Origin: a virus
Lineage: Duplodnaviria > Heunggongvirae > Uroviricota > Caudoviricetes
IMG/VR virus record: IMGVR_UViG_3300028734_000016
Length of the DNA: 64,000 nucleotides
Direction: 5' to 3' (one strand)
Part shown: positions 1 to 64,000 of the stretch, piece by piece
Layout of the letters: every line of letters begins with the position of its first letter
How positions within the stretch are numbered: position 1 is the first letter of the stretch
The notes under the pieces: generated by a model
What the model was told of the DNA's origin: nothing
The model's input: the letters and a program-made list of their open reading frames with translations, nothing else
Database searches by the model: none
Made by a program: the position numbers and the translations under genes

Positions 1-113
1 TTGAATATGTTGAAAATTTTGGATATATATGGCAAACAACTTTAAGTGAGTATGATAAAATTAGAACTGAATATGACCCGTTGTATAGAGATTCTAAAAA
101 ATTTAATTTATAA
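1..113 (+). CDS. 3' end of a gene entering from the left edge; C-terminus ...DSKKFNL
   Basis: frame open from base 3 to TAA at 111-113; ends with the K-F-N-[ILV] tail shared by many plus-strand genes here. Confidence 0.5.
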   Translation, partial: EYVENFGYIWQTTLSEYDKIRTEYDPLYRDSKKFNL

Positions 114-117
114 AAAA

Positions 118-146
118 ATAGCAGATTGTTAATCTGCTATTTTTTT
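118..146. terminator. intrinsic-terminator-like hairpin between convergent genes
   Basis: ATAGCAGAT-tgtta-ATCTGCTAT stem-loop followed by a T7 run. Confidence 0.55.
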
Positions 147-1956
147 ATGCATTTGCATCTACAATTATCATTCTATTATATTGTAATTTTTTAGTATTTG
201 TATCATCAACATACAATTCTTTTGTATAAGGTAAATATACGTAACTTGCTAATGTAAAATCTAATCCTCCAAAATTATCACAAACACTATTCATTTGAAA
301 ATAATCAGAAATTGTATTTATTCTAAAAGAATTTCCAATACTATTATTTGTAAATCCAATACCTACTATATTTGAATCAAATGTACTACCTATGTTATTT
401 GAAGTAAATAAATTGGAAATGTTATTACTAGAGAAAGATGAATTTATACTATTTGACGTGAAATGATCAGCAATTATATTATTTGTAAAAAAATCTCCTA
501 TATTATTATATAAAAATTGTATTCCAATAGAATTAATCTGAAACGTATTTCCAATAGAATTACGGGTAAATTCTGTATTTATAATATTAATGTTGAAATT
601 GTTTCCAATGACATTAGCATTAAAATTGCTATCGATAACGTTATTATAACAGTCATCACCAAGTGTATTACTAGAAAAAGATTTACAAATCATATTATTA
701 TAGAATCTATCACCTATATTATTTCCAGTGAATTCTGTACTAATAATGTTATTATTACATATTCTACCAATTTTATTATATGAGCCAGCAGAACCAATAG
801 AGTTATATTTAAACTCATATCCAATAGAATTAGCCTGAAATGTATCTCCAATAGAATTGTTTTTAAAATTATCATCAATTAAATTGTTTTTAAAATTATC
901 ACTAATACTATTACCAATAAAATTACGACCAATAGTATTGTTATTAAAATCATTACCAATAGTATTGTTATAGAAATTCACATTTATATTATTATCTCTG
1001 AAATTGACACCTAATATAACATTATTTGATCCATTTATTATATTTGAGTTTAATTCAGATATATTAATTATATTTGAATATGATGTTGAATAATAGTAGT
1101 CAAAATCACTCCACATATAACTATCAGTATATCCTGTTGAACATGGCATGGTTATATCACCAAAAATTAGATTATATTCAGTACAACTTATATAAGATAG
1201 ATTATAATACTCAAATAACTGCCAAATACCATTTGAATCATCATTATTATTTGGATTTATATTTGTTGTATTATTTTTTATGCAAATATAAATTTGATTG
1301 GTTTCAGAAAATAATACAACATCTTTGGAATTGTATGTTGTTCCTGAATTCCATATATTTGTAACATTAATTTGCCATCTTCTAAATTTAACATTTCTAA
1401 AATCAAAAGGAAAATCGTTATTTTGTATTGTATCAATTCTTCTGTAAATATAGCCAGTTGTGCATCCTGGTACAACTGTTTGATTATTATTAAAATTATA
1501 ATAAATTACATCTTGTGAATATAAATAAGAATGAGCTTCTGGTTTCAATTTATCTAATCCAATTGCGGTAACTAATAATGGTTCAGTTATACCTGAATTT
1601 AAATCACTAGTATATGGAATTATATGTACTGTACTATAATCAGTAATTAAATATTGTGTACCAATAGTTAATGATAAAGTATTTATCAAATCTAATAATT
1701 CACTATATGTAACATTAGTTACTGATGCTCCTCCTGAAGATCCATTTAAACCTGAAGTTCCAGAAGTACCTGTAGTTCCGTTTATTCCTGATGTGCCATT
1801 AGTTCCGTTTATTCCTGATGTTCCAGAAGTACCTGTATATCCTGTAAAAGAATAAACATCATTAAAATTGGAATTTATTTTAATGAATGATTCTCTTAAA
1901 TTATCTCCAGTTCCATCGTTTGGAGATGAGCCAATATTAATTAATTGTTTGCTCAT
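145..1956 (-). CDS. fibre-like repeat protein: short collagen-like block (GTSGTSGINGTNGTSG...) followed by ~25 tandem 11-residue N-x-I-G-x-x-F repeats
   Basis: 603-aa ORF; repeats read directly from the translation; antisense ORFs 517-783, 1074-1364, 1278-1475 lie inside it and are judged artefacts. Confidence 0.8.
   Translation of the reverse strand: MSKQLINIGSSPNDGTGDNLRESFIKINSNFNDVYSFTGYTGTSGTSGINGTNGTSGINGTTGTSGTSGLNGSSGGASVTNVTYSELLDLINTLSLTIGTQYLITDYSTVHIIPYTSDLNSGITEPLLVTAIGLDKLKPEAHSYLYSQDVIYYNFNNNQTVVPGCTTGYIYRRIDTIQNNDFPFDFRNVKFRRWQINVTNIWNSGTTYNSKDVVLFSETNQIYICIKNNTTNINPNNNDDSNGIWQLFEYYNLSYISCTEYNLIFGDITMPCSTGYTDSYMWSDFDYYYSTSYSNIINISELNSNIINGSNNVILGVNFRDNNINVNFYNNTIGNDFNNNTIGRNFIGNSISDNFKNNLIDDNFKNNSIGDTFQANSIGYEFKYNSIGSAGSYNKIGRICNNNIISTEFTGNNIGDRFYNNMICKSFSSNTLGDDCYNNVIDSNFNANVIGNNFNINIINTEFTRNSIGNTFQINSIGIQFLYNNIGDFFTNNIIADHFTSNSINSSFSSNNISNLFTSNNIGSTFDSNIVGIGFTNNSIGNSFRINTISDYFQMNSVCDNFGGLDFTLASYVYLPYTKELYVDDTNTKKLQYNRMIIVDANA
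276..1056 (-). repeat. coding tandem repeat, ~33-nt period (11-aa NNxIGxxF units)
   Basis: periodicity visible in the ORF translation. Confidence 0.55.
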
Positions 1957-1990
1957 ATTTATTTGATTTATTTTTTTATGTTAATATAAA

Positions 1991-2422
1991 TTAAAAGGTA
2001 TCTGCTGTTATTAATGTAGTATCTGCTGTTATTAATGTAGTATCTACCGTTATTGATGCTCTAGACTTAGTTTCTACTATTATATTGGATATTTTCCAAT
2101 TTAAATTGTTTTTAATTTTAATTTTAATTTTAGCATCATCAATATATCTAAAATCTAACAAATATATGAAATATAGCAAAAATGATTGTATCAAATTCAT
2201 ATTGCTGCTATTATTCGATAAATATTCCAACAAATTTTGACTTTTACCATTTCCTCTTATTGGAATTGGAATTTTATTAAAATCTATAGGAAATTCTTTA
2301 ATAAAAGATAATTTGCTATTATCTAAAAATGTTATAATATTAGTGTGAGAACCAGTTTTAATTTTAAAATTTATCCAATTATTATTTATCCAAACCTTAG
2401 CTTGTTTTTCAACATTATTCAT
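1991..2422 (-). CDS. hypothetical protein (C-terminal TTLITADTTLITADTF duplication)
   Basis: 143-aa ORF co-oriented with neighbours. Confidence 0.45.
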   Translation of the reverse strand: MNNVEKQAKVWINNNWINFKIKTGSHTNIITFLDNSKLSFIKEFPIDFNKIPIPIRGNGKSQNLLEYLSNNSSNMNLIQSFLLYFIYLLDFRYIDDAKIKIKIKNNLNWKISNIIVETKSRASITVDTTLITADTTLITADTF

Positions 2423-2493
2423 ATTCTAAATTGTTTTTTATTATATATAAAAATAAATAAATAAAATATCAACACATCTTATTCAATAACAAT

Positions 2494-2712
2494 TTATGCT
2501 ATATTCAATGTTGTTGTTGTTGTATTTATTATATTTTCTCTATACTCATAACTACCATTTTCCATCATTAAAAAGTTTCCATTTTCTGATAGCATATGAT
2601 TTTCAGTTACATTTAATTCTAACTCTAATTTGCCAGATGTTTTTGAGAAATTGATATAATATTTACTAGTATTATTAGATTTAGATTTTAACACTATTTT
2701 ATTTTTAGCCAT
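2494..2712 (-). CDS. hypothetical small protein
   Basis: 72-aa ORF. Confidence 0.3.
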   Translation of the reverse strand: MAKNKIVLKSKSNNTSKYYINFSKTSGKLELELNVTENHMLSENGNFLMMENGSYEYRENIINTTTTTLNIA

Positions 2713-3209
2713 TATAAAACTTTGTATGATTTTTTATTATATATAATTTTTTATTACGATAAAATATTATTATTTATAAATTTTTTGTTTGACTCAATAA
2801 TATATAATATATAGATTATAAAAAATGTTTTATTTATGAAATGTAAAGTTATAAATTCAAATAAAAATACATTAGAAGAGAAAATAAATGATTGGTTGAG
2901 TACAGAAACAGTTGAAATATTTAATTTTGTACAAACTCAACATAACGAATATATAACTATTACATTTTTTTATTATGATAAATCTGAATTGAGAAAAATT
3001 AAATTGAAAAAATTAGAAAGCAATAAATAAATGGACATAAGAATCCAGTTAGAAAAAGACTTGATAGTCGAAGATGTTGTAGGTACACTTGTATCAGAAG
3101 ATGAATCGTCTAATATTATAGGTGAAATAATATATTATGATGAGATAACTGGTATATCTATCTGTGAATTATATAAAAAATAGAATCAATATTGATTCTA
3201 TTTTTTATT

Positions 3210-3404
3210 TTAATCTTTATCAACTTCTGAGTCAAATTCATGAGAATAATCTTTTTCTGGTTCTTCTTCTGGTTCTTTATCTTCAAGATTTTCTTTAATG
3301 ACATCAATTCCTGTGTCTGTTCTTTTTGTCTTATTTGCTTGCTGTGGGTTATAATTACCAGTGAAGTCAGTAAAACTTAATAAGTTTTCTAGTTTTGTTT
3401 TCAT
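3210..3404 (-). CDS. hypothetical small acidic protein
   Basis: 64-aa ORF, D/E-rich. Confidence 0.3.
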   Translation of the reverse strand: MKTKLENLLSFTDFTGNYNPQQANKTKRTDTGIDVIKENLEDKEPEEEPEKDYSHEFDSEVDKD

Positions 3405-3512
3405 TATTTTTAAATTGTTTTTTATTGTTTATATATAAAAAAAATATAATTTACTTTTTTTATAAATAATATCTCAATAATTTATATATAATATATAAAA
3501 TAATTTAAAATC

Positions 3513-3782
3513 TTGAAATATATAAAAAAATTTGAAAATAAAAAAGATGAACCAAAAGTAGGTGATTATGTAATTTTTGACTGTCCTATGTCATATGATG
3601 TAAAAATGAATAATCTATACAATTATACAGTTCATAAAATTATAAATATATATTGGGATTCATATGAAACAAATCTAGGACTTAATATAAATAAATCTTA
3701 TCTATTAGATTTTTCAGATAACAAAAGAAAATTACAACAATATGTTAAACTAAAAAAAAATACAGATAAATTTAATATATGA
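3513..3782 (+). CDS. member of MK-x-IKKFE ... KFNI small-protein family; apparent TTG start
   Basis: in-frame TAA directly upstream; N-terminus LKYIKKFEN matches paralogs MKHIKMFE/MKFIKKFE; ends KFNI with stop overlapping the next ATG (ATATGA). Confidence 0.55.
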   Translation: MKYIKKFENKKDEPKVGDYVIFDCPMSYDVKMNNLYNYTVHKIINIYWDSYETNLGLNINKSYLLDFSDNKRKLQQYVKLKKNTDKFNI

Positions 3783-4396
3783 AACACATAAAAATGTTTG
3801 AAACATTTACAAATAAAATTACAATAGGAATAGATATTGATGGTACGATATGTGATTTCGTTAATGCATACAATACACTATATAAAAGATACTTTCCTGA
3901 TAAAGAAATAAATCAGGATCAAAATTGGCATTGGTATGAAACAATGGACTATAATGGTGAATCATCAAAAACATGGTTTAATAATAAAAAATCTGAAGTT
4001 TTTGATATTGCTCAACCATATAAAGGTGCTGTTGATACTATAAACAATATATATGATTTTATAAAAACTCATGGTTTCAAATTAAACATAGTAACTAAAC
4101 AACCTACTGAAGAATCTAAAGAATCTGCTAAGAAATGGTTAGACCATTATGGATTTAAATACGATGACATCATTTTTGCTAATTCATCAATGGATAAATG
4201 GAAATATGCTGATATATTAATAGATGATTCTCAAAAAGTTATTGGAAGTAAACCATTAAGTAAAGTATCAATTAAAATTGAACACCCTCATAATACAGAA
4301 ATTGAAGGAGATTTTAATATTCTTGAAATTAATAATCTAACAATTGATATAATTCAGAAAGCTATATCTAAACTTAAAAATAAAACTACTGTATGA
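3779..4396 (+). CDS. HAD-superfamily hydrolase, 5'(3')-deoxyribonucleotidase-like
   Basis: N-terminal IGIDIDGTICDF (DxDGT motif I). Confidence 0.65.
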   Translation: MKHIKMFETFTNKITIGIDIDGTICDFVNAYNTLYKRYFPDKEINQDQNWHWYETMDYNGESSKTWFNNKKSEVFDIAQPYKGAVDTINNIYDFIKTHGFKLNIVTKQPTEESKESAKKWLDHYGFKYDDIIFANSSMDKWKYADILIDDSQKVIGSKPLSKVSIKIEHPHNTEIEGDFNILEINNLTIDIIQKAISKLKNKTTV

Positions 4397-4860
4397 AATT
4401 TATAAAAAAATTTGAAGATAGATATTCTGATATCTTTTTTAATAGTGATGATAGTGTATTTGAAGCTTGTAGAAGAGGAGATTTAGAAGTTGTACAAGAA
4501 TATATAGAAGTTGAAAAAGGTGATGTGAATAATATAGATAAATATGGATATACACTATTAATACTAGCAGCAGATAACAATAGGATAGATGTGGTGAAGT
4601 ATTTAATAGGAAAAGGAGCTGATATAAACTATCAAGATATCTATAATAGAACAGCATTAAATTATGCTACATTAAGAGAAAACAATGATATAGTAAGATT
4701 TTTAATAGAAGCTAATGCTAATTGGAACTTAAAAGATAATTTGGGTAATGATTTTTTGACGTATTTACTACCAATTAATAAGATTAATATAATTGAAGAA
4801 TATCCAGAACAATATCAAAAATATCTAACTATAAAAAAATCCGAAAAATTTAATTTATGA
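4393..4860 (+). CDS. ankyrin-repeat protein
   Basis: G-x-TLL-x-A repeats with DVVKYLIGKGADIN / TALNYA / IVRFLIEANAN motifs. Confidence 0.8.
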   Translation: MKFIKKFEDRYSDIFFNSDDSVFEACRRGDLEVVQEYIEVEKGDVNNIDKYGYTLLILAADNNRIDVVKYLIGKGADINYQDIYNRTALNYATLRENNDIVRFLIEANANWNLKDNLGNDFLTYLLPINKINIIEEYPEQYQKYLTIKKSEKFNL

Positions 4861-4888
4861 AAAAATATAATCAATTCATTAATGAAAA
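4849..4888 (+). repeat. conserved ~40-45-nt gene-junction repeat (AAATTTAAyATATGAAAAAATATAAyCAATTCATTAATGAA); copies also at ~5274, ~5634, ~6046
   Basis: four near-identical copies read directly in the sequence at consecutive gene boundaries. Confidence 0.8.
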
Positions 4889-5288
4889 TAGAGCATACGG
4901 TAAAGATAATAAAACCAATGATTTTAATTTTAATTTTTTTATATTATTAGAAAATGCGACAGAAGAAAACCAAAGTAAAGCATTTGAAGAATTTAATAAA
5001 TATGTAAATTTAGAATCACATAATATAAAAAATTTATTAATAACTAAATCAAATATTGATGATTTTAAAAATACAGAAATTGAATGGCTTTGGTATATTA
5101 ATGTATATGAGAGTTGGGGTAATGTACGAATACCAAGAGATACAATTGATTTCTTTAAAATGAGATCTACTGATCTTCGTAGTAGTGATAATTTAATTAT
5201 TTCATTAGATGAATTTATTAAAATTGGATTGAAAGGAGTTGAAACTCTTTATAAAGTAAAAAAAGATGCAAATAAATTTAATATATGA
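4857..5288 (+). CDS. MKKYNQFINE...KFNI paralog 1
   Basis: identical 10-aa N-terminus and KFNI tail; ATATGA stop/start overlap. Confidence 0.7.
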   Translation: MKKYNQFINENRAYGKDNKTNDFNFNFFILLENATEENQSKAFEEFNKYVNLESHNIKNLLITKSNIDDFKNTEIEWLWYINVYESWGNVRIPRDTIDFFKMRSTDLRSSDNLIISLDEFIKIGLKGVETLYKVKKDANKFNI

Positions 5289-5650
5289 AAAAATATAACC
5301 AATTCATTAATGAAAAAAATTCTGATGTATTTAAAGTTTCAATAGATATTAAAAATATCACAGATGACGATTTATATAAGCTCAATGAAATATTCAAAAA
5401 ATATTTTGACATTTATGATATTATAAGTCAATATGCGTCATATAGTAATAAACCTCATACATTGGTTTTAGATATAAGTAACAATAAAATAACTACTTGG
5501 TGTATTACAACACCTGATTGGGGTTATGATGAAGATTATATTATAAATATTATTAAACCTGAAGAATTGTTAAATGCTAGATCAAATGGAATTAAAGATA
5601 TTGTAGAATATCTTGAAGCAAGAAATAATACAAATAAATTTAATATATGA
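5285..5650 (+). CDS. MKKYNQFINE...KFNI paralog 2
   Basis: as above. Confidence 0.7.
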   Translation: MKKYNQFINEKNSDVFKVSIDIKNITDDDLYKLNEIFKKYFDIYDIISQYASYSNKPHTLVLDISNNKITTWCITTPDWGYDEDYIINIIKPEELLNARSNGIKDIVEYLEARNNTNKFNI

Positions 5651-6063
5651 AAAAATATAATCAATTCATTAATGAATCAAAAGATATATGGCAAAGAGAA
5701 TCAACAAAAGATGAAACATATGGTCCTATTTTTTACATAAAAAGACCAGGATTTAAGACTGGAGTGTATGATGGAGATATAGTTAAATTAGATAAAGAAT
5801 ATATTGAAAAATTAGACTCTGTATTATATAATAGACATAATGAAAAAAAGACGACTGACAAATTTACTGATAATGATTATAGTAAAGAATATGTTCTAGT
5901 TGATTATGTATGGTATTATGGGTATGTATTAAGAAATTCACTATCTGATATAGAAGATAATGATTTCTTAGGATGGGTACCAACAGGATATGTTAGACAC
6001 CTAACAGACGAAGAAATGAAAGATTATCAATATAAAATACATGCAAAAAAATTTAACATATGA
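5647..6063 (+). CDS. MKKYNQFINE...KFNI paralog 3
   Basis: as above. Confidence 0.7.
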   Translation: MKKYNQFINESKDIWQRESTKDETYGPIFYIKRPGFKTGVYDGDIVKLDKEYIEKLDSVLYNRHNEKKTTDKFTDNDYSKEYVLVDYVWYYGYVLRNSLSDIEDNDFLGWVPTGYVRHLTDEEMKDYQYKIHAKKFNI

Positions 6064-6434
6064 AAAAATATAATCAATTCATTAATGAAAGTTCTAAAAC
6101 TAAATTCAGGTTTGCAATAAATATTAAAGGCATAACAGATGAACAAACAGATCAAGTTATTGATAAACTCAAAAAATATAATCTAAGTCAAAGTGATGAA
6201 CACACTATAAGAAATGATGTAAAAATACAAGGTTTTTATTCAATAATTGTTGATGTGTCAAATTATCCAAATAATACACATATATTTATAATTGCTGTTT
6301 CCACACGAGGATGGGGTAATAATATTGATTATATGCAAAATATGCTATCAATAGATAATTTTTTAGTTATACCATTTGATGATATATATGATAATATTCA
6401 ATATAGAATATACGCAAAAAAATTTAACATATGA
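6060..6434 (+). CDS. MKKYNQFINE...KFNI paralog 4
   Basis: as above. Confidence 0.7.
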   Translation: MKKYNQFINESSKTKFRFAINIKGITDEQTDQVIDKLKKYNLSQSDEHTIRNDVKIQGFYSIIVDVSNYPNNTHIFIIAVSTRGWGNNIDYMQNMLSIDNFLVIPFDDIYDNIQYRIYAKKFNI

Positions 6435-6976
6435 TACATATTAAAAAATTCGAATTCTACGATACCAAAGAATTTACACGTGATTCAGAACCAGAAATAA
6501 ATGATTACGTTAGACTTGATGAAGATTTCTATGAATCTAAAATACCTGAATATTTTATACCTAGAGAAAATGACACAGACTATAAATATAGAATAGGTAA
6601 AATAATTGGATATAATGAACATACAGAACACTATAACGTTAAATTTGATAAATATGAATTGTGGAATAATAATTTTTTAGTTAAACGTGAACAAATAAAA
6701 AGCTATTCTAAAAAAATTGAAGATCTGGAAAATCTGCCATCTGTTGGAGATTATTGTCTGCTTGGTTGGGATAATACGGAATTGTGTAAAGTAATAAAGA
6801 AAGAAAGAGTTGAAAATTTTAGATGGGCTTCAATTGATTATAAGGTTAAAAAAATGAATCCTGGTCCTCACGATGGCACAGGAATTGTTCAAACTGATGA
6901 TGATTCAATGAAATATTGGTCAAGCGATATAAATGATATGAAATCAATTATAGCATCAAAGAAATTTAATGTGTAG
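6431..6976 (+). CDS. hypothetical protein (MIHIKKFE...KKFNV); TAG stop overlaps tRNA 3' end
   Basis: 181-aa ORF, family-type termini. Confidence 0.6.
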   Translation: MIHIKKFEFYDTKEFTRDSEPEINDYVRLDEDFYESKIPEYFIPRENDTDYKYRIGKIIGYNEHTEHYNVKFDKYELWNNNFLVKREQIKSYSKKIEDLENLPSVGDYCLLGWDNTELCKVIKKERVENFRWASIDYKVKKMNPGPHDGTGIVQTDDDSMKYWSSDINDMKSIIASKKFNV

Positions 6977-7046
6977 CTTGAGAGGGATTCGAACCCTCAC
7001 TGAAACGCATTTGAAACGCCGTCCTCTGCCGTTGGGATACCAAGCC
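6975..7046 (-). tRNA. tRNA, anticodon loop UUCAAAU (CAA, leucine-type), short variable loop, A73
   Basis: hand fold: 7-bp acceptor (G1·U72), perfect T-arm GAGGG-TTCGAAT-CCCTC, anticodon stem rich in G·U; identity uncertain. Confidence 0.5.
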
Positions 7047-7047
7047 A

Positions 7048-8145
7048 TTATTTTAACCACTTCTTAACTGCTTTACCAGTTACTCCATAAACTCTACCAA
7101 CAGCTTCTAAACTTGTATCAGATATCATTAATCTTAACTCATCTTTTGTTGGTCTGTTCTTTACTTTTCTTTCAGATAATCTGTAGCAGTCATAACATTG
7201 TTTAGAATTGTGTTTAATTTCTTTTCCACATGCACAATAATTTTTTATTAAATTATTGTTTATTTTAATTTCTTTTTTACCTGATTTTAATTTTTTTATT
7301 CTATCATTTCTAATTATATTATAATAATATTCATCAACTTCACTTTTGATATTTAAATTTTTAACACCAAGAAACTCATACATTTTTTTGAAATCTACTC
7401 TTCTATTTACGTTTATTCTATAACAGTTATCTTTACTTATTTGTATAGTATAATGAATATTTATAATATCAAGTGAGTTACAATAAATATCTACTATATC
7501 TTTAGACATATTAGAAAAATTATAATAATAACCGAAATATTTTTTTCCTTCTTTTTTAATTATTGTATTTTTATATAAGCAACCATCTGAATGAAACAAT
7601 CCACGTATTATGTTTTTGTGATTTATATTTTTTATTTGAAAATCTTCTAGTATTATTTTTCTTTTGTGCTTTACTCCTTTTCCTATTTGAGGAAATAAAT
7701 ATTTTAAAGAGTTGGAATATACTGAAACAATAAACATATTATATTTAGTTTTATGAATATTTATTTTATTAAATGGAAATAATATTTTTAAATTATTTTC
7801 ACATTCAGTTACTATATTATAATACTTACTATCTAAAAATATTCGAATTTGATATGATGATCTTTTTGTTTTTATTATATGACCATCTCCTAAATATAAT
7901 CCTAATATATAATTATATTCTAATTTTTTATCAGATAAATAATTATTAATATCACAATTATTTTTTAATTTTTTTTGATTTTCTAATTTATTATATTGAT
8001 TGAATTTTTCATTGTTATTTAACCAATATCTAATATTACTTCTTGGTATATTATATTTTTTACTTAATTCTGACTGTTTTGATCCATTATTATATTCTTC
8101 TATTATTTTTATGATTTCACTAACTTCATATACTCTATATGTCAT
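7048..8145 (-). CDS. LAGLIDADG homing endonuclease (two LAGLIDADG motifs) with N- and C-terminal HTH-like regions
   Basis: YILGLYLGDGHI and IIRGLFHSDGCL motifs; tracked ORF extends to 8295 but that extension translates the tRNA gene, so the ATG at 8145 (MTYRVYEV) is preferred. Confidence 0.85.
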   Translation of the reverse strand: MTYRVYEVSEIIKIIEEYNNGSKQSELSKKYNIPRSNIRYWLNNNEKFNQYNKLENQKKLKNNCDINNYLSDKKLEYNYILGLYLGDGHIIKTKRSSYQIRIFLDSKYYNIVTECENNLKILFPFNKINIHKTKYNMFIVSVYSNSLKYLFPQIGKGVKHKRKIILEDFQIKNINHKNIIRGLFHSDGCLYKNTIIKKEGKKYFGYYYNFSNMSKDIVDIYCNSLDIINIHYTIQISKDNCYRINVNRRVDFKKMYEFLGVKNLNIKSEVDEYYYNIIRNDRIKKLKSGKKEIKINNNLIKNYCACGKEIKHNSKQCYDCYRLSERKVKNRPTKDELRLMISDTSLEAVGRVYGVTGKAVKKWLK

Positions 8146-8249
8146 ATTATTTTTTATTTTATATATAAAAAATTCTATGACAAAAAGAATAAAAATTGAA
8201 CATATTTTTAAATAAATTGTATCATAATGATTAATCATTGAATATATTG

Positions 8250-8337
8250 TACTCCTGGTCGGACTTGAACCGACACGCCTACTATTGTTCAGCACATGTT
8301 TCTAAAACATGGATGTCTACCATTCCATCACAGGAGC
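8250..8337 (-). tRNA. tRNA-Leu (anticodon TAG), type II with long variable arm, A73
   Basis: hand fold: acceptor GCTCCTG/CAGGAGT, D-loop GGAATGGTAGAC, anticodon stem CATGT/ACATG loop TTTAGAA, T-arm GTCGG-TTCAAGT-CCGAC. Confidence 0.85.
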
Positions 8338-8346
8338 GATTTTTTG

Positions 8347-8433
8347 TACCGATGACGGGACTTGAACCCGTATAAGCATATAGCTTGCAAAATTTTAAGT
8401 TTTGAATGTCTACCAAGATTCCATCACATCGGC
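8347..8433 (-). tRNA. tRNA-Leu (anticodon TAA), type II, A73
   Basis: anticodon stem CAAAA/TTTTG loop CTTAAAA; ~16-nt variable arm; T-arm ACGGG-TTCAAGT-CCCGT. Confidence 0.85.
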
Positions 8434-8441
8434 ATATTTTG

Positions 8442-8521
8442 TACTCCTAGAGGTATTCGAAACCTCATCCAAATGGACATCATCTTAAGTGATGCGTGTA
8501 TACCAATTCCACCATAGGAGC
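8442..8521 (-). tRNA. tRNA, anticodon TAA (leucine-type) with only ~11-nt variable region, A73
   Basis: acceptor GCTCCTA/TAGGAGT, Leu-like D-loop GGAATTGGTATAC, anticodon stem CATCA/TGATG loop CTTAAGA, T-arm GAGGT-TTCGAAT-ACCTC. Confidence 0.6.
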
Positions 8522-8530
8522 ATTTTATTA

Positions 8531-8566
8531 TAAAAGAAAAAACCTCAGTCAAATAAATGACTGAGG
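8531..8566. terminator. perfect 9-bp hairpin (CCTCAGTCA-aataaa-TGACTGAGG) flanked by T/A runs on both strands
   Basis: read directly; followed by TTTTTTCTTTT on the minus strand. Confidence 0.6.
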
Positions 8567-8778
8567 TATTTTTAATATGCTTATATTATTTGTTACAATA
8601 GATATGACATAATATTCTCAGTCCGATTATTCTGTAATAATAGGTTTAAGAGTAGCAAGTTCATTATGTTATTGTAGTTTTTCATATCAGTATATATTAT
8701 CTTAAAAATGTGATTTTTTTCTATTTTTATTATGTAGTACAAAAGTACAAAAAAGTTTTCAATCTACCAAACTTTTTA

Positions 8779-8997
8779 TTAAAAAGTTTCATCTTTTTTA
8801 TATTCTTTATTTATAATAGCATCAAGTATATTTTTTTGTTCATTTTCATAAAGAGCATCAAATGGAAAATCTAAGCCCAAGTCTATACAATATATATCAT
8901 TTTTATATGTATAAATAGCTTCAACATCTTGTTTACTTGTGAACACACAAGGTGTTGTATGATTGTTACCTAGTATTTCTAAAATTTTTTCTTTCAT
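8779..8997 (-). CDS. hypothetical protein
   Basis: ORF 8779-9069 trimmed to an internal ATG to remove overlap with the next gene. Confidence 0.4.
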   Translation of the reverse strand: MKEKILEILGNNHTTPCVFTSKQDVEAIYTYKNDIYCIDLGLDFPFDALYENEQKNILDAIINKEYKKDETF

Positions 8998-9001
8998 ATT
9001 T

Positions 9002-9265
9002 TTAATTGTTTTCAAAAAATGAATTATAATCGTTTTTACTTTCACTATGAGAAATAAAATTTTCATCATTTCTAAGTTTTATATAATTTTTCCATTCCTT
9101 TAAATATAACTTATTATTCTCAGGAAACAAATTCATCATATTTTTCATTTTATGTAGCATTTTAACATCTGAATGAAAACTTTGTAATTCAACAATTCCT
9201 AATTTACCATCTTTAATGAGAGGTATATCACACAATGCATTTAATATTTTTTTCTCTATGCTCAT
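9002..9265 (-). CDS. hypothetical protein
   Basis: ORF trimmed to an internal ATG. Confidence 0.4.
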   Translation of the reverse strand: MSIEKKILNALCDIPLIKDGKLGIVELQSFHSDVKMLHKMKNMMNLFPENNKLYLKEWKNYIKLRNDENFISHSESKNDYNSFFENN

Positions 9266-9269
9266 TTTT

Positions 9270-9626
9270 TTAATTATTTGGGCCAACTTCTTCAATTCCA
9301 ATTGTTTTCAAATAACTTAAGCATTCGAATTCAGTTTTAAATTTTATTGGTTTATAAGAGTTATTATAATCTCCTTTTATTTTTCTTGTTTTTTTGAAAT
9401 TTTTATAGAAATCATCATTATCAACTTTGTATATAACATCATGATCATCAAAATATGGAAATTCATAACTAAAATAATTAGAATTAAATAATGTGACATA
9501 TATTTGTTTTTGTCTTGTTTCTACGTTACAAAGTAATCTTATATTTTCATATAATTTTTCGTGCTGTTGTTCGTGTACTGTTTTTATTTTGCTAGATGAT
9601 ATTACATCTTTGGTATAATCAATCAT
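9270..9626 (-). CDS. hypothetical protein
   Basis: 118-aa ORF. Confidence 0.5.
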   Translation of the reverse strand: MIDYTKDVISSSKIKTVHEQQHEKLYENIRLLCNVETRQKQIYVTLFNSNYFSYEFPYFDDHDVIYKVDNDDFYKNFKKTRKIKGDYNNSYKPIKFKTEFECLSYLKTIGIEEVGPNN

Positions 9627-9868
9627 ATATTATTTAAATTTTGTAATTTTTCTTTTCTTATATTATTCAATTTTAATTTTTTTTTTAAAATAGTTAATTC
9701 CTTGTTCAACTCAGCTCTACTATTTATAGTGTCTATATATTCAGAGTTACTTATGTAGTGGCTATTTACCTTTAACTCCAAACCAAATATTCTATTTACC
9801 TTTAACTTCAAACCAAATATTCTATTTTCTATAAATAATATTCTATTGTAAATATCTTTTGATGTCAT
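9623..9868 (-). CDS. hypothetical small protein with ...IRKEKLQNLNNI tail
   Basis: 81-aa ORF; internal direct repeat (RIFGLKLKVN x2). Confidence 0.45.
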   Translation of the reverse strand: MTSKDIYNRILFIENRIFGLKLKVNRIFGLELKVNSHYISNSEYIDTINSRAELNKELTILKKKLKLNNIRKEKLQNLNNI

Positions 9869-9897
9869 GTTATCTGAGTTTATTTAATTTATTCATG

Positions 9898-10239
9898 TCA
9901 AATTATTTCTCCTCTTTTGATTTCTGCTCGTCTATTTATCAAATCTACTTTTTCTTTAATAGCCATTCTTACTTTATTCTTAGTGAATATTTCTGATTCA
10001 ATATGTCCAGTTAGTTTAAATAGTAATTTAGGAATGGTTGTTATAATAACATCTCCAAATAGTAAATATTTACGATGAGTAAAATATTCAGTACCGTAGT
10101 AAAATAGTGTTTTATAGCCATATTCATCTTCTATTTGATTATATTTATATGTTTTACCATCATATACAATTTCTTTATAATTTGGCTCTTTATATTCTTT
10201 GAAGATAAAGGTTTTATTGTTGAGTTTTTTGACTATCAT
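9898..10239 (-). CDS. hypothetical protein
   Basis: 113-aa ORF. Confidence 0.5.
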   Translation of the reverse strand: MIVKKLNNKTFIFKEYKEPNYKEIVYDGKTYKYNQIEDEYGYKTLFYYGTEYFTHRKYLLFGDVIITTIPKLLFKLTGHIESEIFTKNKVRMAIKEKVDLINRRAEIKRGEII

Positions 10240-10240
10240 G

Positions 10241-10465
10241 TTACAAGGTATTAGTTTCTAATATAGCTTCTGCTACATGTAGATATTCAACAGATGTCAT
10301 ATCACATTCAAATGATTTTTTATCATCTCCGTAGTATTTTGATTTACCAAGATATCTACGAATACCGATATAATTAGATTTAATTCTAGATTTAAAAACA
10401 TCACAATCAGGGTAAAGTAATTTTACTTTATCTAATAATTCAGGTGTTATATTATATTTGCTCAT
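10241..10465 (-). CDS. hypothetical small protein
   Basis: 74-aa ORF. Confidence 0.4.
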   Translation of the reverse strand: MSKYNITPELLDKVKLLYPDCDVFKSRIKSNYIGIRRYLGKSKYYGDDKKSFECDMTSVEYLHVAEAILETNTL

Positions 10466-10814
10466 TTTTTTTAATTTTTAATATTTATTTATAAAAATCT
10501 AATGTTTCATAAAAATCTAAACCAGTGATTATTCACCAAATTACTGCTGGTAGTATAGTAGTAATTCCAATTACAAACAGAAATCTAAATAGTATTTTCA
10601 TGTTTAATCAAGTTTCTTTTTGTATTTTTTATATGCTTCTGTTGAAATGTCTCCGTTGTTGAAAATTTCATTAAGCATATCCTTTTTGCCATCATTTGAA
10701 ATTTTTAATATTTGAGCTATTAATAACACAATGATAAAAATAACAAAAAATCCGATATACACATAATTTGGTCCTTCCATGATTTGTTTATTTTAATTGA
10801 TTGTTTATATTAAA

Positions 10815-10824
10815 TACAAAGATA
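10815..10824 (-). promoter_or_regulatory. TAtcTTTGta box (plus-strand TACAAAGATA), Bacteroidota -7-like element
   Basis: ~35 nt upstream of a short unlisted minus-strand ORF starting at 10783. Confidence 0.4.
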
Positions 10825-10875
10825 AAAAAAAATCCTCACATAAGCAAGGATTTTTAATTTATTTATATATTATTA

Positions 10876-11211
10876 TTAGACTTCTTTTGTGTCATCTTCT
10901 TTTATGTCAGTTTCTTTTGTTTCAGTTGAACCATCTTCCATGATATTATCTAGTTTAACTAGTTTTTTTGGTTTCCAAATAAAATAGAAGAGACTTGAAG
11001 CTGCAATAACAGAAAAGAAATATATCACATTAATAATATCAACTGCTGAATTTTGAGTTTTTAATTCATAAATTGCGTTGTCATCAGTGAATTGCTGTGC
11101 TGCTATTTTTGAATAGTCTTGTGTATTCTTATTGATTACCAATTTGTATGATGCTCCAAGGCAAATCAAAAGAATGAAAACTAATAATGATTTTAATATT
11201 TTACTTTTCAT
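10876..11211 (-). CDS. small membrane protein (N-terminal hydrophobic segment plus internal TM), possible NfeD-like partner of the upstream SPFH protein
   Basis: hydrophobic stretches LLVFILLICLGA and VIYFFSVIAASSLFYFIW; sits immediately downstream of the SPFH gene. Confidence 0.5.
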   Translation of the reverse strand: MKSKILKSLLVFILLICLGASYKLVINKNTQDYSKIAAQQFTDDNAIYELKTQNSAVDIINVIYFFSVIAASSLFYFIWKPKKLVKLDNIMEDGSTETKETDIKEDDTKEV

Positions 11212-12170
11212 TATCGTTTTGCTTTTGTTGTGCTAGTGTTCATACTTTTCAAGCCATATAATTCAAGCATTGAAAAATTTCCACCTGCAATAGTAAGATT
11301 ATCAGGTACTTGAAGCTTACCATTTTTTACTGCTTCAGCAAATGCTAATTTTATTGCGATATCTGCATCAAGGTGACTCTGTGCTTCAATGGAAGCTTTT
11401 GCTTTGGCAAATTTATTAGCTGCAATTACCTTATTCTCAGCAGTTTTAATATTCATTTCAGACGAATATTTTTCATTTATTGCACTTTGAATACTAGGAT
11501 TAGAATATGTAAATTGTCCAGCAGAACCAATGTTCATAATTTTTATACCATATAATGCAAAATGTTCTGTTACGTCTTTTGACATTTGAGAGAAAATAGC
11601 ACTTCTATCATTCTGTCCTTGTGTTAAATTTCTATCACCAAATTGGGTAGTTAAACATTTTTGGACGTATCCCCTAACATCAGTATCCATCAAATCTGCT
11701 AACGTTCTTCCACTATATGAATATAAAAATAGTGATGTCCAATCATCTGGAATTGAAGCTGTTGCTGTTATACAAACTGAAAATCCAATTGATTCTTTTG
11801 ACTCTACTTCAATTGCTTCATTTGATGTTTTATTTGAACCACTTCCTGAACCATTCCATTCACGTGTAACAGGAGTACGGTCAACAGTAATAACTCTAAC
11901 TGATGGAATCCATTCACCACTATTTGACATCCTGCCTGTTTTGTGCCATTGAGTTGGAATGTAAATACGTTTTGCAATTACTTTGTTTTGTTCAAGATAA
12001 GCTTGTGATTTCAATTTAGTTTGATTGACTTGTGTGCCATTTTCCAATGGGATCACATAAACAGATTCATTAGGTTTAATCTCTTGGTACTTTTGTACCT
12101 GATAAGGTTTCATACAAGATGACATCAATGCTACTACGAGCACACATACTAAAATCAATTGTTTTTTCAT
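11211..12170 (-). CDS. SPFH/band-7-like lipoprotein
   Basis: lipoprotein-type signal MKKQLILVCVLVVALMSSC; A/K-rich C-terminal helical region typical of SPFH; tracked ORF start (12254) judged an upstream extension. Confidence 0.65.
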   Translation of the reverse strand: MKKQLILVCVLVVALMSSCMKPYQVQKYQEIKPNESVYVIPLENGTQVNQTKLKSQAYLEQNKVIAKRIYIPTQWHKTGRMSNSGEWIPSVRVITVDRTPVTREWNGSGSGSNKTSNEAIEVESKESIGFSVCITATASIPDDWTSLFLYSYSGRTLADLMDTDVRGYVQKCLTTQFGDRNLTQGQNDRSAIFSQMSKDVTEHFALYGIKIMNIGSAGQFTYSNPSIQSAINEKYSSEMNIKTAENKVIAANKFAKAKASIEAQSHLDADIAIKLAFAEAVKNGKLQVPDNLTIAGGNFSMLELYGLKSMNTSTTKAKR

Positions 12171-12221
12171 ACTTTTTTTGTTTTTGTTTTTAATAATAAT
12201 TAATTTTGTTTTTAATTGAGA

Positions 12222-12231
12222 TACAAAGATA
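12222..12231 (-). promoter_or_regulatory. TAtcTTTGta box upstream of the SPFH lipoprotein gene
   Basis: ~50 nt upstream of the ATG at 12170. Confidence 0.45.
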
Positions 12232-12300
12232 CTTCGTTTATTTGAATTTACCAAACTTATTTATGATTATTTTATATAATAAACAAAATAAACATATTAA

Positions 12301-13092
12301 ATGGCTAAAATAGAAAATGATAAGTATTACACACCAATAGAAATTTCTAAATATTGTATAGACAAAACTTTAGAAATTATTGATAATCAGAATATTACAG
12401 ATATTATTGAGCCAAGTGCTGGTAACGGGTCATTTTCAAATCAATTAATATGTACATCATATGATATTGAACCAGAATCTGAAAATATCATTAAACAAGA
12501 TTATTTACAATTAAACATACCATATAAGAAAGGCAGATTGATTATAGGAAATCCTCCGTATGGTACTAAGATGCACTTGGTAATTAAATTTTTCAAAAAA
12601 TCAATTGAGATTGGTGATTATATATCTTTCATATTACCAATTTCTCAATTAGATAATGTGGCAAGTTTATATGAATTTAATTTGGTGTATAGTGAAGATT
12701 TAGGTTTACAATATTATACAGATAGAAAAATTCATTGTGTTTTAAATATTTATAAAAGACCTGATATTGGATTAAATTCGAAGCCTGATTTTAAAATGAA
12801 AGATTTGACTATATTTAGAGAGACATACAAAGGATATAATGATATTGACAATTTTGATTTGAGAATGGTTTATTGGGGGTCAGGATGTGCAGGAAGGATA
12901 TTAACAAAAGATGATAAGAGATATGCTGGAGAATATAAAATTTTTATACATAATGAAAAATTAAAAAGCAGAATAATTGAAGTTCTATCAACTACAAATT
13001 GGAAAAAAGAATTAAAAACAATTGCTATGATGAGAATTAAGCATTATCACATATATAATGTACTAAAAAGAGAAATACCTGAAATATTATAG
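12301..13092 (+). CDS. N6-adenine DNA methyltransferase, gamma-type motif order
   Basis: motif I IIEPSAGNGSF precedes motif IV IIGNPPYG; no adjacent restriction endonuclease. Confidence 0.85.
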   Translation: MAKIENDKYYTPIEISKYCIDKTLEIIDNQNITDIIEPSAGNGSFSNQLICTSYDIEPESENIIKQDYLQLNIPYKKGRLIIGNPPYGTKMHLVIKFFKKSIEIGDYISFILPISQLDNVASLYEFNLVYSEDLGLQYYTDRKIHCVLNIYKRPDIGLNSKPDFKMKDLTIFRETYKGYNDIDNFDLRMVYWGSGCAGRILTKDDKRYAGEYKIFIHNEKLKSRIIEVLSTTNWKKELKTIAMMRIKHYHIYNVLKREIPEIL

Positions 13093-13112
13093 TTTCAGGT
13101 ATTTTTATTTGA

Positions 13113-13502
13113 TTATATACTTTTAAAATCTTCCAGTATTTTATCTATCATTTCACCACTGTGAATCTCGTCATATATATGTCCAGTTTCTGTGTTATAT
13201 GGTATTGCATATACATCAAAAACTTCATCAACAATTGAATAAATACACACAAAATCATTTTCAATGTCTAGTGATGCAGGAAAATCCAATGACATGAAAA
13301 TTTTCTTAGCTCCGTCATCTAAATATTGTTTTGCCATTTTATAGCATGATTCAACATCACCTCCCAATGCTAATGAATTCATTTCGAATTTACCATCATT
13401 TGTTTCTACAAATAATTGAAATGGATAATGTCCATAACAATCTTCACTTTCAATTAATTCAATTTTAACTAATTGTTCTACAAATTCTTTTACATTTTTC
13501 AT
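13113..13502 (-). CDS. hypothetical protein
   Basis: 129-aa ORF. Confidence 0.5.
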   Translation of the reverse strand: MKNVKEFVEQLVKIELIESEDCYGHYPFQLFVETNDGKFEMNSLALGGDVESCYKMAKQYLDDGAKKIFMSLDFPASLDIENDFVCIYSIVDEVFDVYAIPYNTETGHIYDEIHSGEMIDKILEDFKSI

Positions 13503-13515
13503 ATTATATTATTTT

Positions 13516-14010
13516 CTATTTTATAATTTTTAATTTAAATTTTCTTAATGACGTATAGGTATAAAAATAATTATCATAATCAATTCTTTCAACTCTTGAT
13601 TTTTCTATTGCTACTTTATCTGATATTACTGAAACTATAAAAGATGAAATAAATATTAATCTTTGGTTTGATATGCCGTTAAATATATTAAATGAATTAT
13701 CGTTTTTGAAATATTTACACAAAAAAATAACAGTACAATTTGAATTAGAATCTACAAAAGAATAATCAAAAATAGATTTTGTCATATCCTCAATAAAAAT
13801 AACAGTTTTTTCACGTATTTGGTTTGTTATACTTTGTAATTTTTCAAAACTACTAATATAATTTATAGTTTTTATTTTATATTTCATTTTTAATAAATCT
13901 TCTTTGATCATCATCAAGAACCATTTATTATTAGCATTTGAATCCATTATGAATGTTATTTTTTGTCCTTCATATCTTTTTATATTATTTATTAAATCTT
14001 TATATACCAT
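13516..14010 (-). CDS. hypothetical protein
   Basis: 164-aa ORF. Confidence 0.5.
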   Translation of the reverse strand: MVYKDLINNIKRYEGQKITFIMDSNANNKWFLMMIKEDLLKMKYKIKTINYISSFEKLQSITNQIREKTVIFIEDMTKSIFDYSFVDSNSNCTVIFLCKYFKNDNSFNIFNGISNQRLIFISSFIVSVISDKVAIEKSRVERIDYDNYFYTYTSLRKFKLKIIK

Positions 14011-14115
14011 ATTTAATTGTTGAATAACGAATATAAGGAATATATTTCACATAAAAAAATAGTTAGATAAAAATCTAACTATTTTTTTATAAATCTCTAT
14101 TTAATATATTTTTTA

Positions 14116-14634
14116 TTATAAATCTCTATTTAATTTATCAAGTTTAATTTTTCTGACTTCTTTTATAGTATCACTATATGAAAGATTGTTTTTACGTTCA
14201 GTCCAAACTCTATTTTTAATATTATCTCCTGAATTGTCATAGCATGATTTGCATATAATAGAAATCCAACCTTTTGTTGAACCAATATCTTCAGTAGAAC
14301 CACAAAACTCACAAACACTACCAGACATATTTTCTGTCATACTTATCATACCATCAATCTGTGAATTGCCTCCATAATAATAGAAACAAAGAATTCCAAA
14401 TTTTTCTTTTACTTGTGATGCTACAACTTGCGGAATTTTTTCATCATCAGATAAAAACTTATTATTAGTATCTATATAACTTTGAATAGAATAGCATAGT
14501 TGATCTAATAACCAAAACCATCCATCACCATGTTCAAACCCCCAACACATTGCAGTCTTGGTCATATTTTCATACCGATTTACAAAAATTTTAGGATATT
14601 TTTCAACTAAATAGCTATCTAAATTTTCAGTCAT
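14116..14634 (-). CDS. hypothetical protein, immediately downstream of clpP
   Basis: 172-aa ORF abutting the clpP stop. Confidence 0.55.
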   Translation of the reverse strand: MTENLDSYLVEKYPKIFVNRYENMTKTAMCWGFEHGDGWFWLLDQLCYSIQSYIDTNNKFLSDDEKIPQVVASQVKEKFGILCFYYYGGNSQIDGMISMTENMSGSVCEFCGSTEDIGSTKGWISIICKSCYDNSGDNIKNRVWTERKNNLSYSDTIKEVRKIKLDKLNRDL

Positions 14635-14635
14635 A

Positions 14636-15391
14636 TTATTTTACTTGTTTAAATACATATTTCATATAATATTCATCAAAACCATCCATCATAGTTGTAA
14701 TTGAATTGGATTTATTATCAGCTAATCCAATGACATTATCTATCAAACCATAATTCAAAGCTTCATCAGAATTTAACCACATATCTCTTTGACAAAAATC
14801 ATGAATTTCTTCAAATGACTTGTCAGTATTAAGAGCAAGAATTTTGAATAGTAAAAAATTGTATTTTTCAGTTTCCATTTGACTAATACGAGTATCATCT
14901 ACTTTGCCACTAGTTCCTGCTGCAACGTGATGTAGCATAACTGTTGAATTAATTAATGATGAACGCTTACCTTTTGCTCCAGATGATAGAAGTACACTAC
15001 CCATTGAAGCGCACATTCCTAAATTGACTGTGGCTACATTAGGTTTAATATAGTTCATAACATCTATGATTCCTAACCCATGAGTCACACTACCGCCTCC
15101 TGTATTAATTTGCATTGTAATGTCCTTTTGAGGATCAGAATCTTCTAAATATAATAATTGTGCTTGAATAATATCAGACATTGTATCATCAACGTCACCA
15201 GACACCCATAAAATTCTATCCATCATAAGTCTATCAAACACAGATAGTTGAGTTACATTCAATTGTCGTTCTTCTAAAACATGAGGAGATAAGCCATAAT
15301 TTTCAGCTTGATATTTTGTTGCATCATCTACTAATGTAGAACTCATTCCTAAATGTTTGGTAGCAAACTTTTTAAATTCATTTTTGTGCAT
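14636..15391 (-). CDS. clpP: ATP-dependent Clp protease proteolytic subunit ClpP
   Basis: GMCASMGS (Ser), MLHHVAAG (His), ILWVSGDVDD; full-length canonical ClpP. Confidence 0.9.
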   Translation of the reverse strand: MHKNEFKKFATKHLGMSSTLVDDATKYQAENYGLSPHVLEERQLNVTQLSVFDRLMMDRILWVSGDVDDTMSDIIQAQLLYLEDSDPQKDITMQINTGGGSVTHGLGIIDVMNYIKPNVATVNLGMCASMGSVLLSSGAKGKRSSLINSTVMLHHVAAGTSGKVDDTRISQMETEKYNFLLFKILALNTDKSFEEIHDFCQRDMWLNSDEALNYGLIDNVIGLADNKSNSITTMMDGFDEYYMKYVFKQVK

Positions 15392-15427
15392 AATTTAATA
15401 TTTTAATTATTAATTGATTGATTGAAT

Positions 15428-15436
15428 GCAAAGATA
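15428..15436 (-). promoter_or_regulatory. TAtcTTTGc box ~36 nt upstream of the clpP ATG
   Basis: plus-strand GCAAAGATA. Confidence 0.45.
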
Positions 15437-15558
15437 AGGAAATTTTTTGATTTACCAAAGGAAAATCATTATTATTTATATAAATAAACCTATAATTGAA
15501 TAATAAACTGATATGATTTATTGTACGATTATAGGTTTATTATAAAGTTGATTCAGAT

Positions 15559-15903
15559 TTAATCTTCTACTGGTTCATCTGTGCTAATTGAATCATCAGA
15601 ATTTTCTTCATCATCATTGAGTTGTGCTATCATCAAATCTTTCATTTTTTGCATCCTTTCGTCAGCAAAAAGTGATTTCACTTTTTCATCATCAATTGGA
15701 TATGAAATTTCATTATCTAATACATGATAAAGATAGTCAATAGCTAAATCTTGATCAGCTTTTTCGCAAATAAAATCAAGTAAAGCTAACTTTTCAGTCT
15801 CATTAAGATCAAAGATTTTAATTTCTTTAACCTCATTTAGAAATGTTTTCTGTTCTTCAGTTGATGGATTAACCATTTCTGACAATTTTTCTGTAATATT
15901 CAT
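15559..15903 (-). CDS. hypothetical acidic protein
   Basis: 114-aa ORF, D/E-rich C-terminus. Confidence 0.5.
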   Translation of the reverse strand: MNITEKLSEMVNPSTEEQKTFLNEVKEIKIFDLNETEKLALLDFICEKADQDLAIDYLYHVLDNEISYPIDDEKVKSLFADERMQKMKDLMIAQLNDDEENSDDSISTDEPVED

Positions 15904-15956
15904 AATTTTTTATTTAATTAATTTGTTTGTTGTTTAATTTTAATATTATAATTTAA

Positions 15957-16199
15957 TTAATATTCTTCTTCCTCAATTTCTGCTCCATCTTTATCTAAGT
16001 TTCTAAAATCATCATAATCATTAAGATCTTGAATGTCATTTGCTACCACCTCTACTATTTCAATATCATCATATGGTACGGGATTATCTTGAATAAGACT
16101 CTCTGCCAGTTCTTGTGCAAATTGTTCTACTCTCTCATAATCAGCTTCTTCTGATTCTATTGATAATGTCAATTGAATTTTGTATTCTTTTATTTTCAT
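15957..16199 (-). CDS. hypothetical acidic protein
   Basis: 80-aa ORF. Confidence 0.45.
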   Translation of the reverse strand: MKIKEYKIQLTLSIESEEADYERVEQFAQELAESLIQDNPVPYDDIEIVEVVANDIQDLNDYDDFRNLDKDGAEIEEEEY

Positions 16200-16214
16200 A
16201 TTTTGTTTTTGTTT

Positions 16215-16418
16215 TTATTTTATTTTATTATCTTCTAATACATAAATATTTCTTATCTTATGTGAAGGAGTGAATGTATAATTCTCTCCTATGTGTTGCC
16301 AAACACCATTATTTCCTATTGCTGTTACATTTTGTTTTAAACTATATTCATTCTCATATTCTGCAGGTATAGTAATTACTGTATTATCTTCAAGATTTAC
16401 AATTATATTATAATTCAT
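16215..16418 (-). CDS. hypothetical small protein
   Basis: 67-aa ORF. Confidence 0.4.
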   Translation of the reverse strand: MNYNIIVNLEDNTVITIPAEYENEYSLKQNVTAIGNNGVWQHIGENYTFTPSHKIRNIYVLEDNKIK

Positions 16419-16465
16419 AGATTTAATTTTTTCTTATATACTATAATAAAATAAATAAGTTTATA

Positions 16466-16780
16466 TTATTTATTGAATATTAGAGTTAATTCATCATTTG
16501 GGTAAGGATGCTTCAATAATTGTCTTTTGAATATTTTCAACATACTATCTTGCTTTGTTTTACAAATTGGAAAATTATTATTTGTTGTATTATTAAATTC
16601 CATCAATGTGTTATTGTCAAAATCTAAATCCATTGTATTATCAAAATTTATTGTTAATTCTAATAAAATATCATCATAAGAACTATCAAATCCTAATTGA
16701 TATGGATAAAAATTAATATTATATTTTTTATTACCATCAACATCTTCTAAATGTGAGTATTTTTTATCGTTAAATTTCAT
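16466..16780 (-). CDS. hypothetical protein
   Basis: 104-aa ORF. Confidence 0.45.
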   Translation of the reverse strand: MKFNDKKYSHLEDVDGNKKYNINFYPYQLGFDSSYDDILLELTINFDNTMDLDFDNNTLMEFNNTTNNNFPICKTKQDSMLKIFKRQLLKHPYPNDELTLIFNK

Positions 16781-16785
16781 AATTA

Positions 16786-17034
16786 TTATTCATAATAGAA
16801 TGCAGCAAATGGGTCATTCTTTATTGATTTTATTAAATCATATTGTTTATTTTTTGGTGTATTATCCAATATAATTCTAATCTCTGGTGTATCTTGAATT
16901 AAAAATCCACCAGTTATAAACTGTTCTCCATTTTTCTCAATTACAGCTAATCCATTTGTTCTTGATACCCTATTTGCAATAAGTTCAATTTCTTCGTAAC
17001 CATTAGTTTCTGGTGTGATGTGTAATGCTTTCAT
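16786..17034 (-). CDS. hypothetical protein
   Basis: 82-aa ORF. Confidence 0.45.
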   Translation of the reverse strand: MKALHITPETNGYEEIELIANRVSRTNGLAVIEKNGEQFITGGFLIQDTPEIRIILDNTPKNKQYDLIKSIKNDPFAAFYYE

Positions 17035-17579
17035 ATGTCTACGTTTATTATTATATTTGGTGTATATTTTTCTTCTATTGAATTAATATAATATTTATTT
17101 TTTGTATAAGTTATATTATAATTGGTTGTTTTATTATCATCATATCCAATTATTGCAATTACAACAATATCATCAATAGTGAAAATAGCGTCAATTCTAA
17201 TATAATTGTGAATTCTCTTATAATGACTTTCTAATTCAGTACAATATTTTTTATTGTTGTCACATATTTCTTTTTCCAAAGTTGAAATAATATTCAGTTC
17301 GTGTTTTATATAATTCAAATTTTTATAAATACTGCGTAAATAATTTTTACTTGATATTGATGTTTTTAATCTTTTGATATTTGGAATATCACGATTTGAA
17401 TAATATTTTACTACTGATTGATTATTTTTTTTTTCAATTAAAATATTAATAATATAATCTAAGTTATTTGAATTATAAAAAAATGATATTTTTTTTTCAT
17501 GACAACCTACAAATTCAACATCAAAATTCTTTTTGAATATATATTCTTCTATTTTTTTTATAGTCTCTGTGTCAGTCAT
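17031..17579 (-). CDS. hypothetical protein
   Basis: 182-aa ORF, ATGA overlap with upstream gene. Confidence 0.5.
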   Translation of the reverse strand: MTDTETIKKIEEYIFKKNFDVEFVGCHEKKISFFYNSNNLDYIINILIEKKNNQSVVKYYSNRDIPNIKRLKTSISSKNYLRSIYKNLNYIKHELNIISTLEKEICDNNKKYCTELESHYKRIHNYIRIDAIFTIDDIVVIAIIGYDDNKTTNYNITYTKNKYYINSIEEKYTPNIIINVDI

Positions 17580-18282
17580 CAGTCATCAGTTTAATAAGTT
17601 TTTCTTTTCTTATTATTTTAGTTATATCATTGCTAAACGTCTTGTTTGTTTCAATTTTTGAAATTAATGCTAATTTTTTTGACTCTCCATCATAATATAA
17701 CTGTAATAATATATTTGAATTATTATTATTTAAAAATACTGAAATATTATATCTTGAATAATGTTCTAATGATGTGTCAAATAATTTATCATTATATGTT
17801 TTTTTGCTATTTATTCTTAATATACTATTTTTTGATGAAAATTGAATAGTTATATAATCAGAATGAAATCCTCTAACTGAAAAATCATTATACTTTAAAT
17901 CATCATAATGATTATATGTTTTTTTAATATAATTATTTATTGTATCTTTTATACCTATTTTATCAATTTCTCTTTTTTGTATATAAATATCTAATTTTAT
18001 AATCTTTTTTAAAAATGTTTTGAAACTAGATATGATTTTTTTTTCTACACAAAAATCATTAATAATAGTAAATTCTAACTCTTTAATATCTGAAAATGGA
18101 TGACAGTTAAAAAAGGAGAACTTATAATCATCAGTGACAGATATAATATATTCTGATTCATTTATAATATATTTTATTTCTGCAAATGAAGAATATCTAA
18201 CATTTGAATTTGTTTCCCCAAAAATCAAATTTGGAAATTTTCCTGAATTTCTTAAAATATTATATACTTCTAATGATGTCAT
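17572..18282 (-). CDS. hypothetical protein
   Basis: 236-aa ORF. Confidence 0.55.
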   Translation of the reverse strand: MTSLEVYNILRNSGKFPNLIFGETNSNVRYSSFAEIKYIINESEYIISVTDDYKFSFFNCHPFSDIKELEFTIINDFCVEKKIISSFKTFLKKIIKLDIYIQKREIDKIGIKDTINNYIKKTYNHYDDLKYNDFSVRGFHSDYITIQFSSKNSILRINSKKTYNDKLFDTSLEHYSRYNISVFLNNNNSNILLQLYYDGESKKLALISKIETNKTFSNDITKIIRKEKLIKLMTDD

Positions 18283-18334
18283 TTATATTTAATCTTATCT
18301 TATAAAGATAATATATTTATTTGTAATTACCAAA

Positions 18335-20218
18335 TTAATTGTTCAACATTTTTTCTAAATCTTCAACACTTAACAATTTCACTCCAATCTCTTCTGCTTT
18401 AACTGCCTTGCTTGATAAAGAATTTTTATCTTTCATAACTAAGTATGTTAAATTTTTAGATACACCAGATGCAACTTTACCTGATTTTGAAATTATGATT
18501 TCTTCTAAATCTTTTCGTCGTATTCCAGTAAAACAAAAAGACACATTTTCTAATTCGTTTGTTACCATAATAATATTTTCTTTTTTTGTTTCAATTGTTA
18601 TTTGAGGTTTATCTTGTAACCATTCATAAAATGTATCATAAGCATCAAGATATGCATGTGCAGATTTATCTGAGAATCCTTTAATTGATAGAATTTCGTC
18701 AAGTGATGGTTTACCTTCAAAATGCATTAGTAATTCAATTTTTTTACTACCAAGATTCACAAAGAAATTTGAAGAATGCATTAATTTAGATAATTTGACA
18801 TTTTTTATAGAAGATTGAATACTATTATATATAATTTCAGCCCTTCTCTCACCAAATCTATCTAATGATTCTAATTCTGATTGTGTTAATTCCAATATTT
18901 GTTTAACAGTCTTATATCCAGAGTTATATAACTGATTGATAATACCTTCTGATACATTATCAGCTTCAAGTATTTCAAAGAAAGATATCAATTTCTTAAT
19001 TTCTTGTTCTTCAGTTCCTTCAACCATTAATTCTACTTCATTTTCATTCCAGAAAACTTTTGAACTACCAAAAGTTGGCATTTCAAATCCAGTTGCAGAA
19101 ACAATTTGAACAATCTTTGGTATTACCAAACCTGACCGAATTATTTTTACAATACTTCCAACTCCTAAATCATGTTTTTTTACAAATTTATAGTTATTTA
19201 AGGTGACACGTGATACTGTAGCACCATCAATATTCACTGGAATTATTCGCCCAACTGGCTTAAGTAATCCGTTTTTCGAAACTTCTTTTACAATTTCAAG
19301 TATGGTTGTTTCTGCTGATTCTGCCCATTCAGGATTCTTATATGCTCTTGCGTATGATGGATTATTGTTAGTTTCACGACCAAGTTTTTTTCTGATGTCT
19401 TTGTCATTTATATCAAAAACAAGTCCATCAATATCATAATCTTTACCCCATTCAATAAAAATATCATTTAGCTCATCAAAATTCAAATCTTTTGCTTTGA
19501 ATATTTTGTATGGTACATTAGATAAATTAGTACTGATGAAATCTAATTGTTCAGATTTATCTTGAGTGAAATCTTCGCTTGCATAACCATAACGAATATG
19601 TTTAGCAAATTTCAAATCTTCGGATGGAGTATCAGAATTTTTAAGTCCAGCAATCATATTACGAGCATTCTTAAATGGCTTACCATTATCTCTATAAAAT
19701 ACTCTACTATTAAAAACTTGTTTTGGAAAAATCATTTCTCCAATAGTAAACAAATTAATATTTTTACTATCATCATTCAACTTTTTGTAGTGCAAATGCA
19801 TAGTTTCGCCAGTGATGCCATTTCCTCTTGACCAAGCAAGTTGTTTATATTCATCTTTAAGAATTGACATACCATCATATTTTGATGTACAAACCAATTC
19901 TGTTTCTAATGGTAACCCTTTATTTTTCAACCATTTGTGAATTTCTACAATTGTGTGATATTTATCCAATGAATACATTGGAAATTTTAAATTTTCTTTT
20001 CTGTCTGGATTGACATCTTCGCTATCTTCAATAACGCCAGATTCAAATATTTCATTATCTGGGTCTAATTTTTGAAATGTAGAAATTACTTTATCATATT
20101 CAGGATCACTGATTTCAGGTTCTCCGTCACGATATTTCTTATTTAGTTTTTTGACTTCAACTGCTGCAGACTCAAACATACCGTATTCTAATAATCGATA
20201 AATTTCTGATAATTCCAT
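18335..20218 (-). CDS. ligA: NAD-dependent DNA ligase
   Basis: N-terminal YRDGEPEISDPEYDKV, adenylation motif SKYDGMS, C-terminal BRCT-like region. Confidence 0.9.
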   Translation of the reverse strand: MELSEIYRLLEYGMFESAAVEVKKLNKKYRDGEPEISDPEYDKVISTFQKLDPDNEIFESGVIEDSEDVNPDRKENLKFPMYSLDKYHTIVEIHKWLKNKGLPLETELVCTSKYDGMSILKDEYKQLAWSRGNGITGETMHLHYKKLNDDSKNINLFTIGEMIFPKQVFNSRVFYRDNGKPFKNARNMIAGLKNSDTPSEDLKFAKHIRYGYASEDFTQDKSEQLDFISTNLSNVPYKIFKAKDLNFDELNDIFIEWGKDYDIDGLVFDINDKDIRKKLGRETNNNPSYARAYKNPEWAESAETTILEIVKEVSKNGLLKPVGRIIPVNIDGATVSRVTLNNYKFVKKHDLGVGSIVKIIRSGLVIPKIVQIVSATGFEMPTFGSSKVFWNENEVELMVEGTEEQEIKKLISFFEILEADNVSEGIINQLYNSGYKTVKQILELTQSELESLDRFGERRAEIIYNSIQSSIKNVKLSKLMHSSNFFVNLGSKKIELLMHFEGKPSLDEILSIKGFSDKSAHAYLDAYDTFYEWLQDKPQITIETKKENIIMVTNELENVSFCFTGIRRKDLEEIIISKSGKVASGVSKNLTYLVMKDKNSLSSKAVKAEEIGVKLLSVEDLEKMLNN

Positions 20219-20250
20219 ATTTTTTTGTTTTATATTTTTTGTTTATGAAG

Positions 20251-20260
20251 TACAAAGATA
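20251..20260 (-). promoter_or_regulatory. TAtcTTTGta box ~33 nt upstream of the ligase ATG
   Basis: plus-strand TACAAAGATA. Confidence 0.45.
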
Positions 20261-20320
20261 AAAAATATATCTTGAATAAAAAAATTATTCAAGATATATT
20301 TATGAAATATATGAAATTTA

Positions 20321-21121
20321 TTATATTTTAACTTTTACCTGTTCTGTGTTCCTATTAATTGCATTAGATATGCTATAAAATTCAGGAAAGTCTAATGATT
20401 TTTCCATACTAACAAATGAATCTATCGTGCCAGGAGAAATATCTTTAACGTAATTTGAAAATTTATTAGTAGCATCCTGTATAGCTAATTGTCTTGTTTT
20501 CATTGTAGGTGTAAAATAAAACTCATCTTTAAATGCTTGAGACATTAATCCAATAAAATAACAGCAATCTAAATAATTTTCTATTTGATCAGTTGATTCA
20601 AATTTAAATAATTGATTATATTTTTGAATATTTGTCAACATTATATTTTTATCATCAGAATCTAGTACATTATCAATTATATATCTAACTGAAGAACGAA
20701 TTGTAGTTGGTTCATGTCCTCTTGTTGTAATAATCGCAAATAATCTTCCTTCTTTTAAAGTTGATAGTAATGATTTCCATGATGGTCCGAAGTCTTTATT
20801 TTTTATTGCTTTTTTGATATCATCAAGTAGTGAATTATCTCCTCTTGCTCCGCTGTCTACAAATTCTGAAAAAGTATATTTAGTATCAGCTTTCCATTCA
20901 TTATTATCTATATAATTATCTGGATATTTTTCACGTATTTTAGAAAAATCTTGTATTGATATGTCTTTATTTATCCATTTGTCATTTTCAAAATGTTGAA
21001 AGTGTAAAGGAGTATTCATGATAAGCAAATTATCATCAATATCAAATATAGAATATTGTGAATTACCTACACTTTGTTGCTCTAAAATAAATGAATTCCA
21101 ATCTTTGACTATTTTGCTCAT
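20321..21121 (-). CDS. hypothetical protein
   Basis: 266-aa ORF. Confidence 0.55.
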   Translation of the reverse strand: MSKIVKDWNSFILEQQSVGNSQYSIFDIDDNLLIMNTPLHFQHFENDKWINKDISIQDFSKIREKYPDNYIDNNEWKADTKYTFSEFVDSGARGDNSLLDDIKKAIKNKDFGPSWKSLLSTLKEGRLFAIITTRGHEPTTIRSSVRYIIDNVLDSDDKNIMLTNIQKYNQLFKFESTDQIENYLDCCYFIGLMSQAFKDEFYFTPTMKTRQLAIQDATNKFSNYVKDISPGTIDSFVSMEKSLDFPEFYSISNAINRNTEQVKVKI

Positions 21122-21447
21122 TATAAATTAAATTTTTTTGTAGATTTATACAATTCTGTATCTTTCATATATTCAACTATATCATTATATTCTTCGTCTG
21201 TTATAGATATTGTACCTTTTTGATAATTTTTCAAGGCAAAAGATATTTTATAACCGCCTGGTTTAAGTGAACTTTTATATATGCTGTCTGATTTTATAAT
21301 AAAATCAGGTGAATTTTGAAATCCGTGATTTTTTCTAAATTCATCATTTGTATTTACATAATCATCAACAACTCTCATCATATTATCATAATATCGATCT
21401 AATTGAATTTTCTTTGAATAATATTCGCCAAAACTATATACTGTCAT
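21121..21447 (-). CDS. hypothetical protein (ends ...KKFNL)
   Basis: 108-aa ORF. Confidence 0.5.
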   Translation of the reverse strand: MTVYSFGEYYSKKIQLDRYYDNMMRVVDDYVNTNDEFRKNHGFQNSPDFIIKSDSIYKSSLKPGGYKISFALKNYQKGTISITDEEYNDIVEYMKDTELYKSTKKFNL

Positions 21448-21495
21448 TTAATAATTTATTTTTATTTAATGTATATATAAAAATAAAAATCCATC

Positions 21496-22341
21496 TTAAA
21501 CAGATGGATTTTTCAATAATTTTGTTTTAATAAATTCTTCATCAATTTTAACTAATTGAATATCATGTGAGTTTATATAATCATCAATTTCAGTGTTACC
21601 TTCTTTTTTTAATTCTCCCATTATATTCCAAACATTCGAATAATCATTATCACCTTTTGATTTCTCAGAAATTAAAAGGTTAGTTACAATTTTTCTTTTT
21701 CTTTTTTCGTCTGAAGGAATATTTTCTAGTATCTTTTGATACAAGATATCTCCTCTGAAATACTCATTAAAGTTATTGTAATAATGTGTTGGATCGAATA
21801 TCATAATCTTCATTGATAAACCTTTATTATTATTAAATGCATACCAATCTTTTTCTCTTTCGTTCCATTCATCTTCTGATACATTTTCATCTGCATCACA
21901 TTGATTTTGACAATACCAATCTGTTAGAAATTCTAAAAGAATTTTTCTATGCTCTCCTACATTAATATTAGGAAACACTAATATTTTATCATTTTTACAA
22001 TCAATTGATAAACTAAGATCAACCATAAATTCATTTTTGTATTGTCCTTTTGATAATATGTTACCAGCTTGAAATAAATAAGAAATTACTGTTGTGTTAT
22101 CTTCAATTGAGATGTTTTTTATTTCATTTTTTATTGAATTGATTTCATTGATAGCTGAATATTCCATTTGATGAATAATATTACATTTTTCATCAACATG
22201 TAATATAATATTTCTAGCATAACACTTTGCTAATTCATTTTGTGATGCTCCTTCAAATCTATCAAATCTTTTCAAAATTTCTTCTTGTATATATGCTAAA
22301 CCATTTCTGGTCATCATGCCATCATATGCTTTTAAACTCAT
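21496..22341 (-). CDS. hypothetical protein
   Basis: 281-aa ORF. Confidence 0.55.
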   Translation of the reverse strand: MSLKAYDGMMTRNGLAYIQEEILKRFDRFEGASQNELAKCYARNIILHVDEKCNIIHQMEYSAINEINSIKNEIKNISIEDNTTVISYLFQAGNILSKGQYKNEFMVDLSLSIDCKNDKILVFPNINVGEHRKILLEFLTDWYCQNQCDADENVSEDEWNEREKDWYAFNNNKGLSMKIMIFDPTHYYNNFNEYFRGDILYQKILENIPSDEKRKRKIVTNLLISEKSKGDNDYSNVWNIMGELKKEGNTEIDDYINSHDIQLVKIDEEFIKTKLLKNPSV

Positions 22342-22601
22342 AATTCTTTATTTATATTGTTTAATTCTTTCAATTTGAATTTTCTTAATTCAGAATATTT
22401 TATAAATCTTTGCTTTCGAAAACTAAATCCTGGTATTTCAAATAAAGCAATTTCTCCATAACTATTTATGTTATTAAATGTATAAATATTACCAATTTTT
22501 AATAATCTTAAAGAGCAGTAGCCTAATTCCGCTCCAGTGTATTTTGATGTATTATCAATGCAAACAAATTTTTCACCTTTTTTATATTGAATTGATTTCA
22601 T
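22338..22601 (-). CDS. SH3-like small-protein family member (YKKGEKFVCIDN...LRKFKLKELNNI)
   Basis: alignable by eye with 24160, 24404 and 28346-29203. Confidence 0.55.
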   Translation of the reverse strand: MKSIQYKKGEKFVCIDNTSKYTGAELGYCSLRLLKIGNIYTFNNINSYGEIALFEIPGFSFRKQRFIKYSELRKFKLKELNNINKEL

Positions 22602-22603
22602 AT

Positions 22604-22828
22604 TTAATATTCTAGTTTTTCTCTATTATTTTTTAGATATTTATAGATACTTCCGAATATTTTATAAAAACTACCAATTTCACATATTACTTTTCTATTC
22701 TCAATTATCATTTTAACTAACTTAGATTGATTACCTGTCAAATTTTTTATATTTGATTCTTTAACCCAGTTAGAATATATTTCATTATCTTTCATATTCA
22801 AGTATATTATTTCACAAATATACAACAA
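22604..22828 (-). CDS. hypothetical small protein
   Basis: 74-aa ORF. Confidence 0.4.
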   Translation of the reverse strand: MLYICEIIYLNMKDNEIYSNWVKESNIKNLTGNQSKLVKMIIENRKVICEIGSFYKIFGSIYKYLKNNREKLEY

Positions 22829-22846
22829 AAAATTGATATAAAAAAA

Positions 22847-23209
22847 TTATTTATTTTTTATATCAATTATTGTATTAAATAATTTGTTAAATTTAGATTT
22901 CAAATCATTTAAATCTTTTTCGTATTCATTCATTTCATCTATAACAGCATCTATATCGCAGAAGAAATATTTATTGTTGTGTTCTATTTTTGAGTTTTTG
23001 AACTCTGTTTTATTTAATGGAAAACATAATCCAGTACCTTCAAAATCTTTATCATTTGCTAATCTTTCAACATAATAACCAATTGCTACTGCATATCCTA
23101 TATTATCAAAACCTATACATTTTGTTTTAATAAAACTATTTATATTATCATTATAATATTCTAAAATATATATTGGCTCTCCTACCAATAAATCTGTCCA
23201 TTTTTTCAT
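22847..23209 (-). CDS. hypothetical protein
   Basis: 120-aa ORF. Confidence 0.5.
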   Translation of the reverse strand: MKKWTDLLVGEPIYILEYYNDNINSFIKTKCIGFDNIGYAVAIGYYVERLANDKDFEGTGLCFPLNKTEFKNSKIEHNNKYFFCDIDAVIDEMNEYEKDLNDLKSKFNKLFNTIIDIKNK

Positions 23210-23220
23210 AATTTATAAAA

Positions 23221-23463
23221 TTAAAATTCATCATAACACCAAATTGGTGTGTGTTCTCCCATATAAGCACCAGCGGTATTGAATTCAAAGAATTCTAATG
23301 CTTCTTCTTCTGTCATACCATCAGTAATAAATATTTCTATACATTTTGATACTGAGTAAATTAATCTCATTGAATTCATTTCTAAACCAATTACTGCATC
23401 ATCCAAACCATCAGCAGATAATATTCCTTCATCTGGATAATTGTTTATAATTTCTTCTAACAT
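23221..23463 (-). CDS. hypothetical small protein
   Basis: 80-aa ORF. Confidence 0.45.
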   Translation of the reverse strand: MLEEIINNYPDEGILSADGLDDAVIGLEMNSMRLIYSVSKCIEIFITDGMTEEEALEFFEFNTAGAYMGEHTPIWCYDEF

Positions 23464-23478
23464 TTTTTACTATTATTT

Positions 23479-23913
23479 TCATATTATCAATTTACCATTG
23501 ATATGATCAAATTGATGTTGAACAGCTATTGAGTTCAAATCTTTTAATGTCAACAATTTATAATTCCAATTTATATCATAATATTTAATCATAACAATTG
23601 ACCTTCTATTAATAGGAAATTCCAAATTAGGTAAACTTAGACATCTCTCCTTATTTTGAATAAAAAGTCCATCAAGATATATTTCTGGATTAATAAATAC
23701 TTCCTTTAAATCAGGATTATCAATTATAAATAAATTTAAATTGTGTCCAACTTGAGGAGCAGACAATCCAAATTCAAATTTGTGATAATTAAGAGTTTCA
23801 AACATGTTTTTGATTAAGGAAAGTAGAAATGGATTCTCCTTTTTTACGTTCACGTTTATTTTTCTTAATTTTCCTGAGTTTAAATCATCATATTTAATTA
23901 TATCTAAAATCAT
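23479..23913 (-). CDS. def: peptide deformylase homolog with HQxDH in place of HExDH
   Basis: motif 1 GLSAPQVG, motif 2 ERCLS (metal Cys present), motif 3 QHQFDH; codon 23512-23514 is CAA (Gln) where the catalytic Glu is expected. Confidence 0.8.
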   Translation of the reverse strand: MILDIIKYDDLNSGKLRKINVNVKKENPFLLSLIKNMFETLNYHKFEFGLSAPQVGHNLNLFIIDNPDLKEVFINPEIYLDGLFIQNKERCLSLPNLEFPINRRSIVMIKYYDINWNYKLLTLKDLNSIAVQHQFDHINGKLII

Positions 23914-24131
23914 TTACCGTGCTTCTTTTCTTTCTTCTTTTCTTTAATTTCAGATTTCTCAATCGTCTTTTCTTCTAATTTCTCAGATGTTTCTGATTTG
24001 AAAAAATCCTTATATTCTTTTTTTGAACAATATTTCCATCCTTGTTCAATGTAAGATTTTATTGATACAACATCATTTATACTAGCATCAGGTAATTTCT
24101 TAAAGGTGTCTTTTTTTCTTAAAATTTTCAT
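23910..24131 (-). CDS. hypothetical small lysine-rich protein
   Basis: 73-aa ORF. Confidence 0.4.
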   Translation of the reverse strand: MKILRKKDTFKKLPDASINDVVSIKSYIEQGWKYCSKKEYKDFFKSETSEKLEEKTIEKSEIKEKKKEKKHGK

Positions 24132-24159
24132 ATCCTATTTTATTTTTATTATTTATATG

Positions 24160-24414
24160 TTATACTAAATTTAATCTATTTAGTTTGTCTTTTCTTTCTT
24201 TTCTTTCAAATTCATTGGGTGACAAAAACATTGTTCCTAATGGATTTACAAATAATACATGTTTTGCGTCAGATAATATTCTAAAATGATCTAAGTTAGT
24301 TATTTTTCCTTTGTAAATACAACAAATTTCATATGTTTTACCAATTGTTAAATATTTTTCATATCCTCCTGTATTATCAATACACACAACTTCATCTCTT
24401 TTTTTAAAATTCAT
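24160..24414 (-). CDS. SH3-like small-protein family member (...ERKDKLNRLNLV tail)
   Basis: RDEVVCIDNTGGYEKYLTIGKTYE core. Confidence 0.55.
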   Translation of the reverse strand: MNFKKRDEVVCIDNTGGYEKYLTIGKTYEICCIYKGKITNLDHFRILSDAKHVLFVNPLGTMFLSPNEFERKERKDKLNRLNLV

Positions 24415-24676
24415 TTGATAATAAATTATTTATATTTTCTAATTTTTCTTTTCTTTGAATTTTTTTATATTCAGTAGTTGATATAAATCTACTTAAAAAA
24501 ACAGTAACTCGTCCTTCATCAAAATCATCTGATTTTACTTGAACATGATAAGCACCATCTATTTTATCAATATACATAACTTTATAAGATTCTCCAATTG
24601 TTAATGAATTTTCATATCCTCCATCATTTCTAATACAAATAACTTTATCTCCTTTTTTATAATTTGTGTTATTCAT
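24404..24676 (-). CDS. SH3-like small-protein family member (...QRKEKLENINNL tail)
   Basis: KGDKVICIRNDGGYENSLTIGESYK core. Confidence 0.55.
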   Translation of the reverse strand: MNNTNYKKGDKVICIRNDGGYENSLTIGESYKVMYIDKIDGAYHVQVKSDDFDEGRVTVFLSRFISTTEYKKIQRKEKLENINNLLSNEF

Positions 24677-24696
24677 TCAAACCTAATTTTTTAAGG

Positions 24697-25413
24697 TTAT
24701 TTATCTACCAATTTTTTTCTATCTTCACTCAAATAATTTATAAGCAATTCTGACGCTTTTATTGAACCTGGAGTAGTTATACTACCAAGATACATATCTA
24801 ATTCAGGATATTGTAAATATATCGGTAATTCTTTATTTAAATTGAAATCTAAATTATTTTTATGAAAAAAATCTAATTCAGATAATGACATTTTAAAGTA
24901 ATAATTATCTTCACTAAAATATTCTTTTGTCATTCCTGACTTAAACATTGTTCTCAATATAATATAGACTACATCATTTTCAAAATCAATTTTTTCTATA
25001 AAAATATCATTACGATCACATAATGTACCAAATGTATATTTTTTATCCAATATTATATTTATATGATTACTTGATTTTAGATATTCATAATAGCCATCAT
25101 TAATATCTTTTTTCTCTTCTTCATTTAAATCATTATACCCTACACAAATCAAATCTGATGGTGAATTATAGCAACCTTTATTTCTATATGATGTTATAAT
25201 AGAACTCTTTATTTCAGAAGCAGATAATTTATCTTCATCGCTTAGAAAATTGGTATTTCTATGAGTAATATTTTGTTGAATATATTTCTTTATAAAAGAA
25301 TAATCCAAATCTTCAAATTTTAAAGATAAATCTAAATTTTCTTTATTGTGTTTACTTTCTAATTCCGCTGATTCTTTTTTAAAATCTAAGTGATGTTGAA
25401 AAAAATTATTCAT
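24697..25413 (-). CDS. hypothetical protein
   Basis: 238-aa ORF. Confidence 0.55.
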   Translation of the reverse strand: MNNFFQHHLDFKKESAELESKHNKENLDLSLKFEDLDYSFIKKYIQQNITHRNTNFLSDEDKLSASEIKSSIITSYRNKGCYNSPSDLICVGYNDLNEEEKKDINDGYYEYLKSSNHINIILDKKYTFGTLCDRNDIFIEKIDFENDVVYIILRTMFKSGMTKEYFSEDNYYFKMSLSELDFFHKNNLDFNLNKELPIYLQYPELDMYLGSITTPGSIKASELLINYLSEDRKKLVDK

Positions 25414-25672
25414 TTTTAATATTTTTTAATTTGTTGAGTTTTTCTATTCTTTCTTCTTTTAATCTTGCGATCTTATTTTCTCTTGATTCTATAAGATCTG
25501 ATATTGTTGTAGACATCATTATATAAGGAACAAAAATATATCCTTGTTCTAATGATCCTGTTGAACCAGAAACAACACTATTTGTATTCGCACTTACTGA
25601 AATATTACTATAACAATTTGGTGATATTTTAGATACACTATATCTTGATTTTACTGTTTTTAATGAATTCAA
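25406..25672 (-). CDS. hypothetical small protein (...RIEKLNKLKNIKNE tail)
   Basis: 88-aa ORF. Confidence 0.45.
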   Translation of the reverse strand: MNSLKTVKSRYSVSKISPNCYSNISVSANTNSVVSGSTGSLEQGYIFVPYIMMSTTISDLIESRENKIARLKEERIEKLNKLKNIKNE

Positions 25673-26109
25673 TCTCTATACATTAATTTTTTATTGTAGT
25701 ATATACTACCACAGGTTCCTTGTCCATATGTCATAGCAAATTGCCATCCTTTATATTCACATATATCAGACTGAAAATGTTCTGTGAAATCATCAATAGT
25801 TTCAGTAATTTCAACTCCTTCTTGTTCTGCTAAATCAAATAATGAGTTTAATAGATTAGTTGGATATGGCATACAACCATTTTTCCAGCATTTGTCTCTC
25901 CATTCATCACCATTTTTACATATTATTCTATTAACTAAAGAATCAAAAGTTTCTTGATCATTAAACATTTTTTTAATTCTTTCAATGTTATTATCCTTAA
26001 TATCTACTTCTAATTGTAATTTTGCTTTAAATTCACGAATACTTTCTTCTCCCTCAGGAGTTTTTAAAAACTCTAAATATTCGCTCATTTTCTCTGTAAC
26101 ACTTGACAT
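25669..26109 (-). CDS. hypothetical protein
   Basis: 146-aa ORF. Confidence 0.5.
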   Translation of the reverse strand: MSSVTEKMSEYLEFLKTPEGEESIREFKAKLQLEVDIKDNNIERIKKMFNDQETFDSLVNRIICKNGDEWRDKCWKNGCMPYPTNLLNSLFDLAEQEGVEITETIDDFTEHFQSDICEYKGWQFAMTYGQGTCGSIYYNKKLMYRD

Positions 26110-26127
26110 AATATTATAATTTATTTG

Positions 26128-26448
26128 TTAATCAAACCACATTCTAAAGTGGTTATTTGTTTCTTCTGAAAACTCATCAGGATGTTTTGATAAAATTAAC
26201 AACAGAAGTTTTTTGTAATTTGTGTTATCTGTTGTTTCAATATATAATGTTGACGAGAATTTATTTTCATTTTCTCCATCTTCAACATCAAAAACAATTT
26301 CTGATACACCGTATTCTTCAAGCTGTTCACAAAAAATTGAAGTCTCTCTCTCACTCCAATCTGAATATATCATATGTGTAGTGTAGTCAAACTCAACTAA
26401 TTCTCCATAATATATTCCATATTTTTCACTTTTATGTTCTATTATCAT
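26128..26448 (-). CDS. hypothetical acidic protein
   Basis: 106-aa ORF. Confidence 0.5.
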   Translation of the reverse strand: MIIEHKSEKYGIYYGELVEFDYTTHMIYSDWSERETSIFCEQLEEYGVSEIVFDVEDGENENKFSSTLYIETTDNTNYKKLLLLILSKHPDEFSEETNNHFRMWFD

Positions 26449-26450
26449 AT

Positions 26451-27128
26451 TTATAATTTTAATTTTTTGACTCCTTTTGTTGCTGTTTCTTTAATATGAG
26501 TGAAATTTCGAATATCAATACCAACATCAGAATCAGATGGATCAATATAATATGTGTGTGTTCTGAAATTTACTTTATATAACAAATTTGCTGCAGGATA
26601 AACTTGTAATGATGTTCCAATTACAATAAGAATATCTGCTTCTTTTGTTAATTTTTCAGCTTTACCCATATTTGGTACATCTTCACCGAACCAAACAATA
26701 TGTGGTCGTAATGTATCACCATTTTCATCTACACTATCTGTTTGAATATCAAAGTCTTTTGGCCAATCATAAACAGTATTATTGTTAAATGCTCTCATCT
26801 TTGTTAATTGTCCATGGAGATGTAACACATTTGTACTGCCTGCTCTCTCATGTAAATCGTCCACATTTTGCGTCACTATCTGAACATCATATTTCTGTTC
26901 TAATTCAGCAAGAAAGTAATGTGCAGAATTAGGTTCTACTGTATCTAATTGTTTATGCCTTTCATTGTAAAATTTTAATACCAATTTTCTATCTTTCCTC
27001 CAACCATCAATCGTTGCGACGTCTTTAACATCATATTGCTCCCAAAGTCCGTCAGAATCCCTGAAAGTTTGAATTCCGCTTTCTGCACTTATTCCAGCAC
27101 CAGTAAATACTACTATTTTCTTTTTCAT
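26451..27128 (-). CDS. cobB: Sir2-family NAD-dependent deacylase (CobB-like sirtuin)
   Basis: GAGISAESGIQTFRDSDGLW, QNVDDLHERAG, LHGQ; 225 aa. Confidence 0.85.
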   Translation of the reverse strand: MKKKIVVFTGAGISAESGIQTFRDSDGLWEQYDVKDVATIDGWRKDRKLVLKFYNERHKQLDTVEPNSAHYFLAELEQKYDVQIVTQNVDDLHERAGSTNVLHLHGQLTKMRAFNNNTVYDWPKDFDIQTDSVDENGDTLRPHIVWFGEDVPNMGKAEKLTKEADILIVIGTSLQVYPAANLLYKVNFRTHTYYIDPSDSDVGIDIRNFTHIKETATKGVKKLKL

Positions 27129-27132
27129 AATA

Positions 27133-27396
27133 TTATTGTATTTCTTTTAATTTAACTAGTTTTTCTTTTCTTAATATATTATTTGCATTATTATAATATT
27201 TAGAATATTTGAGTTCACTAAAATATTTATAATTAATCCAACTTTGATTAGGTGGCTCATAATCCATATTTGGTAGAAATGGTATAGAATCTTTATAATC
27301 TTTCACATAATCTTGGACCAAAAGATAATATGCAATGTCATCAAGTCTTGTTGGATTTATCAAATCCCAGCAGCCCCAACCTTTATCTATTTTCAT
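27133..27396 (-). CDS. hypothetical small protein (...RKEKLVKLKEIQ tail)
   Basis: 87-aa ORF. Confidence 0.45.
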   Translation of the reverse strand: MKIDKGWGCWDLINPTRLDDIAYYLLVQDYVKDYKDSIPFLPNMDYEPPNQSWINYKYFSELKYSKYYNNANNILRKEKLVKLKEIQ

Positions 27397-27786
27397 TTAA
27401 AATTCAACTGTATTTACCATTCTTAAATATAATGGCAATTTTTGGTGTAATTCTTTTCTATATTTAATAAAAATATTATTTATATTTAAAAAATCCTTTT
27501 TTTCAATAATTTTAACTAAATAGTAATCATATTTAACTGACCATTGTCCTAAAGTATTATCAATGAACGTGTTGTTTTTTGATATGTTAACAAAATGTAT
27601 AATACAATTATCACTATTAATACAAACACACATACCAACAGTTGGTTGATTGCTACTTAGTGCGTCATTAACAGCATTCATTTGACATCTGAAATTATAT
27701 CTACATCTACCACTTTTAACGTTTATTTTTGTCGCCGTGTGAATGATATGTTCTTTAATACACTGAGTTGATTTTTTATCTAACAT
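27397..27786 (-). CDS. hypothetical cysteine-rich protein
   Basis: 129-aa ORF. Confidence 0.5.
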   Translation of the reverse strand: MLDKKSTQCIKEHIIHTATKINVKSGRCRYNFRCQMNAVNDALSSNQPTVGMCVCINSDNCIIHFVNISKNNTFIDNTLGQWSVKYDYYLVKIIEKKDFLNINNIFIKYRKELHQKLPLYLRMVNTVEF

Positions 27787-27792
27787 ACTTAT

Positions 27793-28371
27793 TTATTTTT
27801 TAGGATTATATAATTCTTTTAAATCTTTAGGAATAGGTATCAAATGCCAAAAGCCGTCATCATCAATTGTGAAACTTTCTGGTTTCATGGAATAATAGCC
27901 CCATGTACAGAATCCATTACATTCATTATTTTCACAAGTATTTGTAAACTTATTCTCAATACCCCAATCTTGTCCACATAGAACGCAAATTAATTTTTTT
28001 TCTGGCTCATCAACAAAAATATCATCTGATGATTTGACTATATTTTTTAATTTATCTCTTCTCTCATATTTTATTGAATACATAAATCTATTTATCGTGC
28101 TCCAAATTTTTTTATTTCCGTCATTTAAAATTTTAATTTTGCCTTTTTTATGATCTAATATTTCATATGATTTACCAATTGTTAAATCACAATGACTAGA
28201 TGAATTATAATATCTAATATCTGAGCAGTAGTTTTCGTTATCAAAACATATGTATGTTTTTCCTATTACGCAATATTTATCAGATAATATGGATCTTTTT
28301 AATATTTTTCTTTTATCAAATTGATTCTTTTCTAAAAAATCAGGATTATTTAACCACTGCTGAAGTATCAT
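27793..28371 (-). CDS. hypothetical protein containing SH3-like family-type segments and a Cys-rich C-terminal half
   Basis: 192-aa ORF; CVIGKTYICFDN and LTIGKSYEILDHKKGKIKIL resemble the small family. Confidence 0.55.
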   Translation of the reverse strand: MILQQWLNNPDFLEKNQFDKRKILKRSILSDKYCVIGKTYICFDNENYCSDIRYYNSSSHCDLTIGKSYEILDHKKGKIKILNDGNKKIWSTINRFMYSIKYERRDKLKNIVKSSDDIFVDEPEKKLICVLCGQDWGIENKFTNTCENNECNGFCTWGYYSMKPESFTIDDDGFWHLIPIPKDLKELYNPKK

Positions 28372-28591
28372 TCAATTGAATTAATTTTTGTTTTCTTGTA
28401 TATTGTTTATCTAATTCTGAATATTCATCTAAATATTTAGATTCAATAGATTTTTTCCTTACTGTATGAACTGATTTATTTGCTGGTATATCATGACTAT
28501 ATACATAATTATCATTTAAAATTTTTAATATTACTATTTTAAATACCATACCTTTTGTACCAACAACAACAGCTCCAACTTTATATCTCAT
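28346..28591 (-). CDS. MKYKVGD-type SH3-like small protein (tandem array member 1)
   Basis: MRYKVGAVVVG...TRKQKLIQLN. Confidence 0.6.
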   Translation of the reverse strand: MRYKVGAVVVGTKGMVFKIVILKILNDNYVYSHDIPANKSVHTVRKKSIESKYLDEYSELDKQYTRKQKLIQLNDTSAVVK

Positions 28592-28784
28592 TTAATTTTA
28601 TTAATTTTTGTTTTCTCATTGATTTAATATCCAATTCAGAATTATAGTCTAAATAATCGAAATGTACACGTTTAGACAAATTCAGACTTTTATTATCTAC
28701 ATAATAATAATATCCATCCCAAATTTTTAATATTACTAATTTACTATTCTTTCCGTCTACAATATCACCAACTTTATATTTCAT
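28581..28784 (-). CDS. MKYKVGD-type small protein (array member 2)
   Basis: MKYKVGDIVDG...MRKQKLIKLNEI; 11-nt overlap with next gene. Confidence 0.6.
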   Translation of the reverse strand: MKYKVGDIVDGKNSKLVILKIWDGYYYYVDNKSLNLSKRVHFDYLDYNSELDIKSMRKQKLIKLNEI

Positions 28785-28989
28785 ATAATTGTTTCAATTT
28801 TTCTTTTCTAGTAGATTTGATATCTAATTTTGATTCATTGTCTATTATTAATGCGTTGTAGTTGTGTACAAATTTTGATATTTCATTTAAATAATTTATT
28901 ACACAATATTTATATTCGTCATATTCATAAGATAAAATCATTATTCTAAAATAATCACCTATAACAATATCTCCAGCTTTATATTTCAT
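28774..28989 (-). CDS. MKYKVGD-type small protein (array member 3)
   Basis: MKYKAGDIVIG...TRKEKLKQLYEI. Confidence 0.6.
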   Translation of the reverse strand: MKYKAGDIVIGDYFRIMILSYEYDEYKYCVINYLNEISKFVHNYNALIIDNESKLDIKSTRKEKLKQLYEI

Positions 28990-29203
28990 GTAATTTATAC
29001 AATTTTTGCTTTCTCATAAATTTAATATTCAATTCTGTTTGATTTTCTATATAATCATAAGTAATGATATGTGTATCATCATTATCAAGAAATCTAAATT
29101 TATACTGAGGTTTTTTGTGAGTATAAATCATAATATCTAATATTATTGATTCACTATCATACATTTGTTTAAAATAAATAATGTCTCCTACTTTATATTT
29201 CAT
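28979..29203 (-). CDS. MKYKVGD-type small protein (array member 4)
   Basis: MKYKVGDIIYF...MRKQKLYKLHEI. Confidence 0.6.
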   Translation of the reverse strand: MKYKVGDIIYFKQMYDSESIILDIMIYTHKKPQYKFRFLDNDDTHIITYDYIENQTELNIKFMRKQKLYKLHEI

Positions 29204-29699
29204 TTAAACATTTCAATTTTAATGCTCTTATTTCTTTATTAGAAAAAATATTCAATTTTGTTTCATTGATAATATATGAAAATAATTTATTTTTAGTTAA
29301 TTCATATCTATTATCTATAGATATTGATTTTATAACGCTTTCTATATCAGATATTTCTCCAAATTGTTCATTGATAAATAGTTTATTTTTATCATAGCTA
29401 TATTCTAATGTCATATATATGTCAAATATTGGCTCACCATAAACATTATTATGAGTACTTTCTAAATAATCTCCTACTATTCTATCAAAACAATTGGACA
29501 AATAGCATAAATAATTTTCTAATAGAACTGATACAAATTCAGTTCCAGTAAAATCATCAACTTGTCTACGTAAGAAATTTTCAGTGAACCATTTTTGAGG
29601 ATTAATATCAGTTTCAGATGAAATGTTGTCTATTATTTCTAATTGATGTTTTACTTTTTTGTTCATCCAAACATTAAATGTATCTTCAAATGTTGTCAT
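29193..29699 (-). CDS. hypothetical protein heading the array (...IRALKLKCLNEI tail)
   Basis: 168-aa ORF; TAtcTTTGta box at 29725-29734 upstream. Confidence 0.55.
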   Translation of the reverse strand: MTTFEDTFNVWMNKKVKHQLEIIDNISSETDINPQKWFTENFLRRQVDDFTGTEFVSVLLENYLCYLSNCFDRIVGDYLESTHNNVYGEPIFDIYMTLEYSYDKNKLFINEQFGEISDIESVIKSISIDNRYELTKNKLFSYIINETKLNIFSNKEIRALKLKCLNEI

Positions 29700-29724
29700 A
29701 TTTACTTTATTAAATTATTAGATT

Positions 29725-29734
29725 TACAAAGATA
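29725..29734 (-). promoter_or_regulatory. TAtcTTTGta box ~26 nt upstream of the ATG at 29699
   Basis: plus-strand TACAAAGATA. Confidence 0.45.
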
Positions 29735-29785
29735 CAAAAAAGATTTGGAATAATAATATATAATGTATAAAATAAAAAATAATTT

Positions 29786-30907
29786 ATGAAATATTTAAAA
29801 ACTTTTGAAAAAATGATGTCAAATTTTACGTTATATCATGGCTCACCATACTTATTTTCTGAGTTTAAAAATAAAATTACATTTTTTTCAGATAATTCTC
29901 AATTTGCGTATGATTATGCTAGTGAGAAATCTAGTGATAATGAATTAGATCAATCACCAGTCATATATACATGCAAATTAAATGGTAAGATATTTGATGC
30001 TAACATAGATGAACATTTAAAAAAATTAGATGATATATTACCAGATAAAATAACATGCTATATGAGTAATTTTTGCTTTCCTGCTGATTATACAAAACAG
30101 GATATTTTAAAATTATTGAAAGGTGATGATACAATTGAGCCAATTGATTATATATCAAATGCTAAAGTTGGAGATATAGTAGATGACCCATATTATAAAA
30201 TTGATAAATTAATTGTAGTTGATGTTGATTCTGAAAATGTTTATACTATTGACAAAAAGAATTTTAATTATCATTTAAGTGGAGCTGACTCAATAAGATA
30301 TGGTGATAATCATTTTGGATATGAATATCGTAAATACTTTGATGATTTTAGAAATTATATTAAAGAAATTTTTAAAGGAAAGGAAATTTATGGAATATCG
30401 GATCATTTGACTGGTATATTTCTGGACAAAAAATATCACAAAACATATTTAAAATTTGAAATTCCTGATGAACAGTATATAAAAGGAGTTGAATTATATG
30501 ATATAGCAAAAGAAAATATGATGAAAGATTATGCGTCTAAACTCAAAAAATCATGGAACAAAAAACCAAAAAAAATAAAATTGGATGACACATGGAGATA
30601 TTATGAAAATGATTCTGTTTCTAGCGCAATTGAAAAATTAGGATTTGCTGGTTATGTTGCAAAAGAAAAAAAGCATAATACATATGCCATATTCAATCCA
30701 AAAGAAACTATTACAATCGAATCAATTTATTATGAAGTTGGTGAGTTTAAAAACTTAGAAGAAATAGGAGATTACAACAAAATGATAAACAAACTTTATA
30801 AGCATTATGATTCATCATTTGGTTATGAGAGATATAATGTATATAAATATATGAAAAAAGGATTTACATTAGAAGAAATAATATCTGAAATTGATAATAA
30901 AAAATAA
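29786..30907 (+). CDS. hypothetical protein (MKYLKTFEKM... start type)
   Basis: 373-aa ORF. Confidence 0.6.
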   Translation: MKYLKTFEKMMSNFTLYHGSPYLFSEFKNKITFFSDNSQFAYDYASEKSSDNELDQSPVIYTCKLNGKIFDANIDEHLKKLDDILPDKITCYMSNFCFPADYTKQDILKLLKGDDTIEPIDYISNAKVGDIVDDPYYKIDKLIVVDVDSENVYTIDKKNFNYHLSGADSIRYGDNHFGYEYRKYFDDFRNYIKEIFKGKEIYGISDHLTGIFLDKKYHKTYLKFEIPDEQYIKGVELYDIAKENMMKDYASKLKKSWNKKPKKIKLDDTWRYYENDSVSSAIEKLGFAGYVAKEKKHNTYAIFNPKETITIESIYYEVGEFKNLEEIGDYNKMINKLYKHYDSSFGYERYNVYKYMKKGFTLEEIISEIDNKK

Positions 30908-30912
30908 AAATA

Positions 30913-31218
30913 ATGATAGATTTTATAATATTCTCATTATCTACAATTGGATTGACATTAATAATAACTCAATCATATATATTTAAGAATTTAAGAGATA
31001 AAGCACAGCAAATGAGTCCATCATTGGGTAAACTATTAAAGTGCTGTCAGTGCAGCGGTATGTATTCAGGTGCTATATTAAAAACATTACTACTAATTTA
31101 TTATCAGCAATTAACAGCAAATAGTTTTATTATAATATTTATTTATGGATTAATTGGTAGTTTTTTGTGTTATTTAACTTACTTATTAATTAAGCCTTTA
31201 ATTAATAAATATGACTAA
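30913..31218 (+). CDS. small membrane protein (2-3 TM; CCQCSG motif)
   Basis: hydrophobic segments in the translation. Confidence 0.5.
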   Translation: MIDFIIFSLSTIGLTLIITQSYIFKNLRDKAQQMSPSLGKLLKCCQCSGMYSGAILKTLLLIYYQQLTANSFIIIFIYGLIGSFLCYLTYLLIKPLINKYD

Positions 31219-31352
31219 AAAAGGGCATATTAATATGCCCATATCTAACAGCCATTAGAACAATGAGCAGTTGGTCTTAAAAAAAATCTAATATTTATAG
31301 TTTTCATTTTATTTGTATATATTGATTTTAATATATACAAATAAAAAATATT

Positions 31353-31763
31353 ATGAGTCTTAAAAAATTTAATGAGTTTGAATATATTAAAGAAAATATA
31401 TTTGACGAAGAAGAAATAGAAAATACAGATAATGATGACATTGAAAATAAATGGGAAATAAGGGTAAATAACGAAACTGAATCATACTGGGAATATAAGC
31501 ATGATGCTATTGATCAAGTATTGGAGATATTAGATAATCAAGGTGCCAATAGTTTAGAAGGTTATAAAGATGAAGATGATTATGAACCATCAAAAAATGA
31601 ATTAGCTGATCTTCTTGATAGTTTAGATGAATCTGATTTTTATGATATGATAGAAGAATTGAAAAGTTTCGTAGATTATCATGCTGACATAAAATTGATA
31701 AATATTGATGATGAAGATGAGATTGAATTTTTAGATGATATTGAAAATTTGGATGAGGAGTAA
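31353..31763 (+). CDS. highly acidic protein
   Basis: 136 aa, D/E-rich. Confidence 0.5.
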   Translation: MSLKKFNEFEYIKENIFDEEEIENTDNDDIENKWEIRVNNETESYWEYKHDAIDQVLEILDNQGANSLEGYKDEDDYEPSKNELADLLDSLDESDFYDMIEELKSFVDYHADIKLINIDDEDEIEFLDDIENLDEE

Positions 31764-31767
31764 TAAT

Positions 31768-31799
31768 AAAAAAGATTCATAATTTATGAATCTTTTTTA
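31768..31799. terminator. hairpin AAGATTCATAA-ttt-ATGAATCTT + T6 between convergent genes
   Basis: read directly. Confidence 0.55.
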
Positions 31800-32257
31800 T
31801 TTATATTATAAAGTTTAATTTTTCTTATGAATTTCTTATGATTTTTTGCTGTGACAACAATCATTTTATCATATTTAAATTTTACGCATAGCTTCTTAAT
31901 TTCTTCTCCTTTTATTGAAGTTTCTAAATCAAAATCAAGAAATCCTACAAATTCAACGAATGAGAATTTTTTCAAAAATGTAATGTAATTAATTGTACCA
32001 TCCTTTTTAAAATTTGATATTTCTAAATAATCTAATACAGCATTTTCACTAATCATATTATTTATAAAACTGAAAGGAATCAAATCTTCTTCATAAAGAT
32101 TAAGATTAAAAATCATGATATCATTTTTAATAGAAATACAATTATCACGCATATATGCATCATTGAATTTAACTTCAAATAAACTTTTATAAATAGCATC
32201 AAAATTATAATGATAATGATAATGATAATGATTTCCTGGAAACTGTTGTAATGGCAT
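31784..32257 (-). CDS. hypothetical protein (HYHYHYHY near N-terminus)
   Basis: 157-aa ORF. Confidence 0.5.
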   Translation of the reverse strand: MPLQQFPGNHYHYHYHYNFDAIYKSLFEVKFNDAYMRDNCISIKNDIMIFNLNLYEEDLIPFSFINNMISENAVLDYLEISNFKKDGTINYITFLKKFSFVEFVGFLDFDLETSIKGEEIKKLCVKFKYDKMIVVTAKNHKKFIRKIKLYNINKKDS

Positions 32258-32275
32258 AATTATTTATTTATTTAA

Positions 32276-32518
32276 TTAAATATTATTTAATTTTTTAAGT
32301 TTATCTCTTCTAATATTTATAATATCAGTACTCAGAATTTTATATGTATTTTCTCTTATCTCATTTCTGACTTTTTCTGTATCAAATTCAAAAAAATAAC
32401 TACTTATCATATTTTCTATTTCTACCTTTTTTCTATTGAATAATTTAATTGATTCTACATCTATAGTAAGTTTATTCATTCCATTACCTACACCAATATT
32501 TATATCTAATGTTATCAT
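32276..32518 (-). CDS. hypothetical small protein (...RRDKLKKLNNI tail)
   Basis: 80-aa ORF. Confidence 0.45.
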   Translation of the reverse strand: MITLDINIGVGNGMNKLTIDVESIKLFNRKKVEIENMISSYFFEFDTEKVRNEIRENTYKILSTDIINIRRDKLKKLNNI

Positions 32519-32606
32519 ATTTATTTTATTTATTTATTATACTTAAAATAATAATAAAAGTTTTTATTTATATATATATATCAATGAAAAATATAATTTA
32601 TAAAAA

Positions 32607-33230
32607 ATGAAGGAAAATCTTAAATTTCTAGCTAAAAATATTTCGTATTATTCTTGGGAATATGACTACAATTCTGTTGAAGCTAAAATATTATTAGATA
32701 TGAATGATGATAATTTATATCTTAAATTGACTATTATTAAAATAAAATCTGGATTAGGAAAAGGTGAGTGGAAAAATGAATTGGAATTAGTTAATATTGG
32801 TAATTTGAACACTAAAATTGATACGGTTTTAGTAAATTCTTTATTAAAAAAATATGCAATATCTCAGCACAAATTTTCTAAACATTGGAACGATGAAGAA
32901 GGAAATCAAATGTTATTAACTGAAATTCAATTAATGTATAAACCAGAAATTATAGAAAAATCAGAAAAAGAAAAATCAGAACTAAAACACATAAAATCAA
33001 TATCTTCATTTGATAAAAAAGAAGTAAGCAGCATAGAAATTACCAAATATTCTGATAAAGCATATGCAATTTTTGGTGAAGAAACAAGAAATATTAAAGA
33101 TAATTTGTTGGAAATTGGATGTAGATATAATAAATTTTTAACTGATCCTAAAACAGGAGATAAAAGAGCTGGTTGGATTTTTCCAATCAGTAAATTAGAT
33201 ATAATAAATAATTTAATAAAAAATATATAA
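32607..33230 (+). CDS. hypothetical protein
   Basis: 207-aa ORF. Confidence 0.55.
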   Translation: MKENLKFLAKNISYYSWEYDYNSVEAKILLDMNDDNLYLKLTIIKIKSGLGKGEWKNELELVNIGNLNTKIDTVLVNSLLKKYAISQHKFSKHWNDEEGNQMLLTEIQLMYKPEIIEKSEKEKSELKHIKSISSFDKKEVSSIEITKYSDKAYAIFGEETRNIKDNLLEIGCRYNKFLTDPKTGDKRAGWIFPISKLDIINNLIKNI

Positions 33231-33364
33231 TGTCACATTGAAATTAACTAAAAATATAGTATGACAAACTCAACAACATTGACTCCAACTACCACAATCA
33301 ACAACTACATTGTATCATAAAAAAGTTATTTAACATATAAAGAATATTTATTAATCTTATTTTA

Positions 33365-34075
33365 TTAATCTTTTAATGACTTAAGTGTACTTAATTTCAA
33401 TCTTCTAAATCCATAAGATGCATCAATAATATCTAAATATAATCCATAATAATTATTAGATTCTTCTATTATATTTTTATATTTTTTGTATAACGAAATG
33501 TCTTCTATGTAATTGTTCACTTTAAATAACAAATCTGTTTGTTTCTCATTGTATGTATTTAGTGATGTTAGTGTTTCATTTGATTTATTTAATATATCGT
33601 CAAAATTATCGTCACAAATATTAAGGGTATAAATTTTATTTATGAAAAAATTGTTCTTGATATTATTATATATATTTTGAATATTTTTTGAATCTTCAAT
33701 TAGTGTTATATTTAAAGTTTCTATATTTTTGTTTGCGGATATTAAATTTATTTTTGATCTAACATTTTTAATTGAATCAATAACATAATAATATTTCTTT
33801 CTGGATTGTATTATATTATCTGTATATTCATATTCATTTTTTGTACCAAGAGATAAATATATTTTACCTTTATTGCATTCCATTTTTGATATGATTATAT
33901 TTATTTGTTTTTCTGAGAATTTTTCTGTCTTCCAAGTTTGAACTTTGGATATATCTTTAGTGAATACAAACGTATTATATTTTTCTGTGAGTCCACCATA
34001 TGAAAAATAAAAAATTCCAAATTCTGGGTGATTTATTCTTATTGCACACTCATTATTTATTTTTATCTTAGACAT
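33365..34075 (-). CDS. hypothetical protein
   Basis: 236-aa ORF. Confidence 0.55.
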   Translation of the reverse strand: MSKIKINNECAIRINHPEFGIFYFSYGGLTEKYNTFVFTKDISKVQTWKTEKFSEKQINIIISKMECNKGKIYLSLGTKNEYEYTDNIIQSRKKYYYVIDSIKNVRSKINLISANKNIETLNITLIEDSKNIQNIYNNIKNNFFINKIYTLNICDDNFDDILNKSNETLTSLNTYNEKQTDLLFKVNNYIEDISLYKKYKNIIEESNNYYGLYLDIIDASYGFRRLKLSTLKSLKD

Positions 34076-34322
34076 TTTATTATTGTATATTTAATTGATA
34101 TATACACATACTCTATTTTTAGTAAAATGTTTATGAAATTAAATTTAAATAACGTTATAAAAGGCTTATAGAACCTTATTATCATAAAAATTTGCATCAT
34201 TATCATAGATGATGATAATGATGCAAAACCATAAAAACTATAGTATTTAAAATAAATAATAAACTTATTTGAAAATAAAAAATACATAGTTCTTAATATA
34301 AAAATAAAAAATTGTAACAGTC

Positions 34323-34874
34323 ATGAAAAAATTAGCATGGAAAAAAGTAAATGGTGAAAAAATTGAAAGCATAAATGATTATGTATTAAATTATGTAAAA
34401 AATATTGATAATGACACCAAAGTAATAGTTGGTTGTGATTCAGATAGTCATATGCATAGAACCAAATATGCTATTTCTGTTGTTTTTTACAATGATCAAA
34501 AAAATAATGGTGCTCATGTGGTTTATGCAACATATACTGAGCCTAAAGTTAAAGATATTGTGACTAAATTGTGGAATGAAGCGTTGTTAGCTCATGATGT
34601 AGCAGAATCTATTAATGAAACATTAAGTGATAATAATTACAAGTATAAATTTAATAAAAATCATTATGATGACTCAACTCCAAATAAGTTGGTAGAAATT
34701 CATGTGGATTTGAATGAAAAAAAAACAACAAGGAATGGTGCAAAAATGTCAAATAACAAATCAAATAAGGTTTATAACGATGTTATGGGATGGTTATGTG
34801 GAGAAAAATATAAAGTAATGGGAAAGCCAGATAGTTTTGCATCAAGTTCTGCATCAGATCGTTTGTGTAAATAA
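34323..34874 (+). CDS. hypothetical protein
   Basis: 183-aa ORF. Confidence 0.55.
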   Translation: MKKLAWKKVNGEKIESINDYVLNYVKNIDNDTKVIVGCDSDSHMHRTKYAISVVFYNDQKNNGAHVVYATYTEPKVKDIVTKLWNEALLAHDVAESINETLSDNNYKYKFNKNHYDDSTPNKLVEIHVDLNEKKTTRNGAKMSNNKSNKVYNDVMGWLCGEKYKVMGKPDSFASSSASDRLCK

Positions 34875-34980
34875 TTTTTTATTTTAAGAGTTAAAATAGA
34901 AAAAAATCAATTAAAAATGTTTATATATAAGTCATATAATTATGATTAAAAATCTGATAATAAAAAATATTAACTGCTCT

Positions 34981-35020
34981 AACCTAGTGAGACTTTTTTA
35001 AAGTTTACTAGGTTTTTGTA
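34981..35020 (+). terminator. hairpin AACCTAGT...ACTAGGTT followed by TTTTTG
   Basis: 8-bp stem, 18-nt loop, T-run. Confidence 0.4.
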
Positions 35021-35024
35021 TTTA

Positions 35025-35158
35025 TATCAAATGAGAGATCCAGGTTAATGTCCTGGCTAAGTAATATAAAAGTTACCTTAGGTGTGTGTGAGCTATCTCT
35101 CTTTTTTAAATTTTACAAAGAAAGAAGGTGAAACATTAGGTTGTTTCACTTTTTTTTA
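35025..35158 (+). ncRNA. candidate structured small RNA of unknown class, ORF-free and relatively GC-rich, ending in a hairpin+T8 terminator
   Basis: nested stems: GAGAGAT(35033-39)/ATCTCTC(35095-101) enclosing CCAGG-TTAATGT-CCTGG and CTAAG-(15 nt)-CTTAG; 3' hairpin GTGAAACA-ttaggt-TGTTTCAC then T8. Confidence 0.45.
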
Positions 35159-35218
35159 TTATATTTGTTATAGTAAAAAAATATAGTAAAAAATATAATA
35201 ATTAAGATTTTTAAATAG

Positions 35219-36070
35219 ATGATTGAAAATGATAAAAGTGATATATTATTTTGTTGGAAAGACGATGATAATATATATGTACAGGTTAATATTCCGTATG
35301 ATGAATTTACGAAAATAAAAAATATGGTTAGTCATTATGTCTACAGAGTATATCAAACACATGGATATAAAAATCCATTATATAGCAATAATATTGAGGA
35401 TAAATTATTAGAAATTGGTGGTTTTTATTATCACACAGAATATATTAATAAATTCACAAATAATAGAAAAGTATATGAGAATATGATGAAGATTAATGAT
35501 ATAAGAGATAAAGAATCATTCATTAGATTTTTAAGATATGGAGAATTATTCAATCAATATCATTATTCTGGTAAAATGTTTTTTAATAATTATCATACTG
35601 TTGAAGAGTGCTCTACAAAAGGAACAAGAGCTGAAATATATGCAAGAGGTAATTTTGAACTGTATATTAATGACAAATGTAAAAAACTAAAAAATATAGA
35701 TGATGAAAAAAACAACATCACAAATCCAAATAAAAACATAACAGATTTGATTAAAGTTAATTTTCCAAAAAATGCAAAAGAAGATTTTAATGGAATAGAT
35801 GGATCATTTACTTTTAATAATCAAATATTTACAGTTCAAGTAAAACCATTTTTACACAAAAAAGAGAATGGTGATAATATTGAAATCAATTCTAATGGAT
35901 CAATGACATTTAATACTCATTATCTGGTATTATACAAAGAGACATGTATTAATAAAAAATTCACATATGATATTATAATACTACAAAATGGATATAATAA
36001 AGATAAAATAAAAATTGATGGTAATAATTATATTACAAATAAAAGAAATCAAGTAAACGAAAAAGAGTAG
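35219..36070 (+). CDS. hypothetical protein
   Basis: 283-aa ORF. Confidence 0.6.
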   Translation: MIENDKSDILFCWKDDDNIYVQVNIPYDEFTKIKNMVSHYVYRVYQTHGYKNPLYSNNIEDKLLEIGGFYYHTEYINKFTNNRKVYENMMKINDIRDKESFIRFLRYGELFNQYHYSGKMFFNNYHTVEECSTKGTRAEIYARGNFELYINDKCKKLKNIDDEKNNITNPNKNITDLIKVNFPKNAKEDFNGIDGSFTFNNQIFTVQVKPFLHKKENGDNIEINSNGSMTFNTHYLVLYKETCINKKFTYDIIILQNGYNKDKIKIDGNNYITNKRNQVNEKE

Positions 36071-36095
36071 ATTTTTAAATCTACTCTTTTTTATT
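36061..36095. terminator. bidirectional hairpin AAAAGAGTAGAT...ATCTACTCTTTT + T-run
   Basis: near-identical copy at 56481-56514. Confidence 0.6.
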
Positions 36096-36504
36096 CATTT
36101 TTAAATTTCTTCAGTCTTTTAATATCATCTTTCAAATCTTTACTATAATATTTAATTAAAAATTCAACATCACTATTTTTTATTTCATAGTAATCTTTAA
36201 TTAAATTTATATCATTATTATTAAATTCTGATTTTATTTTATTTTTTGATGGTTGTTTTGTTTTCCACCACCAATCAGGTGTACCATTTGTTGTACCATA
36301 AAAAATCTGATACCAAATATCCAAAGATGATGATTTGTCAATATTTTTATTGTTGAAAAATTGAGCCTTTCTTATATCTTTATAAGCAAACTTTCTATTC
36401 AATACAAAAAAAGCATCTTTTTTCTCATCATCTGTTATAAATTTATACTTATCTTTATCTTTAAATATAATATTTGCAAGTGTTATGAAATCTACTTTCG
36501 CCAT
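36091..36504 (-). CDS. hypothetical protein
   Basis: 137-aa ORF. Confidence 0.5.
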   Translation of the reverse strand: MAKVDFITLANIIFKDKDKYKFITDDEKKDAFFVLNRKFAYKDIRKAQFFNNKNIDKSSSLDIWYQIFYGTTNGTPDWWWKTKQPSKNKIKSEFNNNDINLIKDYYEIKNSDVEFLIKYYSKDLKDDIKRLKKFKNE

Positions 36505-36695
36505 ATTCTCATTGTTATTTTAGGTGATGATAATACTCCAACAATACACCAAATCATCCACGCAATTACAAATATTGGAATGTCATGTTCACTGAATAAG
36601 AACACCAATGGAGCAGTTATTGATGACCAAATCATATTTACTATACAAAGTCTTTTATGTCCTTTTTCTAATTTATTTTCTAAATTATCTTTCAT
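36492..36695 (-). CDS. small two-TM membrane protein
   Basis: 67-aa ORF between tdk and the 137-aa gene, overlapping both. Confidence 0.4.
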   Translation of the reverse strand: MKDNLENKLEKGHKRLCIVNMIWSSITAPLVFLFSEHDIPIFVIAWMIWCIVGVLSSPKITMRIWRK

Positions 36696-37288
36696 TTTTG
36701 TTCTTTTAATAATTTTTTATAACATTTTCTACATAACGGTTTGTAACTATCATTACCTCCTATTATAATTTCTTCTCCATCAGTAACAATTTTACCATCA
36801 GTTATCTTTGTATTAATGATTGCCTTTTTAGTTTTGCATTCGAAACAAATTGTTTTTATCTCTTCAATTTGATCAGATAACGCCATTAAATATTTTGAAC
36901 TTTCAAAGGGTTGTAACATATAATTTGACCTCAAACCATACGCCATAACAGGAATATTAAATTCATCTACTATATCTAATAGTTGAAATATATGAGATTT
37001 AGTTAAAAATTGAACCTCATCGACAAAAATGCAAGAAATTTCTAACTTATTATTATCTTTGATGTCTTTATCTACTATATCAAATATATCAGTATCATCA
37101 TAAACTGGTGTAGCATCAATTGAAATACCTATTCTTGATGTTATTTTTCCAACTCCATATCTATCATCTTTACCTGATGTGAAACACATTGTTCGTTTAC
37201 CATTTTCAATATAATTATGATTACATCTTAATATATCAATAGATTTTCCAGCATTCATAGTTGAATATCTATAAAAAAGTTTAGCCAT
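36692..37288 (-). CDS. tdk: thymidine kinase (TK1 type)
   Basis: P-loop STMNAGKS, FVDEVQFL, C-terminal CxxC...CxxC zinc ribbon. Confidence 0.85.
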   Translation of the reverse strand: MAKLFYRYSTMNAGKSIDILRCNHNYIENGKRTMCFTSGKDDRYGVGKITSRIGISIDATPVYDDTDIFDIVDKDIKDNNKLEISCIFVDEVQFLTKSHIFQLLDIVDEFNIPVMAYGLRSNYMLQPFESSKYLMALSDQIEEIKTICFECKTKKAIINTKITDGKIVTDGEEIIIGGNDSYKPLCRKCYKKLLKEQK

Positions 37289-37500
37289 TTATTTTTAATT
37301 ATTTTTAATTATTTTTTTAATCTCTACTAATCAACAACTTATAATCATCTAATTATCAGAACAATACGTAAAATGAAAAAATCTGATAGATGTTATTTAA
37401 TATATACTTGAGTGAGAAATTCTATAATTATATATCAAAATATTTTAAAAAGTTGGATAATATCTAACTTAATTAACAATAAAAAAATAAAAAATTCTCT

Positions 37501-37707
37501 ATGAAAAAAAATGAAAAAGACAATGTATGGAAATTGGTTTGGGATTTTGAAACAAAAGATGTTTTGTTATTAAAACAGATTGAAGGTGAGTTTGAAACAG
37601 TAAATGAGATTTTTGAAACAAAAAATAAAAATGATATTTATGATAAAATATATGAACTTGGTTTAAGATATGATCCTGAACTTCTTGAAGAAGAAGAATG
37701 GATATAA
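37501..37707 (+). CDS. hypothetical small acidic protein
   Basis: 68-aa ORF. Confidence 0.4.
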   Translation: MKKNEKDNVWKLVWDFETKDVLLLKQIEGEFETVNEIFETKNKNDIYDKIYELGLRYDPELLEEEEWI

Positions 37708-37742
37708 AAAAAGAGTCCTGTTTTTACAGGACTCTTTTTTAT
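37706..37742. terminator. hairpin AAAAAAGAGTCCTG-ttttt-CAGGACTCTTTTTT
   Basis: read directly; between convergent genes. Confidence 0.6.
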
Positions 37743-38014
37743 TTAAATGTTAATTTGTCTTTGTTTTTAATTGCTTTATTTAATAGATATTTAACAACAT
37801 CATTAAGTTTAATTTTTTTACTTTTACACATTTCTAAACTTTGGTCAAATGTTTCATTGTCTATATCTAATAGAATGATATTTTTTCCATTATTGTATGT
37901 TTTGATAAATGCTCTCATGACTTCACTCATAGTTTTTCCTTTATTTTCGCACACATCTTGAAATTTTTGATATTCATCATCATCAATTCTCAATTTTAAG
38001 AAAGAATTTTTCAT
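37739..38014 (-). CDS. hypothetical small protein, possibly ribbon-helix-helix-like
   Basis: 91-aa ORF; weak RHH resemblance only. Confidence 0.4.
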   Translation of the reverse strand: MKNSFLKLRIDDDEYQKFQDVCENKGKTMSEVMRAFIKTYNNGKNIILLDIDNETFDQSLEMCKSKKIKLNDVVKYLLNKAIKNKDKLTFK

Positions 38015-38224
38015 TCTAATAATTTATTATTTTTCTATTTCATTAATCTTCTTCAATTCATTAATTAATATAATGTTAGATTGCATTCTTTTCTTATTCT
38101 TATAATAATTTTGATTATTTCTCTTGACTTTTGATACTTTTACTTTTCTTGTTTTTCCCATTAAATATAAATCATTTTTTATAATATATAAAAAATAATA
38201 TAAAAAGTTTTATATATATACTAT

Positions 38225-38695
38225 ATGAAAAATATTAAAACATTTGAAAACTGGAAAGATAATATAATAGATGATAAATTATTTACTAGCGGTAAAGCTA
38301 AATATGATCCAACTGTATTTGGTGGAATTATTAAATATAAGTCAGGAAACGTTGAACCATATTATTTTGCTAGAATACAGAAAAAAGGAGGAATTTTTAT
38401 TTGTAAAATTTTCAAGAAAAATAAAGATGGTGAAAGTATAAGATTGAGAAATAAAAAGAAAGATGATTTGAAATCTGCTCATAATTATGTTAGAGAATTT
38501 ATAAATCAAAGGTTGAAAAGAGATGAAGAAAAAGTAGAAACAAATGACACTTTTTTTGAACCTAAAAAAAGACATCATAATATAGACAATGACAAATTAT
38601 TCACTGATGATTATAGTGATGATAAGCCTATTGATCCTTATATACAACCAATAATAGAGCCACAAAAAAGAAAAACTATCATTAGAAGATTTTAA
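38225..38695 (+). CDS. hypothetical basic protein (MKNIKTFENW start type)
   Basis: 156-aa ORF. Confidence 0.55.
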   Translation: MKNIKTFENWKDNIIDDKLFTSGKAKYDPTVFGGIIKYKSGNVEPYYFARIQKKGGIFICKIFKKNKDGESIRLRNKKKDDLKSAHNYVREFINQRLKRDEEKVETNDTFFEPKKRHHNIDNDKLFTDDYSDDKPIDPYIQPIIEPQKRKTIIRRF

Positions 38696-38784
38696 AAAAA
38701 TTCCTTATATAAAAATATAAGGAATTTTTATTTGAACTTTTTACGTAATTGTTAATATAACAATTATAAAAATAATTTTAAAAA

Positions 38785-39300
38785 ATGAAATACTATGTTG
38801 TAAAAGTTGCCAATGGCAAAGAAAAGAAAGTTAAAGAATCAATTGAAACAGAATTGAAAGTTAATCCGATTGAAAATATAATTTCTAATATATTAGTACC
38901 ATCATCAAAAACACAACAGTTAAGAAATGGTAAAAAAATTAATGTAGAAAAAATAAATATACCTGGATATATTTTTATTGAATGTGAATCAATTGATAAT
39001 GCTGAAGGATATATTAAACATATTAGTGGTGTACAAAGTGTATTAAAAAAACCTTTAAGACAATCTGAAGTCGATAGATTATTAGATAAAAAAACTACTG
39101 AGGAAGTTATTGTAAATGAAAATGCATATTACATTAAAGAAAGAGTAAAAATAATTGATGGACCTTTTAATACATTTAAAGGAGTCATTAAAACATTAGA
39201 CAACTCTAAACAAAAATCTAAAATATCTGTTAATGTATTTGACAGAGAAGTAATTTTAGATTTGACATATTCTCAATTCATAAAAGATATTGAACAATAA
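38785..39300 (+). CDS. NusG/Spt5-like transcription factor (NGN + KOW domains)
   Basis: N-terminal YYVVKVANGKEKKVKESIE (NGN-like), C-terminal IIDGPFNTFKGVIKTLD (KOW). Confidence 0.75.
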   Translation: MKYYVVKVANGKEKKVKESIETELKVNPIENIISNILVPSSKTQQLRNGKKINVEKINIPGYIFIECESIDNAEGYIKHISGVQSVLKKPLRQSEVDRLLDKKTTEEVIVNENAYYIKERVKIIDGPFNTFKGVIKTLDNSKQKSKISVNVFDREVILDLTYSQFIKDIEQ

Positions 39301-39450
39301 TATATTTTTAAATTCATGTTAAGCTTAAAACAAAAAACCTTGAAAAAATTTTCAAGGTTTTTTTATTATAATAAGTGTTAAATAATCTTAATTAAGTTTA
39401 AATGATAATATATTTTATTGATATTGTAAATATATACATCGAAAAAAGTC

Positions 39451-39960
39451 ATGAGAAAATTAAAAACATTCAATGAGAATATTGCTGATAATGTCATACA
39501 AAAGGAATACATATCAACAGATGAATTAGAAGAACAATTAGAATCTATAATTAAATTAAACAATTTTGAAGCTTCTATAAAACTTCTCAGAAGTATAAAA
39601 TCAGATTATCCTTATATAAAAACAGAATCACCATATAAAGAGATATATACATCGTTTTTAAAAAAATGGTATGATAAATTTAAAACAGAATTGGATTTAT
39701 ATGAACCAGAAAATACATTTGAAAAAATCGATTATACAGTAGAGAAAGATTATATATCAATCGTAGAATTGAAATCTATGCTGACTGCAGCATTAAAGCC
39801 TTATAATTTTGAAGCATCAACAAAACTATTTAGAACATTAAGAAATAATTATCCATATATAAAAACATCTCAACCATATAAGGCGTTATATGAGGAGTAT
39901 TTGGAAAAATGGAACAATAAATTCAAAGAAGAAATACAAATTTATGTTCTTGAAAAATAG
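39451..39960 (+). CDS. hypothetical protein with internal duplication (YPYIKT...PYK... x2)
   Basis: two ~75-aa repeats in the translation. Confidence 0.55.
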   Translation: MRKLKTFNENIADNVIQKEYISTDELEEQLESIIKLNNFEASIKLLRSIKSDYPYIKTESPYKEIYTSFLKKWYDKFKTELDLYEPENTFEKIDYTVEKDYISIVELKSMLTAALKPYNFEASTKLFRTLRNNYPYIKTSQPYKALYEEYLEKWNNKFKEEIQIYVLEK

Positions 39961-39965
39961 TTAAT

Positions 39966-39998
39966 AAAAAAAAGAGAATCATATGATTCTCTTTTTTT
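39966..39998. terminator. hairpin AAGAGAATCAT-atg-ATTCTCTT + T7
   Basis: read directly. Confidence 0.6.
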
Positions 39999-40004
39999 AA
40001 TATA

Positions 40005-41162
40005 TTATTCGTCTATTTTTGTCTTCACATCAGCAAAGTTTAGATAAATTTTTCTATCATCTTTTATTAATGATATGACTTTAACTTTAACTTCATCTCC
40101 GACATTATATTTTTTCTCATTTCTGTTAATATATGCAGTCTGGATTAATCCAGTCGTTTCATCATCTAATGTGATAAGTGCTCCAAAGTTTTTAATATCT
40201 CTAATTTTACCAGTTAATATTTTACCAACTTTAATACTATCCCACATTGATTCTTTTAAAATTTGAGTAAGAATAATTTTATTATTTTTGATAACTTCTT
40301 TGACATAAAACTCAATTGTCATACCAGGCAAAATTTCATTCCATTTATTTTGCCATTTCTCGCCAATATTAGCTTTGTGAACCATACCTGTTAAACAATT
40401 AGGACCATTTTCAGTAGCTTTGAATTGTACAAAAACTCCAAAAGGTGTTGTTCCTGTAATAATTCCTTGATATGTAATATCATGCTTCAATTTTCGTACT
40501 TCATCTGGAATTAATGATTGTAAATATTTCTTTCTTGATACTACATAAACGCCTTTTTCTTGCTGTAATGTTTCTAGCATTACTTCAAATGTCATACCTA
40601 ATATAGATTCAGAATCTGTTAATTTATTTACATCTGCTAACGTATTAGGCATAAATGCTTCAATTCTAACATTATCCATAAGAATATCCATCATATAACC
40701 TGCTGGTATCATTGATTTAACTTCTGAGATAAGTGGTAATCTTTGTTCATAATATTCTTTCATTTTATTATGAACATTTTGCTTAATGAGTTCTGTGATA
40801 GAACCTTTAATTAGGTAAGGTTTTTCTGAAACAGAAGTAATTAACACATCAATTGAATCACCAACCAATAATTCTGTTATAACTGTATTCAATTTTGGTT
40901 TTTCTACGTAGATAAAATCTTTAAATCCAAAATCAATTAAGATTTCTTTTTGACTGATTGATGATATTGTACCAGTAACAACTTGATTTTCTTTAATCTC
41001 TTTTATACCTGATAAAGACATTTCCATCTTTTCATACATATCTCTATATTCTTGATTCAAATCACCAGAACTTTTTACTTTTCTGATTTTATTATTTGTC
41101 AATTCTGGAAATGGATCAGGTAAACTACCGATATTCACACCTACTATTAATTCTGTATTCAT
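40005..41162 (-). CDS. ribosomal protein S1-like protein with ~4 S1 RNA-binding domains
   Basis: S1-type segments VVTGTISSISQKEILIDFGFKDFIYV, GIITGTTPFGVFVQF, ILTGKIRDIKNFGALITL, VGDEVKVKVISL. Confidence 0.75.
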   Translation of the reverse strand: MNTELIVGVNIGSLPDPFPELTNNKIRKVKSSGDLNQEYRDMYEKMEMSLSGIKEIKENQVVTGTISSISQKEILIDFGFKDFIYVEKPKLNTVITELLVGDSIDVLITSVSEKPYLIKGSITELIKQNVHNKMKEYYEQRLPLISEVKSMIPAGYMMDILMDNVRIEAFMPNTLADVNKLTDSESILGMTFEVMLETLQQEKGVYVVSRKKYLQSLIPDEVRKLKHDITYQGIITGTTPFGVFVQFKATENGPNCLTGMVHKANIGEKWQNKWNEILPGMTIEFYVKEVIKNNKIILTQILKESMWDSIKVGKILTGKIRDIKNFGALITLDDETTGLIQTAYINRNEKKYNVGDEVKVKVISLIKDDRKIYLNFADVKTKIDE

Positions 41163-41207
41163 TTTATTTTTTTTTAAAAGTTAATAATTTATTTTGTTTG
41201 TTTGTTT

Positions 41208-41459
41208 TTATTGTATGATATAATTATTAGAAAGTTTATTTATTTCTAATTGATTTATTTTTTTTGCCCTAATTTTTCTGTTTGCATTTTTATAATATTT
41301 ATCGTCATCTTTATAATACATACGAAAAGTTTTTTGATCTAAATATGGAGAACCTTTTAAATATTTTTCATTAAATTCAATAAGATACAATTCATATGAT
41401 ATATTATCAATTTCTGTTGAATTCTCTATATTCCATTTGCCGTTATTTTTAGCTTTCAT
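41208..41459 (-). CDS. hypothetical small protein
   Basis: 83-aa ORF. Confidence 0.4.
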   Translation of the reverse strand: MKAKNNGKWNIENSTEIDNISYELYLIEFNEKYLKGSPYLDQKTFRMYYKDDDKYYKNANRKIRAKKINQLEINKLSNNYIIQ

Positions 41460-41511
41460 AATATAATTATTATGATAGATTATATCAATTTAAAATAAAA
41501 AGTTTAAAATA

Positions 41512-42159
41512 TTAAAATTTATAATTGTTCTGAGGTCTTTTCATTGGTAAAATTTCATTAGTGTGATCCCAAGTTTCAGATGTGAATATATTCTCTTGTT
41601 TATAATCAGGTGTTTCAGTTATATCCCAATAAACATCCATGAAATTAAATTTGAATTGCACTGTGAAAGTTTGTTCAGATACATCCATTGCCTGATACAT
41701 AAATCTAACTTCTGATAATGATTTAAATAGGGCAGTTCTAAATACTACAGAATATAGAAAATCTCCATCCTTATCCAAAATAAATAAATTAATATGAGGT
41801 AAAAAATGTTTTCTAGTATTGTTATAATATTCATTGAATATTTGTTGCATCATAAAATAATTAGAATGTGAATCAACACTTCTAAATGTAATATCCAAAG
41901 TATTATTATATGTATCATAAATATTTGTTGATGGCTTATACTCAAGTTTCTTACCATATTTGAGTACTTGTTCAGATCCTTCATATGTGATACTTGGAAA
42001 CACAATTTCTTTTATTGTAGAGTTAAGGTATGATATTGGATCTAAATATGGTATCCAGTTTTTATGTAAATATTTACTCATTCTATCGTTAACTTCTTTG
42101 GACACAATATCAGTTGGCAATTGAAAAAGTACCTGATTGTTTTGCGAACTTATTCTCAT
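41512..42159 (-). CDS. hypothetical protein
   Basis: 215-aa ORF. Confidence 0.55.
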   Translation of the reverse strand: MRISSQNNQVLFQLPTDIVSKEVNDRMSKYLHKNWIPYLDPISYLNSTIKEIVFPSITYEGSEQVLKYGKKLEYKPSTNIYDTYNNTLDITFRSVDSHSNYFMMQQIFNEYYNNTRKHFLPHINLFILDKDGDFLYSVVFRTALFKSLSEVRFMYQAMDVSEQTFTVQFKFNFMDVYWDITETPDYKQENIFTSETWDHTNEILPMKRPQNNYKF

Positions 42160-42221
42160 ATTTTTATTTCATTTTTTATATAAATTTAAATATAACTATG
42201 ATTTAATTATATATATTTTAT

Positions 42222-43294
42222 GTGTTGTATATTGTATATATAAAAAAACTAATAGTAAAAATGATAAAAGAAAAAATCATAAAAATAAAAATATCGACAA
42301 AAAAAATAAAAATTTATAATGATCTTGGATATAATGTAAATTTTAATGATATATTAGAAATTCCTATTGAACATTTACAAAAAGGATATCAAATAATGAT
42401 AATAGGTATATGTGATTCTTGTGGAAAAGAGAAAAGTATGATGTATAAAACATATTTATATTGCATTAATAATTCATATTTATATTGTCATGAGAATATA
42501 TATTATTGTAAAAAATGCGCTTCAGAAAAAATTAAAAAAATTATGAAGAAAAAATATGGAGTTGAATATGCAATGAAAAGTGAATTATTTAAAAATAAAG
42601 CTAAAACTACATGGTTAAAAAATTTAGGAGTTGATCATCCATCTAAATCGAAAAAAATAAGATCAAAATTTAATAACACCATGATTGAAAGATATGGATG
42701 CAAAAATGCATTAGAAAATACTAAAATAAAAAATAAAATGTTTTTAAAACAATTTAATGATAATAATGGAATGTACTTTGTACAAACTGAATCATTTAAA
42801 GAGAAAAGTAAAATAACATGTTTAGAAAAATATGATGTTGAAAAATATTTACAATCTGAAGATAAAAAAGAAAAAACTAAATCTACATGTTTAATTAAAT
42901 ACGGAGTAAATCATTCGAGTCAATGTACAGAAATTTTAAATAAAATTTTAAATACTTCTAAAAAGATGATAAAATTTAAAGATACCAATTTATTTTATCA
43001 AGGATCATACGAAAAAAATTTTTAGAATTGTGTGAAAAAATAGGAATATTAAGAAATATAAAAAGAGGGTTTTCTATAAAATACAAATTAAATAATGATA
43101 ATTTAATTTATTTTCCAGATTTTTATTTAGAAAAATTAAATATGATAATTGAAATAAAATCATCATATTGGTATAAATTTCATGAAGATAGGAACATAGA
43201 AAAAGAAAAAGAATGTAAAAAATTGGGATATATTTACATTTTAATTGTAAATAAAGATTATTCTGAATTTAATAAAAAAATATTTAATTTATAA
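42222..43294 (+). pseudogene. zinc-finger + repeat + PD-(D/E)xK-like nuclease gene split into two frames (42222-43025, 43028-43294) at an A7 run; frameshifted or slippage-dependent
   Basis: N-terminal CxxC...CxxC, KYGV...H.S repeats, C-terminal FPDFYLEKLNMIIEIKS; frame shift of +1 next to cgAAAAAAAttttTAG. Confidence 0.5.
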
Positions 43295-43685
43295 TTTGTT
43301 TTATTTTATAAAAATTGTTGCTATAATTTGGAGACTCTTCTTCAAAATTCAGAACATTTTTAATATAATTAGCAAATCTATCAGTTAGAACAGATTCAAT
43401 AAAAATGTTTTTATCTGGATATATTTCTTCAAATTTTTTAAGTATTTTAGTAAATAATCCATTATTTGGTTCTGTCACATCTATACTAGCAAAATCAAAA
43501 AAATCATATACATTACCTTTAAATGATCTTTTAGATCTTCTGATATATATACTTATTTCATCATTAGATATCCAAAGATTTCTTGTGTTTGAATCTAAAA
43601 AATTTGATATTTGATTTAATATATCATCTATATCAGATATATCATATTTTTCAAAAGTTTTCAAATAATTCATAGTATATTTCAT
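43284..43685 (-). CDS. hypothetical protein (MKYTMNYLKTFEKY start type)
   Basis: 133-aa ORF. Confidence 0.5.
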   Translation of the reverse strand: MKYTMNYLKTFEKYDISDIDDILNQISNFLDSNTRNLWISNDEISIYIRRSKRSFKGNVYDFFDFASIDVTEPNNGLFTKILKKFEEIYPDKNIFIESVLTDRFANYIKNVLNFEEESPNYSNNFYKIKQIIN

Positions 43686-43688
43686 ATT

Positions 43689-43937
43689 TTATATAGTTGT
43701 TGTTATGCTAGTAGAAGTAATTCCTTCATTTCCATATCTTTTTAATGGTAGAACTTCCAGTTTTAATATATTTGGGTTATTTAACAATGATCTATATTCA
43801 GCTTCAGAAATTTCAGATGCCATTATGACGTTATCCCTAGTAAACACTATAGTACCTCCACTTGATATAATTTCATTTGTTATGTCATCATTATATGTTA
43901 ATCCTTTAAATAGTGAACTTTGTGTTGATGTTGCCAT
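43689..43937 (-). CDS. small protein sharing an N-terminal domain with 43954-45228
   Basis: GGTIVFTRDNVIMASEISEAEY...NPNILKLEVLPLKRYG vs GGTILYSYDNMIIASEITDSFY...NPNIEYIDSLPLKKYG. Confidence 0.5.
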   Translation of the reverse strand: MATSTQSSLFKGLTYNDDITNEIISSGGTIVFTRDNVIMASEISEAEYRSLLNNPNILKLEVLPLKRYGNEGITSTSITTTI

Positions 43938-43953
43938 TTGTTAAGTTGTTATT

Positions 43954-45228
43954 TTATATATTAAAATTCGGAATTGTAATTGTTAAATCTTTAGTTGAAT
44001 CACCAAATGCATTAATGGCTTTTATTTTTATATTTGATATTCCAGGATAATTAGGTGTACCACTTATTATATTACCCAGAAGATTTAATCCGCTAGGCAA
44101 TTTACCTATTATTTTATATGTTGAATTTATATCTGTTGATTCTATTGTGTAATTAAAAGGAAAATAATAACTACCTAAAACAGAACCAGAACTAGTAATA
44201 ATAGGAATGTAGCCAACACCAATAGATAACTGTTTAGAATCAACCCCTGTTATTCCAGATGCTATTAGATTCACAATCGTACTACCTGTTTCAGAACAAA
44301 TTCCATTAATTACTCCAGTTAAATTATTTATACTTAATCCTGATGGTAACGGAGTTGCATCATATGAACTAGGATAACCATTTGATGATATTTGATATGT
44401 AATAGTTGTTCCAAATTTGCTATTAATTACTAAATTTGTATTAGTTATTTTAACATAATCTATGACAGTTAAAACTAAATTTTTTGATGCTGATCCGTAA
44501 TAATTTATTGCACTATATCTAAAATTATATACTCCACTTACAGATGATGTTACTCCACTTATTCTGTTCAAATTTATTCCTACTGTTCCAGTATAATTAC
44601 CTGGAGATATGAGTTCATATTTTATAGGTGAAGTTCCAGTTGCAGTTATAAGATAATCAAATTTACTATTTGTTTCTACACTTAAATCGAAATATTCATT
44701 TGTGATGATAGGATGTATTATTGTTCTAGTTGGAATATTAGAATTTCCTGATACTCCATCTTGTAGTGTAGTGGTAAGTGTATTTAATGTATTTATAGAA
44801 TTCGTGATATCATTGGTATAACCAGTTACATTTATACCAGTTGTGAATACGTTATTATATTTACTACCTGAGCCAGTGATAGTTGATCCGGAATTTGTAA
44901 TCGGGTTAGAACTCAAATTAGAACTATTACCTGTATCAATTTTAATTTGGTTTATTAAGTCATAATTTATATCACCATATTTTTTTAATGGCAAAGAATC
45001 TATATACTCAATATTAGGATTTTTTATTAATTCACTATAGAATGAATCTGTAATTTCAGATGCTATTATCATATTATCATATGAATATAAAATAGTACCT
45101 CCTTGTAAATTTATAATACTCTCAATTGATGAATTATAACTTAATGTTGTACCAGATGACATATTTAATACATTAAGTAAATCAACTTTACCATTTAATA
45201 TTGTTGTAGTTGTAGTTGTAGTTATCAT
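43954..45228 (-). CDS. Ig-like (He_PIG-type) repeat surface/adhesin- or fibre-like protein
   Basis: three LP-x-GL-x(5)-TG-x-I-x-G repeats; S/T/N-rich. Confidence 0.7.
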   Translation of the reverse strand: MITTTTTTTILNGKVDLLNVLNMSSGTTLSYNSSIESIINLQGGTILYSYDNMIIASEITDSFYSELIKNPNIEYIDSLPLKKYGDINYDLINQIKIDTGNSSNLSSNPITNSGSTITGSGSKYNNVFTTGINVTGYTNDITNSINTLNTLTTTLQDGVSGNSNIPTRTIIHPIITNEYFDLSVETNSKFDYLITATGTSPIKYELISPGNYTGTVGINLNRISGVTSSVSGVYNFRYSAINYYGSASKNLVLTVIDYVKITNTNLVINSKFGTTITYQISSNGYPSSYDATPLPSGLSINNLTGVINGICSETGSTIVNLIASGITGVDSKQLSIGVGYIPIITSSGSVLGSYYFPFNYTIESTDINSTYKIIGKLPSGLNLLGNIISGTPNYPGISNIKIKAINAFGDSTKDLTITIPNFNI

Positions 45229-45239
45229 TATTAATTATT

Positions 45240-47126
45240 TTAATTTGATGTAGAAGATGTATCTTTATATTTTGTATAAATAATAACTGTTCTGCCTGCC
45301 ATAGGCCATATAGATTCTGATGATGTAGTAGTGTTAGTAGATGAACTACCTGATGATATAGGAACAGAGCTACTTGAATCAGAAATATAATTTGTATTAT
45401 TATCAACAAATGTTATATCTTCAAATAGTGTAAATGTACCAGAATATAATAATGTTCTTACTTTATCTATTCCAATGACTTGATTAGTGCCATTTGATGA
45501 TTGATTGTTTGATACCAATGTCAAATAAAAATTAGTAAATCCTTTATTGTAAATTGATTTTAATACTGTTAGATCATTTTCTATAATTTTAAAATTCACT
45601 ATACCATTTACATAATCATTTGATGCCTCTTTATATATAGATTTTTCTATGGTTTCTGAATCAGATTTAAATATCAATACCAATTCAGAATTATTTAATA
45701 TAGTAGATAAATCATATATAACTAATTGGTTAGTAGTACCATTTGTTGACTGAAGAGATGCTAATCTAAATTGAATAATATTATCAAATGGTGTGATTAC
45801 GATATTTAATAATCCCATAGTTTTATAATCATTATTAGTCAATGCTGTTGATGAACTATTAGATGAACTATTAACTATTAATTTTCCAACTTCTATTAAT
45901 TGAGGAGAATTAACCTTCACAATTTCAGTTGTTATATTACCAGATAAGTAGTCTTTTCCCAAAACAATTTCATCTGGTTTTGCATTATATATTTTAAGTT
46001 TGTTTAAATTTTGTATATTTAAACTGATTAATTTTTTACCATATTTTTGAATATTGTTATCTAAACCTAATGTAGATGTTCTTTCAATTGTGCTCATATC
46101 TACTAAATCAATAACTCTCATAACAACTCTAATTGCAGCAGTTGTATTTGAGAAAGTTAAAATTGGTCTATATAATATAGTTTTTGTGAAATCATCATTT
46201 GATCCATTACCTGACACAACAACAGTTTGCATATTTGTTTGAATATTTTCTTCTAATAGATAAATATCATATTCAATACGCATTCTACGACCTTTATTTT
46301 CCATTTCTCTTATGAAATTATCCAAATTTTGACTTGAATTACCATATGTTCCTTTAATTTCAAAGAAATCTCCTTCCAATGATTCATTTATATTTACAGC
46401 TAATGTATTGTAATCTGCACTTTTTGAAAATGATGTATTATAAGATTCTGATGAATAAAAATATGTTGTACCAAGAACAGTTTCTTTTGTAACTAAATAT
46501 TTAAAATCCACAAAAATTGGTGATGTTTGACTTAATCCTACACCAAGAGTAAAATTATCATTGATTGTATTATTTGAGACTATATTTTCTTTTAATGAAG
46601 TTATTCTTTGATTAGAAACATAATCAATTGACGGTATTTGAAATTCATAATATTTACCCCATTCTTGTTCATCATACAAAAATGGAATAGATAATGTCAT
46701 ACCTGAAGTTGATTTTGTGGTTGAATCAAAAAATATGTTAGCTAATTCGTACACTTTTTCATTATAATAATCATATGTGTAAATTTTAACATATAATCCA
46801 ACATATCCATTTAAAACAAAATTATAATTAGTTGGTAAATATAACTTAACTTTATCATATGGAATAGGAGCAGTATTATAATCTTGATATTGTAAAAAAT
46901 TATACTTTGATACGTCAATCTGAGTATATTTTCTTAAAACAGTATCTAATAAAAATAAGTTATTATTTGTATTGTTATTATTTGAAGTAGATATAAAACT
47001 TCTTTTTTTATTTTCATTAAGATTTGTTATAACTTTGTAATTTTCTGTCACGTTATTTTCATTATCAAATGTCCATTCCATTAAGACATTTGGATTAATC
47101 TTTATTATTTTCTTAGTACTGGACAT
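45240..47126 (-). CDS. large S/T/N-rich structural-type protein, function unknown
   Basis: 628-aa ORF directly upstream of the Ig-like protein. Confidence 0.65.
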   Translation of the reverse strand: MSSTKKIIKINPNVLMEWTFDNENNVTENYKVITNLNENKKRSFISTSNNNNTNNNLFLLDTVLRKYTQIDVSKYNFLQYQDYNTAPIPYDKVKLYLPTNYNFVLNGYVGLYVKIYTYDYYNEKVYELANIFFDSTTKSTSGMTLSIPFLYDEQEWGKYYEFQIPSIDYVSNQRITSLKENIVSNNTINDNFTLGVGLSQTSPIFVDFKYLVTKETVLGTTYFYSSESYNTSFSKSADYNTLAVNINESLEGDFFEIKGTYGNSSQNLDNFIREMENKGRRMRIEYDIYLLEENIQTNMQTVVVSGNGSNDDFTKTILYRPILTFSNTTAAIRVVMRVIDLVDMSTIERTSTLGLDNNIQKYGKKLISLNIQNLNKLKIYNAKPDEIVLGKDYLSGNITTEIVKVNSPQLIEVGKLIVNSSSNSSSTALTNNDYKTMGLLNIVITPFDNIIQFRLASLQSTNGTTNQLVIYDLSTILNNSELVLIFKSDSETIEKSIYKEASNDYVNGIVNFKIIENDLTVLKSIYNKGFTNFYLTLVSNNQSSNGTNQVIGIDKVRTLLYSGTFTLFEDITFVDNNTNYISDSSSSVPISSGSSSTNTTTSSESIWPMAGRTVIIYTKYKDTSSTSN

Positions 47127-47206
47127 ATTGTCGTTATTGTATTTTTTTCTATATATAAAAAAATAAACTTTGTAATATAAAAATAATAAAAATAATAAAA
47201 ATTTTT

Positions 47207-47932
47207 ATGTCTATATTCAATACATTATTAAATAACTCACCAGGTGAACTTTCACATACTTCAACTTCACCTACATCAGATAAATACAGCAAAAAAGAAG
47301 TGTCTTTCTCAGAATTTGAAACACCAATAGATGGAACTACAGCAACAGCGACATGTCAATTAAGTTCATTAATTACATCAAGTGCATCAATTGGATTATC
47401 TAATTCATATATGTATGGATCAATTGACACGTCTAGTGTTAGTTCTAATCCATATTATTCAAATATTTATAATGGAAATTATAATGGAAATTATATTGGA
47501 AGTTTTACATCTAATATGTGGAAAACATCAGAAGAATTGAATCAATTGGAATCAATGAGTTATATTGTTGATTTTGAATTAGATGATGGATCACTATCTA
47601 AATCATTATGTGAAATAACTGATAACTCTTTTATATTTGATTGTAAAATGGATGGAAATAGAATTCAGCCATATGAAAAATTAATGGAATTGATAAATGA
47701 TAAAATTAAAATGTCTGTTAAAATAGAAATTTCGGATGTATTGACATTACACTATACAAATTTACAATTCACAAAAATTGAAAACAATTTCAAATTCAAA
47801 AACGGTTATTGCAGTCTAAGCAAATTGAAAGTTAATTTTAAGTTTGAACAAGTATTATATGAAAATGAAAAACTGTCGATAAAAGAAAAAAGAGCAGATA
47901 AACTAAATAACATATTAAAAAACAATGAGTAA
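47207..47932 (+). CDS. hypothetical protein
   Basis: 241-aa ORF. Confidence 0.55.
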   Translation: MSIFNTLLNNSPGELSHTSTSPTSDKYSKKEVSFSEFETPIDGTTATATCQLSSLITSSASIGLSNSYMYGSIDTSSVSSNPYYSNIYNGNYNGNYIGSFTSNMWKTSEELNQLESMSYIVDFELDDGSLSKSLCEITDNSFIFDCKMDGNRIQPYEKLMELINDKIKMSVKIEISDVLTLHYTNLQFTKIENNFKFKNGYCSLSKLKVNFKFEQVLYENEKLSIKEKRADKLNNILKNNE

Positions 47933-48539
47933 TACAAATAAAACAATTGAGGAATTTGATAATGTAATAAGTATTTGTTCAAATATTTATATGAAGAAAA
48001 TGAAAGATTATGGCGCATCTTGGAGAATTTTAAGACAAAAATCTGTCACAGATCAAATATTCATAAAAGCGAGACGAATTAGAAGTATAGAAACTAAATT
48101 AGATAAAAAAATTGATGAAGGAATAAATTCTGAGCTAATAGCAATTGTGAATTATGGTATAATGGGGCTAATTCAATTAGAACTTGGATATTCTGATTCA
48201 GATGATTTATCATATGATAAAGGTATTGAATTATATACTAAATATATACAGAATGCTAAAGAATTGATGCTAAATAAAAATCATGATTATGATGAGGCTT
48301 GGAGAACAATGAGAATGGAATCATACACAGATTTAATTTTAATGAAGATTTATAGAACTAAACAAATTGAAGATAATGATGGAAAAACTACAATTTCTGA
48401 AGGTATAGATGCAAATTATTTTGATATGATTAATTATGCTATATTCGGATTAATTAAGCTTAACGAACATGATGAAATACTAAAAAATAAAATAACAAAA
48501 ACTACTGAAAGACCTAAAATTAGAATAATACCAGAATGA
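47925..48539 (+). CDS. hypothetical protein with two homologous halves (SWRILRQKSVTDQIFIKARRIRSIE / AWRTMRMESYTDLILMKIYRTKQIE)
   Basis: internal duplication in the translation. Confidence 0.55.
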   Translation: MSNTNKTIEEFDNVISICSNIYMKKMKDYGASWRILRQKSVTDQIFIKARRIRSIETKLDKKIDEGINSELIAIVNYGIMGLIQLELGYSDSDDLSYDKGIELYTKYIQNAKELMLNKNHDYDEAWRTMRMESYTDLILMKIYRTKQIEDNDGKTTISEGIDANYFDMINYAIFGLIKLNEHDEILKNKITKTTERPKIRIIPE

Positions 48540-48621
48540 TCTATTAGTCTTAAATAATATTTATAACACTGGCTTGTTATAAAAGAAAATATAACCTAAT
48601 AAGGTTATATTTTCTTTTTAT

Positions 48622-49725
48622 TTAATTTTTAAGCATGTGAGCCAATTCAATAGTCATTGCTATACTCCAACTTAGAGGATTATTATCATTTGGAGTTTTT
48701 GTTCCATGATAATACAATTCGGGTATTTCATAGTCAATAGATTCATTTACAATTTTTTCATAAAAATATTTTGCTTTCTCTTTTTCCCCTAATTGACAAT
48801 ATATTAAGCCTAAATAGCTTAGTCCGAATAACCAAGTTGCTTCGCCATTTGTGTTATAATATTTATCATCTAAATATCTATATACTCCATTCTCATCTAA
48901 TAAATTATCCTCTATATTTTTTAATATAGTTTTTGACATTTCTACAGTTAATAAATTAAATGGATAGATAAGAAATAATTGAGCTAAATCATATTTTCGT
49001 GTTGGTGTTTCATTTGGTAATATACCATTCAATGTTTCAATACCATTTTCTATTAAATGTTCAGGAATATTGACGTCAATTTTATCACACATTTTAATTG
49101 ATGTTAATCCAGCAACAATCACTCCAATAGTAGATGCTCTTGGCGCCTCTTTACCTTCTTCCCATGCACCAGATTCTGGTACAGTATGATAATCAATAGC
49201 ATCTAATAATTTAATCACAGTTGATATAATATCGATGTCAGTTTTATCTCTAATTATATTTAACCCATTTTTTTCACCAATAGCTATTCCATATAGAAAA
49301 TATCCTATTTGATCAATTTGAATATGATTCCAACCAGAATGAATTTCTGTTAAATCTATATTTATTCTTGGATTTGGAAATTCCCAATCAAAATCTATTT
49401 TTTTCTTATTGATTAGAGATGAAAATTTTCCATATTGTGTTTCAATATTTTTATAATAATCTAACCAGGTTTGATATGTTTGAATATATTTTTCTGTATC
49501 ATTCCACAATTCTGGAAATGAACAAAAAAAATTATCTCTCAACCAACTATAACTATAATCGTTAGAAACTGATGCTTTATAAAAACCATTAGGTAATCTT
49601 AACTTATGTAAAACCTCAAATAAATTTTTGATATCTAAATCTAATAATGTATTGTAAAAGTCATTATATTTTTTACTGGTTTTAAATTTTCTTTGAAAAT
49701 ATATTCTATAATGTTCATCTGACAT
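48622..49725 (-). CDS. glycoside hydrolase family 15-like (glucoamylase-type) protein
   Basis: SWLRDNFF and PESGAWEEG motifs resembling GH15 W-x-RD and catalytic WEE segments. Confidence 0.5.
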   Translation of the reverse strand: MSDEHYRIYFQRKFKTSKKYNDFYNTLLDLDIKNLFEVLHKLRLPNGFYKASVSNDYSYSWLRDNFFCSFPELWNDTEKYIQTYQTWLDYYKNIETQYGKFSSLINKKKIDFDWEFPNPRINIDLTEIHSGWNHIQIDQIGYFLYGIAIGEKNGLNIIRDKTDIDIISTVIKLLDAIDYHTVPESGAWEEGKEAPRASTIGVIVAGLTSIKMCDKIDVNIPEHLIENGIETLNGILPNETPTRKYDLAQLFLIYPFNLLTVEMSKTILKNIEDNLLDENGVYRYLDDKYYNTNGEATWLFGLSYLGLIYCQLGEKEKAKYFYEKIVNESIDYEIPELYYHGTKTPNDNNPLSWSIAMTIELAHMLKN

Positions 49726-49845
49726 ATTTTTTGATATTTTTTTATGATAATTACTTAATAAATGTTAAATATTATATATAAAAAAATCATTTAATTTTTT
49801 AACAAAAAAGCCTCTGATTATCAGAGGCTTTTATCAAAATATATG

Positions 49846-50151
49846 TTATCTCAATTTTCTTAATATTTTTGTTAATTCTGTTATTATTCCAGAATGATCT
49901 GTTGATATTATAACAAGTGAGTCATCTAAATATGAAGTAATATAACTAACATAATTATATTCATTGTATGTCATTTCAACATCACCAAGTATGTCAGTAT
50001 TAAATAGAATATTTTTATTATTGTCAATAATGTTAATTATTGTCATTTCTTCTATTTTCATTTCACTATTAAGAAATATTTCTATGTTATCTTTATTTAA
50101 GATAACATAGAATATTTTATCATTAACATTTAAATTTTTCCATGTAATCAT
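49846..50151 (-). CDS. hypothetical protein downstream of the Clp ATPase
   Basis: 101-aa ORF. Confidence 0.45.
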   Translation of the reverse strand: MITWKNLNVNDKIFYVILNKDNIEIFLNSEMKIEEMTIINIIDNNKNILFNTDILGDVEMTYNEYNYVSYITSYLDDSLVIISTDHSGIITELTKILRKLR

Positions 50152-50153
50152 TA

Positions 50154-52682
50154 TTAAACTTTAGTATTTTCTGTCAATATGTTACCATTCTTAATTTCGT
50201 TATTTGAAATTTTAAAGATTTTAACTGAAGAACTTTCTTTATCATATATCAATGATAATGTATCACCAACTGATATTTCTTGATCAATAATAGCATCAGT
50301 AAGTTTATCTTCAATATTACTCTGAATGACTCTCTTTAATGGTCTTGCACCATAATTTTCATCATAACCATTTTCAAATAAATAATCTTTAAGTGATTGA
50401 GATATAATTACATCATATCCTTTTTCTTTAAGATTTGAAATTAAAGATTTACATTCAACATCAACAATGCTACAAATGTTTTCTTTACTCAAAGAATTGA
50501 AATTGATAACTTCATCTACACGATTTAAAAATTCAGGACTAAAAACTTTTTCTAATTCTTTTTTAAGAACTGAATTTTTAGAGTCTTGATTATTTTTATT
50601 AAGTCCAAATCCAATACCAGTACCAAAATCTTTCAATTTTCGTGAACCAGCATTTGTTGTCATAACAATAATAGTATTTTTAAAATCGACTTTACGTCCA
50701 TTACTATCTGTCAATACACCATCATCCAACACTTGAAGAAGGATATTTTGAACATCAGGGTGAGCTTTTTCAATTTCATCAAGAAGAATAATAGAATAAG
50801 GCTTACGTCTAACTGCTTCAGTTAATTTACCACCATCTTCATATCCAACATATCCAGGAGGTGCTCCTACTAATCTAGATACTGAGAATTTTTCCATAAA
50901 TTCACTCATATCAATTCTAATCATAGCATCTTCAGAACCAAATAACTCCTTTGCCATAATTTTAGCAAGATATGTTTTACCTACTCCAGTAGGTCCTGAG
51001 AAAATAAATGTGCCAACTGGTTTATCATGACTATTTATACCAACTCTTGATCTCTTAACTGATTGAACTATTTTGTCAACTGCTTCATCTTGTCCAATAA
51101 CAATAGTTTTAACTTTATTAGCCATATATTTAAGCTTATTGTTTTCATCAACAGAAACATTATCTACAGGTATTTTTGTTATAAGAGCAACAACTTCAGC
51201 TATATCCTGTTGTGTTACCAAAGGACGATTATCAGAATGTGATTGACTCCATGTTTCTTTTTCAGTTTCAAGTTCAGATTTCCATTGTTTTTCATTATCT
51301 CTATGTTCAGCAGCAATTTCATATTTCTGATTTGAAATACAATCAAGTTTTTCCACAATAGATATTTTTATTTTTTTGCTGAGTTCAACAATTTTTACAG
51401 GAATAGCACTTGTACCATTAACGTGAACCATAGCGCCAGCCTCATCAAGAACATCAATTGCCTTATCTGGAAAGAATTTTTCTGATATATATTTACCAGA
51501 CAAATTAACACAAGCTTCTAATGCATCATCAGTATATGTAACTTTGTGATGATCTTCATATTGTTTTTTTATATTTTTCAGAATTTCTAAAGTTTCTGAC
51601 TTACTGGTTGCCTCAACAACAACTTTCTGAAATCTACGTTCTAATGCAGCATCTTTTTCTACATACTTACGATATTCTTCAAGTGTAGTAGCACCAATAC
51701 ATCTAAATGTACCTCTTGCTAATCCTGGTTTCAACATATTGGAAGCATCGAGTGAACCTTGGGCTGAGCCAGCACCTATAATAGTATGAATTTCATCAAT
51801 AAAAAGAATAATGTCAGGATTTTCTTCCATTTCTTTGACAATACCTCTTAATCTTTGTTCAAATTCACCACGATATTTAGTTCCTGCTACTAAAGAACCC
51901 ATATCAAGAGTAATAATTTTCTTATCCTGTAAATTTTCAGGAACAAGTCCATCTACGATTAACTGAGCCAATCCTTCTACAATAGCAGATTTTCCTACTC
52001 CAGGTTCTCCTACCAAAACAGGATTGTTTTTCTTACGTCTTGATAAAATCTGTGAGATTCTTTTAATTTCATCTGCACGTCCTACTACTGGATCAAGTTT
52101 ACCTTCTTTTGCAAGATTGGTCAGATTTGTACCAAATTGATCAATCAATTTAGTTTTTGATTTGCTCTTTCCTTTTACTTCTTGTTCTTGTTCTTCGTCC
52201 ATGTTACTATTTTCTAATTCATCATTAATATTAAGTTCATCTTCTTCATTTTTTAATTTGTTTTTTAAACTTCTTAAAATTTCAGGTGATTTATTAAATA
52301 AATCTGAAACAAGGTTATTATTATTATCCAATATTGCATAAAAAACATGCTCAATACAAACTTCATCTGAGTCCATTGATTTGGCAAAAACCACAGATTC
52401 TTTTAGAATTTTTTCAGTTTCTAATTCTAATGGAATAGAAGCATTCTTTCTAAGAGAATTCAAACCATTCTGTTTTTGTAAATCTTTAGACCAATCACGA
52501 ATTGTTGATTTGATAGCATTAATATTGAGATTTAAATCTCTCATTATATTAGATGCTTCAGAATATTCCTCATCTATCATTGCTAAGAATAAATGCTCAG
52601 GCCTGATTGTGTTAGATTGAATAATAATTGCAATTCCCTTACTTAGTTTAATAACTTCTTCTACTTCTTTCGAGTAATTCAT
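50154..52682 (-). CDS. clpC: ClpA/ClpC-type AAA+ unfoldase (two Clp_N repeats, D1 and D2 ATPase modules, short middle region, IGF-type ClpP-docking loop)
   Basis: [15 protein letters not shown] + ILFIDEIH (D1); [15 protein letters not shown] + [14 protein letters not shown] (D2); GTGIGFGL loop. Confidence 0.9.
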
Positions 52683-52686
52683 AGGC

Positions 52687-52965
52687 TTAATTAATTTTAT
52701 TATTGTTATTTGTTATGTTATTATATTTGACAATTTCTCTCATTAATTGAAATTTCTTAATTTTCAATTTTTCGCCAATAGTCATTGAAATCAATAAAAA
52801 TGGTAAGTATAATATTAAAGCGAAAATAAAAATGTACAAATTATATGTCCATTCTAATAATGTCATAAATGGAATTGCCCATTTTTTATAAATATCACCA
52901 CTTTTATTTTTTAATATAAAAGTAGTATAAATATACAAAATATAATCTATTGTATTTTTTTTCAT
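52687..52965 (-). CDS. small two-TM membrane protein between clpS and the Clp ATPase
   Basis: 92-aa ORF with hydrophobic segments. Confidence 0.45.
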   Translation of the reverse strand: MKKNTIDYILYIYTTFILKNKSGDIYKKWAIPFMTLLEWTYNLYIFIFALILYLPFLLISMTIGEKLKIKKFQLMREIVKYNNITNNNNKIN

Positions 52966-52966
52966 T

Positions 52967-53260
52967 TTATTGTTCTATTGTGAGAGATAATCCTTTCTCT
53001 TCTAATAATTTTTTGTAAGGCTCCAATGATTCTTTTGAGCCAGTTTTAATAATATCTTTACCTATAAGATGAACATTATAAGCTGATGCTTGACCTCTTT
53101 CAAATGAAAATTTTAAATATGCCATTAGACAAGTTATTACCCATTCGAATGAATTCACATCATCATTCCACAATATTAATTTATACTCTTCTTCAGTATT
53201 ACTAGAAATACCATTTTCTGATAAAATGTCTTCCAATGATTTTGTTTTTATTTTCTCCAT
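52967..53260 (-). CDS. clpS: ClpS-like N-degron adaptor
   Basis: YKLILWNDDVNSFEWVITCLMAYLKFSFERGQASAYNVHLIGKDII matches the ClpS core. Confidence 0.75.
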   Translation of the reverse strand: MEKIKTKSLEDILSENGISSNTEEEYKLILWNDDVNSFEWVITCLMAYLKFSFERGQASAYNVHLIGKDIIKTGSKESLEPYKKLLEEKGLSLTIEQ

Positions 53261-53468
53261 AACTTATTATATATGTATATACTTTACTATATAGTTTATT
53301 TAATTATCTATTGTAATTGATAGTGCAAATTTACAACATTTTTTCCTAATAACAAAACATTTTATGATATTATTTCAATAATATATTCAATTGTCTGATT
53401 ATAAGTAAAATTTATACTAAATATATCACAATATGAATCACTCATAGTTATATTTACTGCTTGTCCTG

Positions 53469-53690
53469 TCATAATTTATCATCATTTCTTCTAAATAAAC
53501 ATTTTTCGTAATATTCCTTTTCCATGTTATGTAAAGTGGATAATATAATTTCAACGAAATCTATTTTTTTCTTACCCTCATTCTTGTATTCAATACTAAA
53601 ATTACTAGCCTCTTCAACTTCTCCAATTAAATCTTCTAATGAAATATATGGTTTACCATCATCTCCTTTAATAGTTCTTATAAAACCCAT
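53469..53690 (-). CDS. hypothetical small protein
   Basis: 73-aa ORF in an otherwise ORF-poor AT-rich spacer. Confidence 0.35.
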   Translation of the reverse strand: MGFIRTIKGDDGKPYISLEDLIGEVEEASNFSIEYKNEGKKKIDFVEIILSTLHNMEKEYYEKCLFRRNDDKL

Positions 53691-54010
53691 TCAATCGTAT
53701 TATTTTTATTTAATCATAACTAATTATACTATTTATTTTTTAAAAAGTTTATTGCTATTACTGATTCAAATATATTTATGAAAAATTATATATATTATGT
53801 GGAAAACGTTTTTTATCTATAATAGAATAAAAACTCATTTAAATCAGTGTAATTTGTCATTAAATGAAAAATCAACAAATTATATATCATAAAAACACCA
53901 CAATCAAAAAAAATATTATATTTTAGTGATTGTTTCTATTATATTTTTAATTTAAAAATAAAATAACATTAATAAAAAAGTTAAAAAACATTAAAAAACA
54001 TTAAAAAAAT

Positions 54011-55651
54011 ATGAGTTTAATTTTAAGACAACAAAAAGGAGAAAGATTAACTATAACCGAAATGGACGGTAATTTTTCATATTTAGAATCTCTATCTGGC
54101 ATTTCTCACACATCAGGAACAAATGGAAGTTCAGGAACAAATGGAAGTTCAGGAACAGATGGAACATCAGGAACAGATGGAACATCAGGTACAAATGGAA
54201 GTTCAGGAACAAATGGAAGTTCAGGAACAAATGGATTAAGTGGAGATAAATATACTACATTTTCGAATAATACATTAGAAATATCAACAGGAGGTACAAT
54301 ATCATTTTTTGTTGAGCCTAATTTATCATTATCTACAGGACAAGATATTATAATAACACATGACTCATCAAATTTAATGATAAATTATATATTATCATAT
54401 AATAAAATAACAGGTGAAATATTTTCAAATATTACTTCATCTATTGGTAGCGGAACATATAATTTTTGGAATGTATCATTAAATGGTGCTCCTGGTCCTT
54501 CAGGAATAGATGGAACATCAGGAATAGATGGAACATCAGGAATTTCAGGAACAGATGGAACATCGGGAAGTTCAGGAACAGATGGAACATCAGGAATAGA
54601 TGGAACATCAGGAATAGATGGAACATCAGGAATAGATGGAACATCAGGAATAGATGGAACATCAGGAACGAATGGAACATCAGGAAGTTCAGGAACAGAT
54701 GGAACATCAGGAACGAATGGAACGTCAGGAACAAATGGAACGTCAGGAACAAATGGAACATCAGGAACAAATGGAACATCAGGAAGTTCAGGCACAAATG
54801 GAACATCAGGAACGAATGGAACGTCAGGAACAAATGGAACGTCAGGAACAAATGGAACATCAGGAAGTTCAGGCACAAATGGAACATCAGGAACGAATGG
54901 AACGTCAGGAAGTTCAGGAACCAATGGAACATCAGGAAGTTCAGGAACCAATGGAACATCAGGAAGTTCAGGAACAGTATCATTAAATGGTACAACGAAT
55001 TATGGACTACTTACATTAAATGTATCATCTCCAAATGTAAATGTTGAAAGTGGATTAACATATCATAATTCATTATTAAATTTAAATGGTAATTTAATAT
55101 TACCAAAGTTGTCAGGAACAGGTATAATGATAGACAATACAACACCGACATTTGGATATAAAGATTTAATCGGTCAGATAATACCAAGGGTTGGTGGATC
55201 TACTGCTCCTTCATTATCACCGTTAAGAGGAACTAATATACTTAATTATACATTTCAAGTTAATGATAAGATAGATAATATTACATATCATATGCCACAT
55301 GATTATTTACCAAACTCTGATATATATTTACACACACATTGGAGTCATAATGGTACAGCAATTTCAGGAACATTTGCATTAAACTATTATGTAAATTACA
55401 GTAAAGGTTATAACCAATCAGGACAAACATTCAATTCTGAATTGACTATACCACAAACAATTTCTGTAACAGGAACAACAGATCGTCCAAGATGGGGACA
55501 TTTTATAGATGAAATCAAATTAAGTAATATAGGTGGAGATTCAACTCATTTAAATACATCATTATTAGAAATTGATGGAATTATTGAAATTGCATTAAAT
55601 GTAAATAGTATACCTACTATAACAGGGGTACAACAACTAATCCATTTATAA
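54011..55651 (+). CDS. collagen-like repeat protein (two G-T-S-G-x-x-G blocks) with a non-repetitive C-terminal domain; fibre/fibril candidate
   Basis: 546-aa ORF; preceded by (AAAAAACATT)x3. Confidence 0.8.
   Translation: MSLILRQQKGERLTITEMDGNFSYLESLSGISHTSGTNGSSGTNGSSGTDGTSGTDGTSGTNGSSGTNGSSGTNGLSGDKYTTFSNNTLEISTGGTISFFVEPNLSLSTGQDIIITHDSSNLMINYILSYNKITGEIFSNITSSIGSGTYNFWNVSLNGAPGPSGIDGTSGIDGTSGISGTDGTSGSSGTDGTSGIDGTSGIDGTSGIDGTSGIDGTSGTNGTSGSSGTDGTSGTNGTSGTNGTSGTNGTSGTNGTSGSSGTNGTSGTNGTSGTNGTSGTNGTSGSSGTNGTSGTNGTSGSSGTNGTSGSSGTNGTSGSSGTVSLNGTTNYGLLTLNVSSPNVNVESGLTYHNSLLNLNGNLILPKLSGTGIMIDNTTPTFGYKDLIGQIIPRVGGSTAPSLSPLRGTNILNYTFQVNDKIDNITYHMPHDYLPNSDIYLHTHWSHNGTAISGTFALNYYVNYSKGYNQSGQTFNSELTIPQTISVTGTTDRPRWGHFIDEIKLSNIGGDSTHLNTSLLEIDGIIEIALNVNSIPTITGVQQLIHL
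54470..54970 (+). repeat. coding 9-nt G-x-x collagen-like repeat block (second block; first at ~54100-54240)
   Basis: antisense ORFs 54385-55047 are repeat artefacts. Confidence 0.8.
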
Positions 55652-55734
55652 TAATGATTGATATACATTATCAAAGTAATGGTATATTAGGAACAAAAAA
55701 TAAAAACTATCCATTTTATATATAATTTTTAAAA

Positions 55735-56061
55735 ATGTTATTAAATGTTAATATTATAATATATTCAATAAAAATAAAAAAATATTTATATATAAACAAA
55801 AGAAAAATAAAAAATATTATTATGATGAATCTTGATGATATGTATAAGGAAATTGAGAACGAAAAATATCATAAACTTGAAAAGCAAAGAATTCAAGAAC
55901 AAAAAATATGGGAATTAAATGAAAAATTTAGACTATATTATATGACTGAAAATAACATGAATAATCATTTTAGAAGTAGCTATAATAGTGGAGGGTATAC
56001 CAAAAAAAATAATAGTACTACTTATGTTGATGAGGATTATGTTTTTGATTACGTTGACTAA
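55735..56061 (+). CDS. hypothetical protein
   Basis: 108-aa ORF. Confidence 0.4.
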   Translation: MLLNVNIIIYSIKIKKYLYINKRKIKNIIMMNLDDMYKEIENEKYHKLEKQRIQEQKIWELNEKFRLYYMTENNMNNHFRSSYNSGGYTKKNNSTTYVDEDYVFDYVD

Positions 56062-56076
56062 AAAAAATAAGTAAAT

Positions 56077-56478
56077 ATGAATTTAGAATATAAATTATGT
56101 AGAATATTTCACAATGATAAATATACAATAGGTAAACTATATGAAAACGGTATATATATTTGTGACACTATTGAAGATGTTGTTAGAAATATTAAAATAA
56201 AAGACAAAACTGCAATTCCAATTGGAAAATATAAAGTAATTGTAAACATGTCAAATAGATTCAAAAGATTACTACCTTTATTAATAGATGTACCAGGATT
56301 TGATGGTATTCGTATTCATAATGGAATAAATGAAACATCTACATCAGGTTGTGTAATTGTAGGAGAAAATAAAGTTAAAGGAGAAGTTACAAATTCTAGA
56401 TTTTGGATGAATAAAGTATGTGACAATATGATAGCAGCACAAAAAAAAGGAATCAAAATCACAATTGAAATAGTTTAA
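56077..56478 (+). CDS. hypothetical protein with an H...S-x-G-C-V motif (IRIHNGINETSTSGCVIV) reminiscent of L,D-transpeptidase catalytic sites
   Basis: motif only; weak. Confidence 0.45.
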   Translation: MNLEYKLCRIFHNDKYTIGKLYENGIYICDTIEDVVRNIKIKDKTAIPIGKYKVIVNMSNRFKRLLPLLIDVPGFDGIRIHNGINETSTSGCVIVGENKVKGEVTNSRFWMNKVCDNMIAAQKKGIKITIEIV

Positions 56479-56480
56479 TA

Positions 56481-56514
56481 AAAAAAGAGCAGATAAAAAT
56501 CTACTCTTTTTTTG
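56481..56514. terminator. hairpin AAAAGAGCAGAT...ATCTACTCTTTT + T-run (paralog of 36061-36095)
   Basis: read directly. Confidence 0.6.
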
Positions 56515-56517
56515 TTT

Positions 56518-59500
56518 TTAATAAACTAATTCTAAGTGAGAAACTAATTCTTCGTCTTTATCAACTTCAATTGATGCATCAAAATTTATACTATGCACCT
56601 GTTCAATAATTACAATTTTATTTACTTTATTTTTCAACTCATCAATAAATTCTAAAAATTGCTGAACAGATTTTGTTTTTTTACCATCAATTAATTTACC
56701 CATAATTTCATCCAATACAATAAACGTAGATTTTGATTTGACATTTATTTGTCGTAATGCTATCTTCAATGCAAGAGCACAAAATGTTCTTTCTTTTCCA
56801 GAACTTTCAATTGCATTTTGACTGGAATCTAGCCTATCATCTGCACTAAGCCTTAAATTTAAATTATCATCAAAAAATAATGTAAAATTAACATTTATTA
56901 ATAATTCATTCAATTCTTTATTAATTAAATGAATAGACTTTTTCAATAAAAAAGTAGGTAATCCATCACGACTAATACATTTTTGATACTCCTTTAATAA
57001 CTCATCTTTTTTCTTTTGTTTTAAATATTTTTTTATCTTAGTTGAAATTATAAAAATATCATTTTCTTTGAGTATAATATTTTTTTCCATTTCTATATTT
57101 ATTTGTGATAAATTTTTTATTTGTTCTTTAACGACTTTAATATTATTATCCACATCATCTATTGATAATTGAATAATTTTATTTTCATCTATTTTAACTT
57201 TATATTCTTGATATTTTTCTATTTCTAATTTTAGTTCTTTTATTTTAAAATTAAAATTTTCGATTGATAAAATAATATTATCTCTATTTGACATTTTTCT
57301 GTTTCTTAACTCAAAATTATCTTTCTTAGTTTCCTCAATTGAAATATCATCATCTATACCTTCAACATTAAAATTTTTCAATTCAGACTCAATATTTTTT
57401 ATTACAATTGATGTATCTAATTTGCCTTTTTCTATGTTTTTTATTAGTTCTTTCCCTTTCTCAATATTTTCATTTAATGTTTCAGATTCATCAAATATGT
57501 TATTCTCAATTTTTTCTATTAATTTATTTAAATCTAAATTGTCTTGAGTCAACTTCTTACTGCTACCAATTTCTTTCAATTTAGATAATATATCATCAGG
57601 GTATTCTCCTTGAATTAACCTTTTTTTCATGTCTTCCAAATTAAGAATATTTGTATTACATTCAATAGATTCATTTTTTAAATCTTTATACTTTAATATA
57701 CAATCTTTAATTATCAAAGAATTTGGTTCTTTTTTAATTTCAAGACTTTTAATTTTATCTTCTAAATGAGCTAAGTGTTCTGAATATTTTGGATCATTTT
57801 TATCATAATCTCTACCACAGCTAGGACAAGATTTTGAATTTTTGAATGTTTCTATTTCTTTATCTAATTCCTCATTTGAATTTTTAGCGTTAACTCCATC
57901 TTTTTGTAATAATTTTATATTAGATGATAATTCTTTTAAATTTAATTCTAATTCTTGAATTTCTGATGTTATTTTTTTTATTTCATCCTTTATGATATTA
58001 GATTTATTATTTTTAATAACTTCAATTTGTAAATCATTTGCATTTATTTTTGATGATATTTTTCTAATTTCAGATTGTTTTAATTCATCAATTTTAATAT
58101 TAACTTTATCTATTTTATTATCAGATTCTAATAATGAAGTTTTCAAATTTGAAATTTCATCTTTTCGTTCAGAAATTTTCAAGTTCGTTTGCTTCAATTT
58201 AATTTTATATTCATCAAGTTTAGATGAATCGAATTCAGTAGGTAATTTATCAATGTCTCTATCTAAAATTGTGCTTTGAATTTTAGATTCTTCAATTTTA
58301 GATTCATAATTGTTGATGGTATTCAAATTTAAATCTTCATTAAAAGTTAACATTGATAAATCAATATTATTTAATTTTTTATTTAAATTATCTCTATCTG
58401 TATTATAATCAGATAATTCTTTTTCATGCTTCTCAATATCAGAATTATTAGTATCAATAATATCTTTAATATCAATAATTTCAGTATTCAATTCTTTCAC
58501 ACGAGATTCAGAATCTTGAATATTTACTATTAATTTTTCTTCTACTAATTCTTTTTTATATTCTTTAAATTCATTCAATTTAATTTCAAAAATATCATAA
58601 CCAGCATCTCTGATGATGTTATCCATAAATACACTTCTATTTTCTGATAATAAATCATTTAAATTATCAGCATTAGTGAATGACAATCTAATAAAATCTT
58701 TCAAATCTCCTAAAATAGAGTCCAATTCTTTTTGAGTCTTAGCTTTAATTTCATCTGTTAATTTATTTTCTTCACAAATATTCTCGCTTTTATAAAAATC
58801 CAATGATGTAGGACAGCTTGTTAATGCCGTGTGATTCTTATTCCAAACTCTTTCTGTCTTTCTCTGAATAACGAATTTATTACCATTTGAATTAATAATT
58901 GCACCACCATTAACATAATCTAAATCTCTTTTGTTATTTATATATCTTGAATCTCCAAATTTTTCAGGACTTAATGTTGTCGTAGTCTTACCATAAAGAA
59001 TATAAGTAAGTGCATCTAAAATAGTTGTTTTACCTTCCTGATTTTCTCCATGAATTTGTACAATTCCATTAATATCAGCCCAATCTATAACATTATCATC
59101 TCCATAAGATTTAAAATTACTAAACCAGAATTTATCAATACTCCATTCAGTATTTTTTAAGCATTCTACCAATTGAACTCTACTATTTATTATATCATCA
59201 ATTTTAAGAATAGATTCAATATCATCTTTTTTGTATTTTTGCTCTTCTAAATATTCATTAAATATTTCTTTCTGTGTTTCAGTATCAGTCAAATCAATTG
59301 ATTCTGATAGCATTTTTGATGATAATATATCTGTGTATAAATAAACTTTTTCAAAAATAACTTTAGTTGTGCTAAATTTATTTTTAATATAATCTCTTAT
59401 TTTCTTTTCATTAACAGTATTTATAATTGATGAATATTCTTTCCAATGAACTTTAATTTCAGTATCTGTTCCAATTTTATCAGCAGACAAATTTAAATTG

Positions 59501-60273
59501 TCATAATCTGATGATTCATCAATATAAAGATTTATGAAAGTGTGTTCATTGTCAATATCATATTCAGTGACATCAAAATCTGATGGTGATTTTATATCCC
59601 ATAATAAAAAACCATGATTTTCAATTGTTTCACCATATGATTGTTGTATAGTTGAGCCACAATATGCAGCAGATTTATCATTTCTTAAATACTGACGCTT
59701 GTGGATATCACCTATTAGCACAAAATCATTATTATTAAAATAATTCATATTTTTGTACTTGTTTGCATCATTAAAAACTTTACCAGTATTTGATGTTACA
59801 TTTAAAACTGGGTCATGAAATAACCCAATATATATTTTACCATCATATTTTTTAATATTTTTCCATGGATCGTTGTCTTTATCTGAGTGTTCATAAACAA
59901 CCCAAACAAAATTGTTATCTTGCTTATCATCATAAAATCCAGTTTTATCATAATAAGTAACATTTGGATTATTCATTAGTTTAACTACAGTTTCTATGCT
60001 GTCGATTCTATTTAAATTTTTCTTACGAATATCATGATTACCACGAACTATTATAACTTTAGCAATTTTTGATAATTCATTTAAGAAATTTCCAGCTATA
60101 ATTTCAGCTTCATTTGAAATTTCAATATAACTTTCAAATAAATCACCAACAATAACAATTCTATCTGGTGTAATTTTGCGTAATTTTTTTATTATTTTTT
60201 GAAAAATATCATTATATTCTTCATGTCTTTCAAGGTTTCTAATGTGAACATCAGCTAAGTGAGCAATTTTCAT
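56518..60273 (-). CDS. fused SbcD/Mre11-type nuclease + SbcC/Rad50-type ATPase, single 1251-aa polypeptide
   Basis: N-terminal phosphoesterase motifs HLADVH, VGDLF, RGNHD, IGDIHKRQ; Walker A GENQEGKTT; long coiled coil with CPSCGR zinc hook; C-terminal SSGKERTF...IVLDEIMGKLID and VHSINF. Confidence 0.85.
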   Translation of the reverse strand: MKIAHLADVHIRNLERHEEYNDIFQKIIKKLRKITPDRIVIVGDLFESYIEISNEAEIIAGNFLNELSKIAKVIIVRGNHDIRKKNLNRIDSIETVVKLMNNPNVTYYDKTGFYDDKQDNNFVWVVYEHSDKDNDPWKNIKKYDGKIYIGLFHDPVLNVTSNTGKVFNDANKYKNMNYFNNNDFVLIGDIHKRQYLRNDKSAAYCGSTIQQSYGETIENHGFLLWDIKSPSDFDVTEYDIDNEHTFINLYIDESSDYDNLNLSADKIGTDTEIKVHWKEYSSIINTVNEKKIRDYIKNKFSTTKVIFEKVYLYTDILSSKMLSESIDLTDTETQKEIFNEYLEEQKYKKDDIESILKIDDIINSRVQLVECLKNTEWSIDKFWFSNFKSYGDDNVIDWADINGIVQIHGENQEGKTTILDALTYILYGKTTTTLSPEKFGDSRYINNKRDLDYVNGGAIINSNGNKFVIQRKTERVWNKNHTALTSCPTSLDFYKSENICEENKLTDEIKAKTQKELDSILGDLKDFIRLSFTNADNLNDLLSENRSVFMDNIIRDAGYDIFEIKLNEFKEYKKELVEEKLIVNIQDSESRVKELNTEIIDIKDIIDTNNSDIEKHEKELSDYNTDRDNLNKKLNNIDLSMLTFNEDLNLNTINNYESKIEESKIQSTILDRDIDKLPTEFDSSKLDEYKIKLKQTNLKISERKDEISNLKTSLLESDNKIDKVNIKIDELKQSEIRKISSKINANDLQIEVIKNNKSNIIKDEIKKITSEIQELELNLKELSSNIKLLQKDGVNAKNSNEELDKEIETFKNSKSCPSCGRDYDKNDPKYSEHLAHLEDKIKSLEIKKEPNSLIIKDCILKYKDLKNESIECNTNILNLEDMKKRLIQGEYPDDILSKLKEIGSSKKLTQDNLDLNKLIEKIENNIFDESETLNENIEKGKELIKNIEKGKLDTSIVIKNIESELKNFNVEGIDDDISIEETKKDNFELRNRKMSNRDNIILSIENFNFKIKELKLEIEKYQEYKVKIDENKIIQLSIDDVDNNIKVVKEQIKNLSQINIEMEKNIILKENDIFIISTKIKKYLKQKKKDELLKEYQKCISRDGLPTFLLKKSIHLINKELNELLINVNFTLFFDDNLNLRLSADDRLDSSQNAIESSGKERTFCALALKIALRQINVKSKSTFIVLDEIMGKLIDGKKTKSVQQFLEFIDELKNKVNKIVIIEQVHSINFDASIEVDKDEELVSHLELVY

Positions 60274-60442
60274 ATATTTATCTAATATTATTTTATTTTA
60301 TTTTTAAGTTTATATTTTTACAAATATAATGAATTTATTTCATAAATCAAAATATTTATAGTTTAACTTTATTTTATATGATCAAAAACATTAATTGTTT
60401 TATAATATATAATAAATTATTAAAAAATAAACAATAAAAACT

Positions 60443-61621
60443 ATGAAATGGACATTAGAAATATGTCAAAAAGCAGCATTAAAATATGAATATAGAAGTG
60501 ATTTTAAAAAATTAGATAATTTAGCATATAATGCTTGTGTAAAAAATAAATATTTAAATATTGTTTGTTCACATATGAAATATAAAATTAATACTCCAGG
60601 ACATTGGACACACAATAAATGTCAAGAAGCAGCATTAAATTATAATTCTATATCAGATTTTCAAAAAAATGAAGCAACTGCATATAATAAGTCATTAAAA
60701 AATAATTGGCTAAATAGTATTTGTTCTCATATGAATTTAAGTCATAAACCTAATAATTACTGGACAATAGAAAAATGTCAAGAAGTAGCATTAAAATATT
60801 TAACCAGAACTGATTTTAGAAAAAATGATGCTAGTGCATATAGAATATCTATTTCAAAAAAATGGATAGAAAAAATTTGTAATCATATGACTTATGTTAA
60901 TAATTATTGGAATTATGATAAATGCAAAGAAGAAGCATTAAAGTGTAATAGTAGAAATGATTTTCAAAAAAAATATAGAGGTGCTTATAATTTTTCAAAT
61001 GTAAATAATATATCTAATGATATCTGTTCACATATGATAAAAATTGGTAGTAAAGAATTTAGATGTATTTATGCTTTTGAATTTGATGATAATTGTGCAT
61101 ATATTGGATTGACATATAATATAAAAATTAGAGAGCAGGAGCATATTAAAAAAGGTCCAATTTACAAACATTTACAAAAAGCAAGCAATAAATATAAATT
61201 GATACAATTAACTGACTATATTAATAAATCAGAAGCACAGAAATTGGAAGAATATTATATGAATGAATACAAAAATAATAATTGGAAATTATTAAATACT
61301 AACAAAAAAAGTACATTAGGAGGATCTGCTAAATTTTGGACATATGAAAAATGTAAATACGAGGCATCAAAATATATTTATAAAGATGATTTTCTAAAAA
61401 ACAATAGTAGTGCAGCAGCATCTGCAATTAAAAATGAATGGTATAAAGATATATGCTCTCATATGATAGCAAAAAAAAGAAAAAATTCATGGCCAGAAGA
61501 TGATATTATTTTTTTAATTGAAAATTATCATATAGGAATAAAATGTTGTGCTAAAAAATTAAATAGGTCTTATTATTCTGTTAAATCTCAATATCAAGTA
61601 TTAAAAAACAAATTCAAATAA
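60443..61621 (+). CDS. GIY-YIG endonuclease with 5 tandem ~48-aa W-T-x-EKCQEAALKY...ICSHM repeats
   Basis: GIY-YIG core IYAFEFDDNCAYIGLTYNIKIREQEH; repeats read from the translation (4 before, 1 after the catalytic core). Confidence 0.75.
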   Translation: MKWTLEICQKAALKYEYRSDFKKLDNLAYNACVKNKYLNIVCSHMKYKINTPGHWTHNKCQEAALNYNSISDFQKNEATAYNKSLKNNWLNSICSHMNLSHKPNNYWTIEKCQEVALKYLTRTDFRKNDASAYRISISKKWIEKICNHMTYVNNYWNYDKCKEEALKCNSRNDFQKKYRGAYNFSNVNNISNDICSHMIKIGSKEFRCIYAFEFDDNCAYIGLTYNIKIREQEHIKKGPIYKHLQKASNKYKLIQLTDYINKSEAQKLEEYYMNEYKNNNWKLLNTNKKSTLGGSAKFWTYEKCKYEASKYIYKDDFLKNNSSAAASAIKNEWYKDICSHMIAKKRKNSWPEDDIIFLIENYHIGIKCCAKKLNRSYYSVKSQYQVLKNKFK

Positions 61622-61635
61622 TTATATATATCAGC

Positions 61636-62055
61636 ATGATAACAGAATTCAAATTATTCGAGAACTCAGATGATAAAGTCACATTGGTATTGGATGATAT
61701 TGTAGATTACTTTGATAGTCATGAAGATTCAATACGAAATTTCATTTTCAAATTATTTAATTTCAACAATAACATTGTTGAATTTAATTGTAATAAATGT
61801 ACAGATGATATAAATGGTGTTACAAATTTTATACATTCAAATAAACATCATAAAGGAATTATAAACGGTAGAAGTTATGGATTTAATTATGATCTTAAAC
61901 ATATATACTTAACATTGAGATTGAAAAGAATAAAATTTAGTCATATAGTAGACACAAATTCTCAGATGACAATTTATGGAAATATTCCTGGTGATATAAA
62001 AAAAATAATAAATGATATTAATATAAAAAGACAAGCAAATAAATTTAACATATGA
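61636..62055 (+). CDS. MIxEFKLFEN...CNKC...NKFNI family protein
   Basis: paralog of 62470-62907. Confidence 0.6.
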   Translation: MITEFKLFENSDDKVTLVLDDIVDYFDSHEDSIRNFIFKLFNFNNNIVEFNCNKCTDDINGVTNFIHSNKHHKGIINGRSYGFNYDLKHIYLTLRLKRIKFSHIVDTNSQMTIYGNIPGDIKKIINDINIKRQANKFNI

Positions 62056-62468
62056 TACTAACTACTTCAGCAATTTTAAACATTTTAATAATACTTTTTT
62101 TATTATTAATATCTGGTATATCTAAATCTATAACTGATATATCATCTTCTCCTAATTTATTTTACAAGTCAAGATTATATTTAAAATATAAATTAAATCC
62201 AAAATTTTGGGAACAAGGATTGGGGTCTCTCAATAAATATAAAAATGCCAATCCATTAAATGGAGAAAAATTCATAGGAAGTACTACTATTTTTGTTGTG
62301 TTTACTGATGCATGGCATTTATTTTGGTTTATATCTGAAATAACTATGATTCTTGCATCTGTTATAATCACATTGAATACATCTATTTGGTTTGTTATGT
62401 TGGCATTTTCAATTAAACTGATATTTTTTGAAATTGTTTTTAATTATTTAAGGAAAAAAATTAATTAA
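62052..62468 (+). CDS. multi-pass membrane protein
   Basis: 138 aa, 3-4 hydrophobic segments; ATATGA overlap. Confidence 0.5.
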   Translation: MILTTSAILNILIILFLLLISGISKSITDISSSPNLFYKSRLYLKYKLNPKFWEQGLGSLNKYKNANPLNGEKFIGSTTIFVVFTDAWHLFWFISEITMILASVIITLNTSIWFVMLAFSIKLIFFEIVFNYLRKKIN

Positions 62469-62469
62469 T

Positions 62470-62907
62470 ATGATTATAAATTTCAAAATATTTGAAAATA
62501 CAGAAACCGAAACAACATTCATACTAAATGATTTGTTAAATTACTATTCTGGTAGTTACACGAAAATTAAAAAATTTCTTAGTAATTTGTTGATAGTTGA
62601 TACATTAGTTGAATTTAATTGTAAGAATTGTTATGATAAAGAAAAAAATATTTTTATAGATGTACCTCAAATAGTTAAAGGTAGAATCAACACCATAACA
62701 GAGTGTACGACTGGATATCAAGGCACTTTACAACACAAGAAAAGAATATTTGTTCTATTATCATTAATATTAACTACAAATGATAATTATATTTACCATG
62801 TTGACAATAAATCATCATTTACTATTTATGGTAATATTACAGAAAAACAGAAAAAAGTAATCAATGAAATGAATTTAACAAGAATCTCAAATAAATTCAA
62901 CTTATAA
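62470..62907 (+). CDS. MIINFKIFEN...CKNC...NKFNL family protein
   Basis: paralog of 61636-62055. Confidence 0.6.
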   Translation: MIINFKIFENTETETTFILNDLLNYYSGSYTKIKKFLSNLLIVDTLVEFNCKNCYDKEKNIFIDVPQIVKGRINTITECTTGYQGTLQHKKRIFVLLSLILTTNDNYIYHVDNKSSFTIYGNITEKQKKVINEMNLTRISNKFNL

Positions 62908-62952
62908 TAATATAAAAGATGATAATTATTAGTAAAGGTTATATTTTTTTTG

Positions 62953-62960
62953 TATCTTTG
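62953..62960 (+). promoter_or_regulatory. plus-strand TATCTTTG box ~30 nt upstream of the ATG at 62990
   Basis: TTTTTTGTATCTTTGCG. Confidence 0.45.
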
Positions 62961-62989
62961 CGAAATATAATTATAAATAAAAATAATAT

Positions 62990-63421
62990 ATGAACTCAAA
63001 AATAAATTCCTCTATAAAAATTAGTTCTGATACTGAAAAATTTCTAAATAATTATGAAGAAATATATAAAAAGAAATATGAAGAAAATATAACTGATAGT
63101 TTCACATATAGAGGTATACCATATTCTTGTTATGATGAATTCGCACTATTAATATTTATGTATAAATATCCATATATTTGGAAAACAGATAATAAAAAAA
63201 CAAATAAAAAAATACAAAGAGAAGTAAAAAAATATACATTAGATTCTGTGATAACGAAAATAGAAGAAACACCAAAATTATATTATGAAATAGAAGAATA
63301 TACAAATAAAACATCACTGGTTTGGAAAAGTTCATATTTCATTTTTTCATACTATTTATTTTTAAATGCTGTAAATTATACTCCATCATGGATAATATCA
63401 ACAAGAAAATTTAATATATAA
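62990..63421 (+). CDS. hypothetical protein (...RKFNI tail)
   Basis: 143-aa ORF. Confidence 0.5.
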   Translation: MNSKINSSIKISSDTEKFLNNYEEIYKKKYEENITDSFTYRGIPYSCYDEFALLIFMYKYPYIWKTDNKKTNKKIQREVKKYTLDSVITKIEETPKLYYEIEEYTNKTSLVWKSSYFIFSYYLFLNAVNYTPSWIISTRKFNI

Positions 63422-63530
63422 TTATGATAATTGAAAAATTTAATATATTTAAAAGAAAAAAGAAAATATATAATTATGATAATTGAAAAATTTAATATAT
63501 TTAAAAGAAAAAAAGAAAAAGAAAAATATT
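63421..63530 (+). repeat. tandem direct duplication (~52 nt x2) of a gene start AATTATGATAATTGAAAAATTTAATATATTTAAAAGAAAAAAG
   Basis: two copies read directly; first copy gives a 20-codon truncated ORF. Confidence 0.8.
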
Positions 63531-63820
63531 TCTTAGTTTTATTCAAACCAGATGAAGGAGATTATTTTATATTATATAAAATAATTCTTGGAATTGAAGA
63601 ATTTGTTCTTACTGACAAAATTGATTCAAGTAATATAGATATCCTTAAAAAGAAAAATACCAACATTGAAAGTTTTACTACAATTGAATTAGCCAACGAT
63701 AGATTAGATATTGTAATACACAAATACAATGATCACCAATGGGCTAATAGAAATAATTGGATGATAAAAACTTTTGATGAGTTGAATTTTTTATTCACTA
63801 CAAATAAATTTAATATATAA
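63476..63820 (+). CDS. MIIEKFNIFK...NKFNI family protein (start placed at the ATG of the second repeat copy)
   Basis: tracked ORF 63431-63820 begins at a non-ATG codon inside the duplicated leader. Confidence 0.55.
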   Translation: MIIEKFNIFKRKKEKEKYFLVLFKPDEGDYFILYKIILGIEEFVLTDKIDSSNIDILKKKNTNIESFTTIELANDRLDIVIHKYNDHQWANRNNWMIKTFDELNFLFTTNKFNI

Positions 63821-63840
63821 AAAAAAAACATAAATAATAA

Positions 63841-64000
63841 TGAAAAAATTAGTAGATTTTGGCGAATATGTAAAAGAAAAAATTGAATTTCCTCAGGGTG
63901 GTGATATTGGTGGTAATCACAAAAAAAAGATTTCTGATGAAGAATTTGAAAAAAATCCAAGCGTAAAAGGAATAACATCAAACGCTTATACTGTGGAAAG
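63841..64000 (+). CDS. 5' part of a gene running off the right edge (MKKLVDFGEYVKEK...)
   Basis: ATG at 63841, open to the window end. Confidence 0.4.

Follow-up and report, generated by a model that had tools for sequence, protein, structure and literature searches.

The closest described systems to the DNA analysed here (a stretch of 64,000 nt, which we call the window) are huge phages. All of their genomes above 634 kb belong to the Mahaphage clade and are predicted to infect Bacteroidetes, and huge phages that carry S1 rarely have Shine-Dalgarno sequences (Al-Shayeb et al. 2020). We compared the window with LR756501/3 (735 kb), LR756502 (642 kb), LR756504 (636 kb), and LR745206 (635 kb), which are of the same genome size class. 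These phages combine S1, peptide deformylase, tRNAs, and rare Shine-Dalgarno sequences, and the window likewise carries translation genes. For the ClpC of the window, no complete phages match more closely than the 642- and 635-kb genomes, and LR756502 additionally carries the adjacent 215-aa protein. In contrast, amino-acid identity to the published huge phages is only 30-58%, very few genes are in common within the 40-50 kb around the homologues, and the GC content is 24% here but 31-32% in those phages.

The Lak megaphages, which infect Prevotella and belong to the same clade (Al-Shayeb et al. 2020), also have very large AT-rich genomes and a Bacteroidota host. Among 50,697 deposited phage records, none from a Lak phage matched the 628-aa protein described below. 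Lak phages reassign TAG. In the window, however, TAG is the stop codon of 9 genes (TAA ends 80 and TGA 19, so all three stops are in service), and the standard code (code 11) gives 108 non-overlapping open reading frames that cover 92% of the sequence.

Another resemblance is to the jumbo phages PAU (Sphingomonas), PTm1/PTm5/pT24 (Tenacibaculum), and MA9V (Chryseobacterium), which have a fused SbcD-SbcC nuclease as the window does, but with 23-30% identity and in genomes of 210-235 kb. Residues 1-567 of the window's protein (SbcD and the start of SbcC) align in a single piece not only with the Tenacibaculum and Chryseobacterium phages (Bacteroidota hosts in both cases) but with phages of Sphingomonas and of Microcystis too.

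The window is probably part of a phage genome of about 711 kb

The sequence-only reading had proposed a jumbo phage or comparable large mobile genome of an AT-rich host and named the 628-aa protein among several large ones for database searches. We found that this protein is identical, residue for residue, to one encoded on a metagenomic contig of 711,471 bp. Its relatives (60-93% identity) lie on 17 viral contigs from IMG/VR, of up to 501 kb. Among the deposited phage records, it matched six huge-phage records and nothing else (735 kb, deposited twice, and 642, 636, 635, and 462 kb; Al-Shayeb et al. 2020). The protein is specific to this clade, and searches with its sequence and with a low-confidence structure model found no further homologue. 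Across the relatives, a block comprising Tdk, NusG, S1, the 628-aa protein, ClpC, and ClpS is kept. The window also encodes tail-type proteins, with a T4 gp9/10 N-terminal domain and matches to tail-fibre PHROGs. The first fibre protein (145-1956) matches these PHROGs and, by tblastn, gp99 of phage PAU, a tail fibre of a Clostridium phage, and LR756504.

Because of the identical protein on the 711,471-bp contig and because the only matches among deposited phages are huge phages, the jumbo-phage reading is supported. The window very probably comes from a tailed bacteriophage of very large size (a contig of about 711 kb with about 24% GC) and of an uncultured lineage, which has the 462-735-kb huge phages as its only deposited-phage relatives and most likely infects Bacteroidota or some closely related bacterium of the FCB (Fibrobacterota-Chlorobiota-Bacteroidota) group. 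The genome represents a separate lineage, for which IMG/VR contains about 17 relatives.

Expression signals and the likely host

Bacteroidetes have a -7 element, TAHHTTTG, and an enrichment of A at -14 to -11 (Baez et al. 2019). As the earlier reading had noted, Shine-Dalgarno sequences are all but missing from the window: a Shine-Dalgarno 4-mer occurs at -20 to -4 in 1 of 108 genes, as compared to 5% of background windows, and in 9 of 366 genes across the clade. The leaders are A-rich instead (at -20 to -10, 55-69% A and 2-8% G).

A TAnnTTTG-type box upstream of several genes had also been reported. As a generic pattern, it is at chance level in the whole window (124 observed versus 134 expected) and is not enriched in the window's intergenic DNA. 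What does hold is an oriented box (class A), TAT[C/A]TTTG[T/C]A, found 26-65 nt upstream of eight genes; TATCTTTG is present in five upstream regions, which is 21 times the expectation. In upstream regions from the clade, TAnnTTTG occurs 42 times on the sense strand (14.8 expected) but 21 times on the antisense strand (20.5 expected), and it peaks 20-49 nt before the ATG. A second motif (class B), a T-run followed by TATATA[AT]A, is AT-rich and promoter-like. Its boxes lie 13-32 nt before the ATG, and the motif, which occurs 92 times versus 37.6 in shuffled sequences, clusters at 10-30 nt before it. The two classes of upstream motif are largely non-overlapping. The proposed hairpin-plus-T-run terminators are also borne out, with 20 perfect instances against 0-2 in shuffles and 8 versus 1.3 in a terminator-tool scan.

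The depletion of Shine-Dalgarno sequences, the enrichment of A at -16 to -11, and the oriented and positioned TAHHTTTG-type box together match the published Bacteroidetes signature (Baez et al. 2019), and we infer the host phylum from these signals and the literature. Class A boxes might be read by the host's primary sigma factor and drive genes for replication, repair, and takeover (ClpP, the ClpS-ClpC operon, the ligase, and SbcDC). Class B boxes could be phage-specific promoters, perhaps later ones, for fibre-adjacent genes, the 628-aa protein, and most of the small-gene arrays. The phage's S1 may help A-rich mRNAs that lack Shine-Dalgarno sequences to load on host ribosomes, and its NusG may keep long transcription units processive.

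It is unlikely that this huge phage infects a host outside of Bacteroidota, such as another lineage poor in Shine-Dalgarno sequences (another FCB phylum or a bacterium of the Candidate Phyla Radiation, CPR). One homologue of the 628-aa protein was deposited in a metagenome-assembled genome labelled Candidatus Dojkabacteria, and TAnnTTTG-type promoters are discussed in one paper for green sulfur bacteria as well. But the three signals jointly match the Bacteroidetes signature, and the huge phages above 634 kb that share the 628-aa protein are predicted to infect Bacteroidetes. Furthermore, an entire CPR genome is about the size of this 711-kb phage, which makes a CPR host implausible; the Dojkabacteria homologue is more simply read as mis-binned.

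Gene content

Every gene named in the sequence-only reading is present at the Pfam/NCBIfam level (Table 1). Family matches were found for ClpS, ClpA/C, ClpP, the deformylase homologue, LigA, Tdk, NT5C, Sir2, and SbcD-SbcC. The N6A methyltransferase has a weak Pfam match together with two recognizable motifs. Residues 52-380 of the S1 protein align to positions 12-346 of the rpsA model, or about four repeats, in line with the four domains described, and the protein is 64-96% identical among the relatives. NusG falls short of the equivalog cut-off (109 bits against 135.7) and is therefore a paralogue, as had been suggested. In the deformylase homologue, motif 3 reads HQFDH, with Gln in place of the catalytic Glu. 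There are three kinds of homing endonuclease and, as the fibre-like repeat proteins, two collagen-like ones.

Table 1. Features of the window and the evidence for each
Feature	Position	Strand	Evidence
Tail/baseplate fibre-like protein, T4 gp9/10 N-terminal domain and collagen repeats	145-1956	-	PF07880 26.6 bits, Collagen match
Array of eight translationally coupled genes	3513-6976	+	4-nt ATGA overlaps
NT5C/HAD nucleotidase, cargo of first array	3779-4396	+	Pfam/NCBIfam
Ankyrin protein, cargo of first array	4393-4860	+	sequence searches
tRNA, anticodon CAA, 74 nt	6973-7046	-	tRNA scan
Free-standing LAGLIDADG homing endonuclease with HTH domain, between tRNA genes	7048-8145	-	Pfam
Three tRNA-Leu genes (UAG, UAA, UAA)	8249-8521	-	tRNA scan
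Terminator	8542-8567		terminator scans
SPFH/Band 7 lipoprotein	11211-12170	-	Pfam, lipobox scan
N6-adenine-type DNA methyltransferase	12301-13092	+	Pfam E=0.009 (weak); EPSAGNG, GNPPYG read in sequence
ClpP, Ser/His/Asp triad intact, ~45-aa N-terminal extension	14636-15391	-	Pfam E=1.7e-54; NF011091 at 243 bits; class A box 15429-15436
NAD-dependent DNA ligase LigA	18335-20218	-	Pfam/NCBIfam; class A box 20253-20260
Peptide deformylase homologue	23479-23913	-	Pfam, alignments
Sir2/CobB-type NAD-dependent deacylase	26451-27128	-	Pfam/NCBIfam
Four tandem paralogues, 67-81 aa, 11-nt overlap each to next	28346-29203	-	ORF/paralogue analysis
Thymidine kinase Tdk	36692-37288	-	Pfam/NCBIfam
Bidirectional hairpin + T-run terminator (example)	37710-37737	.	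terminator scans
NusG paralogue, NGN + KOW	38785-39300	+	NCBIfam; conserved across clade
Terminator	39334-39361		terminator scans
Terminator	39970-39995		terminator scans
S1 protein	40005-41162	-	Pfam/NCBIfam
DUF7487-type homing endonuclease, two reading frames	42222-43294	+	Pfam, PHROGs
628-aa beta-rich protein, clade-specific	45240-47126	-	homology searches
Terminator	49808-49830		terminator scans
ClpS + 92-aa ORF + ClpA/C + 101-aa ORF, one operon	49846-53260	-	class A box 53326-53333
ClpA/C	50154-52682	-	Pfam/NCBIfam; two Walker A/B sets, GIGFG loop
ClpS	52967-53260	-	Pfam/NCBIfam; NDD...VH motif
Collagen-repeat tail-fibre-like protein	54011-55651	+	Pfam, PHROGs
SbcD-SbcC fusion nuclease	56518-60273	-	Pfam, phrog_35725; class A box 60321-60328
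GIY-YIG endonuclease-domain protein	60443-61621	+	Pfam, PHROGs
Second termini-tagged array	61636-63820	+	KFN[IL] ending in 4/5 ORFs

This gene content also bears on whether the DNA is viral. A megaplasmid, or another non-viral extrachromosomal element with acquired phage-like genes, would fit with the lack of terminase, portal, and major capsid genes in the 64-kb window and with the finding that about half of the tested open reading frames have no family match in Pfam/NCBIfam-level searches. We consider this very improbable, as tail- and baseplate-type proteins are encoded, the relatives comprise viral contigs from IMG/VR together with circular, curated genomes of phages, and Pfam scans of the window's reading frames found no families for the replication, partition, or conjugation of plasmids. 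We find it scarcely credible that the DNA is from a bacterial chromosome that is reduced and AT-rich (such as that of a Bacteroidota endosymbiont with some 0.7 Mb), although the size (about 711 kb), the GC content (24%, and 21-27% across the window), and the bacterial-type housekeeping homologues recall one, or that it is part of a nucleocytoplasmic giant virus, of which we saw no sign. Bacterial operon synteny is lacking (nusG has orphan genes around it, and 35 kb separates clpP from clpS-clpC), and there are many orphan genes, homing endonucleases of three kinds, fibre proteins, and hypervariable arrays. A eukaryotic virus is countered by the compact genes in code 11 with their overlaps of 4 nt, by tRNAs of bacterial type, and by the intrinsic terminators.

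A complete Clp module

Certain jumbo phages are reported to carry ClpP, ClpS, or ClpA/ClpX, each noted singly (Iyer et al. 2021). In this phage, all three components of a ClpS-ClpA/C-ClpP module lie inside one 64-kb window, and their catalytic and docking motifs are intact; the key motifs of the bacterial N-degron pathway are present here too. A distance of 35 kb separates ClpP from the ClpS-ClpC operon, with a class A box before each. Through the N-degron route, the module might degrade or remodel proteins of the host or of the phage.

Arrays of small genes with tagged termini

The T-even internal proteins are described as diverse and defence-countering, with the capsid-targeting sequence (CTS) alone in common, and those of T4 as highly basic. 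The arrays of small genes that had been called hypervariable are indeed arrays of paralogues, and they make up a single family, marked by an N-terminal tag that resembles the T4 CTS and by a C-terminal KFN[ILV]. In the first array, the tag MKx[IYL][KN]xF[EI] is present in all 8 genes and the KFN[ILV] ending in 7 of 8. The tag is restricted to N-termini and the ending is strictly C-terminal. A TTG start codon, as proposed for one family member, is supported at 3513 because the family's N-terminal motif begins at exactly this codon. A junction repeat of about 50 nt is found at 4857, 5285, 5647, and 6060 in this array. In a confident AF2 model of the protein from 6060-6434, the tag is disordered. 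A tag of this kind (MKYIK.FE) is also found in LR756502.

T4 ipII and ipIII begin with MKTYQEFIAE and ipI with MKTFKEFTST, while the window's family begins with MKKYNQFINE or MKx[IL]KxFE; the two sets resemble each other over only about 10 residues, in a proteome rich in lysine and asparagine. As in T4, the cargo domains that bear the tag are unrelated and lie in hypervariable tandem loci, and the tagged locus adjoins a tRNA cluster that contains a homing endonuclease. In contrast to the T4 proteins, most members of the window's family are acidic or neutral, and they have the added C-terminal KFN[ILV], which T4's lack.

tRNAs, homing endonucleases, and a lipoprotein

All four of the tRNAs that had been described as leucine-type have Leu anticodons. 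The one with anticodon CAA has a short variable loop and lacks the long variable arm, which is atypical for a Leu tRNA. Since 60% of the Leu codons are TTA, the Leu tRNAs may serve the genome's own codon usage. The LAGLIDADG endonuclease likely starts with the ATG at 8145, which has a class B motif upstream. The DUF7487-type endonuclease is split over two frames and is absent from all of the relatives. Finally, the lipoprotein signal peptide noted earlier is found on the SPFH protein, where it reads MKKQLILVCVLVVALMSS followed by C, from an internal ATG.

Relationship to huge phages

The sequence-only reading attributed this DNA to a jumbo phage or comparable large mobile genome of a Bacteroidota-like host, and our results support that interpretation: the window belongs to a known kind of huge phage, as indicated by the matches of one clade-specific protein, which among deposited phages are confined to published huge phages, by tail-type genes, and by expression signals. 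A host in the Bacteroidota is probable. The protein in question is beta-rich and 628 amino acids long. A copy that is identical residue for residue lies on a contig of 711,471 bp, which takes the genome past the 200 kb that marks a tailed huge phage, and relatives at 60-93% occur in IMG/VR on 17 viral contigs, whose lengths reach 501 kb. When 50,697 phage records were searched with tblastn, the 628-aa protein matched just six, all from Al-Shayeb et al. 2020: a 735-kb genome (deposited twice) and genomes of 642, 636, 635, and 462 kb. The best matches of the Clp ATPase (ClpC) among complete phages were again the 642- and 635-kb genomes, and the first 567 residues of the SbcD-SbcC fusion (SbcD and the start of SbcC) align in a single piece with jumbo phages that infect Tenacibaculum and Chryseobacterium and likewise with phages of Sphingomonas and Microcystis.

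Al-Shayeb and colleagues assigned every genome of theirs larger than 634 kb to the Mahaphage clade and predicted Bacteroidetes as the hosts. Membership of this clade would be judged from terminase or capsid trees; for the window, the restriction of the 628-aa homologues among deposited phages to those genomes supports it indirectly only. The published genomes are distant relatives of the window: over the 40-50 kb that surround the matches, no more than 1-3 window proteins have homologues and the GC content is 31-32%. Megablast of 24 kb against the deposited-phage collection matched nothing. Closer relatives, from the lineage of the window itself, preserve a block that runs from Tdk through NusG and S1 (64-96% identity) to the 628-aa protein, ClpC, and ClpS. 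Huge phages that have translation genes and are predicted to infect Bacteroidetes were known already, so the window extends an existing group and does not open a new one. Its lineage is nonetheless distinct, with 24% GC (21-27% over the entire window) and a contig whose length is near the upper end for phages.

The fibre-like repeat proteins that had been noticed from the sequence are two collagen-repeat proteins (Pfam, PHROGs) that match tail-fibre PHROGs, largely via those repeats. One of them also has the N-terminal domain of T4 gp9/10 (T4_gp9_10_N in Pfam, which scores 26.6 bits where the cut-off is 25), which is a mark of the virion tail or baseplate. Terminase, portal, and HK97-fold capsid genes were not found within the 64-kb window. 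That the window is a non-viral element is unlikely because of these tail-type proteins and because its relatives are viral. The orphan-rich content rules out a reduced bacterial chromosome, as do the endonucleases, the fibre genes, and the lack of operon synteny (nusG, for example, lies among orphan genes, and the sequence-only reading had pointed out that it is not beside secE/rplK). A eukaryotic giant virus is excluded because the genes are compact, use code 11, and have 4-nt overlaps, because the tRNAs are of bacterial type, and because the terminators are intrinsic.

The window holds 108 genes and is 92% coding (non-overlapping ORF set, standard bacterial code). TAA, TAG, and TGA are all used as stops, so recoding is unnecessary, and at this coding density we rejected an alternative genetic code.

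The 628-aa protein had no match in a profile search of PDB sequences or in PHROGs. Its AlphaFold model (pLDDT 55) has few helices, and for this reason the model does not support its identification as a capsid protein, which it may still be. Adjoining it are two adjacent genes that are both conserved across the clade, and the 82-aa product of the first is 48% identical to part of the 424-aa product of the second. One homologue of the 628-aa protein is in a MAG labelled as Dojkabacteria, which is taken to be mis-binning. Separately, a scan of a genome collection with ClpP gave mostly Bifidobacterium among matches picked by shared 8-mers, which is a pattern-biased selection and uninformative about the host.

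Features of the window and the basis for each identification
Feature	Position (nt)	Strand	Basis
ClpS	52967-53260	-	Pfam/NCBIfam
Two-ring Clp ATPase (ClpA/C)	50154-52682	-	Pfam/NCBIfam
ClpP	14636-15391	-	Pfam/NCBIfam
Peptide deformylase homologue	23479-23913	-	Pfam/NCBIfam
S1-repeat protein	40005-41162	-	Pfam/NCBIfam
NusG	38785-39300	+	Pfam/NCBIfam
NAD-dependent ligase	18335-20218	-	Pfam/NCBIfam
Thymidine kinase (Tdk)	36692-37288	-	Pfam/NCBIfam
NT5C/HAD nucleotidase	3779-4396	+	Pfam/NCBIfam
CobB-like Sir2	26451-27128	-	Pfam/NCBIfam
SbcD-SbcC fusion	56518-60273	-	Pfam/NCBIfam
Methyltransferase	12301-13092	+	Weak Pfam match; EPSAGNG and GNPPYG in sequence
628-aa protein	45240-47126	-	
82-aa ORF	43689-43937	-	
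424-aa protein	43954-45228	-	
tRNA, anticodon CAA	6973-7046	-	Rfam
LAGLIDADG endonuclease	7048-8145	-	
DUF7487 endonuclease, two frames	42222-43025; 43028-43294	+	
Tagged family, arrays	3513-6976; 61636-63820	+	Terminal motifs
Tagged family, other sites	21121-21447; 29786-30907; 38225-38695		Terminal motifs
[KR]FN[ILV]-stop, examples	5274-5288; 6420-6434; 63806-63820		
Class B motif regions, examples	2423-2493; 3405-3512; 47127-47206		
Intergenic region with three hairpins	34875-35218		
Four tandem paralogues	28346-29203	-	

Expression signals

Baez et al. 2019 described a Bacteroidetes signature that combines a -7 element (TAHHTTTG) with A-rich sequence at -14 to -11 and that lacks Shine-Dalgarno sequences. 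The starts in the window do lack them, as had been claimed: a Shine-Dalgarno 4-mer (GGAG, GAGG, or AGGA at -20 to -4) precedes 1 of 108 genes, versus 5% of random windows. The leaders are depleted in G (down to 2-8%) and enriched in A (up to 58-69% at -16 to -11), which is the Bacteroidota pattern of Shine-Dalgarno loss with A enrichment at about -14 to -11. Shine-Dalgarno sequences were also found to be rare in S1-carrying huge phages (Al-Shayeb et al. 2020).

A box of the type TAnnTTTG had been reported upstream of several genes. This claim survives in a narrower form. The generic pattern is at chance (124 occurrences in the window versus 134 expected, and no enrichment in intergenic DNA either), so we counted just a specific, oriented subset as evidence. 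Across 169 regions upstream of genes at 11 related loci, TAnnTTTG occurs 42 times in the sense orientation versus 14.8 expected, and 21 times in antisense versus 20.5; it peaks 20-49 nt before the ATG, and the dominant form is TAT[C/A]TTTG[T/C]A (hereafter class A). The sequence TATCTTTG occurs in five upstream regions, or 21 times expectation. Class A boxes lie upstream of eight window genes (clpP, the ligase, the clpS-clpC operon, sbcDC, and four others), and their variable positions in the window are TC, TA, or AA and never G, as in TAHHTTTG. By sequence, the class A box and the A-rich leader fit the signature of Baez and colleagues. A TTTG that may be a -33 element lies upstream of clpP with fitting spacing, and the other class A boxes have just T-runs; the -33 element is weak in the published Bacteroidetes data too (Baez et al. 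2019). A scan for the sigma-70 consensus was at chance (209 versus 218).

A second motif (class B), which is a T-run followed by TATATA[AT]A, occurs 92 times versus 37.6 in shuffled sequences and lies 13-32 nt before the ATG of about 19 genes. Among these are the neighbours of the fibre protein, the methyltransferase, the gene for the 628-aa protein, and the first tagged array, and they overlap little with the class A set. Class B is reminiscent of the late promoter of T4, TATAAATA. We infer that class A boxes are promoters for the host sigma factor and that class B motifs are phage-specific promoters that act later. As the two promoter-like motifs are separable, they offer a testable map of early and late genes.

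The expected terminators were evident as well: there are 20 perfect hairpins with T-runs (at about 13 sites, many of them bidirectional) versus 0-2 in shuffled sequences, with 16 of them in intergenic DNA. A separate scan with a terminator tool gave 8 versus 1.3. Three such elements stand in succession in a 344-nt intergenic region, which has a folding z-score of -4.1 and is 81-89% conserved in relatives. This region has no match in Rfam, and an E-value scan of 33.2-38.3 kb against Rfam gave one sub-threshold match only. The intergenic region may encode a small RNA or be a stacked terminator.

Proteolysis and translation genes

Scans with Pfam and NCBIfam bore out every gene named in the sequence-only reading, the methyltransferase by a weak Pfam match only. 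A defence-type Sir2 was considered for the CobB-like gene and rejected, as its best matches are CobB-type deacylases.

ClpP matches its profile over the full length (PF00574, E = 1.7e-54) and has an intact Ser-His-Asp triad (CASMG, MLHH, and RD). It scored 243 bits against NF011091, which is below the equivalog cut-off of 361, versus 68 bits against a model of head-maturation proteases. The ATPase has a Clp_N domain and two AAA+ modules with two sets of Walker A and B motifs (Pfam and sequence), and its GIGFG loop belongs to the IGF/IGL type used for docking on ClpP. In ClpS, the NDD...VH pocket is retained. Because these motifs are intact, all three components of the N-degron route are present and look functional. 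An N-degron protease system with its three parts lies in one window of a single phage genome, together with S1 and NusG, which relatives strongly conserve. ClpP also has an N-terminal extension of about 45 amino acids (MHKNEFKKFATKHLG...), which is shared by its two closest matches in the genome collection (L027 and L028), of which one is on a contig that bears the label of a Prochlorococcus single-cell genome. We presume that such an extension is typical of Bacteroidota ClpP.

The S1 protein had been described as having four domains, and about four repeats do align to models of rpsA. The best score is 116 bits against cut-offs of 524-624, and bS1 would have an equivalog match and six S1 domains, which this protein lacks; judging from these alignments, it is a paralogue-grade S1-repeat protein that resembles rpsA. 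NusG scored 109.5 bits, below the equivalog cut-off of 135.7 for the housekeeping protein, and the secE-nusG-rplK neighbourhood was not found around it. By score, it too is paralogue-grade, in agreement with the earlier description.

The deformylase homologue has GLSAPQ, ERCLS, and HQFDH in place of the canonical GxGxAAxQ, EGCLS, and HExxH. The Cys and two His residues that bind the metal are kept, and the catalytic Glu of an active enzyme is replaced by Gln. The protein is probably not an active deformylase, and the loss of the Glu suggests a binding-only role. The HQFDH and ERCLS changes are common to relatives at 88-91%; distant members of the clade (on 501- and 640-kb contigs) keep canonical motifs such as QHEYDH.

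Four tRNAs had been called leucine-type, and all four do have Leu anticodons. Bacterial Leu tRNAs carry a long variable arm. The CAA tRNA (74 nt) has a variable loop of 5 nt and the lowest Rfam score of the four (37.7 bits), and its amino acid identity is uncertain.

A multigene family defined by its termini

The tandem arrays of hypervariable small genes are present as described, with unrelated middles. They are not separate families: the arrays at both ends of the window belong to one multigene family that is defined by its termini alone. The C-terminal motif [KR]FN[ILV] ends 12 of 108 proteins, versus one internal occurrence in 18,753 positions, and the N-terminal motif MKx[IYL][KN]xF[EI] starts 10 of 108 proteins, versus three internal occurrences. 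We count 24 distinct members in the window and its flanks, and the family also occurs at two other loci (L006 and L108). An ankyrin protein and orphan domains are among the middles; two members, the NT5C enzyme and a protein of 373 aa, have the N-terminal tag only. At four junctions, a repeat of about 50 nt encodes the C-terminal end of a gene together with the tag of its successor. Distant relatives have the tag too, always at N-termini, and one of them is LR756502, the published phage of 642 kb. One member has just four homologues among 5.8 billion proteins. In a predicted model, the tag is disordered and the [KR]FN[ILV] end is the tip of a long helix; this ending is conserved even without an overlapping downstream gene.

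In T4, a decapeptide at the start of the internal proteins is a capsid-targeting sequence (CTS), and the internal proteins of T-even phages are described as diverse, as countering host defences, and as having just the CTS in common. IpII and ipIII begin with MKTYQEFIAE and ipI with MKTFKEFTST. Some array proteins begin with a peptide of this type, about ten residues of the form M-K-x-(Y/F)-(Q/K)-E-F: MKKYNQFINE shares 6 of 10 residues with MKTYQEFIAE, and MKx[IL]KxFE resembles the start of ipI. Unlike in T4, most members in the window are not basic, and their C-terminal motif has no T4 counterpart. Prohead proteases of the gp21 type cleave by an (L/I)xE rule, and a site (I-N-E or L/I-F-E) follows the tag in some members only. 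As the resemblance spans about ten residues in a lysine-rich proteome, we regard it as a lead and not as proof.

It is possible, if somewhat doubtful, that the arrays form a clade-wide cargo system in which the tag marks unrelated proteins for packaging. This short, disordered tag would bring ankyrin repeats, the NT5C nucleotidase, and orphan alpha/beta domains into the capsid; this cargo would be injected together with the DNA; and the junctions of KFN[ILV] with the next tag would allow cassettes to be shuffled. If so, the largest known phages would have a tag that marks ejected proteins, probably with anti-defence roles, and the T4 mechanism would extend to Bacteroidota phages. Terminal tags that act as targeting signals would also be a simple sequence handle for packaged effectors in uncultured huge phages.

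Homing endonucleases and other small genes

Homing endonucleases were also recovered, of three kinds: LAGLIDADG, GIY-YIG, and DUF7487 (which matches homing-endonuclease PHROGs). The LAGLIDADG gene is free-standing and lies between tRNA genes, adjoining a tagged array; similarly, segB of T4 is within a tRNA cluster near ipI. None of the 17 related loci has the DUF7487 gene, as expected for a mobile gene. The DUF7487 gene is split over two frames, and the split is identical in two independent assemblies (L001 and L002).

Four tandem paralogues of 67-81 amino acids begin with MKYK(V/A)GD (MRYKVGA in the fourth copy). They overlap by exactly 11 nt each, and the copies in relatives are 39-52% identical.

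What the first reader, a model, noticed from the sequence alone, without database searches (positions are those of the whole stretch)
3513..6976. Tandem array of hypervariable small genes with a conserved ~45-nt junction and overlapping stop/start (ATATGA)
Four consecutive genes start with the identical decapeptide MKKYNQFINE and end ...KFNI*. The DNA AAATTTAAyATATGAAAAAATATAAyCAATTCATTAATGAA recurs at every boundary (~4849, 5274, 5634, 6046) while the ~100-aa cores have diverged almost beyond recognition. Flanking genes (3513, 3779, 4393, 6431) share a related MK-x-IKKFE start and KFN[ILV] end. A second cluster at 61636-63820 has the same termini. Conserved ends with variable cores suggest either cassette-like diversification by recombination at the junction, or a DNA-level signal embedded in the coding ends.
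Basis: seen in the sequence. Interest (0 to 1): 0.7.

Follow-up and report, generated by a model that had tools for sequence, protein, structure and literature searches.

The report
Capsid-addressed cargo gene cassettes, huge phage
A roughly 711-kb bacteriophage carries rows of small, unrelated genes that all begin with a copy of the ten-residue tag phage T4 uses to load proteins into its head, and that end with a second, undescribed four-residue tag; the DNA coding for these tags also serves as the crossover point at which related phages gain and lose the genes.

Summary
Four overlapping genes (4857-6434) start MKKYNQFINE and end KFNI, and a 41-nt junction recurs four times (0 expected by chance).

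The cores are not one hypervariable gene. Three are 21-36% identical paralogues and the fourth is unrelated. Neighbours carrying the same ends are an ankyrin protein and a 5'-nucleotidase, plus an LRR protein in a relative.

The window comes from a ~711-kb Mahaphage-type huge phage. The leader matches the phage T4 internal-protein capsid targeting sequence (MKTYQEFIAE) at the positions T4 genetics showed to matter: 4 and 7 for targeting, 8 and 10 for cleavage. A profile built from 39 metagenomic leaders scores T4 IPII and IPIII at 16.5 bits, against a maximum of 4.3 bits for 8,785 internal T4 decamers.

Relatives encode a T4 gp21-type protease fused to a scaffold made of repeats (..YSEYIAEN..) that resemble the leader.

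The termini are constrained at the amino-acid level (dN/dS 0.19 versus 0.48 in cores) but not at synonymous sites. Strain comparisons place cassette gain and loss breakpoints inside the junction.

Best reading: head-packaged, injected cargo proteins that are shuffled at their tag-coding junctions. The C-terminal K[FY]N[ILVM] tag is unexplained and appears new. Packaging is inferred, not shown.

The parts
3513..3782 (+). Cassette 1. 89 aa with a TTG start. Leader MKYIKKFEN (type c) and C-terminal tag DKFNI. Core contains a VGDYV motif.
3779..4396 (+). Cassette 2. NT5C-type 5'-nucleotidase with leader MKHIKMFET and no C-terminal tag.
   Evidence: Pfam PF06941, E = 3.4e-12
4393..4860 (+). Cassette 3. 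Ankyrin-repeat protein with leader MKFIKKFED and C-terminal tag EKFNL.
   Evidence: Pfam Ank_2/Ank_4, E about 1e-19
4857..5288 (+). Cassette 4 (FRF-a). Leader MKKYNQFINE (type a, matches the T4 capsid targeting sequence) and C-terminal tag NKFNI.
5285..5650 (+). Cassette 5 (FRF-b). Paralogue of cassettes 4 and 7. Absent from strain L024/L012, with the breakpoints inside the junction repeats.
5647..6063 (+). Cassette 6 ('DIWQR' protein). Its fold is unrelated to FRF, but it has the same leader and C-terminal tag. Absent from strain L014/L015/L029.
6060..6434 (+). Cassette 7 (FRF-c). In the AlphaFold2 model, residues 1-11 are disordered, the core has pLDDT about 90, and a C-terminal helix is followed by FNI as coil. 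Weak match to the PHROG family 'internal head protein'.
6431..6976 (+). Cassette 8. 181 aa with two VGDY-type half-domains, leader MIHIKKFE and C-terminal tag KKFNV. The stop codon is TAG and no gene overlaps downstream.
4846..4886 (+). Junction repeat, copy 1. It encodes the C-terminal tag, the overlapping stop/start ATGA, and the leader.
5274..5314 (+). Junction repeat, copy 2. Left breakpoint of the cassette-5 indel relative to L024.
5636..5676 (+). Junction repeat, copy 3. Right breakpoint of the cassette-5 indel.
6049..6089 (+). Junction repeat, copy 4. Boundary of the cassette differences relative to L014 and L024.
6973..8521 (-). tRNA-Leu cluster abutting the array (6973-7046, 8249-8337, 8346-8433, 8441-8521). 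It is split by a LAGLIDADG homing-endonuclease ORF at 7048-8295.
21121..21447 (-). Solitary gene ending TKKFNL. Its stop overlaps the next gene's start as TAATG. No canonical leader.
29786..30907 (+). 373-aa protein with leader MKYLKTFEK and no C-terminal tag.
38225..38695 (+). 156-aa protein with leader MKNIKTFEN and no C-terminal tag.
61636..62055 (+). Cluster 2, gene 1. Leader MITEFKLFEN (type b, contains L-F-E) and C-terminal tag NKFNI.
62470..62907 (+). Cluster 2. Paralogue of 61636-62055. Leader MIINFKIFEN and C-terminal tag NKFNL, encoded with the synonymous codons TTC and AAC.
62990..63421 (+). Cluster 2. C-terminal tag RKFNI, no leader.
63431..63820 (+). Cluster 2. C-terminal tag NKFNI. 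The likely start is at 63476 (MIIEKFNIF).

Best explanation
The window belongs to a ~711-kb Mahaphage-type huge phage. The array and its sister clusters encode cargo proteins, meaning internal or ejection proteins that are loaded into the prohead and probably injected with the DNA.

Proposed mechanism (inferred unless marked otherwise):
1. The N-terminal decapeptide is a T4-type capsid targeting sequence. An aromatic or hydrophobic residue at position 4 and F/Y at position 7 would dock the protein onto the scaffold core. The leader looks like one unit of the scaffold's own 14-residue repeat.
2. The [ILV]-x-E at positions 8-10 would be cut by the gp21-type prohead protease, releasing the mature protein inside the head.
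3. The tag is portable, so unrelated domains (ankyrin, LRR, nucleotidase, several novel small folds) have been recruited to it.
4. The genes are translationally coupled through ATGA overlaps. The last five codons of one gene plus the first ten of the next therefore form a ~45-nt direct repeat.
5. The phage's homologous recombination uses that repeat to delete, insert, reorder and homogenise cassettes.

Shown here: the sequence match to the T4 tag; amino-acid-level constraint on the termini; breakpoints at the junctions; a gp21-type protease-scaffold fusion in relatives.

Inferred only: physical packaging, cleavage and injection.

The C-terminal K[FY]N[ILVM]-COOH tag is a second, conserved protein-level signal whose reader is unknown.
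For: Origin of the window:
- The exact protein is found on a 711,471-bp contig.
- The best complete relatives are the 735-, 642-, 636- and 634-kb 'uncultured phage' genomes. These are Mahaphage-clade genomes with predicted Bacteroidetes hosts (PMC7162821).

The leader matches the T4 capsid targeting sequence:
- T4 IPII and IPIII start MKTYQEFIAE, and IPI starts MKTFKEF.
- T4 mutagenesis maps targeting to residues 4 and 7, and processing to residues 8 and 10 (PMC9026906).
- In 39 leaders from FRF-family representatives that are less than 50% identical to each other: M1 38/39, K2 39/39, Y/F4 39/39, F/Y7 39/39, I/L/V8 38/39, E10 38/39. Positions 3 and 5 vary.
- A profile built from those leaders scores T4 IPII/IPIII at 16.5 bits and IPI at -0.6 bits. 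The 45 other T4 N-termini tested score -4.7 or lower, and the maximum over 8,785 internal T4 decamers is 4.3 bits.
- Gene 6060-6434 hits PHROG 2667, 'internal head protein', at E = 5.8e-5.
- AlphaFold2 leaves residues 1-11 disordered on an otherwise confident core.

The tags sit on unrelated domains. Within the single FRF family, three leader types are interchangeable (39 type a, 13 type c, 3 type b), and 58 of 62 members end K[YF]N[LI].

The termini are protein-level signals:
- Termini: dS 0.59, dN/dS 0.19.
- Cores: dS 0.44, dN/dS 0.48.

T4-type head machinery in the clade:
- LR756501 has portal (E = 9e-27 to T4 gp20), a gp21-like protease (E = 7.6e-4; homologues carry Pfam PF03420) and a gp23-like capsid protein, in T4 order.
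- The protease is fused to a scaffold with 12-14 repeats of I-[KD]-Y-S-E-Y-I-A-E-N-L, which resemble the leader K-K-Y-N-Q-F-I-N-E-N.
- Contig L049 carries two doubly tagged genes immediately upstream of the portal and this protease.

Recombination at the junction.

Locus analogy: T4 ipI lies near a tRNA cluster that contains the segB homing endonuclease. Here the array abuts a tRNA-Leu cluster split by a LAGLIDADG ORF.
Against: - No virion proteomics exists, so packaging, cleavage and injection are all inferred.
- The window phage's own protease was not recovered: no 711,471-bp contig appears among the 120 hits listed of 4,206.
- Type-c leaders (MK.IKKFE) have K, not I/L/V, at the P3 position, so their cleavage is doubtful.
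- The proteins are mostly acidic to neutral (pI 4.8-9.2), unlike the basic T4 IPII and IPIII.
- About 13% of window ORFs and about 5% of LR756501 ORFs carry a leader. That is a lot of cargo, and it includes a nucleotidase.
- The PHROG hit is weak and is seen for only one of the four genes that share the identical decapeptide.
- The C-terminal tag has no counterpart in T4, and this model does not explain it.
Confidence: 0.6

Rival explanations
1. The terminal tags are degradation or remodelling signals read by the phage's own ClpA/C-type unfoldase and ClpP. On this view they time the removal of these proteins rather than address them to the capsid.
For: - The window encodes a genuine ClpP (14636-15391; Pfam E = 1.7e-54; NCBIfam ClpP hits) and an 842-aa ClpA/B-family ATPase (50154-52682) containing an I-G-F loop in '...[10 protein letters not shown]...', the tripeptide that docks such unfoldases on ClpP.
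- From my own memory (a lead, not a test): one class of ClpX C-terminal signals, as in MuA '...RRKKAI', consists of basic residues followed by a hydrophobic C-terminus. This loosely resembles KKFNI.
- This rival could be true for the C-terminal tag alone and still be compatible with the main model for the leader.
Against: - It does not explain the specific match of the leader to the T4 capsid targeting sequence or to the scaffold repeat.
- LR756501 keeps the leaders but not the KFNI tag.
Confidence: 0.12
2. The conserved ends are nucleic-acid signals that happen to lie in coding sequence: a translation re-initiation or coupling element, or a dedicated recombination site. The amino-acid conservation would then be a by-product.
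For: - Seven of the eight array genes overlap the next gene by ATGA and lack any Shine-Dalgarno sequence, as expected for a Bacteroidetes-type host.
- The junction is unstructured (z-scores 0.4, -0.1, 0.8 and 1.15).
- Within the window the 41 nt are nearly identical.
- Breakpoints fall in the junction.
Against: - Synonymous divergence at the termini is not reduced between orthologues, whereas nonsynonymous divergence is.
- Across 62 distant homologues the amino-acid pattern is kept while positions 3 and 5 vary freely.
- The C-terminal tag is kept with TAA or TAG stops and without a downstream overlapping gene.
- The leader occurs on genes that follow intergenic spacers (29786, 38225, 61636).
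- Recombination at the junction is real, but it is better seen as a consequence of the repeats than as their reason for existing.
Confidence: 0.1
3. This is ordinary tandem duplication with fast divergence. The ends look conserved only because the AT-rich coding bias favours Lys, Asn, Ile, Phe and Tyr.
For: - The genome is 23% G+C.
- Three of the four MKKYNQFINE genes are true paralogues.
Against: - Unrelated folds carry the same ends.
- 12 of 106 ORFs end in the tag, against an expectation of about 3e-4 per ORF from my own rough composition estimate.
- No shuffle reproduced the junction.
- The leader profile picks out the T4 internal proteins in a genome that is not AT-extreme.
Confidence: 0.03

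Closest known systems
Phage T4 and T-even internal proteins (IPI, IPII, IPIII and more than 30 variants) with their capsid targeting sequence (CTS). Sources: Mullaney & Black 1996 and Repoila et al. 1994, as cited in PMC9026906, PMC3012670, PMC12373910 and PMC2839356.
   Same: - A ten-residue N-terminal leader with the same critical positions (M1, K2, aromatic 4, F7, I/L8, E10), ending in a gp21-type [IL]-x-E site.
- It is attached to otherwise unrelated small proteins.
- The genes sit in hyperplastic loci whose content differs between close relatives.
- The locus lies next to a tRNA cluster that contains a homing endonuclease.
- A gp21/gp22/gp23-type head module is present in the clade.
   Different: - The host phage is a ~0.7-Mb Mahaphage-type genome, not a 170-kb Tevenvirinae phage.
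- There are dozens of tagged genes in several clusters rather than about three.
- Cargo includes ankyrin, LRR and nucleotidase domains, and the proteins are mostly acidic rather than basic.
- Three leader variants exist.
- An additional C-terminal K[FY]N[ILVM] tag is absent from T4.
- The genes are fused by ATGA overlaps, with no intergenic promoter or stem-loop elements.
PeSL-mediated modular shuffling in T4-type phages (Arbiol et al. 2010, PMC2839356; PMC4122927)
   Same: Short conserved repeats (under 100 bp) flanking non-essential ORFs act as crossover sites. The results are whole-ORF insertions, deletions and replacements between close relatives, each leaving a single chimeric repeat.
   Different: PeSLs are intergenic promoter plus stem-loop cassettes. 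Here the repeat is itself coding sequence (end of one tag, stop/start, start of the next tag), has no hairpin, and the array looks like a single translationally coupled operon.
Ejection-protein paralogue families of giant phages phiKZ, 201phi2-1 and SPN3US (PMC5694885)
   Same: - These giant myoviruses have a gp21-type protease that cleaves after Glu.
- They carry many head-internal proteins.
- The paralogues gp53 and gp54 share an identical 15-residue N-terminus even though the rest of the proteins has diverged.
   Different: - Their propeptides are mostly over 100 residues long.
- Their cleavage motif is A/S/G-x-E.
- No shared C-terminal tag is described, nor junction-mediated cassette exchange.
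Encapsulin cargo-loading peptides (from my own knowledge)
   Same: A short terminal peptide suffices to address unrelated proteins to the interior of an HK97-fold shell. It is offered only as a functional analogy for the C-terminal tag.
   Different: The sequences are different and there is no evidence of homology. Nothing here shows that the C-terminal tag binds the capsid.

Membership tests
T4-type internal (capsid-targeted) proteins | N-terminal capsid targeting sequence of about 10 residues, with determinants at positions 4 and 7 | tested here: met
   - A profile from 39 independent leaders scores T4 IPII/IPIII at 16.5 bits, against a maximum of 4.3 bits for 8,785 internal T4 decamers.
- Y/F4 and F/Y7 are each present in 39 of 39 leaders.
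T4-type internal (capsid-targeted) proteins | A gp21 cleavage site [LI]-x-E at the end of the leader | tested here: met
   - Type-a leaders: I/L/V at position 8 in 38/39 and E at position 10 in 38/39.
- Type-b leaders contain [IL]-F-E at positions 7-9.
- 7 of 12 tagged window genes have such a site within the first 12 residues, against 15 of 92 other genes (p = 0.003).
- Type-c leaders (K-F-E) do not fit the consensus. This is sequence-level evidence only.
T4-type internal (capsid-targeted) proteins | The phage encodes a gp21-family prohead protease and a scaffold core | tested here: inconclusive
   - Present in the closest complete relative LR756501 and in relatives L055 and L057.
- Present on contig L049 next to doubly tagged genes.
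- Not recovered for the window genome itself, because only 64 kb of about 711 kb could be read.
T4-type internal (capsid-targeted) proteins | Physically present in the mature head, N-terminally processed, and injected with the DNA | not testable with these tools
   This requires virion mass spectrometry or reporter-fusion experiments. The phage is uncultured.
T4-type internal (capsid-targeted) proteins | Encoded in hyperplastic loci whose gene content varies among close relatives | tested here: met
   Three strain types differ by whole cassettes, and a fourth has a shuffled order plus an LRR cassette.
T4-type internal (capsid-targeted) proteins | Small basic DNA-associated proteins (as for IPII and IPIII) | tested here: not met
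   The pI is 4.8-6.1 for six of the eight array proteins. This property is not universal even in T4, so I treat it as a difference rather than an exclusion.
PeSL regulatory cassettes | An intergenic early promoter plus a stem-loop terminator between ORFs | tested here: not met
   The genes overlap by ATGA with no intergenic DNA. The junction does not fold better than shuffled sequence. Promoter-like sites are not enriched (57 found versus 66.7 expected).
PeSL regulatory cassettes | Recombination between flanking repeats generates ORF indels that leave one chimeric repeat | tested here: met
   The L024 junction is a hybrid of window junctions 5274 and 5636, and gene 5285-5650 is absent.

The most novel reading that the evidence does not exclude
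Huge Mahaphage-type phages may run a two-ended protein address system.
- A T4-like N-terminal leader, which mimics one unit of the scaffold's own tandem repeat, works together with a lineage-specific second peptide.
- That second peptide is K[FY]N[ILVM]-COOH in this lineage and DPYGEE.W in the 735-kb phage LR756501.
- Together they would mark 5-13% of all genes as head cargo, letting these phages inject dozens of effectors (ankyrin, LRR, nucleotidase and novel folds).
- Because the two tags abut across ATGA overlaps, the address-coding DNA would also be the recombination module that lets effector cassettes be swapped between genomes. This amounts to a built-in exchange system for injected effectors.
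Probability: 0.3. Interest if true: 0.75.

Novelty: new variant of a known kind. Interest (0 to 1): 0.62.

Why it matters
It is not known what the hundreds of unannotated genes in huge phages do.

- A recognisable address tag would give a sequence-only way to list the proteins these uncultured 0.6-0.75-Mb phages probably load into their heads and inject. That list would be a catalogue of candidate host-takeover and anti-defence effectors.
- The match would extend the T4 capsid targeting sequence, already used as an engineering tool, across a very deep branch of T4-like head assembly.
- The resemblance between leader and scaffold repeat suggests how the tag works: by co-assembling with the scaffold and being cut by the same protease.
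- The C-terminal tag, and the DPYGEE.W peptide in the 735-kb phage, appear to be undescribed short motifs with no known reader.
- The coding-junction crossover is a compact example of how selection for a protein tag creates the homology that drives cassette exchange.

Tried and rejected
- **Giant eukaryotic virus origin.** Suggested by 23% G+C, ankyrin and collagen genes and tRNA-Leu genes. Rejected because of the ATGA-coupled operons, the T4 gp9/10 domain, and best hits to huge phage genomes.
- **Alternative genetic code (TGA as a sense codon).** Rejected: long ORFs are intact under table 11, and Trp is encoded by TGG.
- **Programmed -1 frameshift at AAATTTAAT.** Rejected by inspection: the sequence does not fit the X XXY YYZ slippery pattern.
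- **RNA element at the junction.** Rfam found only tRNAs, and there is no stable fold.
- **Similar sequences in cultured or deposited phages.** blastn and tblastn of the array and of single cassettes against 50,697 phage records gave no match.
- **AlphaFold2 of the ankyrin cassette from a single sequence.** Mean pLDDT was 55, so the model is uninformative.
- **Finding the window phage's own prohead protease.** Two protein searches failed: none of the hits listed (all 91; the best 120 of 4,206) came from a 711,471-bp contig.
- **Pfam and PHROG scans of the cassette cores.** Only NT5C, the ankyrin repeats and one weak 'internal head protein' hit were found.
- **C-terminal protease site.** No consistent [ILV]-x-E lies near the C-termini by inspection, so the C-terminal tag is probably not removed by the prohead protease.
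- **Literature.** No paper in the held library links capsid targeting sequences to huge phages, and none mentions DPYGEE in phages.

Full report
**1. Observation**

The region holds eight consecutive + strand genes between 3513 and 6976. Seven of the eight overlap the next gene by ATGA. Four of them (4857-5288, 5285-5650, 5647-6063, 6060-6434) begin MKKYNQFINE and end KFNI.

The 41-nt junction AAATTTAAYATATGAAAAAATATAAYCAATTCATTAATGAA matches at 4846, 5274, 5636 and 6049 with at most one mismatch. No match occurred in 100 dinucleotide-preserving shuffles. The shorter pattern AAATTYAAYNTNTGA occurs 7 times against 0.39 expected.

In the whole window, 12 of about 106 non-overlapping ORFs end [KR]FN[ILV]. 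Fourteen ORFs match a regular expression for the leader, of the general form M-x(1-4)-[FYIL]-[KNEDQ]-x-[FY]-[EKI]. The two features co-occur (Fisher p = 1.2e-7).

- The nucleotidase gene 3779-4396 has no C-terminal tag.
- 62990-63421 has no leader.
- 62052-62468 has neither tag.
- A further cluster lies just upstream of the window (L001 311-4054).

**2. What the genome is**

G+C content is 20-30% throughout. The window encodes:
- a protein with a T4 gp9/gp10 N-terminal domain;
- an NAD-dependent ligase;
- a fused Mre11/Rad50-like protein;
- ClpP and a ClpA/B-family ATPase;
- Sir2, thymidine kinase, an S1-like protein and collagen-repeat proteins;
- four tRNA-Leu genes.

The exact protein of 6060-6434 is found on 12 contigs, the longest being 711,471 bp. 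The conserved 628-aa ORF 45240-47126 matches only the 'uncultured phage' genomes of 735, 642, 636, 634 and 462 kb, with 43% identity to the 735-kb LR756501. Al-Shayeb et al. place these largest genomes in the Mahaphage clade with predicted Bacteroidetes hosts (PMC7162821). A Bacteroidetes host would fit the absence of Shine-Dalgarno sequences at the junctions; this is an inference.

**3. The cores**

The cores are not one hypervariable gene.
- 4857, 5285 and 6060 are paralogues (21-36% identity, alignment A1). I call this the 'FRF' family.
- 5647-6063 is unrelated: hhalign against the FRF profile aligns only its last 14 residues.
- 4393-4860 is an ankyrin-repeat protein, and 3779-4396 is an NT5C nucleotidase.
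- 3513 and 6431 share a VGDY-type module.
- In the relative L007 an LRR protein (2410-3036) sits in the array.

Unrelated domains therefore carry the same termini.

**4. The leader matches the T4 capsid targeting sequence**

T4 IPII and IPIII begin MKTYQEFIAE, and IPI begins MKTFKEF.... The first ten residues of IPIII suffice to load foreign proteins into the T4 head. Mutagenesis assigns targeting mainly to residues 4 and 7, and processing by the gp21 protease to residues 8 and 10 (PMC9026906; PMC3012670). [quoted passage not shown]

A profile search of 1.84 billion representative proteins with the FRF alignment returned 66 proteins. Of 62 full-length ones, each less than 50% identical to the others:
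- 39 carry a type-a leader, with M1 38/39, K2 39/39, Y/F4 39/39, F/Y7 39/39, I/L/V8 38/39, N9 35/39 and E10 38/39. Positions 3 and 5 vary.
- 13 carry type c (MK[HY][IL]K.[FY]E).
- 3 carry type b (MI..F.[IL]FE).
- 58 of 62 end K[YF]N[LI].

Identity anchored at the termini is 0.43 for the first 10 residues (all leader types mixed) and 0.66 for the last 5, against 0.25 for the aligned cores.

A position-specific matrix built from these 39 leaders, with a T4-composition background, gave the following scores:

| Sequence | Score (bits) |
|---|---|
| T4 IPII and IPIII N-termini | 16.5 |
| T4 IPI N-terminus (third) | -0.6 |
| The other 45 T4 N-termini tested | -4.7 or lower |
| Best of 8,785 internal T4 decamers | 4.3 |

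Gene 6060-6434 also hits PHROG 2667, 'internal head protein', at E = 5.8e-5. That hit is weak and is seen for only one of the four genes.

**5. Head machinery in the clade**

Local tblastn with T4 head proteins against 60% of LR756501 found a T4-ordered module in L036:
- portal, 22969-24795 (gp20, E = 9e-27);
- an 807-aa protease-scaffold fusion, 24913-27336 (gp21, E = 7.6e-4);
- major capsid protein, 27340-29166 (gp23, E = 3.7e-5).

Homologues of the protease domain carry Pfam PF03420 (Peptidase_S77, the gp21 family). They align with T4 gp21, sharing the invariant G-E-x-x-H-P and S-S-R-x-x-G segments and an N-terminal L-I-x-E site.

The scaffold part consists of 12-14 tandem 14-residue repeats with consensus I-[KD]-Y-S-E-Y-I-A-E-N-L. 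That gives a dozen [ILV]-x-E sites. The repeat resembles the leader K-K-Y-N-Q-F-I-N-E-N at K, Y, Q/E, F/Y, I, E and N.

Contig L049 comes from a sample that also holds relatives of the window phage. It carries two genes with both a leader and the KYN[LI] tag (1545-1877 and 1874-2209) directly upstream of the portal and this protease.

I could not recover the protease of the window genome itself. LR756501 uses the same leaders on about 30 of 548 ORFs read, but not the KFNI tag. Ten of its larger leader-bearing proteins hit no housekeeping Pfam family. In the window, none of the recognisable enzymes except NT5C carries a leader.

**6. Protein-level or DNA-level constraint**

I computed Nei-Gojobori estimates on eight orthologue pairs of doubly tagged genes, comparing the window with L012, L014 and L007:

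| Region | dS | dN | dN/dS |
|---|---|---|---|
| Termini (first 10 + last 5 codons) | 0.59 | 0.11 | 0.19 |
| Cores | 0.44 | 0.215 | 0.48 |

- Synonymous sites in the termini are as free as elsewhere, while amino acids are more constrained.
- The C-terminal tag uses both AAT and AAC, and both TTT and TTC.
- It occurs with TGA, TAA and TAG stops, with or without a downstream overlap.
- The junction RNA is no more structured than shuffled sequence.

This argues against an embedded nucleic-acid signal. Whole-gene dN/dS for the cassettes is 0.33-0.56, against 0.04-0.20 for NT5C. That indicates relaxed or fast evolution, not overt positive selection.

**7. Recombination at the junction**

blastn of the window against relatives shows the following:
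- **Strain L024/L012.** It is collinear from 2626 to 5314, then jumps to 5631-6037. Gene 5285-5650 is missing exactly. The single L024 junction matches window junction 5274 on its left and junction 5636 on its right. This strain also lacks 6060-8244.
- **Strain L014/L015/L029.** It lacks 5647-6063 and has other cassettes instead, again with boundaries at junctions.
- **Strain L007/L009.** The order is rearranged and an LRR cassette is present.

Orthologous leaders differ between strains. FRF-a carries MKKYNQFINE, MKSFDQYINE or MKKYKEFINE. The DIWQR gene carries MKKYNQFINE, MKKYDQFINE or MKKYIEFLNE. Within the window all four leaders are identical, with one difference in 30 nt. That pattern indicates gene conversion.

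T4-type recombination needs less than 50 bp of homology and is known to shuffle ORFs between flanking PeSL repeats (PMC2839356). Here the repeat is the tag-coding junction itself.

Array orthologues are 81-93% identical in DNA, no more diverged than their neighbours (64-84%).

**8. What remains open**

The C-terminal tag, with extended consensus ...[ND]-[AIT]-[KN]-K-[YF]-N-[LI]-COOH, is strongly conserved but has no T4 counterpart and no identified reader. Three possibilities, none testable here:
- a second capsid or ejection signal, by functional analogy with encapsulin cargo peptides (my own knowledge);
- a degron for the phage-encoded ClpA/C-ClpP, since the ATPase has an IGF loop;
- a structural cap on the C-terminal helix.

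Type-c leaders lack a canonical P3 residue. The proteins are mostly acidic. The fraction of tagged genes is high.

**9. Verdict**

- The cassette-recombination reading is supported, and the DNA-signal reading is not.
- The best explanation is a set of T4-type capsid-addressed cargo genes in a huge phage, shuffled at their tag-coding junctions (confidence about 0.6).
- This is a new variant of a known kind, with an apparently new C-terminal tag.

Noticed in passing
LR756501 (loci L033, L035-L042): The peptide DP[YF]GEE, mostly followed by x-W, occurs about 55 times in roughly 430 kb of the 735-kb phage. In 13 cases it lies exactly 10 residues before the stop. Other copies sit directly after the MIKKFK.FE-type leader or between domains. 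It is absent from the window and its close relatives. No phage literature hit was found.
   Followed up: partly
window 6973-8521 (-); L024 737-1189; L014 6984-7437; L007 5465-5996: Every relative has a tandem cluster made only of tRNA-Leu genes (5-6 copies, anticodons taa, tag, caa, aag) next to the array. In the window the cluster is split by a LAGLIDADG plus HTH ORF (7048-8295). Strain L024/L012 lacks that ORF and has an uninterrupted tRNA-Leu cluster. This resembles segB inside the T4 tRNA cluster.
   Followed up: partly
window 14636-15391 (-) and 50154-52682 (-): The phage encodes a full-length ClpP (Pfam E = 1.7e-54) and an 842-aa ClpA/B-family ATPase with a Clp_N domain and an I-G-F loop. 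Together these would make a complete phage-borne Clp protease.
   Followed up: partly
L036 24913-27336; L057 6001-8340; L055 6004-8385: In Mahaphage-type relatives the gp21-like prohead protease is fused to a scaffold containing 12-14 tandem 14-residue repeats (..KYSEYIAENLD..). More than 4,200 relatives of this fusion exist in the metagenomic protein collection.
   Followed up: partly
window 60443-61621 (+): A GIY-YIG endonuclease ORF sits immediately upstream of the second tagged cluster. By eye it has four N-terminal repeats of about 50 residues (W..EKCQE.ALKY..R.DF.K...AY).
   Followed up: no
window 40005-41162 (-): A phage-encoded protein resembling ribosomal protein S1 (NCBIfam rpsA models at E about 1e-33, below their cut-offs). 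This may be relevant to translation without Shine-Dalgarno sequences at the AU-rich junctions.
   Followed up: no
L014 4628-5929: In strain L014 several cassettes look degraded: a 71-aa truncated ORF that keeps the leader, an FRF-c orthologue with an altered C-terminus, and the VGDY double gene split into two ORFs. This could be real cassette decay or assembly error.
   Followed up: no
L019 and L025 (IMG/VR sample 3300000553): A more distant Mahaphage-like phage (clamp loader 37% identical to that of LR756501) also has small genes ending KKYNL and many N-termini of the form MK..F.EF[IL]NE. The tag system is therefore wider than the window's immediate lineage.
   Followed up: partly
window 5997-6094 and 6398-6451: The DIWQR protein and FRF-c, otherwise unrelated, share 64% identity over their last 14 residues (KDYQYKIHAKKFNI versus DNIQYRIYAKKFNI). 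This suggests that conversion tracts extend beyond the minimal tag.
   Followed up: partly

Follow-up and report, generated by a model that had tools for sequence, protein, structure and literature searches.

Which RNA polymerase reads the short T-rich box that recurs 5′ of genes in this stretch of phage DNA, and what kind of gene does the box mark? The window, by which we mean the whole 64,000-nucleotide stretch analyzed, has a GC content of ~24%, and its best database relatives are the Mahaphage genomes LR756501-4 and LR745206; at the DNA level, similarity to known phages was confined to short, weak matches. Mahaphage genomes measure 634–735 kb, and their predicted hosts are Bacteroidetes (PMC7162821). 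The evidence set out below makes it very probable that the boxes are the -7 elements of promoters of the Bacteroidota primary-sigma (σABfr) type, carried by a huge phage related to Mahaphage. The box is thus an ordinary type of signal, a further case of a promoter kind already known, and knowledge of how such promoters work is unchanged by these results. Among the papers searched, none was found to describe promoters in huge phages or in phages of Bacteroidota.

An oriented box precedes eleven genes

An earlier note on this DNA had placed the decamer TACAAAGATA 25–55 nt upstream of six gene starts. Its core, TATCTTTG, is present without mismatch 27–53 nt 5′ of all six, although the start given as 10783 lies at 10780. 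The complete decamer is exact at four of these sites (plus-strand positions 10815, 12222, 20251, and 29725), whereas the clpP copy (TGCAAAGATA, 15427–15436) differs from it at one position and the copy preceding the gene at 62990 (TATCTTTGCG, 62953–62962) at two positions at the 3′ end, the core being intact in both. A degenerate copy said to lie at 8736–8754 is present as TACAAAAGTA at 8738–8747. This site and those at 22813, 35160, 53324, and 60319 are family members beyond the six named, giving 11 putative promoters in the window (Table 1).

Table 1. Putative promoters, associated hairpins, and a probable chance copy in the window, with conservation in related phage loci (L numbers)
Position	Strand	Feature	Box end to ATG (nt)	Downstream gene or context	Conservation or folding
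8542..8567		hairpin terminator		between the 30-aa ORF and the tRNA-Leu cluster	fold z = -6.65
8738..8771	-	putative promoter: TTTG 8768-8771, 20-nt spacer, TACTTTTGTA 8738-8747; predicted start ~8735		30-aa ORF 8593-8685, then terminator, then tRNA-Leu cluster	promoter and ORF 97% conserved in L016
10815..10847	-	putative promoter: TTG 10845-10847, 20-nt spacer, TATCTTTGTA 10815-10824	36	ATG 10780, 58-aa ORF	L016: identical box; hairpin immediately 5′ with compensatory changes
10828..10855	-	intrinsic-terminator hairpin (terminator scan)		T-tract merges into -7 box 10815-10824	-13.2 kcal/mol, z = -5.74
12222..12255	-	putative promoter: TTTG 12252-12255, 20-nt spacer, TATCTTTGTA	53	ATG 12170, SPFH/Band-7 protein	-33 and -7 elements kept in L016 and L011; indels in leader
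15427..15459	-	putative promoter: TTTG 15456-15459, 19-nt spacer, TATCTTTGCA	37	ATG 15391, ClpP	TATCTTTG or TATGTTTG in L016, L011, L019, L052, L071, L091, L095
20251..20260	-	-7 box TATCTTTGTA, without correctly spaced -33 TTG	34	ATG 20218, NAD-dependent DNA ligase	box and hairpin invariant in four relatives (ligase 68-80% identical)
20263..20301	-	terminator-like hairpin and T-run		abuts ligase -7 box	-17.3 kcal/mol, z = -7.80; kept in L007, L012, L014, L013
22813..22822	-	-7 box variant TATATTTGTG	19	ATG 22795, 63-aa ORF	TATATTTG kept in L016 and L011
29725..29734	-	-7 box TATCTTTGTA	27	ATG 29699, 168-aa ORF	kept in L015, L010; TATATTTG in L014 (protein only 42% identical)
35120..35157	+	terminator hairpin and T8		directly 5′ of 35160 box	-17.7 kcal/mol, z = -6.75
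35160..35169	+	-7 box variant TATATTTGTT	51	ATG 35219, 283-aa ORF
36803..36812	+	exact TATCTTTGTA, without T-run or -33 TTG		antisense within thymidine-kinase gene (36692-37288, minus)
53324..53356	-	putative promoter: TTTG 53353-53356, 19-nt spacer, TAAATTTGCA	65	ATG 53260, ClpS	TAAATTTG in L185, TACTTTTG in L189
60319..60351	-	putative promoter: TTTG 60348-60351, 19-nt spacer, TATATTTGTA	47	ATG 60273, SbcD-SbcC fusion protein	TATCTTTGTA in L185, TATTTTTGTA in L189; flanks otherwise unalignable
62953..62962	+	-7 box TATCTTTGCG	29	ATG 62990, 143-aa ORF	TAATTTTGTA at equivalent place in L185

The exact decamer occurs five times in the window against an expectation of 0.75 ± 0.81, and none of 100 shuffles contained five or more. 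The copy at 36803 is probably a single chance occurrence outside the promoter set, which is not surprising, since chance predicts one such decamer. The general 8-mer TAnnTTTG shows no enrichment over the whole window (124 copies versus 134 expected), and 108 of the 124 lie within genes, so the 8-mer alone is insufficient as a signal. A signal becomes visible only once coding and intergenic DNA are counted apart and orientation is taken into account: the 16 intergenic copies all point toward the downstream gene, with no antisense copy, as compared with 6.5 ± 2.5 sense and 5.9 ± 2.3 antisense in dinucleotide shuffles of the same intergenic DNA. Of the eight copies of TATCTTTG, six lie in sense-intergenic DNA, which makes up 5.3% of strand positions (binomial P = 6e-7).

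Not counted as promoters were the intergenic matches at 3553 (148 nt from a gene), 12201 (conserved in neither L016 nor L011), 12252 (the -33 region of the 12222 promoter), 24678 (TAGGTTTG, 1 nt from an ATG), and 25531 (within a possible TTG-start ORF).

The box fits the Bacteroidota -33/-7 consensus

Promoters recognized by σABfr combine a -33 TTTG with a -7 TAnnTTTG in B. fragilis, Flavobacterium, B. thetaiotaomicron, and F. psychrophilum (PMC6847099, PMC7366714, PMC9723704), the -7 consensus being given as TAnnTTTG or TAHHTTTG (PMC6847099, PMC9723704, PMC7366714); a Flavobacterium form, TTG-N17-23-TAnnTTTG, is quoted in a passage of a preprint (bioRxiv 10.1101/172254). The -33 element is weak or missing in many real Bacteroidota promoters, and transcription starts 4–5 nt downstream of the -7 element (PMC6847099). 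The proposed match to the -7 consensus holds at 11 of 11 window sites, all of which have a base other than G at both inner positions; the four letters preceding TTTG are TATC at six sites, TATA at three, and TACT and TAAA at one each. A TTG stands at a 19–20 nt spacer in six sites and is absent at the right spacing in five, and six of the seven copies of TTTG-N18-21-TAnnTTTG in the window are sense-intergenic. The TTG-N20-TA geometry is common to sigma-70 promoters, leaving the TTTG tail as the one feature diagnostic of the phylum. For the sigma-70-type pattern TTGACA-N16-18-TATAAT, there is no enrichment at 8000–27999 (190 versus 185.8 ± 13.9 in shuffles).

The likeness to cellular σABfr promoters extends to the -7 word without inner G, the TTG at 19–20 nt, the T-rich stretch 5′ of the box, the implied start 4–5 nt past the G, and leaders of a few tens of nucleotides without a Shine-Dalgarno sequence. 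The sites differ in that they lie in a phage genome, with start positions predicted from sequence; in that the window favors a single version, TATCTTTGTA; and in that several copies are continuous with the T-tract of a preceding terminator. While motif, orientation, spacing, conservation, and host-like context can be read from the DNA itself, recognition by host sigma-A and the exact start sites are what we infer from them. The host RNA polymerase holoenzyme would bind the -7 box, together with the -33 TTG/TTTG 19–20 bp upstream where present, and would start at about the fifth nucleotide past the G, producing A-rich leaders of 15–61 nt in the window that carry no Shine-Dalgarno sequence.

Several boxes lie directly 3′ of a terminator hairpin, whose T-tract supplies the T-rich stretch 5′ of the -7 box; an AT-only hairpin and T-run is also visible by eye 5′ of the 22813 box. 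Because of this placement, each box would open a new, insulated transcription unit, dividing the window into ~11 units: the 30-aa ORF before the tRNA-Leu cluster, the SPFH protein, ClpP, the NAD-ligase, a same-strand run from ClpS through a ClpA/B-like ATPase (50154–52682), the SbcCD fusion, and five others. The 29725 box lies in a divergent intergenic region at the head of a long minus-strand gene block.

The box is conserved among related phages

Our comparison set comprised 41 non-redundant related phage loci (714 kb). TAnnTTTG has a density there of 2.69/kb in sense-intergenic DNA, 0.74 in antisense, and 0.71–0.97 in coding DNA, a 3.6-fold sense-intergenic excess. Sense-intergenic copies number 187 as opposed to 60 ± 7.5 in shuffles (z ~17) and to 42 antisense copies, and most boxes lie at most 60 nt from the ATG. 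The box was also recovered de novo: among strand-asymmetric 8-mers in the relatives, TATATTTG (57 sense, 2 antisense) and TATCTTTG (37 and 1) head the words that are not A-runs. In a logo of 160 sites, TTG peaks at a 19–20 nt spacer (74 of 160) without having been selected for, G occupies the two inner positions only 4 and 9 times, and T follows the final G. The bipartite -33/-7 pattern occurs 76 times sense-intergenic and 5 times antisense, with 67 copies in 765 kb of coding DNA.

The box is kept 5′ of orthologues of 10 of the 11 downstream genes while the flanks diverge; the gene at 35219 lay outside this comparison. Among orthologues, TA and TTTG are fixed and the two inner positions vary freely, as in the ClpS boxes of two relatives, where variation is confined to the two "n" positions. 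Upstream of clpP, a box is found wherever that gene has an intergenic region. In the Mahaphage ligases (42% identical), TATATTTG lies 4–6 nt 5′ of the ATG, and across the relatives there is a sharp peak at box-N4-ATG (26 sites versus 2–5 at adjacent distances), a type to which none of the window sites belongs. Such a peak makes sense only with transcripts that begin at the ATG itself, on its A, which would imply leaderless mRNAs and agrees with the published distance to the start site; ~26 of ~190 sites in the more distant relatives lie at this 4-nt distance, as compared with 5.5% leaderless mRNAs in F. psychrophilum (PMC9723704).

Outside this group, the isolated Tenacibaculum phage PTm1, a positive control, gave the same box signal, and Listeria and Mycoplasma phages lacked it. 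The "Microcystis" phage Mel-JY01, intended as a negative control, unexpectedly has very similar Bacteroidota-like promoters and was useless for that purpose. Counting sense versus antisense intergenic TAnnTTTG thus told a known Bacteroidota phage apart from those of Listeria and Mycoplasma, and could be an inexpensive way of assigning viral contigs to a host phylum.

The box points to a Bacteroidota host

Two features together point to a host in Bacteroidota: the TTTG with which the -7 box ends, and the near absence of Shine-Dalgarno sequences (a core precedes 2 of 105 window genes), whose scarcity is typical of that phylum (PMC6847099). This agrees with the published predictions for the related 634–735 kb genomes and makes the box a pointer to the host, obtained from sequence alone, for a huge phage that is uncultured and extremely rich in A and T. 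A NusG-like gene is also present in the phage, in keeping with transcription by a bacterial multisubunit polymerase. Comparison of ClpP with its nearest cellular counterparts was uninformative as to host: identity was ~42% to Bifidobacterium and others, and the best ClpP match in a scan of bacterial genomes was a phage contig within a Prochlorococcus single-cell assembly. Pfam and PHROG gave no match for most genes adjoining the box or the second motif described below, and PDB sequence searches with conserved 628-aa and 424-aa proteins yielded nothing useful.

Alternative readers of the box

An unlikely alternative is that a phage-encoded sigma factor or RNA polymerase with host-like specificity reads the box, which would then mark a phage-controlled (middle or late) class. 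Some huge phages encode sigma-70-family factors (PMC7162821), the part inspected is 64 kb, out of a genome that measures 235 kb or more, and the window copies are unusually uniform, with TATCTTTG at 6 of 11 sites. However, no sigma or RNA polymerase domain was found among ~50 window proteins scanned, and the sites agree with cellular σABfr in motif, in -33 spacing, in obeying TAHHTTTG, and in the implied start-site distance (PMC6847099). The same box is moreover found in very distant phages, including PTm1, for which a shared host factor is the simpler explanation.

It is rather less probable again that the box serves as the operator of a DNA-binding regulator, whether from phage or host, or as a cis element of another kind outside the promoter core. 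The box is a short and well-conserved word whose place 5′ of genes varies little, and it recurs as an exact 10-mer, as an operator might. However, it is non-palindromic and strictly oriented, with 16 sense and 0 antisense copies in the window and 187 and 42 in the relatives; it keeps a fixed register with the upstream TTG (19–20 nt) and, in leaderless cases, with the ATG (4 nt); and among orthologues it varies freely at its two inner positions but not at TA and TTTG. Least credible is a compositional accident or a translation signal: intergenic DNA in the window is 17% GC and TAnnTTTG lacks window-wide enrichment, yet the shuffles in window and relatives refute this as far as sequence statistics can, composition would favor the antisense orientation of the T-rich word given the A-rich leaders, and box-ATG distances of 19–65 nt in the window exclude a ribosome-binding role.

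Timing and a second intergenic motif

We return to σABfr-type promoters as the preferred reading. That the box genes form a specific temporal class, as had been proposed, is plausible. Promoters for the host holoenzyme need no phage factors, so expression of the box genes would most probably be early or constitutive, and the auxiliary genes among them (Clp system, ligase, SbcCD) may be expressible by unmodified host polymerase. Wherever a function could be assigned to a gene with a box, that function is non-structural. T4, T7, and lambda carry early promoters of the host-consensus sigma-70 -35/-10 kind. The logic here would be the same, near-consensus promoters for the host housekeeping holoenzyme, but with another sigma lineage, TTGACA/TATAAT-type sequences not being enriched.

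Many other genes, several of them without a box, have a second intergenic motif, a T-run followed by TATATATA. This is a single palindromic AT-only octamer that lies near the start codon and lacks a -35-like partner, is frequent in divergent intergenic regions, and has no match among Bacteroidota sigma motifs in the literature examined. T4 late promoters carry TATAAATA, which is read by gp55. The second motif resembles them as an AT-only octamer near the start codon without a -35-like partner, but TATATATA is another word, palindromic, and often in divergent intergenic regions. Tentatively, these patterns would suggest a two-tier promoter code, in which host sigma-A -33/-7 boxes, often terminator-fused, serve insulated host-like auxiliary cassettes (the Clp protease system, ligase, SbcCD, and the small ORF before the tRNAs), and the T-run with palindromic TATATATA is a phage-specific promoter, possibly late or bidirectional, read with a phage-encoded factor. 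As part of the same tentative scheme, the fixed 4-nt box of distant relatives may give rise to leaderless mRNAs more commonly than is reported for the presumed hosts.

The TAnnTTTG Box Is Oriented toward Downstream Genes

The TAnnTTTG box in the window has a strict orientation. Intergenic copies number 16 in sense to the downstream gene and none in antisense, whereas dinucleotide-shuffled intergenic DNA of the window yields 6.5 and 5.9, respectively. Across the whole window the generic motif is not enriched (124 copies versus 134 expected). The earlier note placed the decamer TAtcTTTGta, or its reverse complement, at six gene starts; all six carry the 8-mer TATCTTTG, but the decamer is exact at only four, with the match at clpP and at the gene starting at 62990 limited to the 8-mer. 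Five exact decamers occur against 0.75 expected, the fifth (36803) lying antisense within the thymidine-kinase gene, as expected of a single chance copy. The box precedes the ATG by 27–53 nt at the six sites, in agreement with the 25–55 nt proposed. Reading every upstream region added boxes (named by first coordinate) at 8738, 22813, 35160, 53324, and 60319, giving 11 credible sites, with five intergenic matches set aside.

A TTG or TTTG lies at the exact upstream spacing of 19–20 nt in 6 of the 11 sites, and six of the seven copies of bipartite TTTG-N18-21-TAnnTTTG in the window are sense-intergenic. Matches to sigma-70-type −35/−10 elements in the window occur at chance level only. A stable hairpin and T-run directly precede boxes 10815, 20251, and 35160 (z = −5.7 to −7.8), and an AT-only hairpin is visible by eye before box 22813; all four form terminator-promoter junctions. 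Boxes 12222, 29725, 53324, and 60319, by contrast, occupy divergent intergenic regions. Predicted leaders are 15–61 nt long; leaders of window genes are A-rich, and Shine-Dalgarno cores are almost absent (2 of 105 genes). Box 8738 precedes a 30 amino acid ORF (8593–8685; MKNYNNIMNLLLLNLLLQNNRTENIMSYLL), 97% identical in related locus L016. This ORF lies upstream of the tRNA-Leu cluster, separated from it by a strong terminator hairpin (8542–8567) just ahead of three tRNA-Leu genes.

The Box Is Conserved in Related Loci

We retrieved 170 IMG/VR loci with ClpP, ligase, and ClpA homologs; the statistics given here used 41 mutually non-redundant loci (714 kb), each drawn from the ClpP set or the ligase set. 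The density of TAnnTTTG across the 41 is 2.69 per kb for sense-intergenic DNA, 0.74 for antisense, and 0.71–0.97 for coding DNA. In the window, 108 of the 124 copies fall within genes. Sense-intergenic copies in the 41 loci number 187 versus 60 ± 7.5 in shuffles, with no antisense enrichment (42 versus 51). A logo of 160 sites recovers features that were not selected for: a TTG at a 19–20 nt spacer (74/160), T then A/C at the inner positions with G nearly missing, and a T after the G. Ranking 8-mers by strand asymmetry in co-directional intergenic regions, without anchoring, put TATATTTG (57 sense/2 antisense), ATATTTGT (48/4), and TATCTTTG (37/1) on top.

The box is kept before orthologs of 10 of the 11 downstream genes (the 30 amino acid ORF, 10780, SPFH, ClpP, ligase, 22795, 29699, ClpS, SbcCD, and 62990), the 35219 gene being outside the loci compared. 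Around kept boxes, substitutions and indels alter leaders and flanks; among orthologous ClpS and SbcCD promoters, variation is confined to the "nn" positions.

Comparison with Bacteroidota Promoters

The Bacteroidota housekeeping sigma factor, sigma-ABfr, reads a −33 TTTG and a −7 TAnnTTTG; the −7 box occupies −12 to −5, its inner positions are almost never G (hence TAHHTTTG), and the start site follows after 4–5 nt; leaders have a mean of 33 nt in F. johnsoniae and medians of 24 nt in F. psychrophilum and 32 nt in B. thetaiotaomicron, and Shine-Dalgarno sites are missing (PMC6847099, PMC9723704, PMC7366714). The Flavobacterium version is quoted as TTG-N17-23-TAnnTTTG, and the Chlorobi −7 tail is different (bioRxiv 10.1101/172254). 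As the earlier note proposed, the box corresponds to this consensus, and the window and its relatives agree with sigma-ABfr promoters in every feature testable from sequence. Sigma-70 promoters share the TTG-N20-TA geometry; the phylum signal is the TTTG tail plus the lack of Shine-Dalgarno sites, not the spacing.

An isolated Tenacibaculum phage, PTm1, shares this pattern (3.0 TAnnTTTG per kb sense-intergenic, 1.2 antisense-intergenic, 1.0 coding; eight sense and no antisense bipartite sites), whereas control Listeria and Mycoplasma phages have no TAnnTTTG orientation bias. "Microcystis" phage Mel-JY01, meant as a negative control, has a very uniform TTG-N19-20-TA(A/T)GTTTG promoter; this Bacteroidota-like −33/−7 layout is unexpected for a cyanophage.

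The observation of the earlier note holds, and a promoter role for the box is well supported. Most likely, the host RNAP-sigma-A holoenzyme would start ∼5 nt past the G of a box, terminators upstream would insulate the transcription units, and A-rich, Shine-Dalgarno-less leaders would be translated in the Bacteroidota manner. A phage-encoded sigma factor copying host specificity could read the box instead, and the extent inspected was 64 kb; this is less economical, as the same motif is present in very distant phages. Against an operator, a translation signal, or a compositional accident stand the shuffle tests, the strict orientation, the varying box-ATG distance among window sites, and two constant registers, one to the −33 TTG and the other, in leaderless cases, to the ATG. 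The box is a known kind of signal in a new place, of use mainly as a pointer to host phylum and a transcription-unit map; the more novel leads are a leaderless peak in relatives and a second motif.

A 4-nt Box-ATG Spacing and a Second Intergenic Motif

Box-to-ATG distances in relatives peak sharply at exactly 4 nt (26 sites versus 2–5 at adjacent distances), as in the ligase gene of LR756502 (L176:19975–20003) and in loci L050, L052, L071, L035, and L036. The simplest reading is that mRNAs beginning at the A of the ATG are frequent in these more distant relatives, in which a second, smaller peak lies at 15–16 nt. No window gene is of the 4-nt type.

A T-run plus the palindrome TATATATA gives a statistically stronger intergenic signal than the box: 18 copies versus 3.5 ± 2.1 in dinucleotide shuffles (T5-N0-2-TATATA, 24 versus 2.2) and 3.05 per kb versus 0.12 in coding DNA (25-fold). 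Other AT-only palindromes are not enriched. The motif frequently lies 18–25 nt ahead of the ATG, is at times symmetrically flanked within divergent regions, and is kept before orthologs of the 21447, 47126, and 49725 genes. The motif may mark a second promoter class, perhaps a phage-specific or late one. All box genes with an assigned function are non-structural (ClpP, ClpS, ligase, SbcCD, and SPFH), with a ClpA/B-like ATPase following ClpS on the same strand. Neither of two tail-fiber-like genes has a box; one (145–1956) lies downstream of T-run plus TATATATA, and the other (54011) has its nearest copy as far as 216 nt upstream. This division fits the separate gene classes of the earlier note, and we infer that the box class is early or constitutive.

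Positions of features (window coordinates unless a genome is given)
Feature	Position	Genome
T-run + TATATATA sites	2442, 2738, 3430, 3483, 21472, 32569–32580, 38211, 42208, 42235, 47150, 49773, 53787, 55717, 61623	
NT5C-type 5'-nucleotidase	3779–4396	
Ankyrin-repeat protein	4393–4860	
ClpP	14636–15391	
Sir2-family protein	26451–27128	
Thymidine kinase	36692–37288	
NusG-like elongation factor	38785–39300	
Ribosomal-protein-S1-like protein, several S1 domains	40005–41162	
DUF1599 (nucleotide-modification associated)	47925–48539	
GH15-like/TPR protein	48622–49725	
ClpA/B-like ATPase	50154–52682	
ClpS	52967–53260	
Repeated promoter AAAAAAGTTCTTGCAT-N16-17-TA(A/T)(G/A)TTTGTA	10578–10620, 12983–13025, 13082–13124, 13662–13704, 17189–17231, 20660–20702	Mel-JY01 (L184, PP395634.1)

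Gene Content and Relatives of the Window

Coding sequence takes up 91% of the window, which has a GC content of 24% and ∼106 short, closely packed ORFs. No deposited phage is a close DNA relative; the best protein matches are LR756501-4 and LR745206 (634–735 kb), "Mahaphage" genomes all predicted to have Bacteroidetes hosts (Al-Shayeb et al., 2020; PMC7162821). The ligase protein is found too on contigs of the 0.2–1 Mb size class, indicating that the window is a piece of a huge phage. Identified genes include tail-fiber-like and baseplate-like proteins, homing endonucleases, ClpP, ClpS, a ClpA/B-like ATPase, NAD-ligase, an SbcD-SbcC fusion, NusG-like and S1-like proteins, Sir2, and thymidine kinase. 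With ClpP, ClpS, and the ClpA/B-like ATPase, the phage has a full Clp set; these proteins and the NusG-like and S1-like ones are tools to reshape host proteolysis, transcription elongation, and translation of Shine-Dalgarno-less mRNAs.

A homing-endonuclease gene (42261–43025) is accompanied by two TATATATA elements (region 42160–43025); close relatives L185 and L189 have no counterpart, the neighboring gene there directly following coding sequence, and the gene looks like a recent insertion. Four tRNA-Leu genes (anticodons CAA, TAG, TAA, and TAA) lie within 6973–8521, with a LAGLIDADG/HTH homing-endonuclease-like ORF (7048–8238) wedged between the first and second.
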